Source: Lophium mytilinum (lineage: Eukaryota). From it: a stretch of 64,000 bases of DNA. Both the position numbers and the translations under genes were made by a program. Below, one piece after another: positions 1-64,000 of the stretch. The stretch covers positions 1 to 64,000 of the forward strand of contig MU004183.1 in the NCBI GenBank assembly GCA_010093605.1, in the 5' to 3' direction. The first letter of the stretch is position 1; every line of letters begins with the position of its first letter. Below the pieces are notes generated by a model that made no database searches, was not told where the DNA came from, and worked only from the letters and a program-made list of their open reading frames with translations.

Positions 1-3000
1 TAATAGTAAACTTCTAGCCAATTCTATATAAACGCGCTATTACCTGCTTCTTAATCTAAATAGAGCCTGCAGGGTTAAAAAGATATATATTATAATAAGT
101 AGACTATAGATTAAGCCTAGCTCTATTAGCCTAGTAACTAGTAATAAGGATCTTTACTTTAGAGTCGGGGTTATTAAATAATAAGATAAGGTTATCCCGG
201 TTAGTAGTAGAGAGATTGGAGGCTAGTATATAAGTATCTATTTTATAATAGTTAATAATCTTAGCAAGAATTATTTACTTATCTAGGTAGTTAGTCTAGA
301 TAATAACCTTCTCTATACGCTTAATAACATTATCGGCTAAATAGTATAGTAGTGCAGCCACTTTAGAGGTATTATAAATAAAAAGGGTAATAATATAATA
401 AAAGAGTGCGGACTTTACTTTAAAGTCTTTCTAATTAGGGTTAGTTTAGACATTCTTATTCCGGGTAATTTACTTTATTATGCCTCGCAAAACGTCTATT
501 TCCTTTAACTAGTAACCGCTATTATTCTTAAGAGGGATAATTTTTAGGCCGTTCTTAATCTTATTACCCTCTAAATCTAAGACCTTCTCTTGTAGATATA
601 CTATTATAGCGCGCTTAGAGTAGACTAAAAATAGCGCAGTATTTATAAGGTTAAGAGCACGCATAGAGCATACGTTAAATGCATAGATGCGCTAGCCTAC
701 GCGGTTCTTAGTAGAAACTATTAATAACTTAAGGTAGCTTAGCAATTTATTAGCATAGATAATATAGCCTAGTTTTATAGGCTGTAGCTTAATTACTCGC
801 GTAACTAACCGCGGAAGTAATTCTCTAATTTAGGTAGTAGAATTAGTAGAATTATTCAGGTATATAGAAGGGTATAAGCAAGTAATTATATACTTACTAA
901 AAATTAAGCGCAAATAAAGCCCCTATATAATCCTAGAGAAATATTAGAAAATTAAAGTAAATAAGAGAAGAGATAAGGGCCCTAGCTAGAAGCCTTTCTA
1001 CTAGGGCCCTTTATATAATAACTTACGGGTTAAATAAAGGTAGAATAAAATTTTTAAAAGCCTTGCGTGTATACTAGAAAATTACACCTAAATAGTTATT
1101 AGAAAGCTTAAATAGATTATTAGTACCTGGAATAAACTTAGCTTTACCGGGTTTTAAGCGGTACGTGCGGAATTATAGATGCTTATCTCTTAGTTCTATA
1201 AAAGATATATAAGTAGGCATATTAGTAATACCTATATATAGCAGGGTTCTACTATAGAGTATAGTAAAGTCTAAGTAAAGCTATAATATAGTTAGGTAGA
1301 GGTTTACTTAGTTACTTTTAATAAGCTAGCACTCGTCTATAAATTAGACGTTAAAATAGCTACTTAAAAGACCGGGCTAGGTGGAGCTTAGGTAATATTT
1401 AACCTAGTTCTTTAGCTTAGCAAGGTTATTATCGCTATACTACTTTAATGCGGGCTAGAAACTATACTAACCGGCTATTACTTAATAGCTGGCGATTATA
1501 ATACTCTTAGCATTTATCTTATTTTTAGTGTTAAATAAGGGATAGTCCCTAGTTAAGGTGTTATGTAGAAATATAGCGCTATAGAAAGCAACTTAGCCCT
1601 TTAATAAATAGATATAGAGCTTAAGTTTAGAACTAAACTTTATAAGTTTATTTACTATTTAGTGTACTAAAATAGAAGGCATAAGAAAAAGAAAGGGCTT
1701 TACTAGCCCGGGGTCTTTCTTATCTGCAACTTTGCGCTAGCGCTTAGCAATAAGCTATAATTAAATTAGTAGATGCTAAGAGAAACTATTAGGGGGGTAG
1801 TAGAAAGGCTTTCTATTAATACTCTTTAAAGAGAAATTGCTTATATATCTAATAAGGGTAGCTATTAAAAATATCTTTTTAATGCCAACCTTATCTATAA
1901 TTAAAGCCCTACTAAGAAAGCCTTTCTATATAATATAGTATATATAGTAAGCCCCGGTAATCTACTACTACCTTAAGTAAATATTACTATTTATTATAAT
2001 AAGGCGGGGTTCCCGATAGTTATAAATGCGTAGGGCCTTTATTGCTTCTTTAAGGTTATCTAGCTAATAGGCTTTATTAGTTATTAGAAGGCGGAGTATA
2101 CTCTATGTTGTAAGATCTACTATAGTTAGTATAGTAAAGGGGATAATATTCTTTATATTAATAGTAGTAGCCCTTATATTAGCCTCTATATCTTAGGCAT
2201 ATTTAATACCGTCTAGATTAGCGTACTTATCCTTATTTAAATCTGCAGCGCGCATATTTAGGTGCTATTTAATAGCATATATAAAATCTTCTACTATTTA
2301 TCTAATTACCTAATATGCGTTGTATTAAAACTTTAATAAGTTCCGGTTAATTATTACTCTAGTGCGCTTAGCATGCGTAATTACTAACTTAAGCTCCTAT
2401 TTTATAGTGCCGGTAATATACTTAGCGCTAGTAATATTAATATTGCCTTTCTCCTTATTAACTAGGTTTATAGCAATTTCTTCTTTAAATAACCCCTAGA
2501 TAGGGTTATCTATGTTAACCTCTATATTAATAGCTGCAAGTTCCTCCTTAGTAAAATAAGAGGGCGACTGCTAATAGAAAGGCCTAGAAGAGCCTTAATA
2601 GAAAGGCTTTCTATTAATATCCTTACTGCTATAAGTAATAGTTTTAGCCGGGGTCTTAGGTGCTAGTGCTAGACTAAGCTTTATTTTTTAAAGAACATTC
2701 TATATCTTAATTTAGTTCTTAGTATAGGTAGTCCTGCTAGCTTAAGACGGGCTACTCTTAAATTCTATATTTTTCTTTAATTTAAAGAAGATTCTAAGCG
2801 CTTTATTATTAGTAATATTAGCGCAGTTGTATAAAAACCTACTAAACCGCTTCTAGTAGTAATTAAAGTATTAACTAATAAATTAAGCTACCTAATCTAC
2901 GGGTTTATAGTTATCTATCTTAGGCTAAGAAGTAGTATATTACTATAGATTATGCAACTTACTAGTCTTAAAAGCATTTAGAATAGTAGTAAAACTAGCC

Positions 3001-3550
3001 CCTTAATTCTAACTATATACGGCGCGCTTTAGGTCTAAATACCTATCCTTATACTTATTCTAAATTACTTAGAAATTAGGCTTAGCTAGAATTACTTTAA
3101 GTTCTACTTTTATTTAACTATAAAGCTTAGCTAACTTTATTCTACTAGCATACAGCGTGTTTACTAAGGCCTATAACTTCTCTAACTCTTTATCTTTCCT
3201 ACTGCTAGTAACTAGCGCTTAAAGCTTTTCTTACTCTTTATTAGAGTTCTTAGGAATATTAGAGTTATTACTATAGTTATTACTATCTAGATAAACTACT
3301 TTACTATTTACTAATATAAGCGTCTTTAGATCTATTATAGTAGCCGGCTAATTACGCTTTAAATTAACATGGGCCTTAACCCCCGATTTAGTAACTAGTA
3401 GGGAGGTAGAATTTAAATCTTCTAGCACTTTAGAAGAAGTGGATAGTTTCTTATAGCTATCTACTAGGTTAGTTATAGGTAATATACGCAGGAATGCAAC
3501 CTTTACTACTGCTTTACTAGGGTTTCTATTACTTAAGGTATTTATAGCTA
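1..3550 (-). pseudogene. RIP-inactivated SNF2-family (SWI2/SNF2) helicase/ATPase gene; C-terminus runs off the window start
   Basis: Minus-strand translation gives a Q-motif LR***ITGA (LRWWQITGA) at ~1950-1980 and Walker A ALIIDKVGIKKI (de-RIP ALIADEVGIGKT) at ~1871-1910. Also motif Ia KPFLFLMPSILVH*, IIIASY*, and Walker B FNV*FIDEC*LIKS at ~1320-1355. The Helicase_C region reads SKVAALL..EKVII*, RDNLILLFNNPDSKVKILITSY, RLNL*S, LFNP, QVIARLYRIG* at ~10-370. Introns at 933-1026, ~1776-1844 and 2568-2626. The 5' end is approximate. Confidence 0.85.
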
Positions 3551-6500
3551 GCCTATTAATATATTAGCTTATCTTAAATAATAGAAAAAAAAAGGCAGGT
3601 AAAGGGCCCTAGTAGAAAGGCTTTCTACTAAGACTCTTTGCACTATACTAGGTATTTTTAGTATTATTATTTTCTTAATATTTTCTGCCGCCGCATCTTT
3701 AAAATTAAGGTAGACTAATCTACTAAGACTAGTAAAGAGCCCTAGTAGAAAGCCTTTCTATAATAATTTTTATAATACGCTTACCTTACTCTACTTTTAG
3801 AGAAATTGCGATGGAATAAACCTATTAGTAGAATTAGCTATAACGTAACTTAATTTTACCTACTAGATAGCAAACTTACTAAAAGGCTTAACCGCTAGCT
3901 AAAAAGACGCCTAAAATAAGCTAATTGCGGCTCTAATATAGCTAGAAAGCTGCTAACTATTATCTAGTAAGTAAGAAACTAGCGCGCAACCGTTCCGCAG
4001 GTAGCTAGATAAGTAGAAGTAATGGGGGTGCAGTAGTATAGAAGGAGAAGTTAGTATAGAAGTAAAGAAGTTAAAGCTACTAGGCGGTAGATAAGTTTAT
4101 AGGCGGCCGGGCTAATAGCCGCCGGCTGCTAAGACGCTAAGCCTTTAATAGTAAACTACTTAAGTTAACTCTTAAGATTAATATAATAGCTATATATTAT
4201 ATAAGGTTAAAATATCGCGGGTGTAAATATATTAGCGTTTTACTTAATTTTACTAATATATAAATATTTACGGTTAATCTATAATACTATACTATATATT
4301 ACCTAGTTCTAGTAATATAGTACTGCGCTAAGATAGGTTAATAGAACATTACGCGTTATTATATAACTATTTACCTATAGTATAAGGGTCTTGCTAGAAA
4401 GCCTTTCTACTAGAGCTCTTTACTACTTATATTAAGTATGCCTATTATTACCTCTCTTTTTATATATATTACTACTATATATCTACTAAATAAGTATTTA
4501 CATACTATATAAGAGCCTGGCTAGAAGCCTTTCTACTAACACTCTTTATATCTTATACTAATTACTTTACTATCTTCCTTATTAATAATTCTTCTTTGTA
4601 ATACCGCCTCTACTAGTCTACCTATTAACGCTTAAATCTATATGCTCCTTAGAACTCTTCTACTTAAGCCTTATTCTTCTAGGCCTCTTACCCTAAGTCC
4701 TCTAAGTCCTCTATTTCTAAGCTATAGTTACCTAAACTCTCTTTATACTTATACTCTTTATCTAATAACTAACTACTTATATCCCCCTCTTGCTCCTTCT
4801 ATATTACTAAATAATTCCGGAATTCTTTAATTATTAGAATTCTACCTAAATAAGCCCTTGGGCTATTTAGTATATAGTACTTAAACCTAAGCTAGATATA
4901 TTTTAAATTAACTTAACTCCTAGGGCCTATAATATTATCCTCTATTATTATTATCTTTAACTTTTCTAGGCTTCCCTAAGTTATATTCTATACTTCCTTT
5001 GCAACTACATCTATACTAAGGTTAACTGCCCCCCCTTAAGCCTATTCTTTAATATATTAGCTTAGTTAGGCTACCTTATAGTAGTAGCTATTTAGTAGTT
5101 ATATATAGATCTACTATATATTTATAATTATATCTCTTCCCCTAATATTATCTTATATATCTTTAGAGTTATTTTATTTAGCTTAACGCGTGGTTAAAAT
5201 TTTATTATTATTGTATCTTAGAAGAACCTAGAGTAATAAGGCGGCTCTTACTTATAGATTATTAAGGAATTATTCTACCGTTTTTAGTAACGCTTTGTTT
5301 CTAATTATTGCATTTAATCTTTGTAATTTTATATGGAAGGGACTATTATTCTATTTTTAAGTTTCTGCAGCTAGATCCGTAATGTTAAATAGCGGCTAGA
5401 CTTAATTAATCTAGCGTCTAGTTAAGTGCCTTAGATAATTTATATTACTATTTCTAGCTATATTCTATATATAGGTATAGCTTACTATAAGTTCTAACTT
5501 TCTATATAGCTTTATAAGTATATTAGAATAAAGCGTAACTATAGATCTATTTAGAATACTCTTAAGAAATTAGTTGCGTAGTTCTTTACTTTTCTATTAT
5601 ATCTTAGTATTTCCGTCTTCTTCTATATACTATCTACTTAGAAGCTTATATATATTAGTATAGTATACCTTAATAATAAGTGCAGCTGCCTTACCTATCT
5701 ATAGCGGTGCCGATTGCTAATCTTTTTATACTTTAGTCCTATTTTCGCGTTAAATAGCTAGCGTATACTATGCTGCAATACTATACTATAGATACTGCAT
5801 CTCTATATCCTCTCTAGTAAGAGATATTTAGATCCGAGCTTTAGTAAATATAGCTTAGAATTAATTTCTAAGGCCGGCTTGCAGTTAATTAACGCCTTAA
5901 GGGCTAAGTTATAGGGGCGTTATTATCTAATCTAAGTACTCTAACTTTAGCTAAGCTATACTATACTTCTTAAGAAAGTCTAATAACCTAAGGCTATATA
6001 AGGTTATAGAATTCCAGGGGTCTTTTTAATTTATCTACTCTTTTTTCTATAGTACGGATAATTAAGTAGGATTACTACATCTAGTAGTAATTTGCGCAAG
6101 GTAGATATAAAGAGATGCTAAATAACTATTTACTAGCTATTTATCTAGTATTGCTATATGCCTAGCATTACGCCTAGGGGTAACCTAAAGAGATAGTACC
6201 TGGAAAAGAAATACCTAGCAATTAAGGTTTACAATAGTAAAGGCATTAACTTCTTCTATAGAAAGAACCTAGTAGGGGTAATAAGGCTTGCTACTATTAT
6301 CTAGCCTATTCTTTATAGTAAATTCGGGACTTGCGCTTTCTTTAAGTTACTTAAGTATAGTAAAAAGTACTTAAAACTTAGTTTAAACCCTATAGGATAA
6401 GTGTCTATCTCTCTAGAGTATAGTATAGTGGCGTTAGAGAATAGTAGTAAGACTATTCTAAAGCTGTTTTCTTTTTAATAATTTTCTGGAGCTACCTGCT

Positions 6501-9500
6501 GCTTTAAACTACCGCTTAATTATTTTAGTTAAGAACGTAAGAGCTTCTAGTTAAGTATTATAAAAGGGCGTAATATCCTTAATAGGTAACTTAAGTATAA
6601 TCTTATTACTATTATAGATTTTATTGTATGCTATACTACTAATATAGCTATAGTTGCCTGCTTAGAGCTCTACTATTAGAGATAACGCGCCCTAGGTAAG
6701 ATAGTAGGGGTATAATATTATATAAATCTTTTCTTTTCCGCCATTATAGAAGTAAGTGGCCTAGTAGTTATTATAGCTAGTTTTATATAGAAGGGTAACC
6801 CCGGTCTCTAGCTAATTAGTAGTTGGGATATCTTTATATCTATAGTTAACCTATATCCCCTTATCTAGCATATTAATTAGGTTTTTATTAAAAGTAGTAG
6901 TTAAAGTATATAGTAGCTAATTTCTACTTTAAATTATACTTAAGGACTTATATACTATTTTTAGATTATAACCTAAAACTACTAGAAATACTCCTTTAAA
7001 TAAATCTTTAGGTATAGTATCTATTTCTATAAAGTTTTCTATATTATAAAGAACTTAGTTCTAGAATTCTTAGAGTTAATACTATAGAATTATATACTTA
7101 GTATTAATATAAGAGTCTCTAGATAATATTATATATTTTTCTTTCTTAACGCTTACTTTACCCCGTATAATATTAAAACTATATAGTAAATACTGCTACT
7201 TATTAGGTATTAGAGTATACTTTACTACAGGTAAGATAATATTATTAAGCTAAGCTACTTGCATTATATCTAGTAGATGCAAAGTATCGCCCTTCTACTT
7301 ATTTAGTGTTGGCATCTAGGGGAAAAATACGTAAGTTTTAAATTAATGCTTATACCTATACTTTATATAAAGCTGCTTTATTATATAGAGCTTATGGCCG
7401 CGTATTATAATGCGTTAGTTTTAAGTAATACTTTAGAGGAAGGATAGTTATAGAAATAGTAAGAAGTATAAATTATAGGCTGCTAAAGTAGAGATGCTAA
7501 TAATAACGCTATTAATATTATACACTCGCCGGATTTTAATCTCTTTGTTTACTATAAAGCTAGCTTTAGACCTTATAAAACTAAGCCTTAGAGTTTCTAT
7601 ATTACTAGTTTCTCCGCTTAACATTAATTTCTATAGGATATTATTAAAGTTGTTAGGATTATTCTCTCTCTATAATAGCTCTAGTTGGCTTATTAGATAG
7701 AAGGCTGTATTAGCTATAATAGGCTCTTATTAGGAGGGAAGGTTCTAAGCTAGGAGAAAGCTAGTAACTTAGCTAAGGGATCTACTCTAAGGAACTATTA
7801 TATAGTTACTTGCTATATTATAATATTAGCTACTATATTATCTAAATAGAAAGAGTTAAGATATATAGTAAGTATACTAGACTTCTAATGCTAATTAGAT
7901 TATACTTACTATATATAGAGTATTTACTAATAGATTATTATACCTATGTATATTAGCTTTATATAAACTATAGGGCTTATAATACTTGCCTATTAAAGTC
8001 TATCTTATTTATAACTTTATCTATAATCTTGCTATTGCCTTTACTATTTAAGACTATATTATCTACTCTACTGCCTTAATTCTCTAGTATAACTTTATTA
8101 AGTAAACCCGGTAATTTATCTATAGTATCTTGCTATCCTTATATATATATACCTTCTCTACCCTCTTTAACTCTATTATCTAATATCTTATCTATATCTG
8201 CACCTGCTTCTACCTTATTCTTAAGTTAGATAAATTCCTCTTCTACAACCTTAGTTACTGGCGTTAGGCGGAGAGATAATAAGGCAGCGTACTACTCTAT
8301 CTAAACCTAACTATTGTTGTACGCTAGTTATATAAACTAACTTATATTAGCTAGTATTTTCTCCTTATCTATTTATTCCGCAGCGTCTATTCTAGAGAGT
8401 ACTTCTACAGCCTTATTTTATTGCGCTAAGAATAATTCCACTATAATCTCTTTGTTAGTTATTTATGTAAGTATATAGAGTAGTAATATAGTAATAAGAG
8501 CTAGTATTTAGCGTTGTATTATTAGTTCTAGTTATATAGAAGTAGAAGCCGCTGTAGTTTATTAAGCGCATAAACTTGCGTATAGTATTATAGCCATCTA
8601 TAGAGTATTTTAGAGGGCAAGAATAGTATATACGCCTATATATATATATAGTATAGCTGCAGGTTTAAGAAATACTTTATAGAGATAGCGTATAGCGGGT
8701 AGAACCTAGCCCAGAGCTCTATTATTATTATTTGCGGCTTGCTAAGGTATCCCTATGCTAGAAAGTAGTAATAGAGAGGGTAATACCTCTCTAGTATCTA
8801 GAGGCGGTAGTAACGCAGGTATATAAGGAGATAATGCGGAAGATATAGGTAATAGCAACTTTAATACTACCTCTTCTACTTCTTTATCTGCTTAGGCTAC
8901 TTCTTTATTTACTTTACTTTCTTTAGCCGCTTCTTCTTCTTCTTTAACTGCTGCTCCCTTAATAGTTTATATAATAGCATACTTACTACTATTACTCTAA
9001 TCTTACTCTATAGCTTCTATTAATTCTATATTACTTTAAATTTTAGGTATATATTAGGCCGCTTTTAACTTACTAGAGCATATACTACTGCTAGTAGACT
9101 ACTAGGTATAAGAAAGTTATATTAGTTAAGTAGGTTAAGAGGTTAGAGAAGCGAGAGAATAAGTACTACTATAAGTAGCCCGCCCTAGAGTAGAATATTA
9201 GGTGGGTTTAGTAGATAGAGGAGAAGCGGTAGAATAGATACTACTATAGATAGACTACTATAGAGAAGTATATTATATAGGTTATATAGATTAGGTAGAT
9301 AGAGGAGGAATAGTAGAATAGGTACTACTATAAGTAGACCGCTGCGGAGGAGTATATTGCATAGATTAAGTAGAGGTAGAAGGTAATAATTCTTCTATTA
9401 AGACGGGTTCTACTTAAGTTTATTAGAACCTAACTGTAAATACTAGAAGATTATAAAAGATATACTAATTATAAGTTATATAATAGTTTCCTCTAAAGGC

Positions 9501-10000
9501 TTCTAAGGTGCAATTAGTTATTAAAAGGGCGTAGGCGCAGGGCGGGTAGAATAAGAGGCCCTAATATTTATACTAGAAAGACCTCTAGGGTTTTTAAAGA
9601 TAATTAGAAACGGATCTAGAATAGAAGTAGAAGTAGGCTTGCTAGCCTCTCCTGCTGTAGCTGTTTAGTCTATAGCTCTCTTCTTTTTATCTTTCTTGCG
9701 TTGGTTTAAATCTACTATTAAACGTAATTTAGCTGCTTTTTACTCTTCTTTATTCTAGTACTTTTAGGGGCGTCCTATGCTAACTACTAGGTATAGTAGT
9801 AAGGGGGATAATAGTTTAGAATATAGAGCTAAGGAGCGGAAAGTGGTTAGAGAGTATAATTAGTTAAAAATAAGGATTTATTAATATTCTTATTATAGGG
9901 CTTACCCCGCCTAACCTATTTTAACACCCCTTATAGATACTGCCACTTAGTTAAGGTTGCTAGGGAAGGGCCCTAGTAGAAAAGCTTCCTGCAGTAGCTC
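975..10000. repeat. Dispersed ~38-bp hairpin repeat, 9 copies (core AGAAAG(G/C)CTTTCT, arms like AAAGAGCCCTAGT...ACTAGGGCCCTT)
   Basis: Copies at ~975-1011, 1798-1827, 1903-1930, 2588-2624, 3601-3639, 3734-3762, 4384-4422, 4510-4548 and 9966-10000. Example: aaagggccctagtagaaaggctttctactaagactcttt (3601). Confidence 0.85.
4570..9778 (-). pseudogene. RIP-inactivated long ORF (~5 kb) of unknown function
   Basis: Starts (M)GRP*KY*NKEE*KAAKLR at 9778, followed by a low-complexity region with ~84-bp repeats at ~9150-9370. Globular-looking segments include RRVYNINSVII..TLAA, TYVFFP*MP, A*LNNIILP, AYNKIYNSNK..PFYNT*LEAL, Y*VLSIEEVNAF..NLNC*VF and LRLLDFLKKYSIA*L. Ends in an acidic tail. Boundaries and introns are approximate. 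Confidence 0.6.
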
Positions 10001-10379
10001 TATTAATTACTTTATCTATAAATATTATATAAACTATATCCTGCCCTTTACTTTATATATTTTATTTAATGCGGCTAAAATTTCTATTATATAAGAATAC
10101 TATCTAGTAGTAACCTATACTAAAGCAAGGCTATTATAACGCGAAACCCTTTCTATTATATCTATTACCCTCTATAGGTACCTACTACTAGGACTTTACC
10201 TTTTCTATAATGCTTTAAATTTAATTACATATACTATATATAGTATTATAGCTCTATTATAGTATCTTAATATCTAGAAGTTATTATATGCAGCGGTAGA
10301 AGGCTGCTTAATTATAGGGCTATACTCTACGCTGCTAGCCGCCCTCTTTTCTTACCCTCTGCATCTACCTAGAGCTATA

Positions 10380-10950
10380 ACTACAGCCTGTAAAATATTT
10401 CTAAATTACTAGAATGCTATTATATTATATAATAAGTAATTTTCCTTATAAATATTTTTAACCTTATATTATAGTAGTTCTATGCAGCGCTAGTTAAGGT
10501 CTTTATTAAGTGTAAGGCTAGTATTACGCTAAACTCTTTAAGTAACTTCTATTATTTAGGATCTTACCTCTATATATAACTGCTACTACTACTATAGCCT
10601 ACATATTAATTCTAAGTTAATAGATCGCTATTATATTATATATTATATATAATCCTTTATATATTTCTTCTATGCTATATTATAGTAGTTGCATGTAGTA
10701 GTAGTTATACTAATTCTTAAGTATAAGGCTATTCTTACGCTAAACCCTTTAAGTAATTTCTATTCTATACCTATGCACCCTGCAGCCTCTCTATATCTAC
10801 CTTAAGCTACTACTACAGCTTATAAATTAAATTAAAGTTAATAGAACACTATTATATTATATTCTAAGTATTATTCTTTATATATATACTCTATTTTACG
10901 TTGTAGTAGTTAAATATAGTAGTGCAAGGTTATACTACACGCAATTCTTA
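10380..10950. repeat. Three diverged tandem units of ~210-220 bp, possibly a RIP-degraded Cys-rich coding repeat on the minus strand
   Basis: The marker 'cta(c/t)agc...tag..(g/a)ctattatattatat' recurs at ~10381, ~10592 and ~10813. 'taaggcta.t.ttacgctaaac.ctttaagtaa.ttctatt' recurs at ~10513 and ~10724. Confidence 0.65.
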
Positions 10951-11009
10951 AAGGTTAATTTTCTCTATATTAAACTTGCTTCTCCCTACCTAACTCTAAC
11001 CCTCTAGCC

Positions 11010-13506
11010 CCTATAATATAGATATAGTAGTAGAGGGGGGCCTAGCTATAACTATATACTTAAACTTAGGTAGATTAGTAAGTAAATTATTAAATTCTAT
11101 AATAGCTAGTATAGCTATTAACTAAGAAGTACTATAAGTAATAGAACTAGATAGATTTAGGCGCTTAGACGCTAGTAAGTATTATAGAGCTATACTTTAT
11201 TATTCTTTCTATTTACCTCTATAAGCTATACCTATAGTAATTTTAAATAAAAATAGTTCTCTCTATATACTATTATATATATAGTAGCCCCTCTATACTA
11301 TAGTAGGCTAGCCGCGCCGGCACTTAATAATAGTAGGCTCCTCTATATTATTAAAAGGTCTAAAAGAAATTACCTACTATTATATTTCTAGCTAAGTAAA
11401 CTACTAATAGTAATCTATTTAATCTAATTATATATAGTATACTAGATTAAGAAAATTAGCTAGCGCTTAATATAGAGAATTATAAAGCTTATATATATAT
11501 AGTATACTAAAAATAGAATAGAATATCTATATATAGTTAAGCGGGTTATATTTATTTAATTTAGCCTTTTTTAATTACTTCTTAAGTAGCTTTAAATACT
11601 ACAGTGTAACTACCTAGAATAAATTATAGAATTTAACCTCTCTAATATTATAAGAAGTTCTAGCGTACTATATTACCTTCTAGTCCTTATACCTAAAGCG
11701 GCTAGTAAGAATAAGATTCTATATATTAAGAAGAATATTAAATAGATAGCTAGTTAATATCTAGAGAAAGCCCTTAAGCTAGCTATATGCGCTCTTATTC
11801 CGTAATATAATACTATAAGAAATTAAGTTAGTATTATATACCTCTACTACTTCTTTATTTCTTAGTTATTCTTTAAGCTATACTCTTACTTTCTTTAGCA
11901 CTACTTATTTAGCATGTATATAAACCCTGTGTAAAGTTTAGGCATTAAATTTAGATATTTTAGTATTAAGAAAAATTACTTATATAGTACTAAAGTACTA
12001 AGTATTAAATATATAGTAAGTTACCTATTTAAATCTATATAACTACTATTTCTCTACTATATAGGCTATAAGGTTAGGCCGCTTCTTATAGTTATTAAGT
12101 AGCTTATTCTAAGCCTTATTAAACTGCGCTATGCGCTCTAGCTTTATTATAGTAGTCTAATAGGTAATAAAATTACTCTTTTTCTTCTACTACTTCTTCT
12201 TCTTAGCTACCTGCTATTCTTCTATATTATTCTCTATTAGCGCATTAGAATAGCCTATAGGAAATATTAGTTTTACCTTATATATATTAACTAGCTTAGT
12301 ATTAATATTCTTTTCTATATACTATATATAGAGAAGGCGTATAACTCTAGGCTATTATATATATAGTATATTTATTAGAGCTTATTTCTTATCTATTAAG
12401 AAAACGTGTAAAGTAATAGAATAGTGCTTAAAGAGCTTAAAGAGCTATTATACTATCTAGTTATAGTTAGCCTTCTTCTTTATAGAAATAAAATAGTAGC
12501 TAATTTTATAGTTATTACTAGTATAGGTAATATTAGTAATATATAGAAAGGGTATACTAAATTAGTTTATTTTATAGGTATAATCTATTAATATAATATT
12601 ATAGTTTAATTAAAAAATCTTAATAGAATTTAGATATATAAAGAAGAGGTAATCTATATAGTACTATATATTTTTTATATAGCTATATATATACTTCTTC
12701 TTCTAGCTATTAGAAGAAGAAAATATAAAGGTTTCTAACGTGTAGAGAAGTACCTAGATAGGCGTAAGGCTACTAAGAAGCTTATTTTTATAGCGGGTTT
12801 ACTTATTTTAAATATTCTTAATAGTAATAGTTATCCTCTTTTTTAAAAGCTTTATATAGGTTTACTAAGGCTATAAGCTACTTAATATATTATTCTAAAT
12901 AAGCTAATTTATTAATAATAAGCGCTTTCTATTATATATAGCTACTATAGCTTTAAGTAAAGAGAGGTAATTATAAGTTTTCTCTACTATCTTCTATAGC
13001 TATATATATTTACTATTAAAGCTAGAAAGCTACTAAGTAAGTATACTATTTATCTTATAGTCTACTTTATTAGTAGAGGTACTATATATATATATAGTAG
13101 GCTCTATAGTACCTCTAAAGTAGTATTAAAACTAGATTTTCCTCTTTTTATAATCTATATTAACCTTTAAGTATATTTTAGTTAGGCTATAGCTCTATAT
13201 ACTTATATACTATATAAGCGCCTTTTTAGCTTTCTCTAGGCTATTATATAGCTATAATAGGGGCGGCTAGAGAGCTATAGTAAGAGGTATATTATAGAGA
13301 AAAAAATTAAAAATAAGGTTATAATTACTTATAGCTATACTATACTTAGAGAGAGTATTTAGAATTAGTAGTAAACCTAAGTAAGTAAATTAGAGGCTTT
13401 AGAGAACCTCTCCGGGCTAATTAGAAGATTAGACGTAAATGGGTATATATAGAGGAATTACACGGTATATATAGAGGAAAAACCCGGTGTAGGATTATTA
13501 GTCCCC
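11010..13506 (-). mobile_element. RIP-degraded Mutator-like (MULE) DNA transposon; one terminus visible, the other apparently lost
   Basis: Minus strand shows a FAR1-like N-domain (..RKI*F*YYFRG...STNKVDYK...TYNY) and the MULE core IDYTYKIN*FSIPFL (DCTYKTNRFGMP) at ~12550-12590. Also RLLYI*YIEKN (LLCxWHxEKN) at ~12305-12340, a SWIM-like FSILYIY (GxPCxH) at ~11490, and C-terminal EPTIIKCRRG*P. GGGGAC terminus at ~13506 with subterminal direct repeats (ggtatatatagagga x2). Confidence 0.8.
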
Positions 13507-13834
13507 TATATATATAGTAGGGACTTTTACTAAGAATTATATACTATGTTATACCCGATAAATAATAACTAGGGAGGCGCGCCTTGCTACTCTAGTACTG
13601 TCTCGCCACCACCCGCGCGATTTAGAGCTTCATGAACTTGCGCGACGTCGCGGCCGATCCTTGCGCTGACGGGGCGGGAAGGGTGGTCGCGATGTAACCT
13701 TAGACGGGAGATATGATTACAACTTCGGAACGACGCAGCCGTGCGCACTGCGGGGTCTTGGATCCACCGACACGAAGGATGGGGAACCTCTGCGAAGACA
13801 ACGGCGACAGCAAGTCGTCTTCACCATCGTCACC

Positions 13835-16492
13835 ATGTTCGACTTCGGGATCCGGACGACTTTGCCGTTGCTTGTGGGCTTCGCGATAGGGACACGAGCT
13901 CAAGAGGTCGACTACTCGCAATTCGTGAATCCCTTCCTCGGATCTGAAGGCGGAATCCCGGGCTATGCGTGTAAGGCACCAATGCCTCTCTACGACTTGA
14001 GGTCGTTGAACGAAGAGCTTGAACTAATGACTCCTTAGATGGCGGCGGCGACATCTTCGTCGGCGGCGCCGTGCCCTTCGGAATGGTAAAGCTCGGCCTC
14101 GACACATACGAAGAACCCGTCAATCAGAGCGCCCTCAATGGTGGATGGACGCCAAAGGGCAAGGTCACCGGCATCAGTCTGCTTCATGAGTCTGGCACGG
14201 GAGGAGGTCCCAAGTATGGGTTCCCTGCGCAGATGCCGTTGACGTCCATCGAAGCGCCGGTCAATCTATTGGACAATTTAACGTATTGGCAAAGCCGGGT
14301 TTGTGACAGCTCTCATCCCTCTCCTCGCTGAAGTCTGACATATTCTGAGGTCGGCGACGACGTAGCCAGCGTGGGATACTTTCGCACGCGTTTCGAATCG
14401 GGCGTCTCCGTTGAGTTATCTGCGACCAGGCATGCGGGCTTGATGCATTACACATATCCATCGTCTGAAAAACACGTTCTGGTCGACTTTTCACATTATC
14501 TCCCATATCCATCTCGCTCTTGGGACTCGCAATTTTATGCGGGGGGCGAAATCGAGATCCAGCTCAACTCTTCCACGTACACAGGCTACACGTCCATCGC
14601 AAACGGCTGGAATTTGGGTCCTCCGGTCACCGTCTATGTTTGCGGAGAGTTCAGTTCGCCGCCAAACGAAGCGAGAGCATTCAGTGGTCGCAACACCTTT
14701 CCGGTAGGACGCCATTTCAGAAGCTTCGATAATGCGACGACTCCCGAGCCCACATTCCGTGGCTCATCAGCCCGCTCGGGACCTACGTGTGATCGCGTAG
14801 GAGCCATTTTCTCTTGGAACGGCGCCAGTGGCAGCTCAGAAATCAAGTCTCGAGTCGGAACCTCCTTTATTTCCATAGACAAGGCTTGCGCGTACAAAAA
14901 CGAAGAGCTCGCATCTTGGGACATTGAATCGACTGCGCAAGCTGCACGTGATGAATGGAATCGCGACGTGTTCTCCAAGATCAAGGTATCACCAGAAGCC
15001 AACCAGACAAGACTTGCAATGCTCTATTCAAGTTTGTACTTTATGCATCTCATCCCGAGCGAGAGAGTAGGAGAGAATCCGCTCTGGGAAAGTGACGAGC
15101 CATCATGGGACGACTTCTATACTATGTGGGACCTTTTCCGCAATCAAGTATCGCTATGGCATCTCATCCAGCCTTCGTACTATGAGTCAATGATTCGTTC
15201 TCTTATCGACATTTTCAAGCATGAAGGTTTCATGCCGGATGGGCGAAGTGGAAATTACAATGGGCTTGTTCAAGGCGGTTCCAACGCCGACAACGTCCTG
15301 GCAGATGCGTATGTCAAAGGCCTTCGCGGCAAGATAAATTGGACGGAAGGGTACGCGGCGGTGAAAAAGAACGCAGAGGTCGTGCCATTCTTCGATCAGA
15401 ATCCCGTGGATCCTCAAGGCTCTCTGAAGGAGGGTCGTTCGGCATTGGACGACTGGATTCCGCTGGGTTATGTATCCGCAGATCGCAACTCGCGCGCCGT
15501 TTCGAAGACAGTGGAGTACTCGCTCAACGATTTTGCCGTGTCGCAAATAGCAGCGGGCGAGGCACCGGGAGATCACGAGCTTTACCTGCGTCGGTCTGCC
15601 GGATGGCAGCTCAGCTGGGATCATGATGCGACCGCTCGCAATTTCAGTGGATTCGTGATGCCTCGTTATGCGAACGGGAGTTTTCACCAAACATATAACA
15701 TCACGAATTGCGGGGAATGCAATTGGTCTGATGAGTCTTACGAGGGAACCGCCTTTGGTAAGTCGCTGTCCATTTCCTGCCCAGTATCATCAGTAAGATC
15801 GAGACCACTGATAGACTCCAGAATACTCCTTCGTTATACCACACGACGTGGAAACTATGATCCAGTTCATGGGCGGCCCGCAGCACTTTGAAGAAAGACT
15901 AGACTACGTCTTCCAACCCAACACATCCGGCGTCGATCTGGGAGTAAACGGCCTAGGGATCACGACCATCAACAACCCGTCTGACGAACCCGACTTCGGA
16001 ACTCCATACTTATACAACTACCTTAACAAACAGTATAAATCGGTGGAGAGGTCTCGCCAGATAGCAACTGACTTTTACTTCAATTCAAGCAATGGGATTC
16101 CGGGGAACTCTGACGCGGGAGCACTGAATTGCTGGCTCGTCTGGCAGATGTTGGGGCTCTATCCGGTCGTCACTACATCCGTTTATCTGCTCGAAAGCCC
16201 CTGGTTCGATGATGTCAACGTTACCGTCAATTACGACCGGACTTTACGAATTCGAGCTGAGGGCCTTGACGACGGGGATGGAAGGCAAGGCTACTACGTG
16301 CAGGGCGTGACCATCAACGGCAAAGTATGGAAGAAGAACTGGTTTGAGCATGGCGACATGGGAGGAATCATGACGGAAGGCGGCGAAATCCTATTTCAGC
16401 TGGGCACGGAGAAGAAGGTCTGGGAGACGGGTGATGTCCCGCCGAGCCCAGGGCATGTTGTTCTCGATGAAAATGAGAAACGATGGGAATAG
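13835..16492 (+). CDS. Secreted glycoside hydrolase family 92 (alpha-1,2-mannosidase-like), ~824 aa, 4 exons
   Basis: Exons 13835-13970, 14039-14298, 14350-15757 and 15822-16492 join in frame. Signal peptide plus VNPFLGS, GAVPFGMVKLG, HESGTGG, WDLFR, VQGGSNAD, SKTVEYSLNDF and PGNSDAGAL motifs. Confidence 0.95.
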
Positions 16493-16861
16493 CTAAAGAC
16501 ATCTTTGAACGGTGCAACGAGTCTTTCAATCAGCCTCGCCTCATCCCAGTTCGCAACTCGCCCCTCGAAAGATCAAAGCTTTGGAAGCTTGGTGATAAAA
16601 GATTCGACGTGCTTGTCTCCAAGATACCTTGAAATGCAACACCAGAGACTTTCTACTTCACGCAATATCCGTAGTATTGGCCTATCACGCCTTTGTAATG
16701 CCGATGAGCTCAGTCCGCTGCCTCACGTTTGCGCAATCAGCAATTCTTAATGGTTTTGACCGATATAGTACTAGTACGCCCCACTACCGTCCATCAAGGT
16801 TTACGTGGCCGAAGATGCGATCTCGTGAAAGCCTCTTGTCCAACAGCTTGCTCACCACTTT

Positions 16862-18084
16862 TTAAGTCTGAGAGCCTCCGTTCTTCATGCGGTTGCACTC
16901 TGCACGGTGGCGCTTCCAATCAGCTTTCTGGCAGTCTCGAGAGCAGTACTTCGTGACCACGCAGGCCGCGCAGGACTGGACTTCTCCCGCCTTGCCGCAA
17001 CCTCCACAACGCTTGCGGCAATCTCCTTTGTGTCTACTCCAGTCCACCATGGCGCAATTGACTGAGCAGTACTCCTCGTTGAAGCATCCCGTGCACTCGA
17101 GGAAGTCGCAATGTGCATCCAAGCGGGTACGGTGGCAGGTAGGACACCGTCGTGGCTCGTAGGTCTTTGGCTGCCAGCCTGGCGGAGCCTCATGAAGTTC
17201 TGTAAGCCAGTCAGTGGCGGTTGCCAGTATGTTAACGATGGAATGACAGCAGCAGTCGAGCTCTAGACATACCCTTCCTCTTTGGTCCTGGATTTGTAAC
17301 CGGATCCCAGCTCTTGTGATGAAATTCGACTTTGTCCCCAACCAACTCTATCTTGAACGTAGCGTTCGGATTGGCGTTGATGGACCGGCACGTCTCCTCA
17401 GCCAACTCCTTCTGTGGTTCCCACGACTTGCTAGCATTCTCGTCGGCATCGTTGCTCGGGTAGCCGATGACCAATTTCCCAGTGCCCAAGTCAGTGATCG
17501 GCATACCAACGGTGTTCGCGATCCTCTGAGTGCACCAAGCAGCAATACGAGGGTCTGCAAGGAACTCCTCCCCGAATGCTTGGTGTTTGGGATCCTCCTT
17601 ATTCTTGTTGCGGTCTATAGAGAGCTGGGTGAATAATCGTTGGTCCTCTGGCGCGAGGGAGTTGAACTGCTTTTCCGCTTCTTCGTTCTTATGCTTGTTG
17701 AAGAACTTCACTGCCGTATCGGTGGCATAGATGTCAATTTTCTGGTTGTACCAGACCTCGCCAGTGTTCTTGTCGATTCTGAGCTTCAAAGATGCGTTAG
17801 GGTTGTCGTTCACGCGCTTGCAGAAGGCTTCTACGTCCGACTCCGAGACGTGACCAGCCGCAACGGCTTTGTCAAAGAGGGCGCGGAATCCGGGATCGTC
17901 TTTCGAGACGTCCAATTTTATCAGCAGGGATTCTTCTCTGAGCGCATCCCAATATCCGGCCTGGACGAACTCCTGCCAGGCGCCGTGTTGGGGATGGGAA
18001 GGGTTTTGGGCGTCCGTCAATATAGATGTGGCCGCTAACTGTTCTTCCTTTGGAAGTTGGTCCAACACACGGCGGGCTTCAGCG
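16862..18084 (-). pseudogene. zf-MYND paralog A, 3' part (duplicated N-domain + two MYND fingers), disrupted by hAT insertion
   Basis: Exon 18084-17273, phase-1 intron 17272-17200, exon 17199-16862 with CPTC..CTGC..YCSVNC..DWSRHKGDC and CGGC..CAAC..YCSRDCQKADWKRHRAEC. No ATG on this side; the first ~20 codons lie at 30517-30575. Confidence 0.9.
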
Positions 18085-18470
18085 CAGTGAAGGAACTAGA
18101 CTGGAGCCATTTAGACTAGAGCCGGATGGAGGCACTTAAAAAAGGCATTAGACTAGACTAAGATTCTATTTAGTTAGACTAGATTTAAGGCTATAAATAA
18201 TTCTAGAGCTCTAATACTTTTTATATATATAAATATATATATAGTATTAAGGTTAATTTTTATAAGGCTTAGCTTAGAGGTCTGCAATTCTTAGCCTCTT
18301 ATTAGTTAACTTATTCTATACTAACTAACTAGCTACTTAGTCTTACTATTCTTAGCCTTACTATTTTATACTTACTATAGTCTATATACTTACTATAATA
18401 TATATACTTTTTATTTTATAATATAGCCTTTCTATTTTACTTTACTAATAGATAGCTAAGAGGTTACGCA

Positions 18471-18670
18471 TGTTATGGCCACATGTTTATACTATAACAC
18501 GTGACTAGGGTTATATAATAGAGGCTCTATAGAATAGGTAAACGTTGCTCCGCCCTTTAGGTTATTATAACGTCCGTTCTAGAAACCTCTTCCTCTCTTG
18601 TATTTATCTTTTATTAATATTAATACTATTTAATCTAATAATTCCAACGTTCTAACCTTAAGCCCTAATA
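18471..18670 (+). repeat. 5' LTR
   Basis: TGTTATGGCC...AAGCCCTAATA, colinear with 26907-27106. Confidence 0.95.
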
Positions 18671-21600
18671 TAAGATAAATACCCTCCTAGCTTCCGGGAG
18701 CAATGGAAGTAACCCTTAGAAAAATTTTTCCGTAATAGAGTGCGCTTTTATAATAAGCTATAGTATACCTATACCTTTCTATATAGTAACTATTAGCAGA
18801 GTTGCGGACCCCTAATAAAGACTACACTAACATAGTGTTCTATTAGCAGTGCCGCGGGCCCCTAATAAAGCAATCTAACTATTATGCGCGATGTTAGATA
18901 ATAGACCTTATAACTATAGCAGACGCTCTATAATAAGCCCCTATAATAGAGGGGTAGTAGCAGCACCCTAGAAAGTCCCCACTAATTTATTAATTGCTTT
19001 AACGGCTCTATAACTTTATCTATATTGCTATTGCTGTATAGAGACTAACGCCTAGAAAGCTTAGTATTAATAATAGCGCGTGCGCGCGCCTAGTATTACT
19101 AACCGATTGCTATTACTATATAGAGACTGACGCCCGGAAAGCTTAGTATTAATAATAGTAAGCCTACACGCATACTTAGTATTATAGAATAAAGCCCTGT
19201 AGACTATCTATTTCCTATATACTTTCTATTATCCGCATACTACCCGTTTTATAAATAAACTAACTAACCTAATAATTTACTATAGCTAACCTCCGCAATT
19301 AAGCGCAACTAGCATACTTCTCTAGGACAACTCCGCAACTAACTGTAATAGATACTAGTTTCTTAAGCCTTCCACGCGCCAGCGCGCGTAGTAAATAACC
19401 TAAATTTGTTAATAGCTCGCATATAAATACGGCAGGTTGCCCTCTATAAGTTTTCTCTCTTATATACTAACTTTTCTATACCCTATTACATGGCTAACTC
19501 TAACTGCTATACTTTTAACTATGCTAAAGCCCTACAGTTTAGCAACTCTGTTTTAGGCGGACGCCCTCCCAGCGGACGCCCTCTTAGCGACGTTAATTAT
19601 ATCCTAATTAATCCTCGCCGCATTATATCGCACTAAGACGACGGTTCTCTTAACCTACGCCACCTTCTTACTATAGATAATAATAATAATATAACGCAGA
19701 TTAATTATAGCCTATAGCCTCCTCTTATTTAGCTAGTAAACCCACTATTATAAGGCGCGACTTAATCGTAGTTGTAAACTTTAGCTGCTACTTTCTAACC
19801 GGCTCTATCTATTAGACTAGTCCCTCCTGTAACGCCCGCTAAGCTCTAATATTATTAAACTAAGTTCGGTACTATAGGCAAGCCTCTACTAGTTACTCTA
19901 GCTCCTCTAGTAGAAACTACTGTAGAGGAGACCGCACTCCCGCTCTCCCGCGTTAGTAGCTATGTACTAGGCAACTTTAATTTACTAGATAGAATTAAGG
20001 ATATAACTACCGGCCTTAATAATATAACTGTCGCCTATAATAAGGACTCCTTCTCTAACTTTAACTCGGCCGATAAATATAACCGCCAAGAAGAGGAATA
20101 TTAGTTTAGTAGTAACGTAGATAATAAAGTAAATAAGCTCTAGATAGCCTACTAAGGCATTAATATTAATATTAATACTTCTAACGCAACGGCCTACTAT
20201 AATACTGCCTCTAGGCCTAACTATTAGTCCTGTAACCCTAACTATCTAAGAATAGTACCTTTTTATAGTAGGCCTTCCTCTAATATATCTCCCTTATAAT
20301 ACTAGTCTACCCGCATTAAGTCTATTACTAGATTTAACACCCCGGACCTAGCTTAGTAAGCAGCAGGCATAGAATAGAGTAATAAAACTAAGACTACTAT
20401 AATACGCGTTAAAGACCGTTAATAATTACGTCTTACTATTACTTAGCGTGCTAATAGCTCTATCTTTAAGATGCATTACGGAGATAGAGCCTATAAGTAA
20501 TATAAGCTACGGACCCTATAGAACCTTACTAATAACATCTAACTCGCACTATAATAGTAGTGGAACTATATTATATTAACTTACGCAGAATATAAAAACT
20601 ATAAATATAAAATAGACATTGCTGTATAAGAGTAAGACGCCGCCAATATTATAGTTATTAGCCTTAATAAGAAATACTCGCTTATAGACGGCAAACTCTC
20701 TAAGCTTTATATATAAGTTTGCACCCTAGGTAATACACTAGAAGCTAAGAAGGTAAACTTAGCACGTATATATTATAGACGCAATAAGAAACACGCCTAA
20801 TTCTAGGCTTAAATAGCTTAGCTTAACTAGCTAAATATTATACACTAGCGAGCCTTAGACTAAATTACTTAGCTTAAAGCCCAACTTTATTATAATATGC
20901 CGGCGGAAGGCAACCTACACGCTAACCTAGATAGACACCCATCTAATTATAACTCTACTAACGACGGCTCCCCTTCTCTACTAAAGGGACCGTACGTTCT
21001 CAACCTAGAGGACTTCTAGCGCAACTATATTCTAGCACAACACTTTACTACAGCTAGAGGTAGAGAAGAAGGAGGTAATTTTAACCTAAGTAGCTTTACT
21101 TAGCTATAGGTCTACGGGCCCGTGTATCCTTAATATAGATAATAAGGCCCTTAACCTAAGTATATACACCTATAGGACTTTAAATTAGGGGCGAAGGTAT
21201 ACGCGGTATAGAAGAACTATCTACTCTATTTAGTTTAGGTGGACTAATAGACCTATCCTAATACTATAACCTAAATCTAATTAGTAGTTAGCTATTATAA
21301 AGGACGCGCATATAAGGTTATAGAGGACCGCGGTTTACTTACATCTAGTAATCTATACCGTTTACTTAAAGAGCTTATCTAAGACCTAGACGCTGCATTC
21401 TAGGAAAATAACTCTATCTAACGTAACCGCCTTCTAGATTAACTTAATAGCAAAGGTATAAAACAGCGCCCTAATAAGTATATAGCTAACTTCCTCTAAC
21501 GCCTTAACGCAGTTCTTAATAGACTTAAGTACGACAAGACTAATAACGGACTTATAACCTAATACCGTTATCTTAAGGAAACGCTACGCATAGACCTTAT

Positions 21601-24600
21601 TAATTAAATTAACTTTAGACTTAAATCCTAGTACTAAGTAAAGGATAACGTTCTATATAAAGACCGGCATAGGCTTTAACGTAAAAAGCGCGCTAAAAAG
21701 GAGCTCCTTATAGTATAGAGTGCAGCACGCCGATTTAATAATATACACGGAAATAATAGCCGCTATAATTTAAACCGCGCTTAATACAAAGTATCTACTA
21801 CTAAAACTAATAACTATATTATAGTTAAGAAAACTACTATAGTTCTATTACTAAGCGTCCCACCGCATATTTGCATGCGCCTTACTAAAGAAGGGCGTTG
21901 CTTTAGTTACTTTAAGAAGAACTACCGCGTAGGTAATCTAGAGTGCCCTATGGCCGGTAAGACTATATTACAGTCTTAGCGCAATAAGCGCTTAACCGCC
22001 GCGGGCATTAATAATGTGGAACTTAACGCCTTTAACTATAATAGCGACGAAGAATGCCAGTATAAATATAAATACAACGATAAATAAGAATATAATAAGG
22101 ATAATTATAGAGCTTACTCTAATAGCTCGGGAAAAGCTTAATCTCTAATAAAAGTTATTATTAGAGATAGTTAGAAGACACGCTAGCTTAAGCTCTTGCA
22201 CATATCTAGGAGCTTAAGCTACCTTCTCTAAAGCCTCTAGATATTAAACTCTCTACTTGCGCCGTAGGACTTACCCTACTATCTAGTAAATAGATAGACT
22301 TCGACTATAAGATTAAAACTTTAACCGGAACGGTTAAATCTATTATCCTTATAGACTCTAGATGCGGAGGTTTTATATTTATATCTATAAGCTTTACTAA
22401 GCACTATAAGCTTAATATTTGTAAGGCTACTCTATAAAACGTTAAGTTACTAAATAGATCTATATCTATTATTAATAAAGTAGCCAAGGTTACTATGCAA
22501 ATTAATAGTTACTATAATAAATTTTAGACCCTAATCTACAACCTTAAAGGCTACAATATTATTCTTGGCATAGGCTAGCTTATTATGCACGACGCCTATA
22601 TAAAGTTCGGCACGCGCATAATATAACTAGATTCCGACTACTATTATTCTTAATGCCTTATTAACTATAAACTAGTTTACGTCTAGTCTAAAGACCCCGT
22701 CGCCCGCACTAGTAAACGCCTGTTTAAGCAGAAACTTAACGCCTAGCTTACCGCTTTTAAGGCGCTTAATATTAGCGCGGTATCTAGCAATAAGTACCTA
22801 TATAACGCCTAGTAATTACTAGAAGAAGACACTATCTATATATGGCCCAAGCACTTTAAACTGGCGCTTGTGGATAAGAAAGTAGAAGCCTAAGCGCGCG
22901 CTTAAGGACGGTTATATAGCCATAACATTATTATAGGCCTAGCTAATTTTACTACTAACCTAGCTGTAATTAGCCTCTATGCAATATCTAAAGACGACTA
23001 GCGGAAGTTCTTTAAGAAAATAGAGCGCAAGCTAATAACGCGCGATAAACTTAAAGCACTAGTACCTATAGAATACTAGGGTTTCCTTAACGTATAGGAT
23101 CTAAAAGAAGTAAATAAGCTTCTACTACGTCGCAAAGTAAAGAACGGTATAGATATTAACCACTATATTAATATTAAACTAGAAACTAAGGCACTAGCCC
23201 GCAAAGTCTATGGACTTTCACGAGACGAGACGCTAGTTATTAAAACGTTTATTAATAAGATGTATGGTAAGAGCTATATTAGGAAAAGTAATAGTTAATA
23301 TATAGCCCCTGTTATTATTATCCGTAAGCTAGGCGGAGGCCTACGCATTTGCGTTAATTATTAAGGCCTTAACGTGGTTATAATTAAGGCCTGGAACGTT
23401 CCTCCAGCTATAAAGGACACCTTAGCCTTACTTAAAAACGCTTGGTACTATACTAAGTTTAATATTATTACTACCTTCAACGCCATTTAAATGCGAGAGG
23501 GTAATAAAAAGTATACTGCATTCCTTATAAGATACAGTCTATTTAAATTTATAGTTCTCCCCTTTAGCTTATGTAATGCGCCGGCCACGTTCCAAGCCTT
23601 TATTAACGACGTCCTCCTGGAATACCTAGACAATTTCTATACAGCCTATCTTAACAATATTCTTATTTTTAGTAAGACGCTTAAAGAACACGTTGGTTAC
23701 GTTAAGAAGATCCTCTAGCAACTTTATAAAGCCGGCCTATTCCTTAATATTACTAAATGCGAATTTTATAAACAAGAGGTTAAATACTTAGGCGTTATTA
23801 TTAGCGTTAACGGCCTTAAAATAGATCCAGCCAAAATCGAAACAGTTATTAACTAGCTCTAACTACGGAACCTGCGGGACGTATAAGCGTTTCTAGGTTT
23901 CTATAACTTCTATAGACGTTTTATTATGGCTTACTTAGACATTGCAGGTCCTCTTACTAGGCTTACTAAGGCGGAAGTTCGCAAGTAGTTCGCTTTTCTA
24001 TAGTAAGAAGGCAGCTTAGAAGACTTCTCCTTTAAGTAAATAAAGTAGGCGTTCGTTAACGCCCTATAGATGGCTTACTTTAATCTAGATCTAGAGACGT
24101 AGGTAGAATGCAACGCATCTAATACTATTACGGCAGCTATACTATCTTAAATGCAGGCTAACGGTGTTCTACGTCCTATCGCGTTTATATCCTATTAAAT
24201 AAGTGCAGCCTAACTTAACTATTAGATTTATAATAAAGAACTACTAGCAATCGTCCGCGCCTTTAAGGAATAGCGCATAGAACTTACCAGCCACGGATAC
24301 GGTAATCTAATTAAAGTTCTTTTAGATTACTGCACCCTGCAATACTTTATGGAAACTAAGCAGCTTAACTAGCAATAGGCTAGATGGGCCGAGTTTCTTT
24401 CCAAATTTAACTTTTAAATTACTTACTAACTAGGCAAGAATAATGGCAAGGCTAATCTGCTAACTAGACGCCCAGGTAATATACTAGATTAAGACGACGA
24501 ACGCTATAAAATCTAACAGTAAACAATCTTAAAGGACTATAACCTAGAACTAGAAATGCATTACGCTATTAAACTAGCCTATATTATAATAGACGGCGTC

Positions 24601-26906
24601 ACCTATAATATAGTTACCCTTGCAGTAATAATATACAACCTTAGCAAAGTGGAACTTAATTAAGGGGAGTTTTAGAGTAACCTTAATAAAGAACCACAGG
24701 AGCTACTAAGGTAGGGGGAGTTATAGAGTAACCCTACTAAAGGTGCAGTAGAGTAAGATATTATAGATCGCATATAAGAAGCACTTATAAACGACGCTGT
24801 TAGTAATGCTATTAAGGACGCTATTAGAGTAAGACTACGCCGTCTACTAATAGACATTATTAAGAACTACGGCGTTAAACTTAAGCTCTACAACTATATA
24901 ATTCACGACGGCCTAATTTTTATTTAAAAGGACCGCCTATATATACCTGCTAAGGAGGAACTCTAGATAACTATTATTAAGAGCCTTTATAAGCCCCCTC
25001 TAGTTAGCTATAGTAGAATAATATCTATATATAATTATATTTTAACATACTACTTCTAGCTATAGATAACTTATAACGTTAATTAATATATTAAGGCCTG
25101 CCACCCGTGCGACCGTATTAAGCACGCTTGTAATATAAAGCAAGGCTTCCTTAAACTGCTGCCTATTCTAGATTAATACTAGACTAACCTTATAGTAGAC
25201 TTTATAGGACCCCTACCTATATACTTCTAATTTAGAAGGGACTACTAATATATTATAGTAGTAGTTAATAGACTCTCTAAGATGCGTAAATTTATTCCTA
25301 TAATAATAACTAACGCAGAGGAAGTTGCCTAAGCCTTTCTAGAATAGATCTGGCGCATAGAAGGATACCCGGAATTAATTATATCTAATTAAGGCCCTTA
25401 ATTCATTTTAACCTTTTAGTCTTACCTATGCAAGCGCATTAGCACTAAGCTAAAGCTATCTACCGCCTTCTATTCTAAGATGGATAGATAAACCAAAATC
25501 ACTAATATAGGTCTAAAACAGTTTCTTTAAGCATACATTAACTATTAATAAGACAACTAGGTTAATTACCTCGCCGTCGCTAAATTTAAGGCTAATTCCA
25601 TAAAAAACGCCTCTACTAGAGTAGCTCCCTTTATAGCTACTAAAGGCTATATTCCTAGCGCAGGCACTATACTAGCCGTATAACTACTACCTAATATAAA
25701 TGCACTAACAATTTAGCTTATAGAATGAGCAGATAGACTTATAGATAGGCTTAATAAACTACGCGCCTTTCTCTATTAAGAAATTAAATGGGCCTAAGCT
25801 AAGTAAAAGAAATACGCTAACGCTGGATAATAACTAGCTTATATATACTATCTAGGTAATATAGTTATACTTAACACGCGCTATATTAAGATAACTCGCC
25901 TAAATAAGAAGCTTAATTTTAAGAAGCTAGGTCCTTTTAAGATTCTATAAAGCTATAAAAACGGTAGTATATATAAGCTTAAGCTACCTAAAGGCATAGA
26001 AAACCTGCACCCTATCTTCTATCCTTAGCTACTCTACCTAGCCGACGCCGTTCCTATAAAAGGATAGCGTAATCCTAAGCCCCCGCCTATATAAATAATG
26101 CTAACTTATTAGGAAGGCAACGCTAAAGAGGTTGTTAATTACCGTCTTAATAGAAGACAACTTAATCTAGTTATAGGTAAAAGGGGTATGCTTTAGTATA
26201 AGATTAAATTTATTAGCTATAATAAGCTCTAATAGGACAATTATAAATACGCCGAGGGCTATCCCCGCCTTATTACAGACTTTTACCACCGCTATCTATA
26301 TCCTAAGAAACTAAAACCTTATCCGTTATTTAAACTACTATCGGACTAGAAACCAACTTTAGCTGCTATCCTTGCCGTAATAGACCTCCGCATAACTAAC
26401 GCTGCGGAAGCTACGTAATTTAATTACCGGACCGGCGGCTAAATTAATTTATTAAGGAGGCCCAACCGCGGACGTGCGCAATAATTAATGCGATGTAATA
26501 GCGCAGATTATTACGAGCACCTAGCAGCAGGCTAGTAGCTATAATAGCTATACGGCTCCTTACGGCCCCGTTATAGCCGGCCCTAGTTTAGACGAATAAC
26601 TATTGCAAGGTAATGCATAGTAATACTGCGCATAGTAATACTGCGCATAGTAATACTATGCGTAACAACACTACTAAGCTTATAATAGGAAGACTACACT
26701 AAATAGTAAGGCTGTAGAAGACTATATAAAAATGGGAAGAATAAGTAATCCTCTATAAATTAATTTATTTCCTTTATTTACTTATAATTATAGCATAATC
26801 TAGTATTTTATTTTATAGATATTTAAGCGATTACAGGTACTCTAGTATAGAAAGGACCCTCTCTTATAAAAGCTTTAATAGGGGGCTTCTTTAGAGGGGG
26901 GAGACG

Positions 26907-27106
26907 TATTATAGCTACACGTTTGCACTATAACACGTGACTAGGGTTACGTAATAAAGGCTCTGCGGAACGGGCGAATGTTGCTCCGCCCTTTAGGTTA
27001 TTACAACGTCCGTTCTAGGAACCTCTTCCTCTCTTGTATTTATCTTTTATTAATATTAATACTATTTAATCCAACAATTCCAACGTTCCAACCTTAAGCC
27101 CTAACA
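26907..27106 (+). repeat. 3' LTR
   Basis: TATTATAGCT...AAGCCCTAACA. The differences from the 5' LTR that I compared are transitions. Confidence 0.95.
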
Positions 27107-28553
27107 ACGCACTATAGATTTTAATACTCTCTACTAACCTTATTACTATTATAGCTAATAAATAAGCCTCTAGACGCACGGTTACTGCTATACTTAGTAT
27201 TTATATTTAATAATCTTTTCCTTCTAATAACGCCGTTATTCTAGCTTCTAAGTTAATTAATTCCGCCTATAATATTACTATAGACCCTATTTATATCCGT
27301 ATTAATAGCAGGATATATACTTATTATAAGCACTTATTTAAGCTAATACTTACTATAAAGTAATATACGTTACACGTATAGAACTAGAGTAAGAATATTT
27401 ATTTAAAGAATAGCCTAATTAGATAACTAGATCTTTACTACTACTACCTTTATAAGAAGTTAAAAAGACTATAGAACCTATATATTATATCTAAAGGCTA
27501 ATTAACTACTATAGATTATCTTATTAAGGTATATAGGTTTACGCCGCTAGAATATAGATACCGCTAGAGAGTATATACTAATAAGTATTAAGGTGCATAA
27601 GCTAGATAAGGAATTAAATACGTTTTAGATATTATAATAAGGGCCTCTACTAGAATATAGCACTGCTAAAGCGCTTAGTATTATATCTAATCTTAAATAA
27701 CTTAAATAACTAATAATTTAATAGGTTATCTACTATTATATTACCTTCTTTTAATTTAAGAATATATACTTTAGGGCGGTACTTAGCTTCTTAGTCCCTA
27801 GTATTAATAGGTACCTGCTAAAAGCTAGAAAGATAATATAGAAGTGGGTAATTACCGCGTAGTAAGAAAAGAAGAATATACTTAGGTAAGAACTTAGTAT
27901 AATATATTATCTATTACTATTTATTATTATCTTAATGCGCTATTAGCTAATATTACTTCTCTAGATAGGAACTTAATAATATATATAGCGCGATTTCTAT
28001 CTTATTTAATCTTTAGATATTACTAAATAGACTAGCTATTCTTAGCGTTTATTTCTACTTTATTAACTACGCTAGAAAGTATTAAACGGCCGTTATAGCT
28101 CTTTAAGAGGTTATTAGTAAGTATACTAGAGAGAATATTATATATAGCTTACTAGTAGTAATATAGAACTATAGTATATAGAAGAATATTAGATTCTTTA
28201 TAGGTAATAATGTAATAAGTAATAATAAGTATATTAATATTATCTTGCGGGCGCTTTATCTATTAATAATAGCTAAGTAATAGAAGGTACACTGGCTATA
28301 GTATTTTAGCTATATTATTAATCTATGCGCATAGGATTTTATTATTAGAAAGAATGCGGATAAGATCTACTAGTAAATTAAAGCCGCCTATATAAATTAG
28401 AACTATAGTAAAGTCTAACGCCTTTAGAAGAAGTATAGAGCGGTTAAATTAATATAGAACCTTATCTATTATATCTATAATAGTTCTTAACGCTATAGTA
28501 TTTTCTAATATATATAAAAAGGTAGCCTTCTTATAGAATAGAACGGGCTTAAG

Positions 28554-28959
28554 GTATATACTATTTATACTTTCTATTTTTTTAATTAGCCTTACTATTT
28601 TATTAATTAGCCTTACTATTTTATAGTATATACTTTCTATTTAGCTATATACTTTCTATCTTACTATATACTTTCTATTTTACTATATACTTTCTATTTT
28701 ACTATATACTTCCCGTTTTACTATATAGGCCTTAATCTATCCTTTTAAATATAGAAAGGATAAGAATAGAAAGTATATAGTAAATAGAAAGTATATAGTA
28801 AAATAGAAAGTATATAGCTAAATAGAAAGTATATATAGTAAAATAGAAAGGCTAATTAATAGAATAGTAAGGCTAATTAATAAGAAGTTTAGCTAAAGCC
28901 CCGCCGGCCGGTTATATAGCTATAGCGCACCTCTATACTATATACTAACGCGTTAATAG
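28554..28959 (+). repeat. hAT transposase intron filled with an inverted array of ~19-bp minisatellite units
   Basis: Units like tatatactttctattttac at ~28560-28725 are mirrored by gtaaaatagaaagtatata at ~28765-28885. GT at 28554 and AG at 28958-28959 restore the frame into the TRWNS motif. Confidence 0.8.
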
Positions 28960-30508
28960 CTTATCTAAAATAACTAAACCTAATAGAACTTATTATTCTT
29001 AGCTATTAGCTACTTTCTAAATTACTATAAGCGCATCTAGGAGTTTTATAAGATATATATTCCCTTAGATAGCGCTAAAAAGCTATAGATAGATAATATT
29101 CTTACTAATACCTAATAGAAATAACTTAAGTACCTCTATATAAACCTGGAGCTATTCTATAAGGCTATACTTATAGTAGAAGGTTATAAGATATTACTTA
29201 TAAATTATTTTATAACTCTTAATTAGCTAGTTAATAGCCTTAACGCGTTAAAGGCTTAATTTATAGAGTTATTATATAATATATAACGGCGCACTAAAGT
29301 TAAGGTATATTAGTACCTCTCTAACTACACCTTAATAGTATAGGAAAAGGCTAATAAGTACTACCTCTTAACTAATAAGGAATTACCTGTATACTACGCT
29401 GCTATTATCTTTAATTCTTCTCTTAAGACAAAATAGTTTAATAAGAAGTAGAAACGGCACCCTATTAAGAAGAACTATATTAAGATTATAAATAAATTTA
29501 TAGAGAACTACTAGTAAAGTAGCTATTATAGTAATACTACGTATCTCTATAACTAGTAGCCTATATTACCTAAACCTATACTAACGCCTCTTTCTTAATA
29601 GCCTTAAATATATACGTCCGCATAAGACTATAAGCGCCTTAAGATTATATATAATAGTAATAATAGTAATAATAATAGCGTTACTAAGATGCCTAATTTC
29701 TATAAAGAATATATTAAGACCTCTACTATATTACCTATATAAGTATATAGCCTTAAGGGTAATAATAAATACCTCTCTATTAATAAGATAATACTATAGT
29801 AGAATAATAGATATAATTTCTAGCTAGATCTTGCATAGTTTATATTAGACATTCTTATAGTGCCGCTAATATCTAATAACTATAAAAGGCTATTTAGTAG
29901 AGCTTCTATTATACTTAAAAAGTAATGCAGGCGGCTTTAGATAGATATAATTAAGGTAAATAAATATCTATAGTTAGTATTTAGGCCGCTACTAAAGAAT
30001 ACTTTTAATAATAATATAGAATATATAGAGTTACTTAGTATATTATATATAATACTAAGCTTACTTATAGAGGTAGTAGTAGTATAGTTATAGGCCTTAT
30101 AATAGGTAGAGGTAGATTAGAAGGATAATAGTAATAATAATAATAATAGCAATAATAAAGTAGTATTAGAAGCGGCGGCAGTAGCTATAATAGCTAAGGC
30201 CAATAGTAGAGTATATAAGAAAGAGACACTTTTAATTAATATATAAATAGAAAGTATATATAAAGAAATAGGAAGTATATATAAAGGCTATATAAAATAG
30301 AAAGAATAAATAGCTCTATACTAAGCTTTAATACTAAGATTTTATAGCGCTAAACTTCTTTAGGTAATATACTAACTATTTTAGGTAACTATCTATATAT
30401 TACCTCCCTTATAGATAATTTAGGAGCGCTAGGAGCTCTATAGCAATTCCTGTAGATGGAGTAGATTTAAGGCGAAATCTAGTCCAGTCCAGTCCAGTTC
30501 CATTACTG

Positions 30509-30575
30509 CTTTAGCGTCTCCGCTGAGAACCTTAAGTATGAGCGCGGGGTCGGTGTAGGCGGTTTCGGAGGGCAT
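30509..30575 (-). pseudogene. zf-MYND paralog A, 5' fragment (start codon) stranded beyond the hAT element
   Basis: ATG at 30575 reads MPSETAYTDPALILKVLSGDA. It joins in frame through the TSD to EARRVLDQLPKEEQ and aligns with the paralog C N-terminus MPPKLNPKDPDFMLRVMRGEAEAVKVYSALP. Confidence 0.9.
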
Positions 30576-32007
30576 AATAGCTATAAGCTTAATAGCCGCT
30601 GTAAGACCTTTAGTAAGATTAGTGTTATAAATAAAGGAGGACTTTTTAAGGCAGGATGTTTTGTAGACTAGAAGTGCCTAGGTAGACCCGGAAGAAAGAT
30701 AGGCCATTTAAATGGTAAATTAGCCGTTAACCACACTTCTATCTCTACATAGCATGAACCGACACAGGGGGCTTCCTAAGCTTTACTCGGCCTCCAACGT
30801 AGCGACTCCCCCGCCTATTTTATAAGTCGAAATGCTTTATTAATACGATCAGCTACGCAAAATCAGCCAAGAAATAGACAAGAGCCAGGATGACACAGGG
30901 GGTTTGCGACCTACACTGTCACTAGCATCGTTACACTAGAAGATATGGTCCCATAGTTAGTATACTTTTCACACCATTGCCATACTTGTTACGGCAGAAT
31001 TCGGGATACGGCGGGAAGGTTTCATCCTAGGTACTTCTCAATCACCCCCGTCCTTTTCCGTACTGCTTGAACGCTCCAGCACTCCTTTAAGCAAGATCTA
31101 GACCCTAGTTCTATCGCCTAGGTCCAGACCCTAACTGTTTCATCACCTAGGGTATTAATGGCAATTCAGAGGGACCAGGATTGCTCGGAGGACTCTATTC
31201 GCCATTTAAACTTCCCCAGGCATTTACTCTCTAATACAACAGATATAAAGATCTAAGCGGGCACACATTAGACGTTACTCCGGTATAGCTTGAACGAAGA
31301 GCTAAAGTACATGTCCTGCTGCTGAAATACTCACTAGATGTTGGCGACATGACTATTAGCTATTTGTGGGGAAAAACTAGAGAATGGCGCCGAGCAGCTG
31401 TCAGGTGCTGGAACACCAGGAGAATGCCTTACGGAAGCTGGGCATATAGCAAAAGAGGGGTAAGCAAGGAGGTAAAATGAGCGTTACAAGGACCTGAGAC
31501 GGTTCCACAGGCACAGTCTTCTCATGAGGAAGGTTTGCTCGACTAGCGGCGCTATCCCTCAGCTAAAATTAATTGCGAAAGCTAAGAATCAAGCCATTGA
31601 GGGTATCAAGACTTCGGAGGAATGAAGGAACACGTTGTATGTGTTTGGAAGTGTGAGTGCTCCTCGCCAATTGTAGTCAATTTAAATGATTGATGGAAAT
31701 CTACCACATACACTACGTTACATCGAGCTACTATAAAGAGATAATAGTCGAGTTTCGTACATCGTTAGAGTTGCTACTAGGTTACCGCACGATTGTTTCA
31801 GGCACCTATACTCAACGCTGGGAATCGAAAGTGCCATGTCAACGCATAATCAGAGTGACGTCCCGGAAAAACGTAAGGGCCGGTATACGTATGCGGATAT
31901 AGTGAATTGGTAAACGACTCCGCCGAGCAACCTCACACGCTCTTCCTCGCTCCCAGACCAAACTACACACCACGTCTCAACAGTGTTCACAAGGCGGAAG
32001 TGCGAAG

Positions 32008-32703
32008 ATGGCAGATATCGACTTTAGCAACGCCGCAACGGCCATGAAACTCATCCTCAACCCGACCAATGAGCTTACCCGCGCCTTCAACGCTCTGTCG
32101 CAGACTGAGCAGGACGCAATCCTGGAGACGATCTCCAACAGTGCTCTCCCGACGACCAACTTCTTTCCCGATAACGCGAGTGATCCTGCATTCCGCGATG
32201 TCGAGTTGCAGTTCTACGCGGATGACTACCAGATGCCAGTAGAAGATACGGTGCCACCTGCCTACTGGGGCGAGGACGGTAATGGACTCTACCGCATTGA
32301 AAAAAAGGAGAGCGGAGAGGGTTACGTGGTCAGACGCAAGTGTTGGAGACCCGATGAGGACCGTAAGTGCGAGCATGCTGAATTGCCGTAACGGTACATT
32401 CAGGTCGGCTCAAGCTTACATATCAAAGCACAGGAAGAGAGGCCAACCGGTTGGAGCCCAAAGGTCTACAACCCGAACCTCAACAATACGCCGCAGGAGC
32501 TGGTTTGCTCCCATTGCCAAGCCTCAGGCGAGCTGTTCAAGTGCCCCGTGTGCAACATCATGCCTTATTGCTCTGAGCGGTGTCGGAATGCTGACTGGGA
32601 GATTCATCGGGAACGTTGCGAACATGACGCGGTCATCGGACATGCCGGATGGACTAGGAGACACCCGAGACTGAGCGAGGTTGGCAGAGGCTCCCGTGCT
32701 TGA
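32008..32703 (+). CDS. zf-MYND paralog B (single N-domain + one MYND finger), ~209 aa
   Basis: Exons 32008-32362 and 32429-32703 (phase 1). Exon 2 reads PQEERPTGWSPKVYNP...CSHCQASGELFKCPVCNIMPYCSERCRNADWEIHRERC. Confidence 0.88.
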
Positions 32704-33392
32704 GATCTCGGTGTTCTAGGCACCTCTACATGGGAAACTGGTGAAGATGGATTATTGAGTACTCGTAGCAGCATCCAGCAATCAACACTGATGTGGCGAC
32801 GAAACAGAGTATACACGGGATTAGCTAGGCTCTCAACCCCTCTGTAGCTGTAGATCCCTCTTTCACAATAATTTTCCGGGTAATGACTGAAGTTTGCCCA
32901 TGAGAGCGACTCGGTATCACTTCAAACTCTGTTGATTAGCGTGAGTGTGCCTGCTTTCAAAACGTAGTCTATATCATCACGCGCAACAATGAGTCTACCA
33001 AGAAGACTCTAATCAGGATTGTGATATTCCTACCCACAGTCCAATGAGACGCAATTAGCTAATAAGACAACGATAATGAGATTGCCAAGAAACGTCAAGG
33101 CTCTAACATTCCCGGATCCCAAATCAGCGTAATCTAATCTTGAACAACCGCTGGGCATGCGCATCTGCTTGATAAGTTTGAAAGGCCCGAACTCGATTGC
33201 TGTAAGATCTCGAGTAGACGCTATCGACCGTGGCTCCTCTATTATATTACTTAAGATCGCTTTGCAAGAGGCATAGCGATGGTCACGCGTGGGGGCAACT
33301 TCTCTGACAAGTTTCTCTCTCGGAAAAGCTCGACTAAAAAGCGCCAAATATAGTCCTGTCGTTGATACATAGGATTCCGACATCTCCAATGT

Positions 33393-34658
33393 TCAGGCAA
33401 CCCACTTATAGTCCGGGAGTGGAAACGTCTTAGTATTGGCAAAGGCGGCACCAAGGTACTTCTGTGCGAAATCGGCGATGCCCGTCCAAGCGATAAAAGC
33501 GAAAGCGTAGTTTCGCAGCCATATCCCCCAGGTTGTCTGTGGGGCAAGAATCGTGGTGATGAACGGTGGGATCTTCTGCATTTCCTTGATGATCGGCCTC
33601 ATTTGTTGCTCGTAGCCCTTCAGACCGGCTGCGAGGTCGCCTGTATGTTTGCCAACCTCACCAGCCAAGATGTAGGCGCCGGCGAGGGCGAGACTCGTAC
33701 CACCACCGGCGGGCCCTGTCGCGTAGCCTGCATCGCCGACCAGCACGAAGCGTCCATTGTACAGACTTGGGAGCTTGACCTGGACAATCTCGCTGGCATA
33801 GAAGTCTTCGGAGTCCATCATCTCCTGCATGAAATAGTTGCTCTTCCATCCGGCGCCCTGGTAGTGTTGGGCTATGTATCTTTTGAGCGAATCGTCACCG
33901 TGGATCGAGGCCTGGCGAAAGGGTAGCGTGGCGTCGAGCTTGCCTCGTGAGTGAATGTTCATTAACAAAACTCGACTATGACCTGATGGATCTAATCCAA
34001 CACTCATAAAACGGCCGCCGACGGCACTATAACCCTGTCCCACTCTGCTTCCTTGGAGTAGATCCTGATTTATGGTGAAGTAAGCTGCCCAGGAGTTGGA
34101 TGGGATGATGTGATCCCGGACACTGCACCCAAAACCTATAGCTCGAGTCCTCGAGGTCGCGCCATCACAGCCAATGACAAGGTCGTACTTCGAAGTTGCT
34201 GATCCGTTTGCAAACTCAACTGTGATGGGACTGCCATCTGACTCGCTTTGCTGCATTGAGGCAATTTGCTCATTGAAGATGTACGTGATGTTGTCGTCGT
34301 CTTTGGTGAGGTCGAAGATAATCTTTGCCAGGTCACCACGAAAGATCTCGTACTCTGAGACGAGAGACTGCTGATCAGGATTCCCAGTGGCTCTGATGGT
34401 TCCATAAGGTCGGCCGTCTTCACGGACGAAACTTATACCCTCTTCCTGCGTTGACTTGGCTCGCACCTGAGCCTCCATGCCCGACATTTTCCGCATGACA
34501 GAGACGCCAGCGGTGCGAATGTCAACGGCCTGCCCACTAGTGCGTAGTTCCGGGAAGCGCTCGATGACCGTGACTTGAGCGCCAGCTTTGGCCAACCAGT
34601 AGGCTGTCGCCGGGCCGGCGATGGATGCTCCCACAACAAGGACCTTCAGTCCAGACAT
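33393..34658 (-). CDS. FAD-dependent monooxygenase/oxidoreductase (FAD_binding_3, aromatic hydroxylase-like), 421 aa, intronless
   Basis: Rossmann motif VLVVGASIAG, DG motif DLVIGCDGATS, and GD motif FVLVGDAGY...GGGTSLALAGAYILA. Confidence 0.93.
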   Translation of the reverse strand: MSGLKVLVVGASIAGPATAYWLAKAGAQVTVIERFPELRTSGQAVDIRTAGVSVMRKMSGMEAQVRAKSTQEEGISFVREDGRPYGTIRATGNPDQQSLVSEYEIFRGDLAKIIFDLTKDDDNITYIFNEQIASMQQSESDGSPITVEFANGSATSKYDLVIGCDGATSRTRAIGFGCSVRDHIIPSNSWAAYFTINQDLLQGSRVGQGYSAVGGRFMSVGLDPSGHSRVLLMNIHSRGKLDATLPFRQASIHGDDSLKRYIAQHYQGAGWKSNYFMQEMMDSEDFYASEIVQVKLPSLYNGRFVLVGDAGYATGPAGGGTSLALAGAYILAGEVGKHTGDLAAGLKGYEQQMRPIIKEMQKIPPFITTILAPQTTWGIWLRNYAFAFIAWTGIADFAQKYLGAAFANTKTFPLPDYKWVA

Positions 34659-36599
34659 TGTTTATGGTTGATAACCAACGAAACTAATTCTACTCTGGGA
34701 TATCCTAAAGCTTAGCGATCCAGGAGATGATTCGTGAAGGTTTCCGGCAATGAACAGGTGTATGGAGTTTCTGGCAGGCCTCCTGTGGTCCGTTGGTGTT
34801 TGACTGTCGACTGGTTGTATTAGAGGTCAATTCGACACGAAGAATGGAGGTCGAGGGTGGGTATACCGCTAGATTAGCTCAATACCCAACACAGCTTAGC
34901 GGCTTGACGAGACAAGCCATCTCTACTTCATACCATGGTATTCTGATACCTAAAATCGGTAGGATGCAAGCTTAAATATGATCATTTTATTCATGTTCAG
35001 AATAGTTCAGGCTATCAGAATGCAAGGGTATCACGATCAGAAGACATTTCAGGGTATCACGTGATGATTGATCAGAGAATGACGTCCTCTTGGAAATTAT
35101 GAGCGAATTGTGCTTCGACTGAAGCTCATCTCTCTAATAGTTCTCACAATGCCCCCGTATACTCAGCTTAGCGGGCGTTCAAATGGGCGCATTGCAGGCT
35201 TGTCGCTTTGAGAACGGAAGAGTGGTTTAGCGCTCCGTAGAATCGGCACGCGCAGGACGCGAAACCTCAATACCGACTCTTTTCCAACGGCGCGTCGTCC
35301 CAGTATCATTCTTCAAGCTTCACAGCATCCTCCCATCGCGATCCTCCGCCCCCAAGTCTTCATCTTCATACGTCCGCCTAGGTGAGCCTCTGCAATAAAC
35401 TGCCTGACGGAAGGGCATCTCGAAAGCCAGGCGCGCATAACACGACAACGACCAAGTGCAATGCATTCAGCCTATCTCCATTCCCCCCAGCCGACCCCCA
35501 AGCCGTCGAATCGCGGATCTGGACTTCTCAAGAGTCCGGAAGGTAATAGGCCCAGGCTACCCACTCTCGCTCTTGTATTGTTCTTCTCTCAGCATGTCTA
35601 GGCCGGAGATTCGGGAGAGTATGCTGATGCTGCCTGAACAGGTCTGCAATCCTCGCCTCGCAAGCGACGTAATCATCGCTGGCTTTGACGGCCTGGTACA
35701 TACATCTACGCATACCCCACTCTTAGGTGTTACGCTAATACGACAGAAGCTATAACTGCGGCCGTATTGGGTAGGGTGGTGAGGTTTTCTTTGCGAACGT
35801 CAGTTTACGATCTTCTTCAAGAGCGTTCTTACCTGCGTTTACTGCCTTCTTTCATCTCATACAAACATCAGTCCTACTGTTCCCTTCGCCGTCCACATGT
35901 ATCCTATATCATAATCATAGTGCCGTGGGAGATGCTACGCCTTGACAGGTCATGACTTTGTACTCGTGAGAGTCTGTACAGTTTCGGTTGCCACTGCCTG
36001 GGGTACTCCCCCCGAGCTTCCAGGATCTAGGTGCAGGTAAAGCTTCATGCAATGCGATCTGCGTCGTCTTTTGAATTGCCAACTTCCTGTTCGCTGAGCC
36101 ACTCCTAACGGCGATATCGAGTGAGCAACAGCAGAGCCGTGCAGCCCTGGATCCGCAGCCCTGGATCCGTGGTGACGGCGTAAGCGTTTATATAGTACAA
36201 GTAAAGCTGCCTACTGATGGGCCCACTGCACACTAACTGGACTGCCCCTAGCATTGGTTTCTAGCTGCTGAAGCGGCAGACAAGCATTGGACTGTCTGTG
36301 TGCTATGTTCCCAGGCTCATAGCACGAACAGAAGATGAAAAAAGCACCACCTAAGTTGGCCTTCATGCTGAGCATGCCCAGGAGAGCCTTCCTACTCCTT
36401 GGCTCTACATTACTACGGGCATTTTAGGCCCAATGGTCCACGAATGCTCCGAGTCCAGCCTCAAATAAGGTCTCATGCTGCTATGCGGAGAAGTTCAATT
36501 TGCCAGCCCTCCTGGGACCATTTTATTCCACAACAACGCCCGGGTATATGAGCTCCAGTCTAGTGGCAAAACTGTTCACACTTTTGCAGATATCATTGT

Positions 36600-37154
36600 G
36601 AACGCTTCGGCATGCGGACTTGCGATGGCGACTTTGCATTCGAGGTAGCGAAATTGGACCTTATCGGGCTTTTTGTTTCAAACACCGCACTTTTATGCCT
36701 CGCCGCGGGGTAGTAGACGACCAGCTTCCATACCTCCCGTTCCTCCTCTTGGACTAAGGATGATTAGCCAGTCCGACATGATGAAGATGAAGCGTCTCAG
36801 TGCATACCCCCATCACCAGGTGACCAGACTTCCAGCGCGTCAGATCGCTACCCAGTATCTGACCTTGTCAACTCGGGGCTCCCACATACAAGGTTGTCGA
36901 CTTCGCTCCAGTAAGCCGGCTGGGCCACGTCGATCACAGACTTTGCCTGTAACTTCGCGAGTTACTACAGCCCGATGGCTCGGACCCCGAGGTTATTCGC
37001 ATTGTTGAGGCCATCATCATGGCGCTGCCGATTTTCTCGGATGTAGCTGCTTGCTCGGATTCGTAGAAGTCGAGGAACGCAGCCATAGTTTCTGGCTCTG
37101 CGGTCATGAACACCGCGGAGTCACGGGATCGTTGAAGTCCTTCCTGGGTGACAT
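36600..37154 (-). pseudogene. zf-MYND paralog E, frameshifted pseudogene
   Basis: ATG 37154 MSPRKDFNDPVT / fs / AVFMTAEPETMAAFLDFYESEQ / fs / NNANNLGVRAIGL**LAKLQAKSVIDVAQPAYWSE...VWSPGDG. Intron 36807-36754, then VQEEEREVWKLVVYYP / fs / KCGV*NKKPDKVQFRYLECKVA (decayed MYND). Matches paralog B (DTVPPAYWGE, PQEERPTGWSPKVYNP) and D (NANNPLFR). Confidence 0.75.
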
Positions 37155-37400
37155 TGTAGCTGGTTCCGATCTTTTCAATTAGCAGGGTCAACCGATGAAA
37201 TAACCGACAAGGCACACTGTGTAATGAAGAGAGAGTTAATGTTTTTGGGGCCGAACAAAGGTCACTAAGTGCAAAAGCTGCTGCGTCCGTGCACTTCTCC
37301 CTTGCACTGTAATCTAAGTTGCCTTATATCTCTCCGGCTTCCTTAGCCAAATCACCCTCGCAACTACACTCACCAAAGACTACCCGACCTTCTCGCAACC

Positions 37401-38638
37401 ATGCCCCCCAAGCTTAATCCCAAAGACCCGGACTTTATGCTTCGCGTTATGAGAGGCGAAGCTGAAGCAGTCAAGGTCTACTCAGCCCTCCCTAGAGCCG
37501 ACCAAAAGCTCGCTTGTCAGCTCCTTGCAGACATCAAAGACCCTTCTCACCCCCAGCACGCCGCGTGGCAGCAGATGAAGGAAGACGGCAGTTTCGAATC
37601 TGCCAAAGCTACCTTTATGTCCTATGGATCCGCCATGCCCACCACCGACCCTGGCCTCCAAGCTCCCCGACGCCCGAAGGACCCTAATGAAGACCCGAAA
37701 GTGTACCAAGAGAAGCTAGAAGATCTCTTTGAACGCGTGAATAGCGATCCGGACGCATGCATCTGGGACGAGCTAAACAACAATACCCGCACTGTTGACT
37801 CCAAGACGCGGTCCCGCAAGGTTGACATCAACGATCCCAGTCTTGCGCTTCGACTCCGCCGCAGGTACAGAGATGACGAGGTGGAGGATGAATGGATCAC
37901 AATGTCCAGAGAAGATCAGCGGGCGTTCATCGACCTCATGAAAGACCGTGCCGCGAATCCCAAGGCTGCAAAGCACAAGGGTTTTTGGGATGCCGTGGTT
38001 CATGATCCCGAGACACAGGCACTAGAGACTCAAAGGGTTGCCAACCGCATAGGCATGCCGATCGTGGACATGGGAGGCGGACGCCTAGTTATCAGCGTAG
38101 CGGATCATGATCCTGCGGTGCCTTTTGTTGGAACAGAAGAGCTTGCGAGGGAGATGTGTAAGAGGGTTAACGCCAATCCCAAGGCGCCGTTTCATTTCGA
38201 GTTCACCGGAACAAGCATCAGACTGCTGCCCAAGAACTGGAACCCAGCCACCGAGCCTCTCACCCAGCCTCGTAAGTCTTTCATCGATTTGCAAAAACAT
38301 AAGCTAATCAGTAAATAGAGATCCATAACGCATCTCCCGAGTTTCAACCCATAACCTATGAGCCGGAACATTGCCCTGTTTGCGACCGCACTGGCATCGA
38401 GCTTATTCAGTGCGCCGGTTGCTTCAAGATGCACTACTGCTCGCCAAATTGTGCTGCACTAGACGCCGTCGAGCATGTCAAGAAGTGCACTAATCGTTGC
38501 GGCTCGTGTGGGAAGAAGGGGAACATGCAGGTCTGCGTTGCATGCATCGTGACGAAGTATTGCGGTCTGAATTGTCAAAGAAATGACTGGAGGGTACACA
38601 GATCGGAGTGCCATCAGATAACGGAGGGCAGGGAGTGA
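37401..38638 (+). CDS. zf-MYND paralog C (duplicated N-domain + two MYND fingers), ~396 aa
   Basis: Exons 37401-38271 and 38319-38638 (phase 1), with CPVC..CAGC..YCSPNC and CGSC..CVAC..YCGLNCQRNDWRVHRSEC. Colinear with paralog A (PSHPQH, QR(I/V)AN..GMPI.D.G.G.LVI, NANP.A.F). Confidence 0.92.
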
Positions 38639-39124
38639 AGAGAAAGAGGGCCTGGCGTGAGGATTGCCCTGAGAGTCAGGTCTCGAAGGCATGGTATTGC
38701 GAGAAATACCTCCATAACTACGTTTGCCGTCCTGAGCACTGAATGGTAGCACATTAGGTATCAGTCGCAGCGAATCCTAGATTACCATGCTCAGACCTTC
38801 ATTTTGACAGTCGTGATATGGCTTGAATAGCCCTGGACCTTCGCGGGCTTCATAGCTGACAAAGTCGCATCTCAAACCCGCTAATTTAGGCATTGTCTGA
38901 GATGAGTCTTCATATTGGCATAATCTGTTTTGTAAAGTGACACATGGACGAAGCTCTCATGGCGCCCCTCGCCTTACTACCTGACTTGAGACAGTGATGT
39001 CAAAACCAAGCATTTGATATCAAGCCAGTGGGCCAGCTCACTCATAAGAACAACCCAATTCACCACTAGAACGAAATGACTGCAAGGCCTGTGCAGGGTT
39101 TTTAATGCATCTACAGTATAAAAT

Positions 39125-39758
39125 GGCCGGTGCTAGGTGTACAACCCCTTTTTGCTGCTTGTACGATGGATTTGTGCTGCCCGTACAACCACCCCCCTAG
39201 CAGACCTTTCACCGCGTTTTAATTAGCTCGCTTAAAGGCCCGACTCCTCTAAAGCTATAGAAGATTTACCTAAAACCTTAACTACCTGCGGCCTTACTAA
39301 GAATATACGTCTAAATACTAAGGTAGACCTCGGGCGAAAGGTTACGCTACTAGAAGCGCAGGTACAGGGTTTCCAGCCTGTTGCAGGAAGTATAGCGCAG
39401 TTAACAGGCCAACAGCAGCCTTATAAGGCAGCTTATTAGGTAGCTAATAAGGATTATAATAAGTATGTAACTTTATATAGTGCTTATAGGCCGGCGGCGA
39501 TAGAAAGATAGTTACTATTAGGTGCAAAATTAATAGTTTAGGTATTCCCCTAGGCTGGTAGGCACATAGGTATACTAAATAGGAAAATTATAGATAAAAC
39601 AGGAAGGCTGCACGTGCAGATAGTAAAGGCCCGGAGGAAGCCCCGAGCCCTTCGAGCCAATTAAATCGCGGTGAAAGGTCTGCTAGGGGGGTGGTCGTAC
39701 GGGCAGCAAAAATCCATCGTACGAGCAGCAAAAAGAGGTCGTACACCTAGCACCGGCC
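39125..39758. mobile_element. Non-autonomous TIR element (MITE, probably Mutator-like), 634 bp
   Basis: ~105-bp TIRs GGCCGGTGCTAGGTGTAC...ACCCCCCTAGCAGACCTTTCACCGCG. 8-bp TSD TATAAAAT (39117-39124 / 39759-39766). Interior shows RIP-like composition. Confidence 0.92.
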
Positions 39759-39870
39759 TATAAAATCATATGTCTATTGCAACTTAGGCACCCTGACCGG
39801 ACGTCCTCTTTTACAAACACATCACACCACAAAATCGCCTACCAAGCAACTCCATTCAGTTTCCATCACA

Positions 39871-40531
39871 ATGCCTCCAAAGCCCGACGTCCACGACCCA
39901 AACACCATTGCCACGTTCCTCGCAATGCCCGGCTCCGGCCCAGAGGAATTTGAGCTTCTGTCCATCCCCGAGATCAACGAACTCCGATCCCTCATGCGTG
40001 CCGCCCTCATTCACGACTAGAATATGTTCGTGGCGTGGTTGGAAGCCAACGCAAACAACCCCCTCTTCCGGCCCGAGATGATGCAGCACATAGCAAATTA
40101 TTGCGACGTGCAGGTCACCGACGGCGTACCACTCAGCTATCTGAAAGTCTTGAATGCGGGAGACACAGGGGAGGGGCCGCCGAGAGAGTGCGTCGCAAGT
40201 GTCGTTCTGGAGCCGCCCCGGGTAATCGCTACGCCTCCGGATGGTGGTAAGTGGCCTACTATGCTGGGAGGTAGAAGAGTGTGAGCTGATCATGGGCGTA
40301 GTTCACGTCGACCCGGATTTCAAGGCGAAGACATATTATCCAGACCCCTCGTACGAGTGCAAGATTTGTCGTGTGCCACTTTCACTGCGGTTGTGCTCCG
40401 GTTGTGAGAAGTGCTGGTATTGCACCACGAGGTGCCAGAAGGAGGATTGGAAGCGCCACAAGGCGGAGTGCAAGCGGGCTCAGGCTGAGAAACGTCAGGA
40501 TAAGAATGCTGGAGAGTGCACGAAGGCTTAG
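39871..40531 (+). pseudogene. zf-MYND paralog D (single N-domain + one MYND finger) with one in-frame TAG
   Basis: ATG 39871 MPPKPDVHDP...AALIHD*NMFVAW (TAG 40018-40020). Phase-1 intron 40247-40301, then VHVDPDFKAKTYYP..CKIC..CSGC..YCTTRCQKEDWKRHKAEC. Confidence 0.85.
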
Positions 40532-41143
40532 GGTCGCTAGTTCGTGGGATTTCGATAGCTTTCGAGATGCTGAGGGTTTTGCGGTTCCGGCAAGAGCCAG
40601 TTCGGGCCAGGGTTTGTGAGCGTCTGGTCTTCATCTAAAAGATACCCAGCTATGCTATGCCTGACGGAGGCATTCCGCCACCTCAATGGCATTACGGTAG
40701 CATTGGCGTTGGCAGTGTTAACAGTAGCCTCACATAGTCTCATAGAGGCTTCCTAATCACTACGGATCTCACAGCTTGTTACCATGGGTCATTAACGTGA
40801 ACAGCGGTTCGATGCCCTTAAGATAGATCCAGAAGTCTGCCCTAACTATTCCTTCCTACCCGTCCTGAAGCCGCAGAATACGGAATAACAAATGAGAAAT
40901 CGGAAAATAAAGCAGATGAACGGGCGACATGCTCTCGAAACTTTGGAATCAGGATATGTAACTTCGCAAGGCAGAACAGCTGACCATACTCTTCACGAGT
41001 GCGAAAAATAAGCATCGAATATCATAGGGATCTATGGGAGCTCAGATCCGACTTGTTGAGTGATACAGCGCACCGGATATCAGTGCACTCCCCGGCCCTA
41101 CCGTTGGGAAGAATAGCATGATTCCAGCTCTAAGCACTAAGAG

Positions 41144-44100
41144 TCATACCTGCCGAAGCTCTTCTGACAAGGGATGTTCTTCATCCCTGGGCACTGTCGC
41201 TGATAGACGGCGTCGATTTCGCCGCAAAGCCTGGAAGGCCCTCGCTGGTAACCTTATTATCGCTGTCGCCCATCTGACTAGCAACGCAAGATCGCCCAAG
41301 TATGTGTCGTCGGTCATGATGCTGGAAGAAATCTCTACAAGACGTCGATATGCTGTCCAGAACTGGAGAGGAGACATCTCCGGACGCCATCCATCCTCAA
41401 ATGTAGCGACCCACGCGTTGTGTGCCCTCGGCACGACAACAAAATAGAAGATCCCAACCAGCGGATATATTGAGGTCGCTAGCACCATGATACATAGATA
41501 AACACCAAAACTTCTCGATATATAGTCTTTGGCCGCGGACTCAAATGGGGTGAATGTCTTACTATTGGTGAAATCCATGTCGCTCACTTGTATGAAAACA
41601 CCTATTCCCCAGGTGGAGGTGTACCAGACTAGGAGAGGCAGATGGATGATGTCTACGTAGGAGATGAGAGGCGGTATGTAGGATACAAACCAAATGATGT
41701 AGAGAGTCATTTCCTTCGCATCGAGATGGTACCAGAAATAATAAAGGCCCATGCCTGGTGCGAGCGAGGGGAAGATGTGATATATGGACACGAAAAGGAA
41801 GTAGAACCAGAGCTGATGTTTGTACTTCGTGGACGGCGCGCCATATGGGTGCATAGGACGACGATGGAGGCGGCTTTCCGTTGTGTGAAAGTCTGAAAAC
41901 GGCGTTGGTTAGTGAGTTCTATAGCGTTTGCTGTTATTGCAGACGTCATTCCGCCGTATCATCAGGCAAGAAAGATGAAGACGAAGAGGAGATGAAGCGT
42001 GTTACGAACCTGCATCGATATGAAGCTGCCAGGGTCCCAGAATACTCTGGCCGAGTACATGATACTCATCCACCTGTCCAACGTGGGTATTGAGAGAATC
42101 GCAGACCTGCAACTTGAGAGGACAATCATATCTGGCATTCATGAGTACTGGTAGGGCATTCGATGCCCTATGAATCTCGGGTGTCCAATCGGTAAGGAGA
42201 CAAGCTCCCCTGATATCGCCACATTGAGGCACTGCATCTTTGCAAAAGGTCCTTTCGATCAAGACGCAAAAAGAGGCATATTTTCCGAAATCAATAGAAT
42301 CATCTTCTTTTCTGTATATTTCAACTCTGTACTGGATTCCTGTGATCAAATCCCTAATCACGATATTGCGGAAGCGAATATCCATAGACATGTTAACGTA
42401 GAGGAGCGTTGACTCATTCAGGGCGTGATCTCTACTGCTTAAACTTAGAGAGTCTTCAGTCAGCTCCATGGAAGGCTGGTTCAAGTGGCTTGCGCTTGGC
42501 TCCGTTGGCACCCATCGATTAGCGTGATCCTGGCCGCACCTCGATCTTGGGCCTGTGTTGTAAAGGAGAGATACGGGGAGCTTTGGGCCAACACTCCAGA
42601 GGAAAGTCTTCATCTTTTTTTCATGCGAGGCTTGATGTATGAGGGCGTAGGAATTAAGGTCCAGCAGGTTAGCCAAGATCAGACACAAATCGTCCCTCTT
42701 CGTTGTGGTCCGAAAACGAAGCGTATTCCAAACCGAGAGGAACTGCTCGTAGAAAGCGTCTGGTTTGGCTAGTCCGGAGAAATCACGAGAACCTCGCTCC
42801 CAGAAAGACCTCGAGAATGATTCCTGGACTTTTGTTCGTAGGTCAAGATTGACTCGGTCTGCAACAAGTTTAGGCAAGGGCCTTTTTCGACGGCCCTTGT
42901 GCCTGCTCCACAGTAACGAGCGCGTCTCTTTCAATGACTCTCTTGCCCAATGACTAAACTCAGAGGGTAGGATACGCAATATCATAGTCATCGCGCTCAC
43001 TCGTCCATAATACATGTCTCGATAGGATGGAGGGCCAGTGTCTAGGTCGAAAATTCCATCGCCCAGCTGAAATCTGCGAGACCGAGCGAGTTCACCCTCT
43101 TGTAAAGTCCAGCAGCGAGTGTTCCACGCGCAGCATAAAATATGGCCTAGAATTTCTGACTCCTGCGATGCTCCCATGCGAAGTTCTTGCAGCTCTGAGT
43201 CGAGGACTAGCACTTGGGAAGCCGCAGCATAAATCAAAGCCATTTGATTAATAGCTTTACTTCGAAGATCTGCATACTCGTGGCCGACGGGAATGCAAAG
43301 TGTGTCCATCCAGAAGAGCTTCTTCCTGCTACCCATGCGAAACCCAGATCGACGTGCCATGTGGACGCTCAGCGCCACTAAGCCGGTGAGCCATCGCGAA
43401 GGGTGTTCCTTAGAAGACGGAGGAAGGCGATCTAAGGAGCGATGGATTCGCCTGAGTACACACTGGGGTAACGCGTTATCAGTGGGGTTCCCCATGCCGT
43501 CTGACCAAACGTGGGAAATGGCAACGTAAGAGCTGGTGGCTTCTAGCTTTTCAACCTCGAGACGAAGCCCCTGTGGATGCTCCGTGATGGATATCAGTGG
43601 TACACCGCCTTCTTGGATGATTTGCCGTAAGCGCTCAACATCTACTCGAACCGGGAATTGGGAACATTGGCAGCGGCCGCAGTCCATAGGACGGGGCGGC
43701 CCCAGAGAATTGCCTTCTTGAGCGGAGCAACGACATTTTGAGCAGACATGCTTCGTGGGGTAGGTATCCATATCGATGTTATTAGCAATGCAGCTATTGC
43801 GCGTGCAACGACTGTGGGTGAGCTCCGGTCTATATCGACGATGAAGCTGAGAAAGATAATACACGACCGCGATGTGGTGTCGAGAGCATAAGTGAAATGC
43901 TTGGAAGGGACACCATCCAGCATCTGTCATTCTTGTTATCAAGAAGCGTGTGGCTGGTGAGAGTTTGCTTGCTGAGTTTGAGGGGTCTAAAGCTGGGATG
44001 ACTGAGCTCGGATGTTGGTGCTTCGGGAACATATATACCGACAATGCATACATCAGCACTTTGATTGACAGAGTGATGGTCGCCAGAGGACTCTCGAGGG

Positions 44101-44527
44101 CAATTTGCGTGTCAGCACGCAAAATGTGCTCTCCAGCTATTTCTAACGTGAGCCAGAAGCGCCACGTTCTGTCAGAAGATGACATGTTCAGACCGGCAAG
44201 TAGGCTGGGGCTCCATAGACGCTTAGTCTCGACGATGGTGACAGTGGATCCATCGGGAAGCGACTTTTGCTTGGTAAACTCTCTGTGGTCAAATGTATAC
44301 CCGAGAAACTCAGATATAAGTCCGAAATATAGCCATGATTGTAGAAGGGACGCAACCTTCTGAGTATTGTCACACTGGAAGTCCACTTGTCCTCGCTCTA
44401 TCGCGAACCCACAGTGGGTGGGAAAGAGAGCGAAGGTTCCGAGTCTCTCATACGGGACGATTGATTCAGCCAGCGGGACTTCGATCGGAGCAAGTACGCC
44501 GCCAGGCGGCTGTGGCATGAAGTCCAT
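41144..44527 (-). CDS. HET-domain (heterokaryon incompatibility, PF06985-like) protein with C-terminal multi-pass membrane region, ~1088 aa
   Basis: Exon 44527-42010 (MDFMPQP..., LQSWLYFGL, YVAISHVWSDGMGN, FWMDTLCIP, AINQMALIYAAA..VLVLD, WNTRCWTLQEG). Intron 42009-41893 (GTTCGT..CTAAC..CAG) joins in frame to the hydrophobic 41144-41854 ORF. Confidence 0.9.
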
Positions 44528-44704
44528 TGAGGTGTTTCTCTGTGCCCCGGACCTGGGCACGTGCAAATATGAAGAGGGTAGACAAGAGCCACAAATCCCA
44601 AATGACCACTGGCTCGTGCTGAAATGGGAGTCAAAGTATGTTCAGGATAAGAGATTCCAAGGCTGGAGAAGACACGAAGCGTCGAAGAGTTGACGTTACC
44701 TAGG

Positions 44705-45360
44705 CGGAGTGGATCCGGAGCGTACAGTCGGAAAGTACAGTAGCCGGCGTACAGTGGGCCTCGTACAGTCCTGTGCACGCGTTTATTGTATTACGTCTAT
44801 ATATATTACATCCTCCGCAGCTTATCTTACTACGCCGTGCGTATATTACATCACAGTCTTAAACTACAAAACTAAACCGTCTATAAAGGCTTGTACGCCT
44901 AGTACATACGCCTAATAGGTAACCTTAATATTATTATTTTTCTATTCTTTACCTCCTTAGCCTTCCTAGGCTGCGCGCCTCTAAATACTAGAAAAGCTAT
45001 AACTCTGGGGAAAAGTAAGGAAACAAGGCTAATAAGTCAAGTGTTCCTAAGCGGTAGTAACCTTTAACTTCGCGTACTAATAAGGCCTAAGCGCAGCCCG
45101 TATAAAATCTAAAGAGGCTAAGGAGTTAAGAAAGGGTAATTAAGGGGTGATTAAGGTTAATAGGCGTACATCTAAGGTGTAGATAGTAGGGTTAACTTTT
45201 AAACTTTAAGGTTGTGATTATATATACTCGCGACATAATAAAAGAAACTGAGTGGAATATAGTATATACGCAGTGTGATACAATAAACCCGTGCAACTGT
45301 ACGAGCCCCACTGTACGCTGGCTACTGTACTTTCCGACTGTACGCTCCGAATCCACTCCG
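44705..45360. mobile_element. Non-autonomous Mutator-like foldback element (MITE), 656 bp
   Basis: TIRs CGGAGTGGAT(C/T)CGGAGCGTACAGTCGGAAAGTACAGTAGCC... 9-bp TSD TTACCTAGG (44696-44704 / 45361-45369); an 11-bp TSD with GG..CC ends also fits. Confidence 0.93.
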
Positions 45361-45946
45361 TTACCTAGGCTGAATCACATATGCGGGGAGTTGATCACAT
45401 GACCCGTAGCCTCCAAACTGACCATATACTCCTACATGAACATTCAGCTTCGCCGAGGAAATCCCCTTGCGATTTCCGATAATGACATGCGTAATAAAAT
45501 ACTACACGATTCTTTCCCACTGGTTGGTCACATGACCGTGTCCGGACGTTGCAGCCTTGCTCCTTGGGGTATCTGAGCTTAAGGTCAAGTAAGCGAGAGT
45601 AAGAGTTCTGTACGAAGTAGTCATTGTTATGAAGTCGGAGGAGTCCGACAGGCCGAAGTGAACTGCGTGGACACGATTGGGAAACTGGCGGAGCGTAAAG
45701 CTAAAATCCTTGGCCAGCGGTCATTGCCAGGCAAGTTTTCAAAGCTAATTAACAAAGACAGAAAAGATTTCCCTCAGGGCTAAAGTTGAGCATGATGAAT
45801 ATTATCATTCAATTTTCAAAAGACGCCATCGGTCCCCTTTGTATGTATTACAACGCTATTAAATCGCTTCAAATGCGCTACAAAGCAAATTTTCCACACA
45901 CTCAACTCGTCATCTTTCCATATTCATATACGAACTTCCGATGAGA

Positions 45947-46584
45947 TCAGGTGCACTCAGCAGTGACTCCAATGATGCGGTTCGCGATGCAGTCGACGCC
46001 GGCGAGGAGGTAGTCGCAGAGGCTGTTGTAGGGGACACCGGTGTGGGCACTAAGCAGCAGTTAGTCTCAGTACCAAATGGGCTTGAAAAGAAAAAGTTCT
46101 TACACGCAAAGCAAGTTGAGCAGGCACCTATATCCCTGCGCCTGGGCAAGCGGGGTCTTCGCATCAACGAAGTCGCGGATCGATTGAAGCGAGTCCTGGC
46201 AGATGCCGTTGCCGCCGTGAGGATCTTGTTGAGCGTTTCTAAATGTGCGGTCAATTTCCAAGGCTTCAAAGGGCTATACGTGGGGGAGAGAGGAGCTTAC
46301 ACGCAAAGGTTGTCGGCAACAATGTCAAGATCATTGACAGATTCGTGCCCGACCAGGGTGTTCAGGGCGGGTGTGATAATGGTGCCAAGGTGGTCTGCGA
46401 GCGGGAAGGCGAAGGAGAGTGGCTCGCCGGGCGTTAGGGACTTGGAAAGCTTGCAGGTAAGATCTGTGAAGATCTGTGGTGGGTTGCTTGCGTCGTATGT
46501 GAGGTCGCGGCGCTGGGCTGGAGAGGAGGGAGCCGCGAGGGCAACGGAGGAGAAGGCGAGCAAGGAGGCGGTGGAGAAACGCAT
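45947..46584 (-). CDS. Small secreted cysteine-rich protein (173 aa, 8 Cys), effector-like
   Basis: Exons 46584-46301, 46238-46104 and 46049-45947 join in frame. Signal peptide MRFSTASLLAFSSVALA, propeptide ending QRR, C-terminus ...LCDYLLAGVDCIANRIIGVTAECT*. Confidence 0.88.
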
Positions 46585-49138
46585 CTTGATAGGCTATGGG
46601 GAGGAGGGGGACTGAGGGGATTGATTGGTTTGTGAGGAGGTAAGGGTACTGTAGTGATGAGGTGTTGAGAGGGAGTAATGGGATTTTGATGTTGATTTGA
46701 GAGAGCTGATCTCTTCTCCCTTTATACGGCACAGTTCACATGGGACTTCTAAGATCCACCTGCGCGCTGCATGCAATCGTCATTCTAATTAACGTTTTGA
46801 TTAAGCTACCGAGCAAACAGCGGCCCGGGAGAGATCCGCGGCGAGGACCTTGGAAATGGTCCTGACTCCAGGATGCCGGGAAAAGGATCGTCATGATTGA
46901 CGTGAGGTGCGCAAGGATTCCGATTGGCTTTGTGGGGTCGACGACTCGACGTGTCTTCATGAGGAAGGAAACAGTGGGCCGGGATGTGGATTTAGGAGGC
47001 CCATCAGTCGTGTCCGAGAATCCTTCGGAGCTCCGTTTCTTGGATGAGGCAGAGGAGCGGGTATGAGCATGAAGATCTTGTCTGAACTAAAGTCGTCGGT
47101 GTGCACAGGCTTGGACGAATCGAGAACTAGCAAGGTACCAGCCCTGGAGACTCTCGCCAAGTTAGACTTTAGAGATTGACTAGTGGCGTCACGGAGGCTG
47201 CGGCTGGCGGGGTCCCATAGGGTCGCCAGCTGGGACAAGGTGGCGTGGCGCGGGTACATCCAAATCCGGTCCAGCAGGGTCTAACGTGGAAGGGCAGGCC
47301 TTGCTCGGATCCTCAACTGTGGGTTTCAGGAGTCCACAAGTCACGGAGCGGAAGGTGGCATAGGGACAGTAAAGAGTCGTACCCGGTGGTATCCATGAAT
47401 CGAGTCGGCCCGGCCTTGTGAATGGGTAACGCCTGTGTGGAAGTCTCCGACCGCTCAAGCCCTCGGAGACGCTCTCTCTCTCATATTACGCTGCAGTTCA
47501 GTTGATTGACGCTGCATATGGAGGTAGCAGAGATAGAGGTAGGCTCGGGACGGGACCTAAAAGGGGAAAATCAAGCTCCCGCAGCGGGCGTCGAGCTAGT
47601 GCCGTCGCTCGCTAAGACTAAGCTCCCGCTAACCAGGCTGGGCATGACGGCTGAGTCCGAGTCCCGCAGATGACGTACGGTATGATGATGTGGCAGCCGT
47701 CGTCCCACCTTGACTAGCGCTGTGGCGCCCACGCCCAGGAGAAGACACTGAAAGAGTCCAGCGACAGGCGCCACAGCTGCATGCAACCTTAAGCATAAAC
47801 AATCCTCGGGTCCAGGGTCTAGTGCCATGAGCAAATCGTTCGAAGTCCCGAAGCGGTAGAGCCGATAGTGGTTGTATTTTCAATGTTACTTTGTTTTATG
47901 TGCTCAATGCTTTGTTTCATGTGCTCAATGCTTTGTTTCCAGACGCTACTGATAGTAGCCAGGGAAGTCCATTAGTATTATATATCAAATAATGCACCTT
48001 TATCCCTAATATCCATAACAATGTATAAACGAGCAGATCCACTTTTAGCTGGTTAGAACATATAAAAGTACTAATGATGTTTTAAAATTAAATGCATGAG
48101 TAACATTCAAAGATAAAATTCAGAGTTCCGCTCAGCCAATTGAGCTTCTTGAGCTTTCTTTTATATTTAAACATTGAGCTTATTGAGCTTTTTTTATTTA
48201 AACATAGAGTTTATAATAATAACAATGCGAATGAGAAGAAAACTTTACATTAGGCTAGAGATTCTTTGCCGTTTCATGACCTTCTCTCCAATGCATCTCT
48301 CTATTTGGGGATACGGTAGGGTGGCAGGCGCTCGTGTCCACCGTTCGAGTCGCAAGCACGAGGTTAAAGTCTCCTCTGCGGTGCCGTCTAGTTCAAAGAA
48401 GTTCATGGCAAGTAAAGTCGTTCAACATTAAAATGGAGCGGAGGTGGTGATCGTGCAGGGCACAAAACATGCGCGGGGAAGACGGTTTTATATCGCACGT
48501 AGATGGGATTATTCGCAATCGATCTTCGCTATGGCGTATCTGTTCGTTTCACCCCAATCGTTACATTCGCGCCTCATGTCACATACTTCGCTTTCCTAGC
48601 CTCGTATGAACATATCCCACCTCCAGCTTCGTACGACCCGTATTATGGCATGGATCTGACGGCCTTTTGATAGCTTGAAAGGGCGGCTCCTTTCGACTTC
48701 CGAGGAGTGTCTGCTAATATGTGTAAAGTCTCGCCATGAACAGAGTCAAATGCTGCCTCCTCAAACACCTACATGCTACACAAACATTCGTAGACTATTC
48801 AAGCTCAGTATCGACACAAGGCTGCTAAACGTGGACGGGTCATGTGACCTGAACCACCTTCTCGCAAATCAACTTCAGAAAAACACTACCATAAACTAGA
48901 ATCTCAATGCCGAGGCAGAATTGGCCCTTTTCTAAACTCAAAATACCATCCGTAGGTTCATCTTAGAATACCCTCATTGGATAGGGGAGCTGGGAGATGC
49001 TCCATGACGGGCTTCGCCTCGGCGACAGGGATTCGCGTCATCTCCAACTTGAGCCTCTCTGCCTGTCCTGCCATCCCTTTACGTCCCGCACTTCGTCAAA
49101 CACCCCTCGAGCCCCAACGGCCGCTATCAGCATTCTCC

Positions 49139-49714
49139 ATGGCTCACATCGGGTCATCTGCGGCAAGGCGCAAACACGTAATGGAACCGCCAGCGGACTA
49201 CTGCTTCATCTTGGGCCTACCTGACGAGCTTTTGACGCCAATCTTGGAACACACCTTAAGTAGCCCTCCACAGGGCTATGAGGACAAACAACAAGATCAT
49301 GTATTTGCAGGCTTCCCCTTTGGAGGCACTAGATACGACACTTCATGGCCATCGCACGCGTTGAAAGAACTTTCAAGCCAGCTACTAACATGCAGGCGTA
49401 TCCACCCAATCACAAAGGCCCTACTCTATCGCACCATCGCCCTGGACATCCTAGACTGATTCGAGCAACGTGATCTCAACTTGGTTGGGATACCTGAGCC
49501 ATCTACTTGCCTTGAGGCGCCTGCTTCTAGTACAGCGTGGTTCCTCCAATGCTCCTTTCGGGAGAAACCATCCCTTGCTTCCCTTTGCAGGACGGTTTGT
49601 ATGAGTCATCTAGACCGTCCACCACCGAGAGAGCACCCTGTTGCAATTGAGCTCTTGATTCAATTGACCAATGCAAAAAAACTGTATTTATTTCGCGCTT
49701 GTCGTGGTAGGTAA
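49139..49714 (+). pseudogene. Truncated F-box-like pseudogene
   Basis: FILGLPDELLTPILE...LLTCRRIHPITKALLYRTI, in-frame TGA at 49457-49459, then SFREKPSLASLCRTV. Ends early compared with the paralog at 50016-51122. Confidence 0.75.
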
Positions 49715-50015
49715 GCGAAGCTAAAGGACAGATATTTAGTCACGTGCTACATCAATTGATACATCAAGACTATTGGTATCCTGTGTCAGCTTGATCTATC
49801 TCGGGCATTATAATCGAGGTCTAAAATGAATTGTATCAGTCTGAAAAGCCAAGCTGCTGCTAAAGCCGCAATGATCACATGACCTTTCCAGCGTGCGGCC
49901 CAAAAATGGTAATCATCCCTCAAGACTCTGGGTCAAGTTGCAATAGCGCCAAGGCTATAAGTCTATCTACTGCTGACACGCAATTTTGCGTTTGAGCAGC
50001 CCAATGAGTTCCTGA

Positions 50016-51122
50016 TCATATACACCACTCCCAAGTCGCCGCCTCCCTGCTACTCCAAGTCGTGCCCTTCCACCCAGTCAGCGAGCGTCCACCTGTACTC
50101 TGTAGCATTGGAGGCAGAACAACATGCCCAGGTCCATCAGCCGTCGCGCGAGGAGCCACACGAAGCTTCTCGAGAACCGGAAACCAGCTGAAGTCTAAGT
50201 TCATCGCCTCAGCGTCTGGAAGATTGAACAAAACACAGAGGCTCCTCAAAGATGCGCGTTGCGGCTCGAGGATCCTCCGAAAGATTTCCATATCAACATG
50301 CGCTTGGGATTTTCTCCACACATGGACATCGTCGTGGCACTCGAAATGCTCGAGAGCTGTGGGCCAGGCGAGAAGATCGGCGTAGACAGCGAAATCTGCG
50401 TCATGCGACCCTGGCACTAGCTCTAGTGTGGTGATTGGAGAAGTGCCTCGCTTCTTTCGAAGTACCTGGCGATCGTCATCGCTTAGTGATGTGCTTCCTC
50501 GAGGGGCATTCGCTCGGCCGAATATTCTCAACGTACGAAGATGCGGGAGATCTGCTGAAAACAAGCCACTCAGATTGGGCGTGTGCAGCACAAGCTCGGA
50601 CACTGCGGACCTATTCAGTGATTCGCGCCACATCGCCTGCATCACCCATGTATCGGGCTTTGGTATCGTGTGGGCAATAAGAACAGCCTTTTTCGGGTTC
50701 GTAAGTTCGAGGAAGTTGATACAATCGCGAAGATCTCGTAGGTCTGGGGTAACTGGAAGATGGATTTCCACATGCTTGCAGAGTAGGGCAAGTTTTGGAT
50801 TGCCTCGTAAGGAGCGGTAGAAACACTCCATCGCTTTGCTCCGTGGGATGAGATAAAACTCGTTATACCCGAAGCAGATGACCTCATATAGCAATGGGTG
50901 TACAATCCTGCTAATGCGCTTGCAAACCAGTAGGAGGTTCAGCCATGCTTGGTATCGAGGGAAGAAGAAGTGGCTGCCCCGTCTCGGAGTGCTTAAGATG
51001 AGGATCTCTTCGAGGAGTTCGTCGGGAAGGCGTAGTATGAAGTCTACTCCCTCCGGGATACTGCGTATCTTACTTTTACTCCACTTCGCCATTGCGGCGT
51101 AGTATCGCTTCGATTTTCCCAT
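50016..51122 (-). CDS. F-box-like protein with LRR/RNI-like C-terminus, 368 aa
   Basis: FILRLPDELLEEIL...LLLVCKRISRIVHPLLYEVI, RSLRGNPKLALLCKHV, and leucine-rich repeats (LPHLRTLRI, ITTLEL, ALEHF, SLRSL, FPVLEKLRV). Confidence 0.8.
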   Translation of the reverse strand: MGKSKRYYAAMAKWSKSKIRSIPEGVDFILRLPDELLEEILILSTPRRGSHFFFPRYQAWLNLLLVCKRISRIVHPLLYEVICFGYNEFYLIPRSKAMECFYRSLRGNPKLALLCKHVEIHLPVTPDLRDLRDCINFLELTNPKKAVLIAHTIPKPDTWVMQAMWRESLNRSAVSELVLHTPNLSGLFSADLPHLRTLRIFGRANAPRGSTSLSDDDRQVLRKKRGTSPITTLELVPGSHDADFAVYADLLAWPTALEHFECHDDVHVWRKSQAHVDMEIFRRILEPQRASLRSLCVLFNLPDAEAMNLDFSWFPVLEKLRVAPRATADGPGHVVLPPMLQSTGGRSLTGWKGTTWSSREAATWEWCI

Positions 51123-51914
51123 TGCGTGCTGGAGCTGCAGTCAAGCCGATGCCTAAACAAACGCGGAATGAAGACTTGCCCGATCGCGTGATCTCTAACT
51201 TTTCCATATAAGACTTGGGCCTCGGGTGTTCGTTCACATTCATGCCTTAGGAAACAGGAAAGTCTTGGAGAAGATAGAGAGGGGACGTTGCAAAAAGGTT
51301 GGCGATCATCCATGGCATCTCAGACCCACCAGCGCCGGTCAGCTATTTATATCTAAGCGAGGCCAAGGAAGCATGGATAGTGACCTCCACCCATGCTCCT
51401 TATTGATACCTTGAATGTTACATTACTGGACACACAACTCCATATCTCACGTTGTAGAACAGTTTATTGTCCGTCCTTGCGGTGCTCGCGAAGTTCGATC
51501 ACATACCCTACTATGTTCAGTGATTCAGGGATTATTCTAATCTTTCTTCTCACTGGCACAAGATTACCGGGATTTTATAGGACTCTTGTTTGTTTTAACA
51601 ATTAATGCAAATACGTCGGCCTAGTTTTGCGCCATACGTATCCTTGCGCCTGACTTAGACCTCCAATATTCGTTCAAGACATATAAAATCGTGCGCCAAA
51701 ACATGAGAAGCATGGACAAGCAAAAAGAATAAAGAGTTGGCTTTACACCTTGAAAGAGTGCAAGATAAGAAAGGAAAGAAAAGGAGACAAGCAGTCTGGT
51801 CCCATCGATAGAACAGATGCTGCTGCGCTTCCCAGGAAATGTTGCGTCTCGGATGTATCAATATCAATGCACCAACCGCCCCGCGATTCTGCCCATTCAG
51901 AGTTTCAGTAGCAA

Positions 51915-53264
51915 CTACAGCTCCTCCTCGTCAGATTCATCGCCAGTGTCTTCTGACTGGGAGTCCTCCTCGGCCTCATCGTCTCTGTCCTCAGACTCAA
52001 GATAGCTCATCCCTTCCCAGGCGCCGTCCGCCCTCAAAGTGCCCACGGTAGGGAAGATGGCCATCAAATCGTAAATATTGAGAAATTTCCTCAAGGAGTC
52101 GCACTGCTCGCATTCTGGACCCTTCTTTGTGCAATCCACGGTAGAATGAGAGCATCCAGGGTAGAAGAAGGCCCTGCAAGGCTCACCTTCCGAAATGAAC
52201 TCTGCCCACTCATCTTGAGTAGCTCGCAGGATGAGGTCTCTCTTGGGGGTGCGACCGGGACCTTCACTCAGAAACCGCCATTTTTTAGATACAACGGCAA
52301 CGATCTCCTTGTAGGACATCGCTCCATAGCCTGCCTCCACACCCTCCCAATCAAAGTCGGCCAATTGATAGTCGTAGGGGACGCCATTTTCGTCGGTGTG
52401 TCTGTCGTCTTCGTCAAGAAGAGCGATGAGCTCATGCACCTCGTCAGTGCCCCAGCTTGGATCAATAAGGTTTGCAAGGCCTCGCCCGCGTGCATGTATC
52501 TCGGCCTTGAGACCGTTCACAGTTTTGTCGTTGTCCCACTTCATGAGAGCGTGAACCATAGCTCTCTTGGGTGGCTTTGGGTCGTTGAAAAGATGCGAGA
52601 TGCCCCGCTTTTGGAGCTCCGCTTTTAGCATGGTCGTATCCTTCTTTTGCATCCAGGAATTCTCTCCTTTTGGGCCCCCATTCCATGAAGGTAGAGCAAC
52701 GTTCCACTTCTTACGATTCTTGGTATGTTCGTAAGTCTTGGGAAGCTCTTGATTTTGTGAGGGTTTTCCACGGCGGGGTTTGTTCGATTGAATGGAAGAC
52801 TGGGAGGCTTGTGGGTTGTTGGCAGGAGCCTGTTTGCGGCTCTTAGGGACGGCAATCTTGCGCTGGGGTGCGTGGATCTCATATGCACCCTTCTCGAAGG
52901 CCTGCTCTAAGGTATCCATGAAGTCTTCTTCGTTGTTGGTTGAGTCTTCTTCTTCGTCGTCGTCGTCGTCGTCGTTGCTTTGGTTTTTGTTCGTACCAGC
53001 CCATGTACTAAGCATCGATCTCGGCTTCTTGGTAGGCCGATTCGCATCGATGGCCTGGAGTGGGATACGTCCATCCTCAGTGTCATCATATGGACGCTTC
53101 GTCCGCCTTGAGGGACTGATCGGCGCAGCGAATGGTTCCGGAGAGCGAGACTTTGATCGTTCCGTCCTCCTGCCCGTGTAGACTTTCACTTTCATCATGC
53201 GAGGGTGGCCAAGAGCATTTCGCTTATAAGCACCAAACGCTCGTTGTCCGATAACAATAGCCAT
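51915..53264 (-). CDS. Putative nuclear protein with three SAP/HeH-like helical repeats and acidic tracts, ~449 aa
   Basis: Probable ATG at 53264 (MAIVIG). Repeats TTMLKAELQKRGI..KRAMVHALMKWD, TVNGLKAEIHARG..ELIALLDEDD and YGAMSYKEIVAVV..KRDLILRATQDE. D-box-like RIPLQAIDAN; Cys cluster near the C-terminus. Confidence 0.7.
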   Translation of the reverse strand: MAIVIGQRAFGAYKRNALGHPRMMKVKVYTGRRTERSKSRSPEPFAAPISPSRRTKRPYDDTEDGRIPLQAIDANRPTKKPRSMLSTWAGTNKNQSNDDDDDDEEEDSTNNEEDFMDTLEQAFEKGAYEIHAPQRKIAVPKSRKQAPANNPQASQSSIQSNKPRRGKPSQNQELPKTYEHTKNRKKWNVALPSWNGGPKGENSWMQKKDTTMLKAELQKRGISHLFNDPKPPKRAMVHALMKWDNDKTVNGLKAEIHARGRGLANLIDPSWGTDEVHELIALLDEDDRHTDENGVPYDYQLADFDWEGVEAGYGAMSYKEIVAVVSKKWRFLSEGPGRTPKRDLILRATQDEWAEFISEGEPCRAFFYPGCSHSTVDCTKKGPECEQCDSLRKFLNIYDLMAIFPTVGTLRADGAWEGMSYLESEDRDDEAEEDSQSEDTGDESDEEEL

Positions 53265-53904
53265 GTCTGCACAGTAGAGTATCACGTGGAAGATTGGTGA
53301 AAGGTCTGGATAGAAGCAGAAGACTTGGCGAGATGGAGACTGACGAGTTGCTAGGGTGTGGTTGCTGGCGTGTGGTGGTTGCCAGAGAAAGCTGAAGGGG
53401 AAATGAAATTGGTTGCTGGGAAGGGGGTTTAAATGCGGACTGCGAAGCAATTTTGGCATCCAGATCACGTCGCTCGCCTGTCTTCGCGCCTCCGCGCCTT
53501 TCACTCCGCACGGACCTTTCTCAGGGATCAGGGCGGTTTGCGGCTGTCCATGGAGGTTCCGCGCCTTTCGAGCCTCTTTCTACTAGATTTTTCCGGGCAC
53601 TCGCCCGCTTTCCAACCAATCAGAGGGCGATGAAAGCGTCGCGGTCGTCGCCTCGTCCTTTTGTTGACCGCTTCGATTTGGCGCCCGGTAAGGCGAGCCA
53701 GGAGGTTCCCGAAGCGATCACTGAATTCACTAATTAGGCACCACGAGCGCACTATTTCCCGCGCGTAAACTCTGTCAACCTCTCCTACACCACACCGACG
53801 CTCACGACACAGCACACATCACACTATCTAGGGCTTTCGCAACTGCACATTGCCACTCTAACTCTATATATCTCATCGACTTCTGAGATAGTTTCCCAAA
53901 CAAC

Positions 53905-56038
53905 ATGCCATTGCAAGCCTCCCGTCACGCTGCTCTCCGCGACATCGTCAACCCCAAAACTACGACCCAGAGTGTCAGCAAGAACAACACTCGGAAAGGC
54001 GTCGCGAGGAAGATCCAGAAGAAGCGCCCTGTGGGTACGTAATACTAGTGCTGTACTATCTCTCGTTCATACTAACCGCATCATCTTAATAGACGACAGC
54101 GACTATGATCTCGATCCACAGACCCTCCCTTCTCGTCCCATGTCACGGGCGCAGTACGAAGAGCTTTCCTTGCCAAAGCTCGAACTCTTGTGCAAACGCG
54201 ACGAGGTTGATTTCTCTCGGCGCTGCCTTTTCACGGCGAAGCAAATCGTGGAGCTTCTTATCACATTAGATCAACGCGGCCTCGTGAGCGATAGGTCTTA
54301 CATGGACTCTGATGAGGACATCAGCGACGATGATATACCAACTCCGTCCAAGTCCACGGGCCTGCCCCAACACATTTTGGAAGCGCCTACAATGCCCGAT
54401 TCGGTGAAAGGAAACGAGAAGAAGCGAAAATGGGCTCCTGTACCAGATGAAGAAGATGAAGACCGCGTATTCAAGGGGCCTCGTCAGGGCGAGCAAGCTG
54501 TGGCGCCTCGTGCTCGATCTCGTCTTGTGCACGCTGTTACTCGTCCCGCCAGCATTCACTGCTCCAACCGCTACATCGAAAATAACCCCCCGGGCCCTCT
54601 GGATGCTTCCCCGTCCACAGCAGCACCAGGCCCGAAGCCATATCTTGCGTTGAGTTCATACGAGCTGGAGCGCGCGTTTAGGCAAAGAGCAATTCGCATC
54701 AACACCACTGAGGAGTTTTGGCTTTGTCTAATGGGTTTTATGGATGAGATACGCCCTGTCAACGGCGAGACCGACTCAAGAAATGTGCGTCGCATCCAAC
54801 GTCTCAAGGATGACTTCTTGGAGAGAGTGACACGGGCACGCTGCAAGGTGTTGATGGCACTACATAACAAGGATAAGGAGGACAAAAACTTTGAAGATGC
54901 CGAGTACGACGCTGTGAGTATATTACCCGTGAATATGCAGAGCATGGAACTGGATGCTGATACCCAAGTTTGGATGGTCAATGCCGCCAGACAGCTAGCG
55001 GAGCTAGTCACCATGAGCTTCGCATTAGGGGTAATCCCCATGATAGCACCCCGTCCTGAGACGAGGTTCAAAGACTCACCTCTTCCAAAGCCATCGCGTT
55101 TGGAAAGCGACCCCCTCGTCCAGCAATGGAAGCGGCAAGACCATGCTACCAAAGAAACGATTCAAAAGGAAAAGCTTCGCCAAGGGCAGCTGGTGAACTA
55201 TGGGCTCAAGAGAGAGCACTTTGAGGCACAGAAGAAAAGAGAACAGCCTAGAATTAAGAAGGAGGACGAATGCGAGACAAAAATGCAGCTGCAAGAGGAG
55301 CTTGAGCGGTCAAACCAGACAAAAACAGCGGAAGAACTGAATCGCGCTGAAGAGTTGAAGCGAGCGGTAAAGCTTGAACGGGACGAAGAAACAAAACGGG
55401 TAGAAGAGCTGGAGCGCGCAGAAAAAGTAAAGCTCCAGCAAGAGTCAGAGGCACAAGCGGCAGTTGATGTTATCACTGCAGATATTGCTACCACATCGCT
55501 AGCCCCTGGGGAGAAGGTTAAGCGGCAGCTAGCACAAGGGAAGTTGAAGGCGGAGAAGTTACGACTTCGCCTAGAAGAAGAGAAACATGTTACGGAGGAT
55601 AACATCAAGAAGGAAGAGGTAATTATAATTCATTCATACCATTGAAGAAGGCTAAAACGCTAATTGTACATCTAGATATGAATGGCTACTTCATGTCTCG
55701 TCAAAGAGGACGATGCGACGCAGCAAAGGTGTTGGGATATGAACAAGGACCTGGAGCCAGGATCTAAAGGCCACAAGACCTACCCCCTCAGTGGTAGCAG
55801 ATACTCTCCTGAGCGCGAAGAGCAACCTAGAAGGCTCGAAAAGCTTAGCAAGGCCGACCCACCGAGACGCGCTCCAGAATCAGACTCAAAGCACGGCCAT
55901 CGACCTCTTGCTGCTTCTCTAAACCCGCCGACTAAGCGCAAGCGAGTGGAATATGCGCCAAAGATGCCTACAGATGACTCACCACGCAAAAGGCCAGTGC
56001 GTGGGGTTTGTCGCGGAGGAGTTTTTGGCATCCGCTGA
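53905..56038 (+). CDS. SAP/HeH-like + conserved helical domain + coiled-coil protein (family member 1)
   Basis: Exons 53905-54034, 54093-55618 and 55676-. Contains YEELSLPKLELLCKRDEV..AKQIVELLITLD. Exon 3 opens ATA TGA, so the protein either ends at 55681 (~553 aa) or a nonsense codon interrupts a frame open to 56038. Confidence 0.75.
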
Positions 56039-56774
56039 AAGATGTAGCCGGGTCTACATCGTCTTCCTATTGTACAGTTTTAAATATCAGCTCTACCTCC
56101 AATATACACATTGCAATCATATTCGCAAGTTCTGCTGTACCTTTTCATGCAAAATGACGTGATATGACCAATGACAAATGCTGAATACATGATTATAGTC
56201 GAGAAACGTCGGTGATTATGTGCAGTAAAGCGCTCACCCGTCCTCTTCATTCCAAAACCGTATAATGTCTTCATAAAAACTTCCCTGCGCTGGCTTGCAT
56301 TAACCTCTCGTGTAATACTAAGCAGGTTTCTTCCTATGCAGTAATAGCGGCCGAACGCAAGAGCGGTAAGGATTCCTTGAACAAGATATGAACATTTTCA
56401 AGAGTAATCCACCTACTCTGAGCAATACGCCTCTGCTGCAGATTACTGAGGAATCGTCTAACGCGGTCTGTAGGATGGGCTTCTTCACTACTTCGACACT
56501 AGCGCAAGAGTTGACAGCGTAGTGCACCTAAGAGAGGTTGCATTTGAATCTTCCCACGCTCGCCAATGTGTTCTGTTTTCTCACTTTGATGGCCGACGGT
56601 AAACCATTCGAGCAAACTCCGTATCGATTTCAGACAACCTATTTAAGTCTTTCAGGTTTTCAGCTTTTTATTCCACTAGCCGACATCTTTTGCTAAAAAC
56701 ACCACAACTCCACATCGTCCTGAGTACACCATCGAGCTGCCGTTTAGCCCCCTCAGACACAGAGCACCGCAACC

Positions 56775-57592
56775 ATGTCTTCCTCGCGTAACTCAATAAG
56801 CAATGACAGCCAGGGCCCTTTGGATACTCCTACAAACGAAGATAGACCCAGGCCGTTCCATGAGCTGGGGCTGTACGACCTCCAACGAGAGTTCATGAAG
56901 AAAACAAGAGACATCGTCCACAACAGTGCTGAGTTCTGGCAGTGTCTCGTAGACTTCATCTACGAGCTGCGCCCAGTAGAAGGCGAGACTCCACCCGACG
57001 GGGTAAGAAAAATCCAGGCTATGAAGCTCAAATTCCTGCACAAGATAATAGAGGTACGCTACAAGGGGTTAATAGCTATCACCGCCGATGATGAAGAAGA
57101 TGCATCTAACCTAGTAAGTTTAAAGCATGTCAGTATATAGAGCCGTACGCTGATGCGCTCATTTAGAACGAAATTGCTACGTCAATACTGGCAACCTCAC
57201 ACCCGAAGCAAGACTTTGTAGATACCAACGCGGCCACTCTTCAAGCAGCCTAGGACCGTTCTCGGGTTGGATCTAGTGACCAGGCTGAGCCCAGCAGAGC
57301 GAGAGAACCCAAGCAGAACTTCCTGGCAGCGCAGTAGGTCAAGCAGGATCAAGATACACTTGCAAAGGAAAGGCACTTGCGGGAGTCGCTTTTAAATAAC
57401 AGGCTGTAGGATGAAGAACTCGAGAAGCAGATACAGTTTCATAGACAGAAGTGCGCAAGAGAAGAAAAAGTTCGCAAGCAGGAAAAGAGAGCTTTGAAGC
57501 AGCGAAAAGAAGAGGAGAAACTTCGAGCGGAAAAGGCGCGCAGAGCGAAAGAAGAGCGCCGATCCCCGGGCGTGCGGAAACCGTAGAAATAA
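56775..57592 (+). pseudogene. Family member 2, pseudogene with three internal in-frame TAG stops
   Basis: Exon 56775-57113 PRPFHELGLYDLQREF..EFWQCLVDFIYELRPVEGET aligns with member 1 PKPYLALSSYELERAF..EFWLCLMGFMDEIRPVNGET. Intron 57114-57166. TAG at 57251, 57335 and 57407. Confidence 0.8.
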
Positions 57593-58890
57593 AAGAAGGA
57601 ACAAAGACACCCGAGAGCCCACTGCGTCCAATGTGCCAAGTTGTAGGGAGAGACAAGGCTCTGGAGTCGGGGAAGAGGACGTCTTTGGGATCTGATGAAT
57701 AAAGCGTCGTATAACGCGATAAACGGCTTCTATGGTAGAAGATAATTAGCCTCGACTTTAGCGCATTCTACCATGATGTTTAGGCTTCTTCCAATGAAGT
57801 TTCTTACGGTCTGATGAACGTCGGCTTGTTTTACCATATACTAGAAAGGCGCAGGTTTGAGTTTCTTGCGTTGCTGAAGAAAACCGACCGTTTTAGCAAG
57901 CAAATCGTGACTAAATCATCATATTCCAGGCAGACACGGATAGTAAGGTAGTAATCACTCAGATTGCTACTTGTTTGATATCTCGGAAAAAACGGCAGGT
58001 CTTGCGAGCGGGGAAGGGGGACACTTGTAAGGCTCGGAGACAGAGAGCAAACGTGACATCAAAATCGATTAAGCGGTTTCTATATAAGACCTCCTACCCC
58101 TCTATAACGTGCTTCATACGATATATATTTATCTTTCATATTGCTTTAGCCTTTCTTCGTAGTTCGTCACACCCTTTACAGCATACTACCAGTCTCGAGG
58201 TTGTATTAGAACATTGTGGCTAAAATGGAAGGACAAAACCTCATAAAGCCTCCACCTTGTTAGTTTAGAAAGCAGCGACGAGGCTATTTGCGCATGGAAG
58301 GGCGGTCCTTTGACGTCGGCTTGCCGGAGGGCTAGCGCCGTGCTTCCATTGTAAACAATATAATCTTTACATTGTGCAGCACTAGTCTGTCTATCTATAG
58401 CTATTTACTCCAATCGTTCTGCTGTGCGTGGTCACGTGTTGTGCCTCTCCGGTGGGCCTGGCATCCGCATGCCAGCTGAAACCAGGGGTGGAGGAAGGCC
58501 TTTGACGAAGCGTTCGGGTGACACGTGACCTAAGCGAGATCGTGCGTGTTCCGAACGTCCTTGGGTAAGCGACACACTGGCACAGTGGAACTGATGTTGC
58601 TTGAGGAGCCGCCATGGTGCGTTGTTCAAGGAGGCTCGATTCACTATTGAGTCGGCATAGGCACCAGGAGCGACCAGGTGTCGCGGCTCGAGCCGGCGCA
58701 CATTCACCACTGCAACGTGTCTAGCGCACTACTTAATCGTCGCCTTCCACCTCCGAAGCCCTCTTCTTTCTCTCACCAACGTCCCCAGCTGTCACACCCC
58801 CACCAACACCAAACTCCTGCAACCATTGCTCCTTCACATAGCAATCCAGCTTCTCTCATCAAACCATCTCTTCCTCCTCAGTCAGCTACC

Positions 58891-61542
58891 ATGCCTTCCT
58901 TTTCTAAGCTCGGTTCGGACAAGGAGAATAACGTCGCGACCAAGGGTGGGGTGCATAGAGTAAGTCCTCTGTTCCTATGCCTGCTCCCTACAGTCTGCTC
59001 CCCGCTCCCATCTAGCCTTCTCGTGCCTACTGATATCTGGTCGTGACTTGTCCCACCTTATCTAATCATTATCTAGACCCAGCATCCAGAGCAGTCTCGC
59101 ACCGCCCTCGGTGAAGACACCAATACTCGACTCCCCGTCCCCAAGAAGGGCACCGCCCAGACCACCTCCGCCCCTCGCAGGGGTGTCGCTATCAAGAAGA
59201 AGCGCACTCTTCCTGACCGTCCTTGCGACCGAGAAGTCTATAACGACCTCACAGAGGACGAGCTCTGGCGCCTGTGTGAACGGGATGAAGTAGAGATCGA
59301 TGAGACGAAGATCAGGACGAAGAGGCAGATCGTCGAGTGTCTCGTGAACCTCGACAACAAGGCAATGCTCAGAGACTCCGACCTCGAAGAGACCAAAGAG
59401 GAGGTTCATTCACCTCCACCACCTAAAAAATCTGGACGGGAGCTGCGTGCTCGCAGCCCACCCACCCAGTCCGCCAAGATTGAGCCAAAGACCACGAAGC
59501 GCAAGCGTGACGACCAAGACGACGACTCCAATCCTGTCATGGCTAAAGCTCCTCGCCAACGGAAGGCCACAGCGTCTCGTCCTCGAGTCGCTGCCACTTC
59601 CACCATGACCTCCGCTACCCCCACTGTAGCTCCCTCCATCACCTCCACCATCCCCAATAGCCAGCCTTACAACAAGATGTCCCTCAAAGACATAAAGGAT
59701 GTGGTCATGACGACCGTCGTGGAGAAGGACCATGACACAAAGCTTTGGCATGCTCTCCTGGCCTATGCTTACGAGATCATGTTGGAAGAGGGCGAGGTGA
59801 ACCCGCTCGACTCGCGCGAGGTTGAGGTACCCCTCTCCAAATTGATTGAAAAGATCCTTGAGCATTGCGCTCCTCGCAGAGAAGCAGACGGAGGTTTGAC
59901 CTTCTTGCGATCGCTCATGAAGCGCTACGACGAGCTCGTGGTAGTAGAGAAGAAGTCAGCAGATGAACAGAGAGTTGGCGAGGGGCGCGAGCGTGAACAG
60001 AAGACTAAGTTCGAGAAAGCTGCCAGACTCCAAGAAGAGGCTGAACGTCTTCGGAAGCAACAGCGCCGCAAAGAAAAGACGACGCGCAAGGCCGAGCAAG
60101 AGAAGAAGCGAGAGGAACAGCAGCAGCGAGAGGAGGATGACACTCGCAAGCTGGCGAAGCGAGAGACCAAGATCGAGGCCCAGAAGCGAGCCGAAGTCAA
60201 CACAGACATCTTGGCGAAGACATCTTCCTCTTCTTCAAGTTACGTCCCCTCTGCGCCTGCTCCCCATAAGCTCACTCCCTTGGAAAAAGAGCTGGTCGAC
60301 CTCCGCCAGCCCAGCATCTACACCAACAAGCCACCTCCTCACTCCGACGTCACTCGTGGCATCATCAGGATCCAGAAGTGGGAAATGCTGTGGTCACGCC
60401 CTAGCCGAATTTCAAGGCGAGGAAATATCCGCAGTATGGAACCAGAGTACAACATCCCGCACTACTTGATCCCCCCGTACGTCCGAGTCGGTCATGTCAT
60501 CCGGAAGCGTGTCGCTGTCCAGCGTGAAGCGAAAGACATATTCGCTTACCGCAAGGCGAAGGCCCTTACGGACGTCTCCACGGAGGAGTGGCGTGAGCGT
60601 GGAAAGATCTATAAGAAAGGAAAGAAAGCATTGGAGACTTGGAAGGAGTCGAAGATACCCTCCCATACGAGAGCCAAGAAGAACTTCGTGCACGCGGTCA
60701 GGCAACAACTGATCTCGTTGAAGGGGGCCGAAGAAGATATGACCCAGGATGATGTAAGTGTCGCAACTAATGATCTTGTATCAAAGGCTGACAAGTATGC
60801 ACAGGTTCTCGTGGCCGCTTCCAAGTCTGTCGAGAAAAAAGAGACGATCACTGACTCACCAAAGAAGGAGAACGCCTCTTCTTCCGAGCAACAGGTAATA
60901 CCACTCCGTATCGTTGACGTGATACACAGTGCTGATACATCTTTACAGAAGCGAGAGCCTGGGCGTAAGATCATCGTCGAAGATGGCGGTACGCAAGCAT
61001 GGCGCCGCGAACTCAACCGGCACCTCCGCGAGGACAGCGAGGGCCTACGTAAAGGGGGCCTCGCCGCGAGCCGGCACTCTTCTCCGTCGAACGACTCGTC
61101 ATCCAACGAATCAATCGATACCTTCACTGCCCGCGTAAACCCAAGAACCGGGCTTCTCGACACCTCCGGGAAGGCCGCACTTCCTAAGTCCTCGGTACCG
61201 CTGGATGCGCTCGCGGCTATAAAGCCGGTATACAGGAAGCGCGCCCGTGACGAAGATGGCCAGGATGAACAAAGGCCGCACACGAAGAGGTCTCGCCTGG
61301 ACCGCGAGCCGGCAGTACCAAAGCCCACCTCACGCGCTGCTCCAAAGACTACTTCAAGGGCCACCCAGCAATCATTTGCACCATCGGCCAGTCGCTCCAA
61401 GAAGTGGGGCTACGAAGAGCATGACCAGCCGCCGCGTGCTTACGGCCGGCAGGGGAGGGCTCAGCATGGACCTGCCCCCAAGCAGAGGAGGCATTATGAT
61501 GATGATGTCAGGGAACGTGACTACGGGTCGCGCTGGAGATGA
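58891..61542 (+). CDS. SAP/HeH-like + helical domain + coiled-coil protein (family member 3), ~844 aa
   Basis: Exons 58891-58959 and 59077-61542 join in frame. LPDRPCDREVYNDLTEDELWRLCERDEV..TKRQIVECLVNLD matches member 1. KEN box DKENN, D-box RTALGEDTN, basic NLS-like patches. Confidence 0.85.
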
Positions 61543-62608
61543 AGCGACTTGTGGAGAAAGTGGAGAGGGAGAAGACGGATACACTCTTTGAACACTAAAA
61601 AATGGAACGACAAGAATATTCCATCAGAGACTGCTCCTGGTAAGTTCTTCAAACACTCTAACATTTCGAATTATAATACTAACAAACGTCAGACTGAGAA
61701 TCGGCGAAGCTTTCACCTAACGCAATGATATCACACATGGCAAACAGCCAGATCGCGCACACCCTTCAAATTCCACCCGAGAAGCTTCCGTTCTTCCCTC
61801 ATGGAAAGTCATCCAGCGCCGCCCTCACCAAACCGACTCACCCGCCGCACCGACACAGAAACCAGGACGCCAGATCCGAAACCCAGGGACTCGTGACTAT
61901 TCAAGGGTGGTTTGACCGCAGTCTTGCGGTCCCTCCTTGAGGCGAGTAGTTCCGGGCTCTCTAGCTAGATGAGTTCTGTGGTGTGTCTTTTTTTTCCGGG
62001 TTCTTCGGGCTGTTTCGGTATGTGCGTACATGACGGGTAGAGAAGGGAGTGCTGGTTAAAAGAACTCGCCCGGCATGACGGGTGCTCGTCTGAATCGGTG
62101 GACTTGCAATATGGGATTCGGCGGATGGGTTTGGCTGGGGAGCTATATGGTGCCCGGATGCAGACCAAAACAGATGGGAGTGGGCAAAAATGGTTATGCA
62201 GTGCTAGGATATCTTGTCGGGGAGCTCGTGCTATGATCTATGGCTAGACTTTTGTTTTCAAGCGATATCCGGAATGTGCATAATAGAGGGAGTGCGTCCT
62301 ATGGTATATTTATGGTCTTAGGTATCCATGGTATGGTTTGGGTCTCTGGGGGACCCTATAGTTGCATTATGTTTGTTATGGCGGGAATGGCTGGCGATGC
62401 ATAAATACGATTGCAATGACTTATCAAAATCCGATTTCCATTCATTATGAGTGATTGAGGGCTCTTAGAATTGGTATTTAAATTCTTAAGGGAGCGGTTA
62501 AATGCTCTTAATATGCTAACAATCTGCCTTTCTAGTATACATGAGAAGAGAGCTGGGTATATTCGTACATCGCTGCCATCCACCTCCCATCTCCCGCATC
62601 GATATCGC

Positions 62609-63769
62609 CTACGCCTTAACCACCACACTAACCGCCTGACACATCGTCGCATTGTAGACCACGACCTCCCTGATCTTCAGCCCCGCCTCTGCAAACAACG
62701 CATCCCACTGCCCCCTCGTCCTCTCCAGCGCTCCCAAATGCGTCATCATGGCCAAATCCAATACAGCCGCTTGCCACGGCACCCCCGTGTCCGTCAACAC
62801 ACAATCATCCACCAAGATCACACTCTCCGGGCCCATCGTATCCCTGATATTCCCTAGGATCGTAACGCAGATATCATCCGGGTAATCGTGTAGAATGTTC
62901 CTGAGGTAGTAAATCCGCGCCCCTTTGACCGCTTGCGGGGTGTGGAAATCCTGCGCCACGAGCTCAATCCCCTCAAGCCCTTTCCCGAACGCCTTGACGT
63001 GCGCGATCGTCTCTGGGAGGTCCTGGAGCACGAGCTTCCCTTTCTCCGCAATCGCGGGGTACTTCTCCTTCAGCGCGACGATTTGCTGCCCCAACCCACC
63101 CCCAACATCCACGAATACCGCCTTTTCAGGCTCGCTCCACTTCCCGAGCTCTTTGTCTACCGGGAACACATCCAGCCAGCTCACGCCGCGGTGGAGTCGC
63201 ATAGCCTGATGCAGCCACTCGAACTCTTCGGGGTGGGAGCGGAACCAGTCGAAGCAGGCGAGGTCGGTATTGAACGCTTTTTGGAAGGGCGTGTGCGTGT
63301 TCGACGTTATATTCTGGTAGTTAGTCTCTTTGAGGAAGTCCGGGGTGGCCTGGATGGCAGGACCCAAAGTGTTGAAGAGATGATTGATGCCGCCATTAAG
63401 CACAGGCTGGTCCAAAGCGCGGGTGACAGAGTTGGGCGCAAAGGTGTCGGTACCGGTTTCAGCAATCGTACCCGTAGAAGCGAGGTAGCGGAGGACACGA
63501 CGCAGGAGCTCGGAGGATGCGGAGGTCTTTTCGGCGAGGGCAGCGACGGTCACGGGCGTCTTGCTCTGGGTCAGTGCAGGGAAAAGTCCGAGGTCGACGC
63601 CGACTTTGATCATTGCCACCTGCAAGTGGAGCCCCGTGAAGCGCATGGCGGTGTCGTAGGGGGTTTCAAGGGAGTATTGGAGGTCGCGGAGGGAGCGTTG
63701 GATGGCCTGGCGGCCGAGCTCGTTGGTGTTCGCCGCTAGGGCTTCGACTTGGGATATAATAGACTCCAT
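62609..63769 (-). CDS. SAM-dependent O-methyltransferase (Methyltransf_2, fungal secondary-metabolite type), 386 aa, intronless
   Basis: Winged-helix dimerisation region, VFVDVGGGLG, LVLQDLPE, AQDFHTPQ, YYLRNILHDYPD, LDLAMM..LGALERT. Confidence 0.95.
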   Translation of the reverse strand: MESIISQVEALAANTNELGRQAIQRSLRDLQYSLETPYDTAMRFTGLHLQVAMIKVGVDLGLFPALTQSKTPVTVAALAEKTSASSELLRRVLRYLASTGTIAETGTDTFAPNSVTRALDQPVLNGGINHLFNTLGPAIQATPDFLKETNYQNITSNTHTPFQKAFNTDLACFDWFRSHPEEFEWLHQAMRLHRGVSWLDVFPVDKELGKWSEPEKAVFVDVGGGLGQQIVALKEKYPAIAEKGKLVLQDLPETIAHVKAFGKGLEGIELVAQDFHTPQAVKGARIYYLRNILHDYPDDICVTILGNIRDTMGPESVILVDDCVLTDTGVPWQAAVLDLAMMTHLGALERTRGQWDALFAEAGLKIREVVVYNATMCQAVSVVVKA

Positions 63770-64000
63770 AGTAAAAACAGCAGCGATTTCGACAGAAAAG
63801 GGGCAAAATGTGGTAGAAGTACAAGTAATGTATGAATAGCTAATGATATGGAGCCGTGAATTGTGAAATGTTGAATAGCGAACTGGAGCAGATGGCCGTC
63901 TTTAAATACCCCTTGACTCGCTCATAGTATCACTATTACTTACAACTCGTTTAAATACCACCACCAACCGTTGAACCTCTCCTAGCAAGCGCTGCGTACC

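Follow-up and report, generated by a model that had tools for sequence, protein, structure and literature searches.

Short structured repeats are a leading suspect for intron birth in fungi and the usual handles for mobile elements' own proteins. Minimal MITEs of palindromic form, human MADE1 among them, and the bacterial REP/REPIN sequences consist of two abutting inverted repeats and span 35-80 bp; they are frequently paired and are able to fold into hairpins. REPs are prokaryotic and tied to one dedicated transposase. En/Spm carries many copies of a subterminal 12-bp TnpA motif, in both orientations, within the element and overlapping its promoter.

The introner-like elements (ILEs) of Dothideomycetes are described as short, intron-sized, near-identical recurring copies (PMC4457414, PMC3609843), with stable predicted secondary structure and a proneness to decay into ordinary introns (PMC3609843). 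The internally symmetrical sister (stw)introns of Hypoxylaceae have inverted repeats joined by a palindrome in the middle, with a predicted hairpin, and are without flanking duplications and without an Rfam match (PMC8469720). Among host elements, X3X3R8 of Parastagonospora (Stagonospora) nodorum is described as a RIP-affected, multi-copy 26 kb repeat that bears Rad5/SNF2-like helicase genes and uncharacterised ORFs (PMC3017866).

The host repeat and its helicase gene

At least positions 1-10100 of our window (the whole 64-kb stretch of DNA that was analyzed) are a high-copy, RIP-mutated repeat whose minus strand carries a gene for an SNF2-family helicase. This interval is covered by 2847 contig pieces in X1 and 2792 in X2 at >=80% identity, in 30 of 30 bins, and differences between copies are 322 transitions vs 5 transversions (X1) and 311 vs 5 (X2). 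Since the repeat is covered throughout by copies whose differences are almost all transitions, and the X1/X2 copy comparison lists no indels at the palindromes described below, those palindromes are older than RIP and amplification. RIP is recognized by TpA/ApT >0.89, (CpA+TpG)/(ApC+GpT) <1.03 and C-to-T and G-to-A transitions between copies; on this basis 1-13900 is a RIP-mutated repeat, with indices of 1.77 and 0.30, compared with 0.57-0.79 and 1.18-1.21 in GC-rich blocks. A search for long inverted repeats in 4500-14200 yielded no credible element termini, Pfam on six stop-as-X frames of 1-14000 gave a sub-threshold MULE match only, and the six frames of 4600-10100, compared with PDB sequences, returned nothing at E <=0.01, with the SNF2-exon positive control matched. 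The consulted portions of the Leptosphaeria repeat-family literature, to which the MULE-type lead points, hold nothing bearing on the palindrome.

The gene is laid out as follows.

1-3398, minus strand: SNF2-family helicase gene, RIP-damaged and partial, its 3' end beyond the window's left edge, no start codon located
3398-2627, 2567-1845, 1775-1027 and 932-1, minus strand: exons of this gene, approximate
2568-2626, minus strand: putative intron 1, 56 or 59 nt, GTAAGG...TAG or CAG, doubtful
1776-1844, minus strand: intron 2, 69 nt, phase 0, donor ATAAGC, branch CTAAT, acceptor TAG, supported by homologues
933-1026, minus strand: intron 3, 94 nt, phase 2, GTAAGT...CTAAT...TAG, supported by a frame change and homologues

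A phmmer search with the stop-as-X read-through against 1.84 billion representative proteins found 16 matches. By tblastn, P0001 matches 3104-1821 (E 7e-21), P0002 matches 1646-972 and P0010 matches 2084-1485 and 394-2. Three homologues (P0010, P0016 and P0013) have both SNF2-rel_dom (PF00176) and Helicase_C (PF00271) and align to both lobes in the window, and through them the gene qualifies as an SNF2-family helicase, with an ATPase lobe containing Walker A and DExx plus a helicase C lobe. In the PDB search, 2-931 (minus strand) matches Rad54-like 1z3i_X (E 1.4e-4) and yeast Snf2. Pfam applied directly to the long stop-as-X read-through found no SNF2 domain, and a stop-codon density map did not separate the reading frames. 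A protein search with P0002 returned only the query and P0005, which are JGI hypothetical proteins from contigs of 1.2-1.3 kb; a search for longer relatives of P0001 gave none, one with the P0001 and P0004 alignment gave P0001 only, and a metagenome locus scan with the P0002, P0005 and P0003 alignment gave 392 pattern matches and 0 confirmed relatives. Separately, tandem-repeat protein P0006 resembles 2544-2732, with single-unit E-values of 0.002 to 4e-7 in sequence of biased composition, and we treat this as a lead only.

The palindrome, its copies and the introns

The repeated unit is a ~40 bp palindrome made up of a G/C clamp, a variable arm of 6-7 nt and the core GAAAG-S-CTTTC, such that two inverted arms of 19-20 nt each surround a single center base and the symmetry runs through the center. 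A search of the whole window found ~9 clear sites, all inside 971-10003. The copies below are given with E-values from an nhmmer profile of 7 copies, searched across the full 64 kb.

971-1016: palindrome in intron 3, best-preserved copy (E 4.5e-12)
1786-1830: palindrome in intron 2, one arm eroded (E 6.6e-11)
1902-1929, minus strand: partial copy in coding sequence, with the 13-nt core exact and one arm present in part (E 0.002)
2568-2583: extra partial arm beside the palindrome of putative intron 1 (E 0.51)
2584-2627: palindrome in putative intron 1 (E 3.6e-10; 1 mismatch to the RIP-tolerant pattern)
3598-3642: upstream copy 1, first pair, directly 5' of the SNF2 coding region (E 1.8e-13; 0 mismatches to the RIP-tolerant pattern)
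3732-3772: upstream copy 2, first pair (E 2.6e-9)
4380-4423: upstream copy 3, second pair (E 2.1e-11)
4509-4551: upstream copy 4, second pair (E 9.8e-10)
6260-6300: weak profile match (E 0.011)
9965-10003: degenerate copy, left arm intact, right arm different (CTTCCTGCAG type) (E 6e-5)

When up to 1 mismatch is allowed, 6 sites have the 13-nt core (12 matches over both strands), vs a mean of 0.25 in 100 shuffles, and a 1-nt-deleted core adds two more copies at 986-1000 and 4521-4535; the RIP-tolerant pattern, 33 nt in R/Y code and searched with up to 3 mismatches allowed, has 5 matches, vs 0 in 100 shuffles. The two pairs about 130 bp apart that the first-pass annotation had placed between the genes are indeed present, with centers at 3620/3753 (spacing 133 bp) and 4402/4528 (126 bp). 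In the first pair the center base of copy 2 is inverted relative to copy 1, and the second pair belongs to a duplication in tandem (4357-4438 vs 4484-4564, 77% over 82 nt). The copy it had noted near 9966 is likewise there, in degenerate form: the arm pattern matches 9966-9983 with 0 mismatches, and the sequence before 9993 is an intact core in other genomic copies of the repeat. One flank of 4380-4423 is similar to 2588-2646 in reverse complement (80% over 60 nt). Likeness among the copies ends ~20 nt to either side of the center, making the palindrome alone the repeated unit.

Beyond the repeat, no profile match better than E 0.5 was found in 14-64 kb. Random scatter through RIP DNA, the outcome that would have told against a motif proper to this element, is not seen in the window: a second RIP-mutated block of 13 kb (18.1-31 kb) with the same RIP indices contains 0 palindromes. 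The ~36 kb of GC-normal genic DNA also has 0 copies, a small sample for judging spread. An arm-only search of the 64 kb found no solo arms, as 12 of its 16 matches are arms of known copies and the other 4 carry 1-2 mismatches, vs 2.6 expected by chance. The flanks of 8 copies have no direct repeat in common that could be a target-site duplication, in a TA-rich RIP context where palindromic ends hide short ones like TA, and the consensus palindrome pattern had 0 matches in metagenomes.

The motif had been annotated as a recurrent hairpin. The palindrome sequence does recur at ~9 sites, but only 2 of the 9 segments tested fold better than shuffles: the RNA of intron 3, with its palindrome (-26.8 kcal/mol, z -3.57, not equaled by any of 200 shuffles), and upstream copy 3598-3642 (z -2.40). 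The other 7 have z-scores from -1.28 to +0.47, with the intron 2 copy 1786-1830, at z +0.27, folding no better than shuffles; they lack a fold advantage because RIP has eroded the palindromes, and most copies here are hairpin relics that are no longer hairpins. Rfam at the gathering threshold found no family match in 1-14000.

A copy had also been assigned to each of three SNF2 introns, to be checked against intact homologues, and homologues back two of the three. At intron 3 the reading frame shifts across 933-1026; P0003 stops exactly at the exon end, P0012 and P0015 go on with sequence beyond the intron, and the tail of P0002 is a read-through of the intron, in frame by tblastn. At the donor of intron 2, P0001 and P0004 read 'VS' vs 'IS' (ATA AGC) in the window and end 20-28 residues on, P0002 and P0003 begin after the intron, and P0010 is shorter at this point; ATAAGC looks like a RIP-altered GTAAGC. 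Intron 1 is doubtful because 56 or 59 nt is not a multiple of 3, yet the same low-stop frame lies on both sides. Within the gene, full copies sit only in these 2-3 interruptions of the reading frame, never in exons. The 13-nt core at 1915-1927 (minus strand) was correctly read as coding, since its reading in the SNF2 frame is TAG AAA GGC TTT CTT (*KGFL), 9 codons ahead of the damaged Walker A, with a gap-free alignment to P0001 and P0004.

The relatives' protein tails add a new observation, as two of them imply that introns 2 and 3 hold similarly built palindromes in these relatives too. By tblastn, the P0002 and P0004 alignments run in frame into introns 3 and 2, respectively. Read back from protein, the P0002 tail could be encoded by a perfect palindrome of 41 nt (arm 20); among 400 random 240-aa peptides used as a null, an arm of at least 20 arose in 9 and one of at least 17 in 31. 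Only P0002 is set apart from this null: the P0004 tail, with an arm of 17, is not significant alone, and neither is the P0001 tail, whose arms reach 11-13. Both the P0002 and P0004 tails force a GAAG-S-CTTC core and a G/C clamp, with arms that differ but remain symmetric. Protein identity between relatives is 31-60%, and from these two tails distant relatives seem to keep a similarly built palindrome in both introns.

Possible roles of the palindrome

We favor, tentatively and with somewhat less than even confidence, a palindrome that is the element's own cis-acting DNA site, bound by a dimer or extruded as a cruciform. The module would belong to one repeat family (at least 10 kb, high-copy, RIP-inactivated, with an SNF2-family helicase gene) and would survive in the element's non-coding DNA only, with one per intron, four in 1.1 kb upstream and at least one more. 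It would act as DNA, through its two-fold symmetry and perhaps by cruciform extrusion; a dimeric protein, either the element's own or one from the host, would bind it, and binding would control the element's expression or copying. Such a putative dimeric-protein site fits the confinement to the repeat in the window, the symmetry through the center, and the same intron positions and conserved core that relatives appear to have. A DNA site is favored over an RNA stem-loop because the symmetry crosses the center with a 1-nt spacer, as it would in a two-fold DNA site or in a fold-back origin. Several points count against it: a transcription-factor site would usually have arms shorter than the 19-20 nt seen here, the presence of one palindrome in each small intron better fits an intron-linked role, and arms that are common within the element and other in relatives suggest turnover or gene conversion, which a selfish repeat explains too. 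A role as a transposase end is unsupported because the copies do not lie at visible element ends.

A self-propagating mini-palindrome, MITE-like or introner-like, is possible, if on the unlikely side; it would spread by insertion, fold-back copying or gene conversion within the element family, be tolerated where harmless, and may have founded or enlarged introns. The palindrome-only unit with unrelated flanks at most sites, the partial copy 2568-2583, the tandem copies 4357-4438 and 4484-4564, and arms that are lineage-specific in the element's copies and other in relatives, as turnover predicts, are all consistent with it. The palindrome fills 41 of 69 nt in intron 2 and ~43 of the 56-59 nt in putative intron 1, which would be too short to splice without it, and the donor of putative intron 1 overlaps the palindrome's outer arm (arm match 2607-2624). 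These last points keep the first-pass suggestion of an introner-like element that created the introns a possible one, but it fares less well against the limited extent of likeness among copies, flanks in which no consistent target-site duplication is seen, and the donors of introns 2 and 3, which lie 12 and 9 nt outside the palindrome; the donors, branch and acceptor of these two introns are all outside the repeated unit and mutually unlike. The absence of solo arms, and of copies outside the element in 50 kb, also argues against a self-spreading unit. Random insertion into every one of 2-3 tiny introns, and the same ones in distant relatives, is improbable, and a neutral palindrome should have lost its symmetry at 31-60% protein identity.

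We consider it unlikely that the palindrome serves as a pre-mRNA hairpin, one stem-loop per intron that masks or presents splice signals (regulated intron retention) or yields small RNAs acting on the element. There is exactly one per intron, and splice signals touch the stem in each: the donor in intron 1, the branch CTAAT adjoining the 3' clamp in intron 2, and, in the best fold of intron 3, the donor GUAAGU paired as a weak 6-nt extension of the stem. The relatives' arms differ yet stay complementary, the usual mark of selection on pairing, and the 13-nt match in the coding region, which has the core and part of one arm, could be a target. But the would-be loop is also palindromic, which RNA function does not need, 4-5 copies are upstream or intergenic, and neither Rfam in 1-14000 nor the folding of 7 of the 9 RIP-eroded segments lends support.

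A eukaryotic counterpart of the REP system is a still more speculative and rather improbable variant, in which an element protein would recognize the hairpin or cruciform, arms would co-evolve per lineage, and modules landing in coding DNA would seed short introns, 'intron 1' being such an event in progress. The candidate recognizer would be the ~580-residue N-terminal part of the SNF2 protein, which is without a known domain. That there is no biological unit at all, and that AT-rich sequence converged by chance or through RIP, is very improbable, for although RIP reduces sequence complexity and TpG-to-TpA changes may produce part of the coding copy's flank likeness, the observed counts were reached in 0 of 100 shuffles, the RIP block at 18.1-31 kb is without a palindrome, and the clamp is G/C-rich, the opposite of a RIP product; the palindrome is probably either a working part or a private parasite of the repeat.

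Comparison with described systems

The unit has the terminal inverted repeats of a MITE, as two 19-20-nt arms around one base, but not the dispersed copies and parent element with the same ends, all copies in the window being in one repeat. It differs from MADE1 and REPs in showing no consistent target-site duplication, no dispersed copies in the window and no cognate transposase found. En/Spm motifs are short and clustered at the element's ends, whereas the perfect palindromes here are internal, 40 bp long and in introns too.

ILEs are whole spliceosomal introns in hundreds of unrelated genes, while the repeated unit here is a 40-bp palindrome that lies inside introns 2 and 3 and leaves out their splice signals; copies of it also lie outside the gene and, as far as seen, all within one repeat family. 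An introner is a whole intron with its own splice signals, and the palindrome is not one, given that likeness ends ~20 nt either side of the center and donors 2 and 3 lie outside; only the doubtful 'intron 1' is an exception, with its donor inside the arm. The Hypoxylaceae (stw)introns are symmetric over the whole intron, with 45-55 nt terminal repeats that include both splice sites, and occur in unrelated genes (PMC8469720). Here only the middle 40 nt are symmetric, the core sequence is different, and in introns 2 and 3 the two outer parts do not mirror each other as inverted repeats, which sets them apart from the sister introns.

X3X3R8 is the same kind of host element as the repeat described here, likened by description, not by sequence, and the main text of its report has 0 occurrences of 'palindrom', 'hairpin' or 'intron' (PMC3017866). 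In this large and poorly understood class of fungal SNF2-helicase repeats, we have a helicase gene with a palindrome in every intron (intron 1 itself being doubtful), seemingly kept in relatives with compensating arm changes. If the palindrome is a functional site, it would offer a direct handle on the copying or control of SNF2-helicase repeats; if it is a private parasite, it would be a compact case of intron colonization that can be dated and counted across copies.

The palindrome and its copies

The recurring motif spans about 40 bp and is an almost perfect palindrome. Each half combines a T/A-rich end with a GGGCCC-type clamp and an arm of CTAGTAG type, on either side of the core AGAAAG-S-CTTTCT, in which S is a single central G or C. 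Allowing up to one mismatch, the 13-nt core is present at 6 sites in the window against 0.25 expected, and two further copies carry a 1-nt deletion. A 33-nt pattern that treats G and A, and likewise C and T, as equivalent to allow for repeat-induced point mutation (RIP) matched 5 sites against none in 100 shuffles. Seven copies were used to build a profile, which across all 64 kb recovered eight full copies, together with two lesser matches.

Palindrome copies in the profile search
971-1016, full copy
1786-1830, full copy
2584-2627, full copy
3598-3642, full copy
3732-3772, full copy
4380-4423, full copy
4509-4551, full copy
9965-10003, full copy
1902-1929, partial copy (E 0.002)
6260-6300, weak palindrome-like match (E 0.011), with CCTAGTAG / CTACTA arms and a different centre

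The first-pass annotation named, as a finding that would refute it, a motif scattered at random through RIP DNA genome-wide. Within the window it is not so scattered, as the second RIP block (18.1-31 kb) lies in the stretch from 14 to 64 kb, where this profile found no match better than E 0.5. An arm-only search returned no solo arms: 12 of its 16 matches are arms of known copies, and the other four carry one or two mismatches, with 2.6 expected by chance. In the present copy of the element, the two arms are unequally struck by RIP, and of 9 segments tested just two still give a better fold than shuffled sequence, namely intron 3 (z -3.57) and 3590-3650 (z -2.40).

When all copies were compared pairwise with 110-nt flanks, likeness stopped at about +/-20 nt, the exceptions being a tandem pair (4357-4438 and 4484-4564) and one 20-nt flank common to the copies at 4402 and 2606. 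The flanks have no direct repeat in common, and no Rfam family matched 1-14000 at the gathering threshold.

Introns and coding sequence of the SNF2 gene

SNF2 gene and its interruptions
1-3398, minus strand, SNF2-family helicase gene, running past the left edge of the window
2568-2626, minus strand, 'intron 1', doubtful, 56 or 59 nt by acceptor
1776-1844, minus strand, intron 2, 69 nt, supported by homologues
933-1026, minus strand, intron 3, 94 nt, with a frame shift across it, solid

A search of 1.84 billion representative proteins with a stop-tolerant translation of the gene yielded 16 relatives. SNF2-rel_dom and Helicase_C are present in the more distant ones of full length, which align to both lobes of the window gene, and the last exon directly matches Rad54-like and yeast Snf2 structures. 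At intron 3, the homologue P0003 stops exactly at the preceding exon end, P0012 and P0015 carry on with post-intron sequence, and a proline codon is restored at the junction. At the intron 2 donor, the window has 'IS' (ATA AGC) against 'VS' in P0001 and P0004, both of which end 20-28 residues on, and ATA AGC reads as a RIP-changed GTAAGC; P0002 and P0003 start downstream of this intron. 'Intron 1' is doubtful because, despite its 56 or 59 nt, it leaves the low-stop frame unchanged, and homologues around it are too divergent to settle its status. Thus, of the earlier proposal that the palindrome sits in each of three SNF2 introns, the copies themselves stand in all three places and introns 2 and 3 are homologue-backed, but the first interruption is questionable as an intron. 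Over its 3.4 kb the gene shows no further break in frame, so there is exactly one palindrome per gene interruption. The donors lie 12 nt (intron 2) and 9 nt (intron 3) outside the arm, and only in 'intron 1' does the donor overlap it.

The first-pass annotation also reported one overlap of the core with coding sequence before Walker A, and we recover it: the exact 13-nt core, at 1915-1927, is translated as *KGFL and precedes the damaged Walker A by nine codons. Homologues are gap-free here (16 residues in all three), which rules out an insertion as the source of the coding copy. TpG-to-TpA changes can produce part of its flank likeness, but a chance origin of the exact 13-mer is still unlikely (nhmmer E 0.002).

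The host repeat and its relatives

Positions 1-13900 have 30% G+C, a TpA/ApT ratio of 1.77 and a (CpA+TpG)/(ApC+GpT) ratio of 0.30; the block at 18.1-31 kb resembles them, the remainder of the window is normal, and the composition of both blocks is the RIP signature. The layout is isochore-like, AT-rich RIP blocks (30-34% G+C) alternating with blocks at 50-53% G+C, in which long ORFs are found. Three further features lie in the first AT-rich block.

Other features of the AT-rich block
12342-12594 (approximate), minus strand, MULE transposase domain PF10551 (E 1.2e-5; 26.1 bits, just missing the gathering score of 27.6)
9146-9375, tandem array of 3 units of 71-84 nt, in the RIP block; a Ser/Thr/Tyr-rich repeat when translated on the minus strand
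10356-10923, tandem array of 3 units of 211-221 nt, in the RIP block

The sub-threshold MULE match shares the block with the SNF2 repeat, may be part of that repeat or a nested element, and is the sole annotation in 4600-14000.

The public DNA assemblies X1 and X2, which derive from a single sample, contain about 40% of sampled words of 1-4600. Placed on 1-10100 at 80% identity or more, 2847 (X1) and 2792 (X2) contig pieces covered 30 of 30 bins and differed from the window by 322 transitions against 5 transversions and 311 against 5, respectively, with no insertion or deletion among the listed differences. Since the pieces cover all bins and the differences are nearly all transitions, 1-10100 is wholly a high-copy repeat family. 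The palindromes were present in it before it multiplied and mutated. Another genomic copy has an intact core just before 9993 (a contig loose end), and other copies show TTTGC at 3637-3641 to be the earlier form of an outer arm. Because RIP has blurred every TA dinucleotide, splice signals and the pre-mutation palindrome are uncertain in the present copy. In each assembly, one contig connects 3112 directly with 5498 and lacks the 2385 bases between them, the upstream palindromes among these; with a shorter side of only 22 nt, this joint argues only weakly for an element with a deletion.

Two fragmentary homologous proteins run on into translated intron, and the palindrome appears to be retained there. 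In tblastn, P0002 runs in frame from exon 3 through to 972 in intron 3, and P0004 from exon 2 through to 1797 in intron 2. A perfect 41-nt palindrome (arm 20) can encode the P0002 tail, an arm of at least 20 being reached by 9 of 400 random peptides of like composition. The P0004 tail permits an arm of 17, not significant alone (at least 17 in 31 of 400), and the P0001 tail permits arms of 11-13 only. Where amino acids fix the bases, the P0002 and P0004 tails have a GAAG-S-CTTC core and G/C clamp in common, and the arm between core and clamp differs among P0002, P0004 and the window while staying symmetric in each. These comparisons, drawn from peptides rather than nucleotide sequence, suggest an old module that stays in introns 2 and 3 and whose two arms change together.

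Two further protein features may relate to the module. An N-terminal peptide of P0001, SPPTGLRALPEAQSED (residues about 63-79), is encodable by a 47-nt perfect palindrome (arm 23, reached by 0 of 400 random 240-aa peptides) and possibly represents an upstream palindrome that is translated in this relative. P0006 (522 aa) consists of 77-aa tandem units, each with a 'WKPS' that fits the GGAAGCCTTCC core, and resembles window 2544-2732 (minus strand), where exon 1 ends and 'intron 1' follows, with weak single-unit E-values; P0006 may represent the module in tandemly arrayed form in another genome.

Possible roles and described systems

The reading we rank first, tentatively, is that the palindrome would be a DNA site owned by the element. 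It is favored because, within the window, the motif is restricted to the repeat family, because the symmetry extends across the centre, more than an RNA loop requires, because a core appears conserved across lineages, and because four copies (3598-4551) lie in the presumed promoter region. Such a site does not predict one copy per tiny intron; its arms are also long, and they are common to copies in the element but not to relatives, pointing to concerted change. That turnover would follow more readily from a self-propagating mini-palindrome or introner-like insert, which likewise accounts for introns 1 and 2 being too short once the palindrome is taken away; we consider this possible but doubtful, given that the flanks show no common duplication, splice sites fall outside the unit and relatives appear to be occupied at the same introns. 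A hairpin in RNA that affects splicing or gives rise to small RNAs accounts for one copy per intron and for contact with splice signals, but leaves both the palindromic centre and the upstream copies unexplained, and we think it unlikely. Chance we regard as excluded.

The host element resembles X3X3R8, a RIP-affected SNF2/Rad5-helicase repeat of P. nodorum, in a paper whose main text does not mention palindromes, hairpins or introns (PMC3017866). Our search of freely accessible main texts returned no report of a palindrome common to every intron of an SNF2 gene carried by a repeat. Among the nearest described things are palindromic minimal MITEs and REP repeats of bacteria. So too are fungal introner-like elements (PMC4457414; PMC3609843) and, in Hypoxylaceae, the sister introns with internal symmetry (PMC8469720).

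Follow-up and report, generated by a model that had tools for sequence, protein, structure and literature searches.

A cluster of intact and broken MYND-finger genes with an uncatalogued N-terminal module in the fungus Lophium mytilinum

The wood-inhabiting fungus Lophium mytilinum carries a five-member MYND-finger gene cluster in the window, that is, the whole 64-kb stretch of DNA analysed here. Two of the copies (B and C) are intact and three (A, D and E) are broken. Four copies, A to D, are certain, and the fifth, E, appears to be a decayed relic. We have little doubt that they form a real family with a new N-terminal module. Probably, this is a lineage-restricted family that was built by old local duplications within a part of the genome rich in transposons and orphan genes, and that is now eroding copy by copy, A, D and E having been broken in three ways.

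The gene models, read with the standard code, are collected in Table 1. The long form of the gene (A and C) has two N-terminal modules and two MYND fingers, and the short form (B and D) has one shortened module and one finger. E was probably also of the short form. In all four of A to D, a phase-1 intron lies 6-8 residues ahead of the aromatic residue of a [W/F]xPxxYxP linker, and the phase and position of the intron are identical across the copies. The open reading length is 209 codons in B and 396 codons in C. The splice acceptor of B is predicted at 32428, with an in-frame alternative at 32437. In D, a Met codon follows shortly after the TAG, and the deposited annotation has C and D as one fusion model, which may not be real. 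The original prediction for this locus had proposed a MYND cluster with this shared intron and linker, and had called B and C intact, A split by a transposon, D interrupted by one TAG and E frameshifted. Our analysis bears out the first point in A to D and all of the calls.

Table 1. Positions of the family copies and of the associated mobile elements in the window
Feature	Position	Strand	Basis or remark
Copy A, start (ATG)	30575	-	insert 18085-30508 follows, then the remaining exon 1 to 17273
Copy A, 5' fragment (ATG and first 22 codons)	30509..30575	-	C residues 1-24 against 30575-30504, 42% identity
Insert splitting A, 12,424 bp (12.4 kb)	18085..30508	.	terminal inverted repeats beginning CAGT, 8-bp target-site duplication
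Copy A, remaining exon 1, two N-modules	17273..18084	-	sequence comparison with C
Copy A, phase-1 intron, GTATGT..CAG	17200..17272	-	
Copy A, exon 2: linker, two MYND fingers, stop codon	16862..17199	-	
Copy B, exon 1: single shortened N-module, 118 aa	32008..32362	+	
Copy B, exon 2: linker, one MYND finger	32429..32703	+	
Copy E, putative decayed relic, N-terminal ~100 codons	36848..37154	-	start motif and profile match
Copy C, exon 1: two N-modules, 290 codons + 1 nt, intact	37401..38271	+	
Copy C, intron, phase 1	38272-38318	+	
Copy C, exon 2: linker, two MYND fingers, stop codon	38319..38638	+	
MITE-like element, 634 bp	39125..39758	.	106-nt terminal inverted repeats, 93% complementary
Copy D, exon 1: single shortened N-module	39871..40246	+	in-frame TAG at 40018-40020
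Copy D, intron, phase 1	40247-40301	+	
Copy D, exon 2: linker, one MYND finger	40302..40531	+	

The N-terminal region had been described as one unrecognised domain. The domain is real and uncatalogued, but in A and C it is not a single unit: it consists of a module of about 130 aa that is tandemly duplicated, and the two halves of C align with each other at E 0.002. The copies are very diverged. The N-regions of A and C share 34% identity (tblastn 4e-74) and those of B and D match at 2e-4 (blastp), whereas B against C (E 0.06) and D against C (E 0.32) are not significant in pairwise blastp. These last values would fit a reading in which the homology of B, D and E to A and C is limited to the finger and the linker, with N-terminal motifs that are alike by chance or composition, and so would an HMM built from seven module sequences, which has no match above noise in the E region. 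The original prediction of a single family had itself hinged on alignments of B, D and E with A and C. For B and D, these are not significant pairwise but become significant when profiles are compared: in hhalign, the A and C modules together with a Mytilinidion resinicola protein match B and D along 84 collinear columns (probability 89.5%, E 2e-6). The homology of B and D to A and C thus rests on profile comparison and transitivity. In addition to the B-D match, a profile of B and D picks the second modules of A and C, plus E, as its only positive non-self matches, a start motif is common to A, C, D and E and found nowhere else in the window, and the intron is shared. With this evidence, we find it hard to credit that the copies are unrelated.

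Copy E requires more care. When the B and D profile was run over six frames of the 64 kb, its only matches above noise were the second modules of A (6.2 bits) and C (3.6 bits) and a stretch at 36848-37006(-), which is the second-best non-self match (5.5 bits, iE 0.15); the next match has -2.0 bits. The start motif M[PS]P.{5}DP, a pattern that was relaxed after E had been seen, occurs three times in the window, at C, at D and at 37154(-), while shuffles average 0.035. In E, the motif is located 148 nt upstream of the profile match, where about 162 nt would be expected. As judged from sequence, these two weak but collinear signals suggest that E is a decayed N-terminal relic of the family, in which it had originally been placed, with at least two frameshifts and several stops, which has kept a B/D-like stretch at 37006-36848. 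A frameshift-tolerant single-sequence scan of the window with B and D gave E a score of 52, against 48 and 54 for the 95th and 99th percentiles of the background (214 bins), and has no discriminating power, as the true B-D pair scores only 53-54, within the top few per cent. MYND fingers had been ascribed to all five members; A to D carry full ones, but none was found for E anywhere in 34700-37400 (61 ORFs, PF01753). An overlapping frame of the E region resembles Pfam C2_GDE1 without reaching its cut-off (24.2 bits, with 27 needed; E 4.6e-5). At about 35973-36005(-), a stretch that could have been a linker relic was discounted, since its score of -1.1 bits is within noise.

The module has no counterpart in the catalogues that we searched. 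None of seven module sequences matches any Pfam family at E ≤ 0.1, in line with the original prediction. The best match in a PDB profile search has E 0.51, and ESM Atlas gave no usable match for exon 1 of C or of B. As modelled, the module would be of alpha/beta type. Its predicted structure has low confidence (mean pLDDT 65), and the full-length model of the A protein is unusable (pLDDT 50). Searches with the module model gave nothing at E ≤ 0.001 in PDB with Foldseek, and a best Z of 3.3 in a wide VIA-align search; with so weak a model, this outcome carries little weight.

The distribution of the module appears to be narrow. Against 1.84 billion representative proteins, the A/C module profile gave six matches. 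Two of them are to models of this genome itself and one to a 194-aa protein that lacks a finger; the other three, bacterial repeat proteins rich in Thr, Ser and Asn, we judged to be compositional false positives. Word-indexed searches of 5.8 billion clusters gave zero, one and two matches, all to the three non-bacterial proteins just mentioned, which are named as Lophium mytilinum and Mytilinidion resinicola, and two metagenome scans gave no relative. Outside its own genome, the domain is therefore found only in the M. resinicola protein by the kind of database search that had been proposed for it. These searches suggest that the family is lineage-restricted, so far seen only in Mytilinidiaceae, a dothideomycete lineage. 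The A/C profile missed B of the same genome, so more diverged fungal relatives could also be missed, and the restriction holds only as far as these searches see. In the literature on fungal zf-MYND proteins, Lophium mytilinum and Dothideomycetes, we found no description of this gene family.

The C-terminal part of the proteins is better defined. All four certain copies match zf-MYND (PF01753) above the cut-off of 22.7 bits (A 58.9, C 56.0, B 35.6 and D 38.6), with two matched stretches each in A and C. According to the available part of PMC3555993, from which we took the pattern, MYND is a C4-C2HC module that binds PxLxP peptides. The complete pattern with its eight zinc ligands is present in six of six fingers, those of the broken A and D included, and these six are the only matches to the corresponding regex in the six-frame window. 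The second finger of C matches the MYND structures of ETO/CBFA2T1, DEAF-1 and SMYD2 (2od1, 2jw6 and 5kjk) at E 6e-6 to 1e-4. Among the family proteins checked, only C has a PxLxP motif (residues 3-7); self-binding is thus not conserved in the family.

The broken copies were lost by different routes, and A was broken by a single transposon insertion. The target-site duplication CGCT[A/G]AAG is present on both sides of the insert (30516-30509 and 18084-18077), 18 of the first 21 terminal bases of the insert are complementary, and the two junctions show no significant nucleotide duplication beyond these 8 bp. With the insert removed, exon 1 of A is 871 nt long and has no stops. An 8-bp target-site duplication is typical of hAT elements, and the outer element has both this duplication and the short terminal inverted repeats of the hAT type. 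A hAT transposase (DDE and dimerisation domain) is absent from the insert in a six-frame Pfam scan, which returned retroelement domains only; the absence may be due to RIP decay, or the element may be non-autonomous. A Ty3/Gypsy-type retroelement on the + strand is nested inside the insert, with its RT, RNase H and Tf2 SH3 domains at about 23.4-26.0 kb, and 18473-18668 is repeated directly, in LTR-like fashion, at 26909-27104. The insert is strongly RIP-mutated (TpA/ApT 1.75; (CpA+TpG)/(ApC+GpT) 0.37), and RIP mutation is absent from the family genes. D has been hit by a nonsense codon and by a MITE in its promoter; the MITE-like element is flanked by a perfect 8-bp duplication, TATAAAAT, and ends 113 bp upstream of the ATG. 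E has undergone frameshifts and finger loss. The birth-and-death decay that had been proposed is well supported by the duplication-flanked insert of A, the TAG and MITE of D and the frameshifts of E, and we consider such a history highly probable. The breakage of three copies in five also fits a family that is losing its function.

Between A and C, dS is 3.9 or not computable and dN is 0.59. Since the synonymous sites are saturated, the copies are old, and the A/C dN/dS ratio cannot be interpreted. Therefore, the strong divergence may merely mean old duplicates, and accelerated evolution is not required. Despite this saturation, B and C and the two halves of A (once the insert is removed) are still open, and every finger has all of its ligands, which points to purifying selection until recently. 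The same observations argue against the alternative that the family is a useless lineage-specific leftover, in which all copies drift to pseudogenes and B and C have merely not yet been hit. This alternative would account for the disruption of three of the five copies and for the absence of a finger from the sole outside relative. On balance, we regard it as unlikely.

The surroundings of the cluster are transposon-rich and contain many ORFs without a Pfam match. The original prediction placed the cluster next to HET and F-box genes. A HET-domain gene (42002-44641(-), PF06985, E 3.4e-8) indeed adjoins D, 1.5 kb beyond it, but the F-box candidate in 50019-51140(-) is sub-threshold, as it reaches 19.2 of the required 24.3 bits. 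Pezizomycotina have many HET genes, and the adjacency of one is therefore weak evidence. In a tiny run of guessed RNA type (X1; 33 million letters, share 0.14), only an FAD-monooxygenase gene and a spliced transcript at 35323-35935(+) are seen, with no coverage of A5, B, E, C or D; a run of this size does not count for or against expression of the family.

This setting brings in a further alternative, a conflict locus for allorecognition, for transposon or virus defence or for drive with a suppressor, where the paralogs diversify under selection with fast turnover and perhaps act with the neighbouring HET-domain gene. By analogy, the idea is plausible. The MYND protein het-Va is part of an allorecognition locus in Podospora (PMC9262711, available part), and the HET neighbour, the transposons and Pfam-less ORFs and the three broken copies would suit such a locus. 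So would the arrangement of long and short forms in head-to-head pairs, with starts 1432 bp apart in A-B and 246 bp apart in E-C. However, the family has no death, NLR or nuclease domain: Pfam found no HET, NACHT/NB-ARC, HeLo, nuclease or other death, defence or sensor domain within the A to D proteins. In addition, the F-box neighbour is sub-threshold, the HET adjacency says little, and with saturated synonymous sites the divergence needs no acceleration. A conflict locus thus seems improbable to us. Still less probable, in our view, is that the genes function as pairs of a long and a short form with divergent transcription, A being paired with B and, in the inverted arrangement, C with E. 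In that case, the two members of a pair would use the new module for mutual recognition or for recognition of a common target, and the MYND fingers would recruit a partner. Such pairs might form a two-component self/non-self or anti-transposon switch peculiar to the lineage. The switch would then tolerate losing one member, as with A, E and D, or selection might even favour the loss.

For an old, locally duplicated and now eroding family, which we prefer, a simpler role can be suggested. Each protein combines the uncatalogued module, of predicted alpha/beta type, with the linker and C-terminal MYND finger. As no copy has a signal-peptide-like start, the proteins would be intracellular, possibly adaptors. 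The MYND finger or fingers may bind partner proteins at a proline-rich motif, as is known of MYND fingers elsewhere, and the new module may supply a lineage-specific binding or effector surface. The long form (A and C) would then be a bivalent version. We offer this adaptor mechanism tentatively, as a possibility. The family provides a new partner for the MYND finger, namely an uncatalogued module that appears restricted to a small fungal lineage. It also provides a worked example of young or orphan families in RIP-active, transposon-rich compartments being born by local duplication and then lost, with three routes of loss illustrated (transposon insertion, nonsense mutation and slow decay). 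Orphan families of a similar sort are common in filamentous fungi. Should this family turn out to serve allorecognition or genome defence, it would represent a new kind of system for that purpose.

Compared with known MYND proteins, all six fingers have the same C4-C2HC ligands as those of ETO/CBFA2T1 (NHR4), DEAF-1 and SMYD2. Unlike these proteins, the family has no NHR1-3, SAND or SET, and the remainder of its proteins is the uncatalogued module. In addition, A and C carry two tandem fingers, and the usual Trp is missing from the first of those in C. By analogy with those MYND domains, as characterised in the available part of PMC3555993, the fingers here would dock on proline-rich PxLxP-type peptides. 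Podospora anserina het-Va, which consists of SET, Rubisco-LSMT and a C-terminal MYND and belongs to the het-V allorecognition locus, is similar in that it comes from a filamentous ascomycete, ends in a MYND finger, is patchily distributed and has a neighbour gene of the cell-death type (PMC9262711, as far as its available text goes). It differs in that no SET or Rubisco LSMT domain is found in any copy here at E ≤ 1 in Pfam, and in that the neighbour here is a HET-domain gene and that of het-Va is HeLo-like. The closest relative is the 194-aa protein of Mytilinidion resinicola, which has one N-module. It matches the A/C profile at E 6e-13, and an alignment that spans 91% of the module has 29% identity. 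The deposited model of this protein has no linker or MYND finger and ends in a Lys/Glu/Ser-rich tail. Finally, MYND-finger genes expand lineage-specifically in mushroom-forming fungi, for example in the RING/MYND clusters of Polyporales (PMC8596683, available part). Those expansions likewise show lineage-specific gain and loss of MYND-finger genes, but they are families of Basidiomycota counted by the finger alone, whereas the one described here is a tiny dothideomycete family defined by its own N-module.

The sequence, from the dothideomycete Lophium mytilinum (order Mytilinidiales), was read in the standard code and contains four clear genes of the zf-MYND family, A to D (table). These models bear out the original prediction that B and C are intact, that A is split by a transposable element and that D carries one TAG. 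As also predicted, all four genes share a phase-1 intron at the same position, 6-8 residues ahead of the aromatic residue in a [W/F]xPxxYxP linker that runs into the MYND finger. The Pfam zf-MYND score exceeds the cut-off in each gene, with two fingers apiece in A and C. The complete C4-C2HC ligand set is present in 6/6 fingers, and the pattern is otherwise absent from the six-frame window. Against the solved MYND domains of ETO/CBFA2T1, DEAF-1 and SMYD2, the second finger of C gives a best E of 6e-6.

Coordinates of the family copies and of neighbouring features
Feature	Position	Strand	Remarks
Copy A	ATG 30575 + 22 codons; insert; exon 1 remainder to 17273; intron 17272-17200; exon 2 17199-16862	-	12.4-kb insert
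Insert in A	18085-30508		12,424 bp
Copy B	32008-32362 + 32429-32703	+	209 aa, intact; acceptor predicted
Spliced transcript	35323-35935	+	GT..AG introns ~35543-35641 and ~35696-35749
E, probable relic: profile match	36848-37006	-	two stops
E, probable relic: start motif	37154	-	MSPRKDFNDP
Open frame overlapping E	36937-37323	-	
Copy C	37401-38271 + 38319-38638	+	396 aa, intact
MITE-like element	39125-39758	 	634 bp; listed span 39117-39766
Copy D	39871-40246 + 40302-40531	+	one in-frame TAG, 40018-40020
ORF	45863-46612	+	no Pfam match at E <= 0.01
ORF	48956-49456	+	no Pfam match at E <= 0.01
ORF	51918-53579	-	no Pfam match at E <= 0.01
ORF	53738-55642	+	no Pfam match at E <= 0.01
ORF	59077-61539	+	16.8-bit EAD7 match only

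A is interrupted by a single insertion, flanked on both sides by an 8-bp target-site duplication, CGCT[A/G]AAG. The ends of the insert are inverted repeats starting CAGT, in which 18 of the first 21 bases match. When the element and one copy of the duplication are removed, exon 1 of A is 871 nt long with 0 stops, exactly the length of C exon 1. Inside the insert are Ty3/Gypsy-type reverse transcriptase and RNase H domains, an SH3 domain of Tf2 type and an LTR-like repeat with copies 8.4 kb apart; no hAT transposase was found in it. A long open frame at 18095 takes its first four codons from the transposon.

The first exons of A and C align end to end (34% identity, tblastn 4e-74). The first half of C exon 1 also aligns with its second half (E 0.002), so the single N-terminal domain originally proposed, although shared by A-D, is in A and C a module of ~130-150 aa present as a tandem duplicate. 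A single shortened module is found in each of B and D, and the two match each other at E 2e-4. Pairwise, B reaches only E 0.06 against the second module of C, and D gives no significant match to C; the relationship of the short to the long copies emerges, however, between profiles. Compared by hhalign with the profile from B and D alone, a profile that combines the four A/C modules with one outside homologue reaches a probability of 89.5%, with E 2e-6 across 84 collinear columns. In the six-frame window, the B+D HMM scores just three non-self places above 0 bits, namely the second module of A (6.2 bits), a stretch of E (5.5 bits) and the second module of C (3.6 bits), with the next-best place at -2.0 bits. 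On these alignments, we regard the homology of A, B, C and D as established.

The description of the N-terminal unit as unrecognised holds: 0/7 module sequences match any Pfam family at E <= 0.1, and a PDB sequence search finds no match (best E 0.51). An AlphaFold2 model from a five-sequence alignment has a modest mean pLDDT of 65, and its predicted layout is four to five helices, a beta-hairpin, a helix and a second hairpin. With this model, Foldseek returns no match at E <= 0.001 and VIA-align a best Z of 3.3, and the model is too weak for either result to speak to novelty or identity of the fold. Among 1.84 billion representative proteins, the A/C profile finds six matches. Two are this genome's own models, a C-D fusion and the 3' part of A with a spurious start, and a third is an uncharacterized Mytilinidion resinicola protein of 194 aa that has a single module but lacks a finger. 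The other three, long bacterial Thr/Ser/Asn-rich repeat proteins, were dismissed as compositional. Word-indexed searches of 5.8 billion clusters, metagenome scans and the ESM Atlas add no further relative. Since the profile missed B of the same genome, distant relatives may escape such searches.

E had been proposed as a fifth, frameshifted copy with a finger of its own. The start motif lies 148 nt upstream of the profile match on the same strand, a spacing that agrees with the 54 codons predicted by the profile, and at least two frame changes separate them. M[PS]P.{5}DP has three matches in the six frames of the window, in C, D and E, against 0.035 in shuffled windows, the pattern having been relaxed after the fact; A, with Ser and Pro swapped, joins as the fourth occurrence only under the looser M[PS][PS].{5}DP. 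Neither a MYND finger nor a convincing linker is present in 34700-37400. A frameshift-tolerant single-sequence scan does not separate E from background, nor does it separate the true B-D pair. The overlapping open frame has an unexplained sub-threshold match to Pfam C2_GDE1 (PF25329; 24.2 bits vs cut-off 27, E 4.6e-5, profile positions 52-118 of 150), which no other family copy shows. Judged by its motif and profile match, E is probably an N-terminal relic.

The copies are old. A and C differ by a dN of 0.59, and they have reached saturation in dS (3.9 for the N-region, not computable overall), so no unusual rate has to be invoked for their divergence. Open frames persist in B, C and both halves of A, and no finger has lost a ligand, which argues for purifying selection until recently. 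The window alternates between blocks of about 51% GC and AT-rich blocks of 25-38% GC with a strong RIP signature: in 18096-30497, TpA/ApT is 1.75 and (CpA+TpG)/(ApC+GpT) is 0.37. The corresponding values in the family genes, 0.53-0.64 and 1.20-1.42, indicate that these are not RIP-mutated. A second AT-rich block, 1-13000 (GC 0.30), has an equally strong signature (1.77 and 0.29). Unlike these degraded blocks, the MITE-like element between C and D is apparently young. Its 106-nt terminal inverted repeats show 93% complementarity, its 8-bp target-site duplication, TATAAAAT, is perfect, and it ends 113 bp ahead of D's ATG. The deposited model P0001 joins C, cut within its second finger, to D right past the TAG (38531 to 40021) across a 1.49-kb 'intron' that includes the C stop codon and the MITE. 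This splice is probably an annotation artefact masking D's stop codon.

The copies form two head-to-head pairs, with starts 1432 bp apart in A/B (30575/32008) and 246 bp apart in E/C (37154/37401). Each combines one long-type and one short-type copy (A with B, C with E), which suggests that a gene pair was duplicated in inverted orientation. The neighbours include a GH92 glycosidase gene upstream of A and an FAD monooxygenase gene between B and E. Reads of run X1, of guessed RNA type, extend over the monooxygenase gene and one spliced transcript and over no family copy; at just 33 million letters, the run speaks neither for nor against expression of the family. The transcript, seen in X1 contigs, sits in an intergenic stretch that had seemed empty, between the monooxygenase gene and E; its spliced form has no ORF of at least 90 aa and may represent non-coding RNA or untranslated sequence. 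The HET-domain gene expected beside the cluster is found 1.5 kb past D, whereas the F-box assignment reaches no more than a sub-threshold F-box-like match in one downstream ORF (19.2 bits vs 24.3). The region 45863-61539 is an orphan-rich neighbourhood.

The MYND finger is described as a C4-C2HC module that docks to partner proteins by way of their proline-rich motifs (PMC3555993), so the family proteins are most likely intracellular adaptors. Their fingers would dock a proline-rich motif of a partner, the lineage-specific function would come from the new module, with the long form as a bivalent version. PxLxP, a motif type bound by some MYND fingers (PMC3555993), occurs perfectly in C (PKLNP, residues 3-7, 37407-37421) and is absent from A, B and D; self-docking is therefore not a conserved feature. 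A conflict locus is another possible reading, for which the grounds here are the neighbourhood of the cluster and the decay of its copies. Its precedent is Podospora het-Va, described as a MYND protein acting as an allorecognition gene (PMC9262711).

Follow-up and report, generated by a model that had tools for sequence, protein, structure and literature searches.

The SAP motif, reportedly described by Aravind and Koonin in 2000, is a helix-extended loop-helix (HeH) unit of about 35-45 amino acids (Pfam PF02037) found in hydrophilic, nuclear-type proteins such as Tho1, PIAS/Siz1, Ku70, SLX4 and Hcc-1. The same small fold is present in the LEM/HeH proteins of the inner nuclear membrane (emerin, and in fungi Heh1/Src1, Heh2 and Lem2/Man1); LEM domains bind BAF, and the SAP-like domain of MANF/CDNF binds BiP. 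ER/K single alpha-helix (SAH) spacers and coiled-coil rods form a further known category. EADs are small, non-enzymatic and mostly alpha-helical, paired copies recruiting effectors or signalling components, and B-type cyclins carry a D-box with the consensus RXALGXIXN (available parts of PMC7159879 and PMC10487953, respectively).

The locus compared here with these systems is a cluster of four genes on a 2.72 Mb contig of Lophium mytilinum (MU004183.1), of which positions 1 to 64,000 (64,000 nucleotides, hereafter the window) were analysed:

51915..53264, minus strand: G4, a single exon encoding 449 amino acids (P0005), with its stop at 51915
53265..53904, no strand: 640-bp intergenic region separating the divergently oriented G4 and G1
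53905..56038, plus strand: G1, 656 amino acids (P0001), with exons 53905-54034, 54093-55618 and 55724-56038
56775..57695, plus strand: G2, a decayed G1-type copy that lacks the HeH part, ending at about 57695
58891..61542, plus strand: G3, an open reading frame with one 5' intron (58960-59076)

The start codons (53905, 56775 and 58891), the G4 stop and the end of the G3 open reading frame at 61542 were as given in the preliminary description of the locus. The window matched L. mytilinum at 96-100% identity, G1 being a 100% match to a deposited protein of this species; the deposited G3 model (P0003) has 886 amino acids, with two in-frame introns (60757-60807 and 60895-60948) spliced out and an end at about 61940. 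Splice sites were canonical in the G1 and G3 models. The region between G4 and G1 is presumably their common promoter; an ACGCGT element was found neither there nor anywhere else in the cluster. Around the region, at 1-14 kb and 18-31 kb, are repeats heavily mutated by RIP.

Outside the L. mytilinum genome the only relatives found were one each for G1, G3 and G4 in Mytilinidion resinicola, at 38-51% identity: P0002 for G1 (38%), P0004 for G3 (51% by BLASTP, 55% in the MAFFT alignment) and P0006 for G4 (about 50%), the last of which retains the start MAIVxGQR. The orthologs of all three intact genes lie together on one M. resinicola contig. Both species are related wood-dwelling fungi. Word-index searches returned two proteins each at E<=0.001, namely the query's own protein and one ortholog, among 7999 (G1), 8000 (G3) and 2933 (G4) scored candidates, and an exhaustive profile search of 1,835,955,588 representatives gave three matches, all from these two species. 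A Pfam scan of the G1-G4 proteins yielded no family at threshold, a PDB sequence search no match and an Atlas search no usable match. As far as these libraries show, the protein family would be confined to Lophium and Mytilinidion (Mytilinidiaceae, Dothideomycetes), which bears out the proposal that it is undescribed; the suggestion that it is rapidly evolving is plausible from the identity of its orthologs across genera.

The three plus-strand genes were paralogous well past chance, as had been proposed. BLASTP aligned G1 with G3 at 25% identity over 272 amino acids (E 3e-15), G2 with G1 at 40% over 104 amino acids (E 7e-22) and G2 with G3 at E 9e-7, and the motif LP.RP..R..Y..L....L..LC.RDEV....T..QIVE.L..LD, earlier noted as common to G1 and G3, was recovered in their alignment. 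Sequence similarity of G4 to the other three genes was undetectable; it also carries an SAP/HeH-like module. The description of G2 as a pseudogene was confirmed: its first exon (56775-57113, 113 codons) is intact and encodes the helical domain, the homologous frame past a canonical intron (57114-57166) is interrupted by TAG stops at 57251, 57335, 57407 and 57584, and a remnant of the C-terminal ...VFGI tail is frame-shifted into a different frame. Of the three genes, G1 and G3 are two old, retained paralogs and G2 is one decaying copy.

The HeH-like modules of the cluster were located as follows:

54116..54292, plus strand: HeH-like module of G1 (LPxRP...LCKRDEV...TAKQIVE), from the BLASTP alignment to G3 and strongly conserved in P0002
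59197..59376, plus strand: HeH-like module of G3, residues 64-123 of the protein and 41-100 of the AlphaFold2 model
52521..52661, minus strand: SAP/HeH-like repeat 1 of G4, model residues 8-54, comprising a short helix, a helix, an extended loop and a helix

AlphaFold2 gave a confident helix-extended loop-helix for both the G3 module (pLDDT 73-92) and G4 repeat 1 (pLDDT 75-83), from shallow alignments of 5 and 2 sequences. Rho-N, SAP and LEM domains made up a large share of the top structural matches to the two models, with Z scores of 4.3-6.3, a range also reached, according to the tool's own notes, by common helical arrangements. For the G3 module they included Rho-N (Z 5.5, rmsd 2.5 over 48), the CDNF C-terminal domain (Z 5.2), emerin LEM (Z 4.9, rmsd 2.4 over 44) and the Ku70 C-terminal domain (Z 4.5), and for G4 repeat 1 Rho-N (Z 6.1), Hcc-1 SAP (Z 5.4), emerin LEM (Z 5.2 and 5.1) and SLX4 (Z 4.8). 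VIA matches to the modules also took in SF3B2 SAP, E1B-AP5 SAP, PIAS1, FAN1 and MANF SAP, most of them at an rmsd of 1.6-3 A across 40-50 residues. Foldseek returned short and well superposed rows for Rho, SLX4 and the Tho1 SAP domain (rmsd 1.7 for the last against G4 repeat 1), all with E-values >1.

None of the Pfam SAP, LEM, HeH and Rho_N profiles reached threshold on G1-G4. The best SAP score was 12 bits (E 0.17, cut-off 23.9), on G4 repeats 1-2 and over profile positions 9-20 only; the profile had no match at E<=1 on the G1, G2 and G3 queries or the 514-aa G4 ORF, nor at E<=10 on the G1 and G3 modules. The SAP/HeH character ascribed to these proteins is supported, at modest Z values, as an SAP/LEM/Rho-N-like fold in the models (the G3 module, to which that of G1 aligns, and G4 repeat 1), but not as membership of the SAP family by sequence. 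Of the three SAP-like repeats attributed to G4, repeat 1 is confidently modelled, but repeat 2 is a sequence pattern only and repeat 3 is weak, with half of it absent from the ortholog's annotated protein. The net charge of the module is -5 in both species for G3 and -1 and +1 for G1, acidic to near-neutral and atypical of DNA-binding SAP domains; G4 repeat 1 is basic (+2).

Beyond the modules, G1 and G3 contain the following regions:

54626..54862, plus strand: family-specific helical domain of G1 (PKPY...FW.CL..F..E.RPV.GE...), from paralog and ortholog alignments
59659..59937, plus strand: G3 copy of this domain, in a low-confidence model (pLDDT about 44-53)
55145..55597, plus strand: K/E/R-rich helical region of G1, 45% charged and 20% LIVMF, heptad-like in its last part only
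59941..60213, plus strand: E/K/R-rich helix of G3, 57% charged and 12% LIVMF
60265..61302, plus strand: G3-specific conserved C-terminal region, sharing long invariant blocks with the ortholog

The charged stretches, which had been called coiled coil, are mainly E/K/R-rich with few hydrophobic residues (LIVMF 11-12% in G3 and 19-20% in G1). Using a crude, uncalibrated script, the best global heptad a/d occupancy was 0.35-0.37, with local values of 0.62-0.75 confined to the end of the G1-type region, and the G3 stretch appears closer to a single charged helix than to a coiled coil. The G3 C-terminal region matched no known family or fold. G4 is hydrophilic and net acidic; besides the SAP/HeH-like repeat(s) it contains an N-terminal RxxL motif, a C...CxxC stretch and an acidic tail. 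Basic KRKR/KKKR clusters were conserved in both species, GRAVY values ranged from -0.99 to -1.14, and no signal peptides or transmembrane (TM) segments were found in the cluster proteins; the maximum Kyte-Doolittle 19-aa mean was 0.45-1.03 in five of six proteins, the one higher value, 1.69, falling in a stretch of G1 that its ortholog lacks, and no conserved 19-aa window exceeded 1.1. These properties fit the nuclear character that had been suggested: the proteins are probably nuclear and, to judge from their hydrophilic composition and low-confidence models (Atlas pLDDT 0.42-0.47, with most of each protein low-complexity or low-confidence), probably largely disordered.

The degron-like motifs were mapped to the following positions:

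53040..53069, minus strand: RIPLQAIDAN of G4, aa 66-75, its N one residue beyond that of RxxLxxxxN
58921..58929, plus strand: KEN of G3, aa 11-13, which is KES in the ortholog
59098..59124, plus strand: RTALGEDTN of G3, aa 31-39, the sole strict RxxLxxxxN in the cluster

Three D-box-like strings had been reported, of which only that of G3 fits RxxLxxxxN. HAALRDIVN of G1 has no R and lies in a stretch missing from the ortholog's annotated N-terminus; in G4, the ortholog (RISLQPIDVD) retains RxxL and the I at +7 but loses the misplaced N. KEN was found in G3 only, and its conservation failed on comparison, both copies (aa 11 and aa 603) being lost in the ortholog. The presence of a motif is by itself not beyond chance, since 8-19% of shuffles per protein (5000 each) yielded a strict D-box or KEN. 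The G3 D-box was conserved in the one ortholog available per gene (RPALGDDTN), where it heads an island, RxALGxDTNTRxPVPKKGTAQ, with about 16 of 20 residues identical in columns 31-50 versus 3 of 10 in columns 21-30, in an N-terminus modelled at low confidence (pLDDT <50). Of the six positions fixed in the B-type cyclin consensus, as given in the available part of PMC10487953, it agrees with five, position 7 being D, not hydrophobic, in both species. The pattern R.ALG...N, picked after the sequence was seen, was produced by 19 of 20000 shuffles of G1, G3 and G4, a rate of about 7e-7 per residue at which a fungal proteome should contain several matches by chance; the remaining 11 ORFs in the window (4074 aa) held no strict D-box and no KEN. 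On these sequence comparisons the cited cell-cycle destruction signals appear mostly unconvincing, leaving G3 alone as a possible case of APC/C control.

The explanation we prefer, held tentatively and at somewhat less than an even chance, is that the cluster encodes disordered nuclear adaptors or tethers, a family restricted to this lineage. In both G1 and G3 the parts come in one order: a short N-terminal stretch of linear motifs (in G3 conserved between the orthologs), a basic patch, an HeH module of about 45 amino acids, a KRKR-type NLS, the family-specific helical domain and the long E/K/R-rich helix, to which G3 adds its conserved C-terminal region of about 300 amino acids. The G1, G3 and G4 proteins would be located in the nucleus, where the HeH module may dock them either onto chromatin or onto a partner bound to it, the charged helix could serve as a spacer or rod, and the remaining conserved parts may recruit partners. 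As the G1/G3 modules are acidic to near-neutral, DNA would more likely be contacted through the flanking basic patches, or else the module would bind protein, in parallel with the binding of BAF by LEM.

It is unlikely, in our estimate, that the module is a protein-protein adaptor and not a chromatin or DNA binder, the family then acting as scaffolds for another nuclear or cytoplasmic complex. Such a role would suit the module charges and the structural matches, which include the CDNF and MANF C-terminal domains complexed with BiP and the emerin LEM domain complexed with BAF, as well as a match of Pfam EAD7 (PF19960) to the G3 module (22.5 bits, E 1e-4); however, this match is below the curated cut-off of 32, scored 16.8 bits on the 821-aa G3 second-exon ORF, was not seen on the G1 module and concerns a bacterial family. 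Basic patches and NLS-like clusters on either side of the module, together with the basic G4 repeat 1, also argue against it. We regard as quite unlikely the earlier suggestion that the proteins are APC/C substrates through D-box and KEN motifs, timed to mitosis or meiosis and acting in chromosome segregation or drive. The position of the G3 D-box in a probably disordered N-terminus, its rarity in shuffles and in the other ORFs of the window and the retained RxxL of G4 favour it, but the KENs are lost, G1 does not conform, position 7 is acidic, the pattern is post hoc, and conservation in a single ortholog inside a generally conserved block is weak evidence. Moreover, the cluster lacks the ACGCGT element and is common to another genus rather than accessory, and no result bears on drive or on timing in the cell cycle or meiosis. 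A more specific version, in which G3, perhaps along with G1 and G4, acts as a chromatin tether specific to the Mytilinidiaceae and is destroyed by the APC/C at anaphase or in G1 phase via a cyclin-B-type D-box, is highly improbable; if true, the tether would be a newly arisen, lineage-private part of chromosome segregation or meiotic chromosome behaviour, and the tandem duplication and copy decay would reflect ongoing conflict such as drive.

The proteins may instead be fast-diverged orthologs of a widely conserved nuclear family, with similarity below the reach of HMMER, in which case the family would not be new. The low identity of orthologs from two genera of one family fits this, and quick sequence erosion is expected from the low-complexity or low-confidence character of most of each protein, but the 1.84 billion-representative profile search found nothing beyond the two species and the other searches gave no Pfam family at threshold, no PDB sequence match and no usable Atlas match; we consider this very unlikely. 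Least probable of all is that the gene models are spurious or non-functional, being expressed junk or mobile-element remnants in a repeat-rich region. The decay of G2, the flanking RIP-mutated repeats and the lack of any known domain are in keeping with this; against it, long ORFs stay open in both genera with invariant blocks (821 codons in G3, at 51-55% identity), G1, G3 and G4 have RIP indices like those of normal genes (TpA/ApT 0.51-0.76), splice sites are canonical, and no transposon domains were found by the Pfam scan.

Compared with known systems, the preferred family of nuclear adaptors or tethers resembles B-type cyclins, as APC/C substrates, in the D-box-like RTALGEDTN of G3 in a flexible N-terminus, kept in the ortholog; G3 differs in having no cyclin fold or other similarity, an acidic position 7 and no conserved KEN, and G1 and G4 do not fit RXALGXIXN (available part of PMC10487953). 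With LEM/HeH proteins the likeness is at the level of the fold only (emerin LEM, Z 4.9-5.2, rmsd 1.6-2.4), near the N-terminus; identity as a membrane-anchored protein of this class was rejected because the cluster proteins have no conserved TM segments, MSC-type domain or any other Pfam domain. Rho_N (PF07498) ranked first among the named HeH-type domains with either model (1a62, at Z 5.5 and 6.1; by Foldseek, rmsd 1.6-1.8 across 41-46 columns), a fold resemblance only, since this bacterial family has no sequence match to the modules. Stretches of 90-190 amino acids with 45-57% K/R/E/D resemble the category of SAH spacers and coiled-coil rods and, at an overall heptad occupancy of only 0.35-0.37, may be either. 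SAP proteins differ in that no cluster copy reaches their Pfam cut-off, the G1/G3 modules have their own LCxRDEV...QIVE motif and charge, and the remaining architecture of G1, G3 and G4 is unlike that of any SAP protein found in the analysis; the likeness lies in the hydrophilic, nuclear-type character, the LKAELQKRG-type first helix of G4 repeat 1 and the superposition of the models on solved SAP domains (Z 4.3-5.4, with 26% identity over the module for SLX4 and Tho1).

The proteins of three members of the cluster (G1, G3 and G4) were 96-100% identical to deposited Lophium mytilinum proteins, on a contig of 2.72 Mb. G1, G2 and G3 lie in tandem and G4 is transcribed divergently from G1, with start codons 640 bp apart. 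The gene models and the local features discussed below are:

51915-53264, minus strand: G4, a single exon, 449 amino acids (P0005)
51990-52170, minus strand: C-terminal cysteine-containing stretch of G4 (PCRAFF...ECxxC), partly conserved, with three of five cysteines kept in the ortholog
53905-54034, 54093-55618 and 55724-56038, plus strand: exons of G1, 656 amino acids (P0001)
55724-55890, plus strand: residues 553-607 of G1 (QRCWDMNKD...SDSK), approximately 55 residues without a counterpart in the Mytilinidion resinicola ortholog
from 56775, plus strand: G2, a broken copy
58891-58959, then a long open reading frame at 59077-61542, plus strand: G3, deposited as a model of 886 amino acids (P0003)
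59197-59376, plus strand: sub-threshold EAD7 match of the G3 HeH-like module (E 1e-4, 22.5 bits, Pfam cut-off 32)
60757-60807 (51 nt) and 60895-60948 (54 nt), plus strand: internal introns of G3, in frame and stop-free

In the deposited G3 model the C-terminus is extended to approximately 61940 and the two in-frame introns are spliced out; if retained, they would lengthen the protein by 17 and 18 residues without closing the frame, and both segments are absent from the annotated protein of the G3 ortholog. The splice sites checked were canonical, except for a weak one at 61507. The additional residues of deposited G1 may represent a difference in intron annotation. The C-terminal tail of G1 (KRKR...GV(F/Y)xIR) is conserved in the M. 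resinicola ortholog and, in both species, the cysteine-containing stretch of G4 is followed by an acidic tail ending in EEEL.

The tandem paralogy of G1, G2 and G3 claimed in the preliminary description proved solid. G1 and G3 share 25% identity over 272 amino acids (E 3e-15), in an alignment which takes in a basic patch, the LPxRP...LCxRDEV...QIVE motif, a KRK cluster and the family-specific helical domain (FW..L..E.....GE), while G2 matched G1 at 40% over 104 amino acids (E 7e-22) and G3 at E 9e-7. The first exon of G2 is intact (113 codons, comprising the helical domain only) and is followed by a canonical intron (57114-57166), after which the frame with remaining similarity to the K/E-rich part of G1 (E 8e-7) carries TAG stops at 57251, 57335, 57407 and 57584. 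In another frame, a weak remnant of the C-terminal tail (...VFGI) was detected (E 0.058), and no HeH part was found upstream. Given the in-frame stops, the displaced tail and the missing HeH part, pseudogene is the best reading of G2, as first proposed, although it may give rise to a short product of 141 amino acids. RIP is a possible source of the TAG stops, since changes from CAG or TGG to TAG would fit, but the regional TpA/ApT ratio (1.05) and substrate index (1.16) are below RIP levels.

Word-index searches with G1, G3 and G4 each returned two matches at E<=0.001, the query's own protein and one M. resinicola protein, from 7999, 8000 and 2933 scored candidates, respectively, within length windows set above the size of, for example, a G2-like product. 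The orthologs share 38% (G1), 51% (G3) and 50% (G4) identity with the L. mytilinum proteins and are all located on one contig of 666,694 bp, where those of G3 and G1 may be near neighbours, judging by their tags (481872 and 481874). An exhaustive HMMER search of 1,835,955,588 representatives with a profile of the G3 ortholog identified three proteins at E<=0.001, namely the G3 and G1 orthologs (P0004 and P0002) and G1 itself (P0001). No Pfam family reached its cut-off on any of these proteins, a PDB sequence search with the G3 and G4 profiles gave one chance-level row for G4 (E 0.71) and none for G3, and the ESM Atlas gave no usable feature match, its structure rows all being at TM < 0.5 (models of pLDDT 0.42-0.47). 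The family, which has no name to search under, did not appear in the titles and opening parts of abstracts of ten of the 22 papers matching Lophium mytilinum. It can be regarded as undescribed, with relatives detected in Lophium and Mytilinidion only.

The proteins had been described as SAP/HeH-like, which was borne out at the level of the modelled fold. As modelled, the HeH module is a helix-extended loop-helix unit of approximately 45 residues, similar to SAP, LEM and Rho-N domains. In the AlphaFold2 model of G3 residues 24-319, built on a five-row alignment, pLDDT averaged 51, with model residues 41-100 at block means of 73-92 and folded as a short helix followed by a second helix, an extended loop of 12 residues and then a longer helix; for G4 residues 195-449 (two-row alignment) the confident part was confined to model residues 8-54 (pLDDT 75-83), with the same layout. 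When the models were compared with 48,161 chains using VIA-align, the modules matched the Rho N-terminal domain at Z 5.5 for G3 (48 residues superposed at an rmsd of 2.5) and Z 6.1 for G4, and the LEM domain of emerin at Z 4.9-5.2. Further matches were to the C-terminal domains of CDNF and MANF, the SAP domains of Hcc-1, SF3B2 and E1B-AP5, and PIAS1, SLX4, FAN1 and the Ku70 C-terminal domain. Eight (G3) and ten (G4) chains were at Z>=5 and none reached Z 8, with unrelated rows of like Z interspersed. Foldseek returned no row at E<=0.001 for either whole model; its short, tight superpositions were to Rho, SLX4 and the Tho1 SAP domain and, for G3, also 3'hExo. The fold resemblance is real in these models but its scores are modest, as is usual for a domain of 45 residues. 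Membership of the SAP family is not supported by sequence, the best scores being sub-threshold (SAP, 12 bits, for G4 repeat 1; EAD7, 22.5 bits, for G3). When profiles of the G1/G3 family and of G4 were compared, the probability was 0.4%, with no detectable homology between their HeH modules. Among the three SAP-like repeats attributed to G4, repeat 1 was modelled, while repeats 2 and 3 gave no confident model and half of repeat 3 is missing from the ortholog's annotated protein. Several histone-fold chains (Z 4.3-4.8) appeared among mixed VIA-align rows for the G3 helical domain, itself modelled at low pLDDT; these were unspecific and were rejected because the model helices lack the short-long-short histone pattern.

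All six proteins (G1, G3, G4 and their orthologs) are very hydrophilic (GRAVY -0.99 to -1.14), and no conserved TM-like window or signal-peptide-like N-terminus was found in them. KRKR/KKKR clusters are kept between both species and, on this basis, the proteins are probably nuclear, as had been suggested. The net charge of the HeH module is -5 in both species for G3, -1 and +1 for G1, and +2 for G4 repeat 1. The stretches previously described as coiled coil are 45-57% charged with 11-20% LIVMF and a best heptad occupancy of 0.35-0.37; that of G1 looks heptad-like at its end only, while that of G3 looks closer to a single charged helix.

The surrounding genes are an ordinary set for a variable fungal region, and include zf-MYND and F-box-like proteins as well as:

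14332-16492, plus strand: GH92 glycosyl hydrolase, split into overlapping frames (14332-15891 and 15815-16492)
33393-34661, minus strand: FAD-dependent monooxygenase
42002-44641, minus strand: HET (heterokaryon incompatibility) open reading frame, 879 amino acids, with the HET domain at residues 372-481
62609-63769, minus strand: O-methyltransferase with a dimerisation domain

The two parts of GH92 match profile positions 1-277 and 279-463, and the split reflects either an intron or a frameshift. The HET frame has no Pfam match outside its HET domain. The monooxygenase and O-methyltransferase may be secondary-metabolism tailoring enzymes; no core synthase was found among the window ORFs scanned. 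Gene-bearing DNA has approximately 50% GC, while two heavily mutated AT-rich blocks (1-14 kb and 18-31 kb) bear strong RIP signatures (GC 26-37%, TpA/ApT 1.6-2.0, (CpA+TpG)/(ApC+GpT) 0.15-0.47). A 4-kb gene island of normal GC lies between these blocks (1-14000 and 18000-31000).

What the preliminary description observed was largely right, and so was its reading of an undescribed, probably nuclear family with an HeH/SAP-like module, but it overreached on degrons, cell-cycle or meiotic timing, drive and the 'accessory' status of the cluster. The leading interpretation, held tentatively, is that these are disordered nuclear proteins restricted to one lineage, acting as adaptors or tethers. The HeH module might instead serve as a protein-protein adaptor, a less likely alternative. 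EAD7, matched below threshold by the G3 module and not by that of G1, is an adaptor domain of bacterial conflict systems. That the genes are orthologs of a known family, diverged beyond recognition, is improbable; the exhaustive search recovered relatives in two genera only. Non-functional gene models are the most improbable of all. Fungal genomes commonly encode taxonomically restricted, disordered proteins whose role is unknown. If the nuclear adaptor or tether interpretation holds, the cluster would exemplify lineage-private fungal nuclear proteins built from an ancient small HeH/SAP module and disordered, charged sequence, and would also illustrate tandem duplication of such genes followed by decay. 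Nothing observed links it to an open question, and its worth lies mainly in the annotation of the family, together with a modest lead.

APC/C degron-like motifs had been assigned to the cluster. The G1 motif (HAALRDIVN) lacks the R, in a stretch absent from the ortholog's annotated start; the G4 motif (RIPLQAIDAN) retains RxxL as well as I at +7, but its N is out of register and lost in the ortholog; and neither KEN motif of G3 survives in its ortholog. A strict D-box or KEN arose in 8-19% of shuffles per protein, and neither occurs in 11 other window ORFs (4074 amino acids). The MCB element ACGCGT occurs 12 times in the window (9.4 expected), with none after 49361 and hence none in the cluster. 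The only strict RxxLxxxxN (RTALGEDTN, G3 residues 31-39) is conserved (RPALGDDTN in the ortholog) and heads a conserved island, RxALGxDTNTRxPVPKKGTAQ, in an otherwise less conserved N-terminus. This leaves APC/C control a testable possibility for G3 alone, unsupported for G1 and G4, and APC/C-timed segregation proteins an unlikely account of the cluster. R.ALG...N was obtained in 19 of 20000 shuffles, but the pattern was picked after the sequence was seen and the comparison covers a single ortholog. The conserved cyclin-type RxALGxxxN at the G3 N-terminus nevertheless provides a specific hypothesis which is cheap to test: in PMC10487953 the B-type cyclin D-box consensus is RXALGXIXN, and RTALGEDTN agrees with it at five of the six fixed positions, position 7 being acidic.
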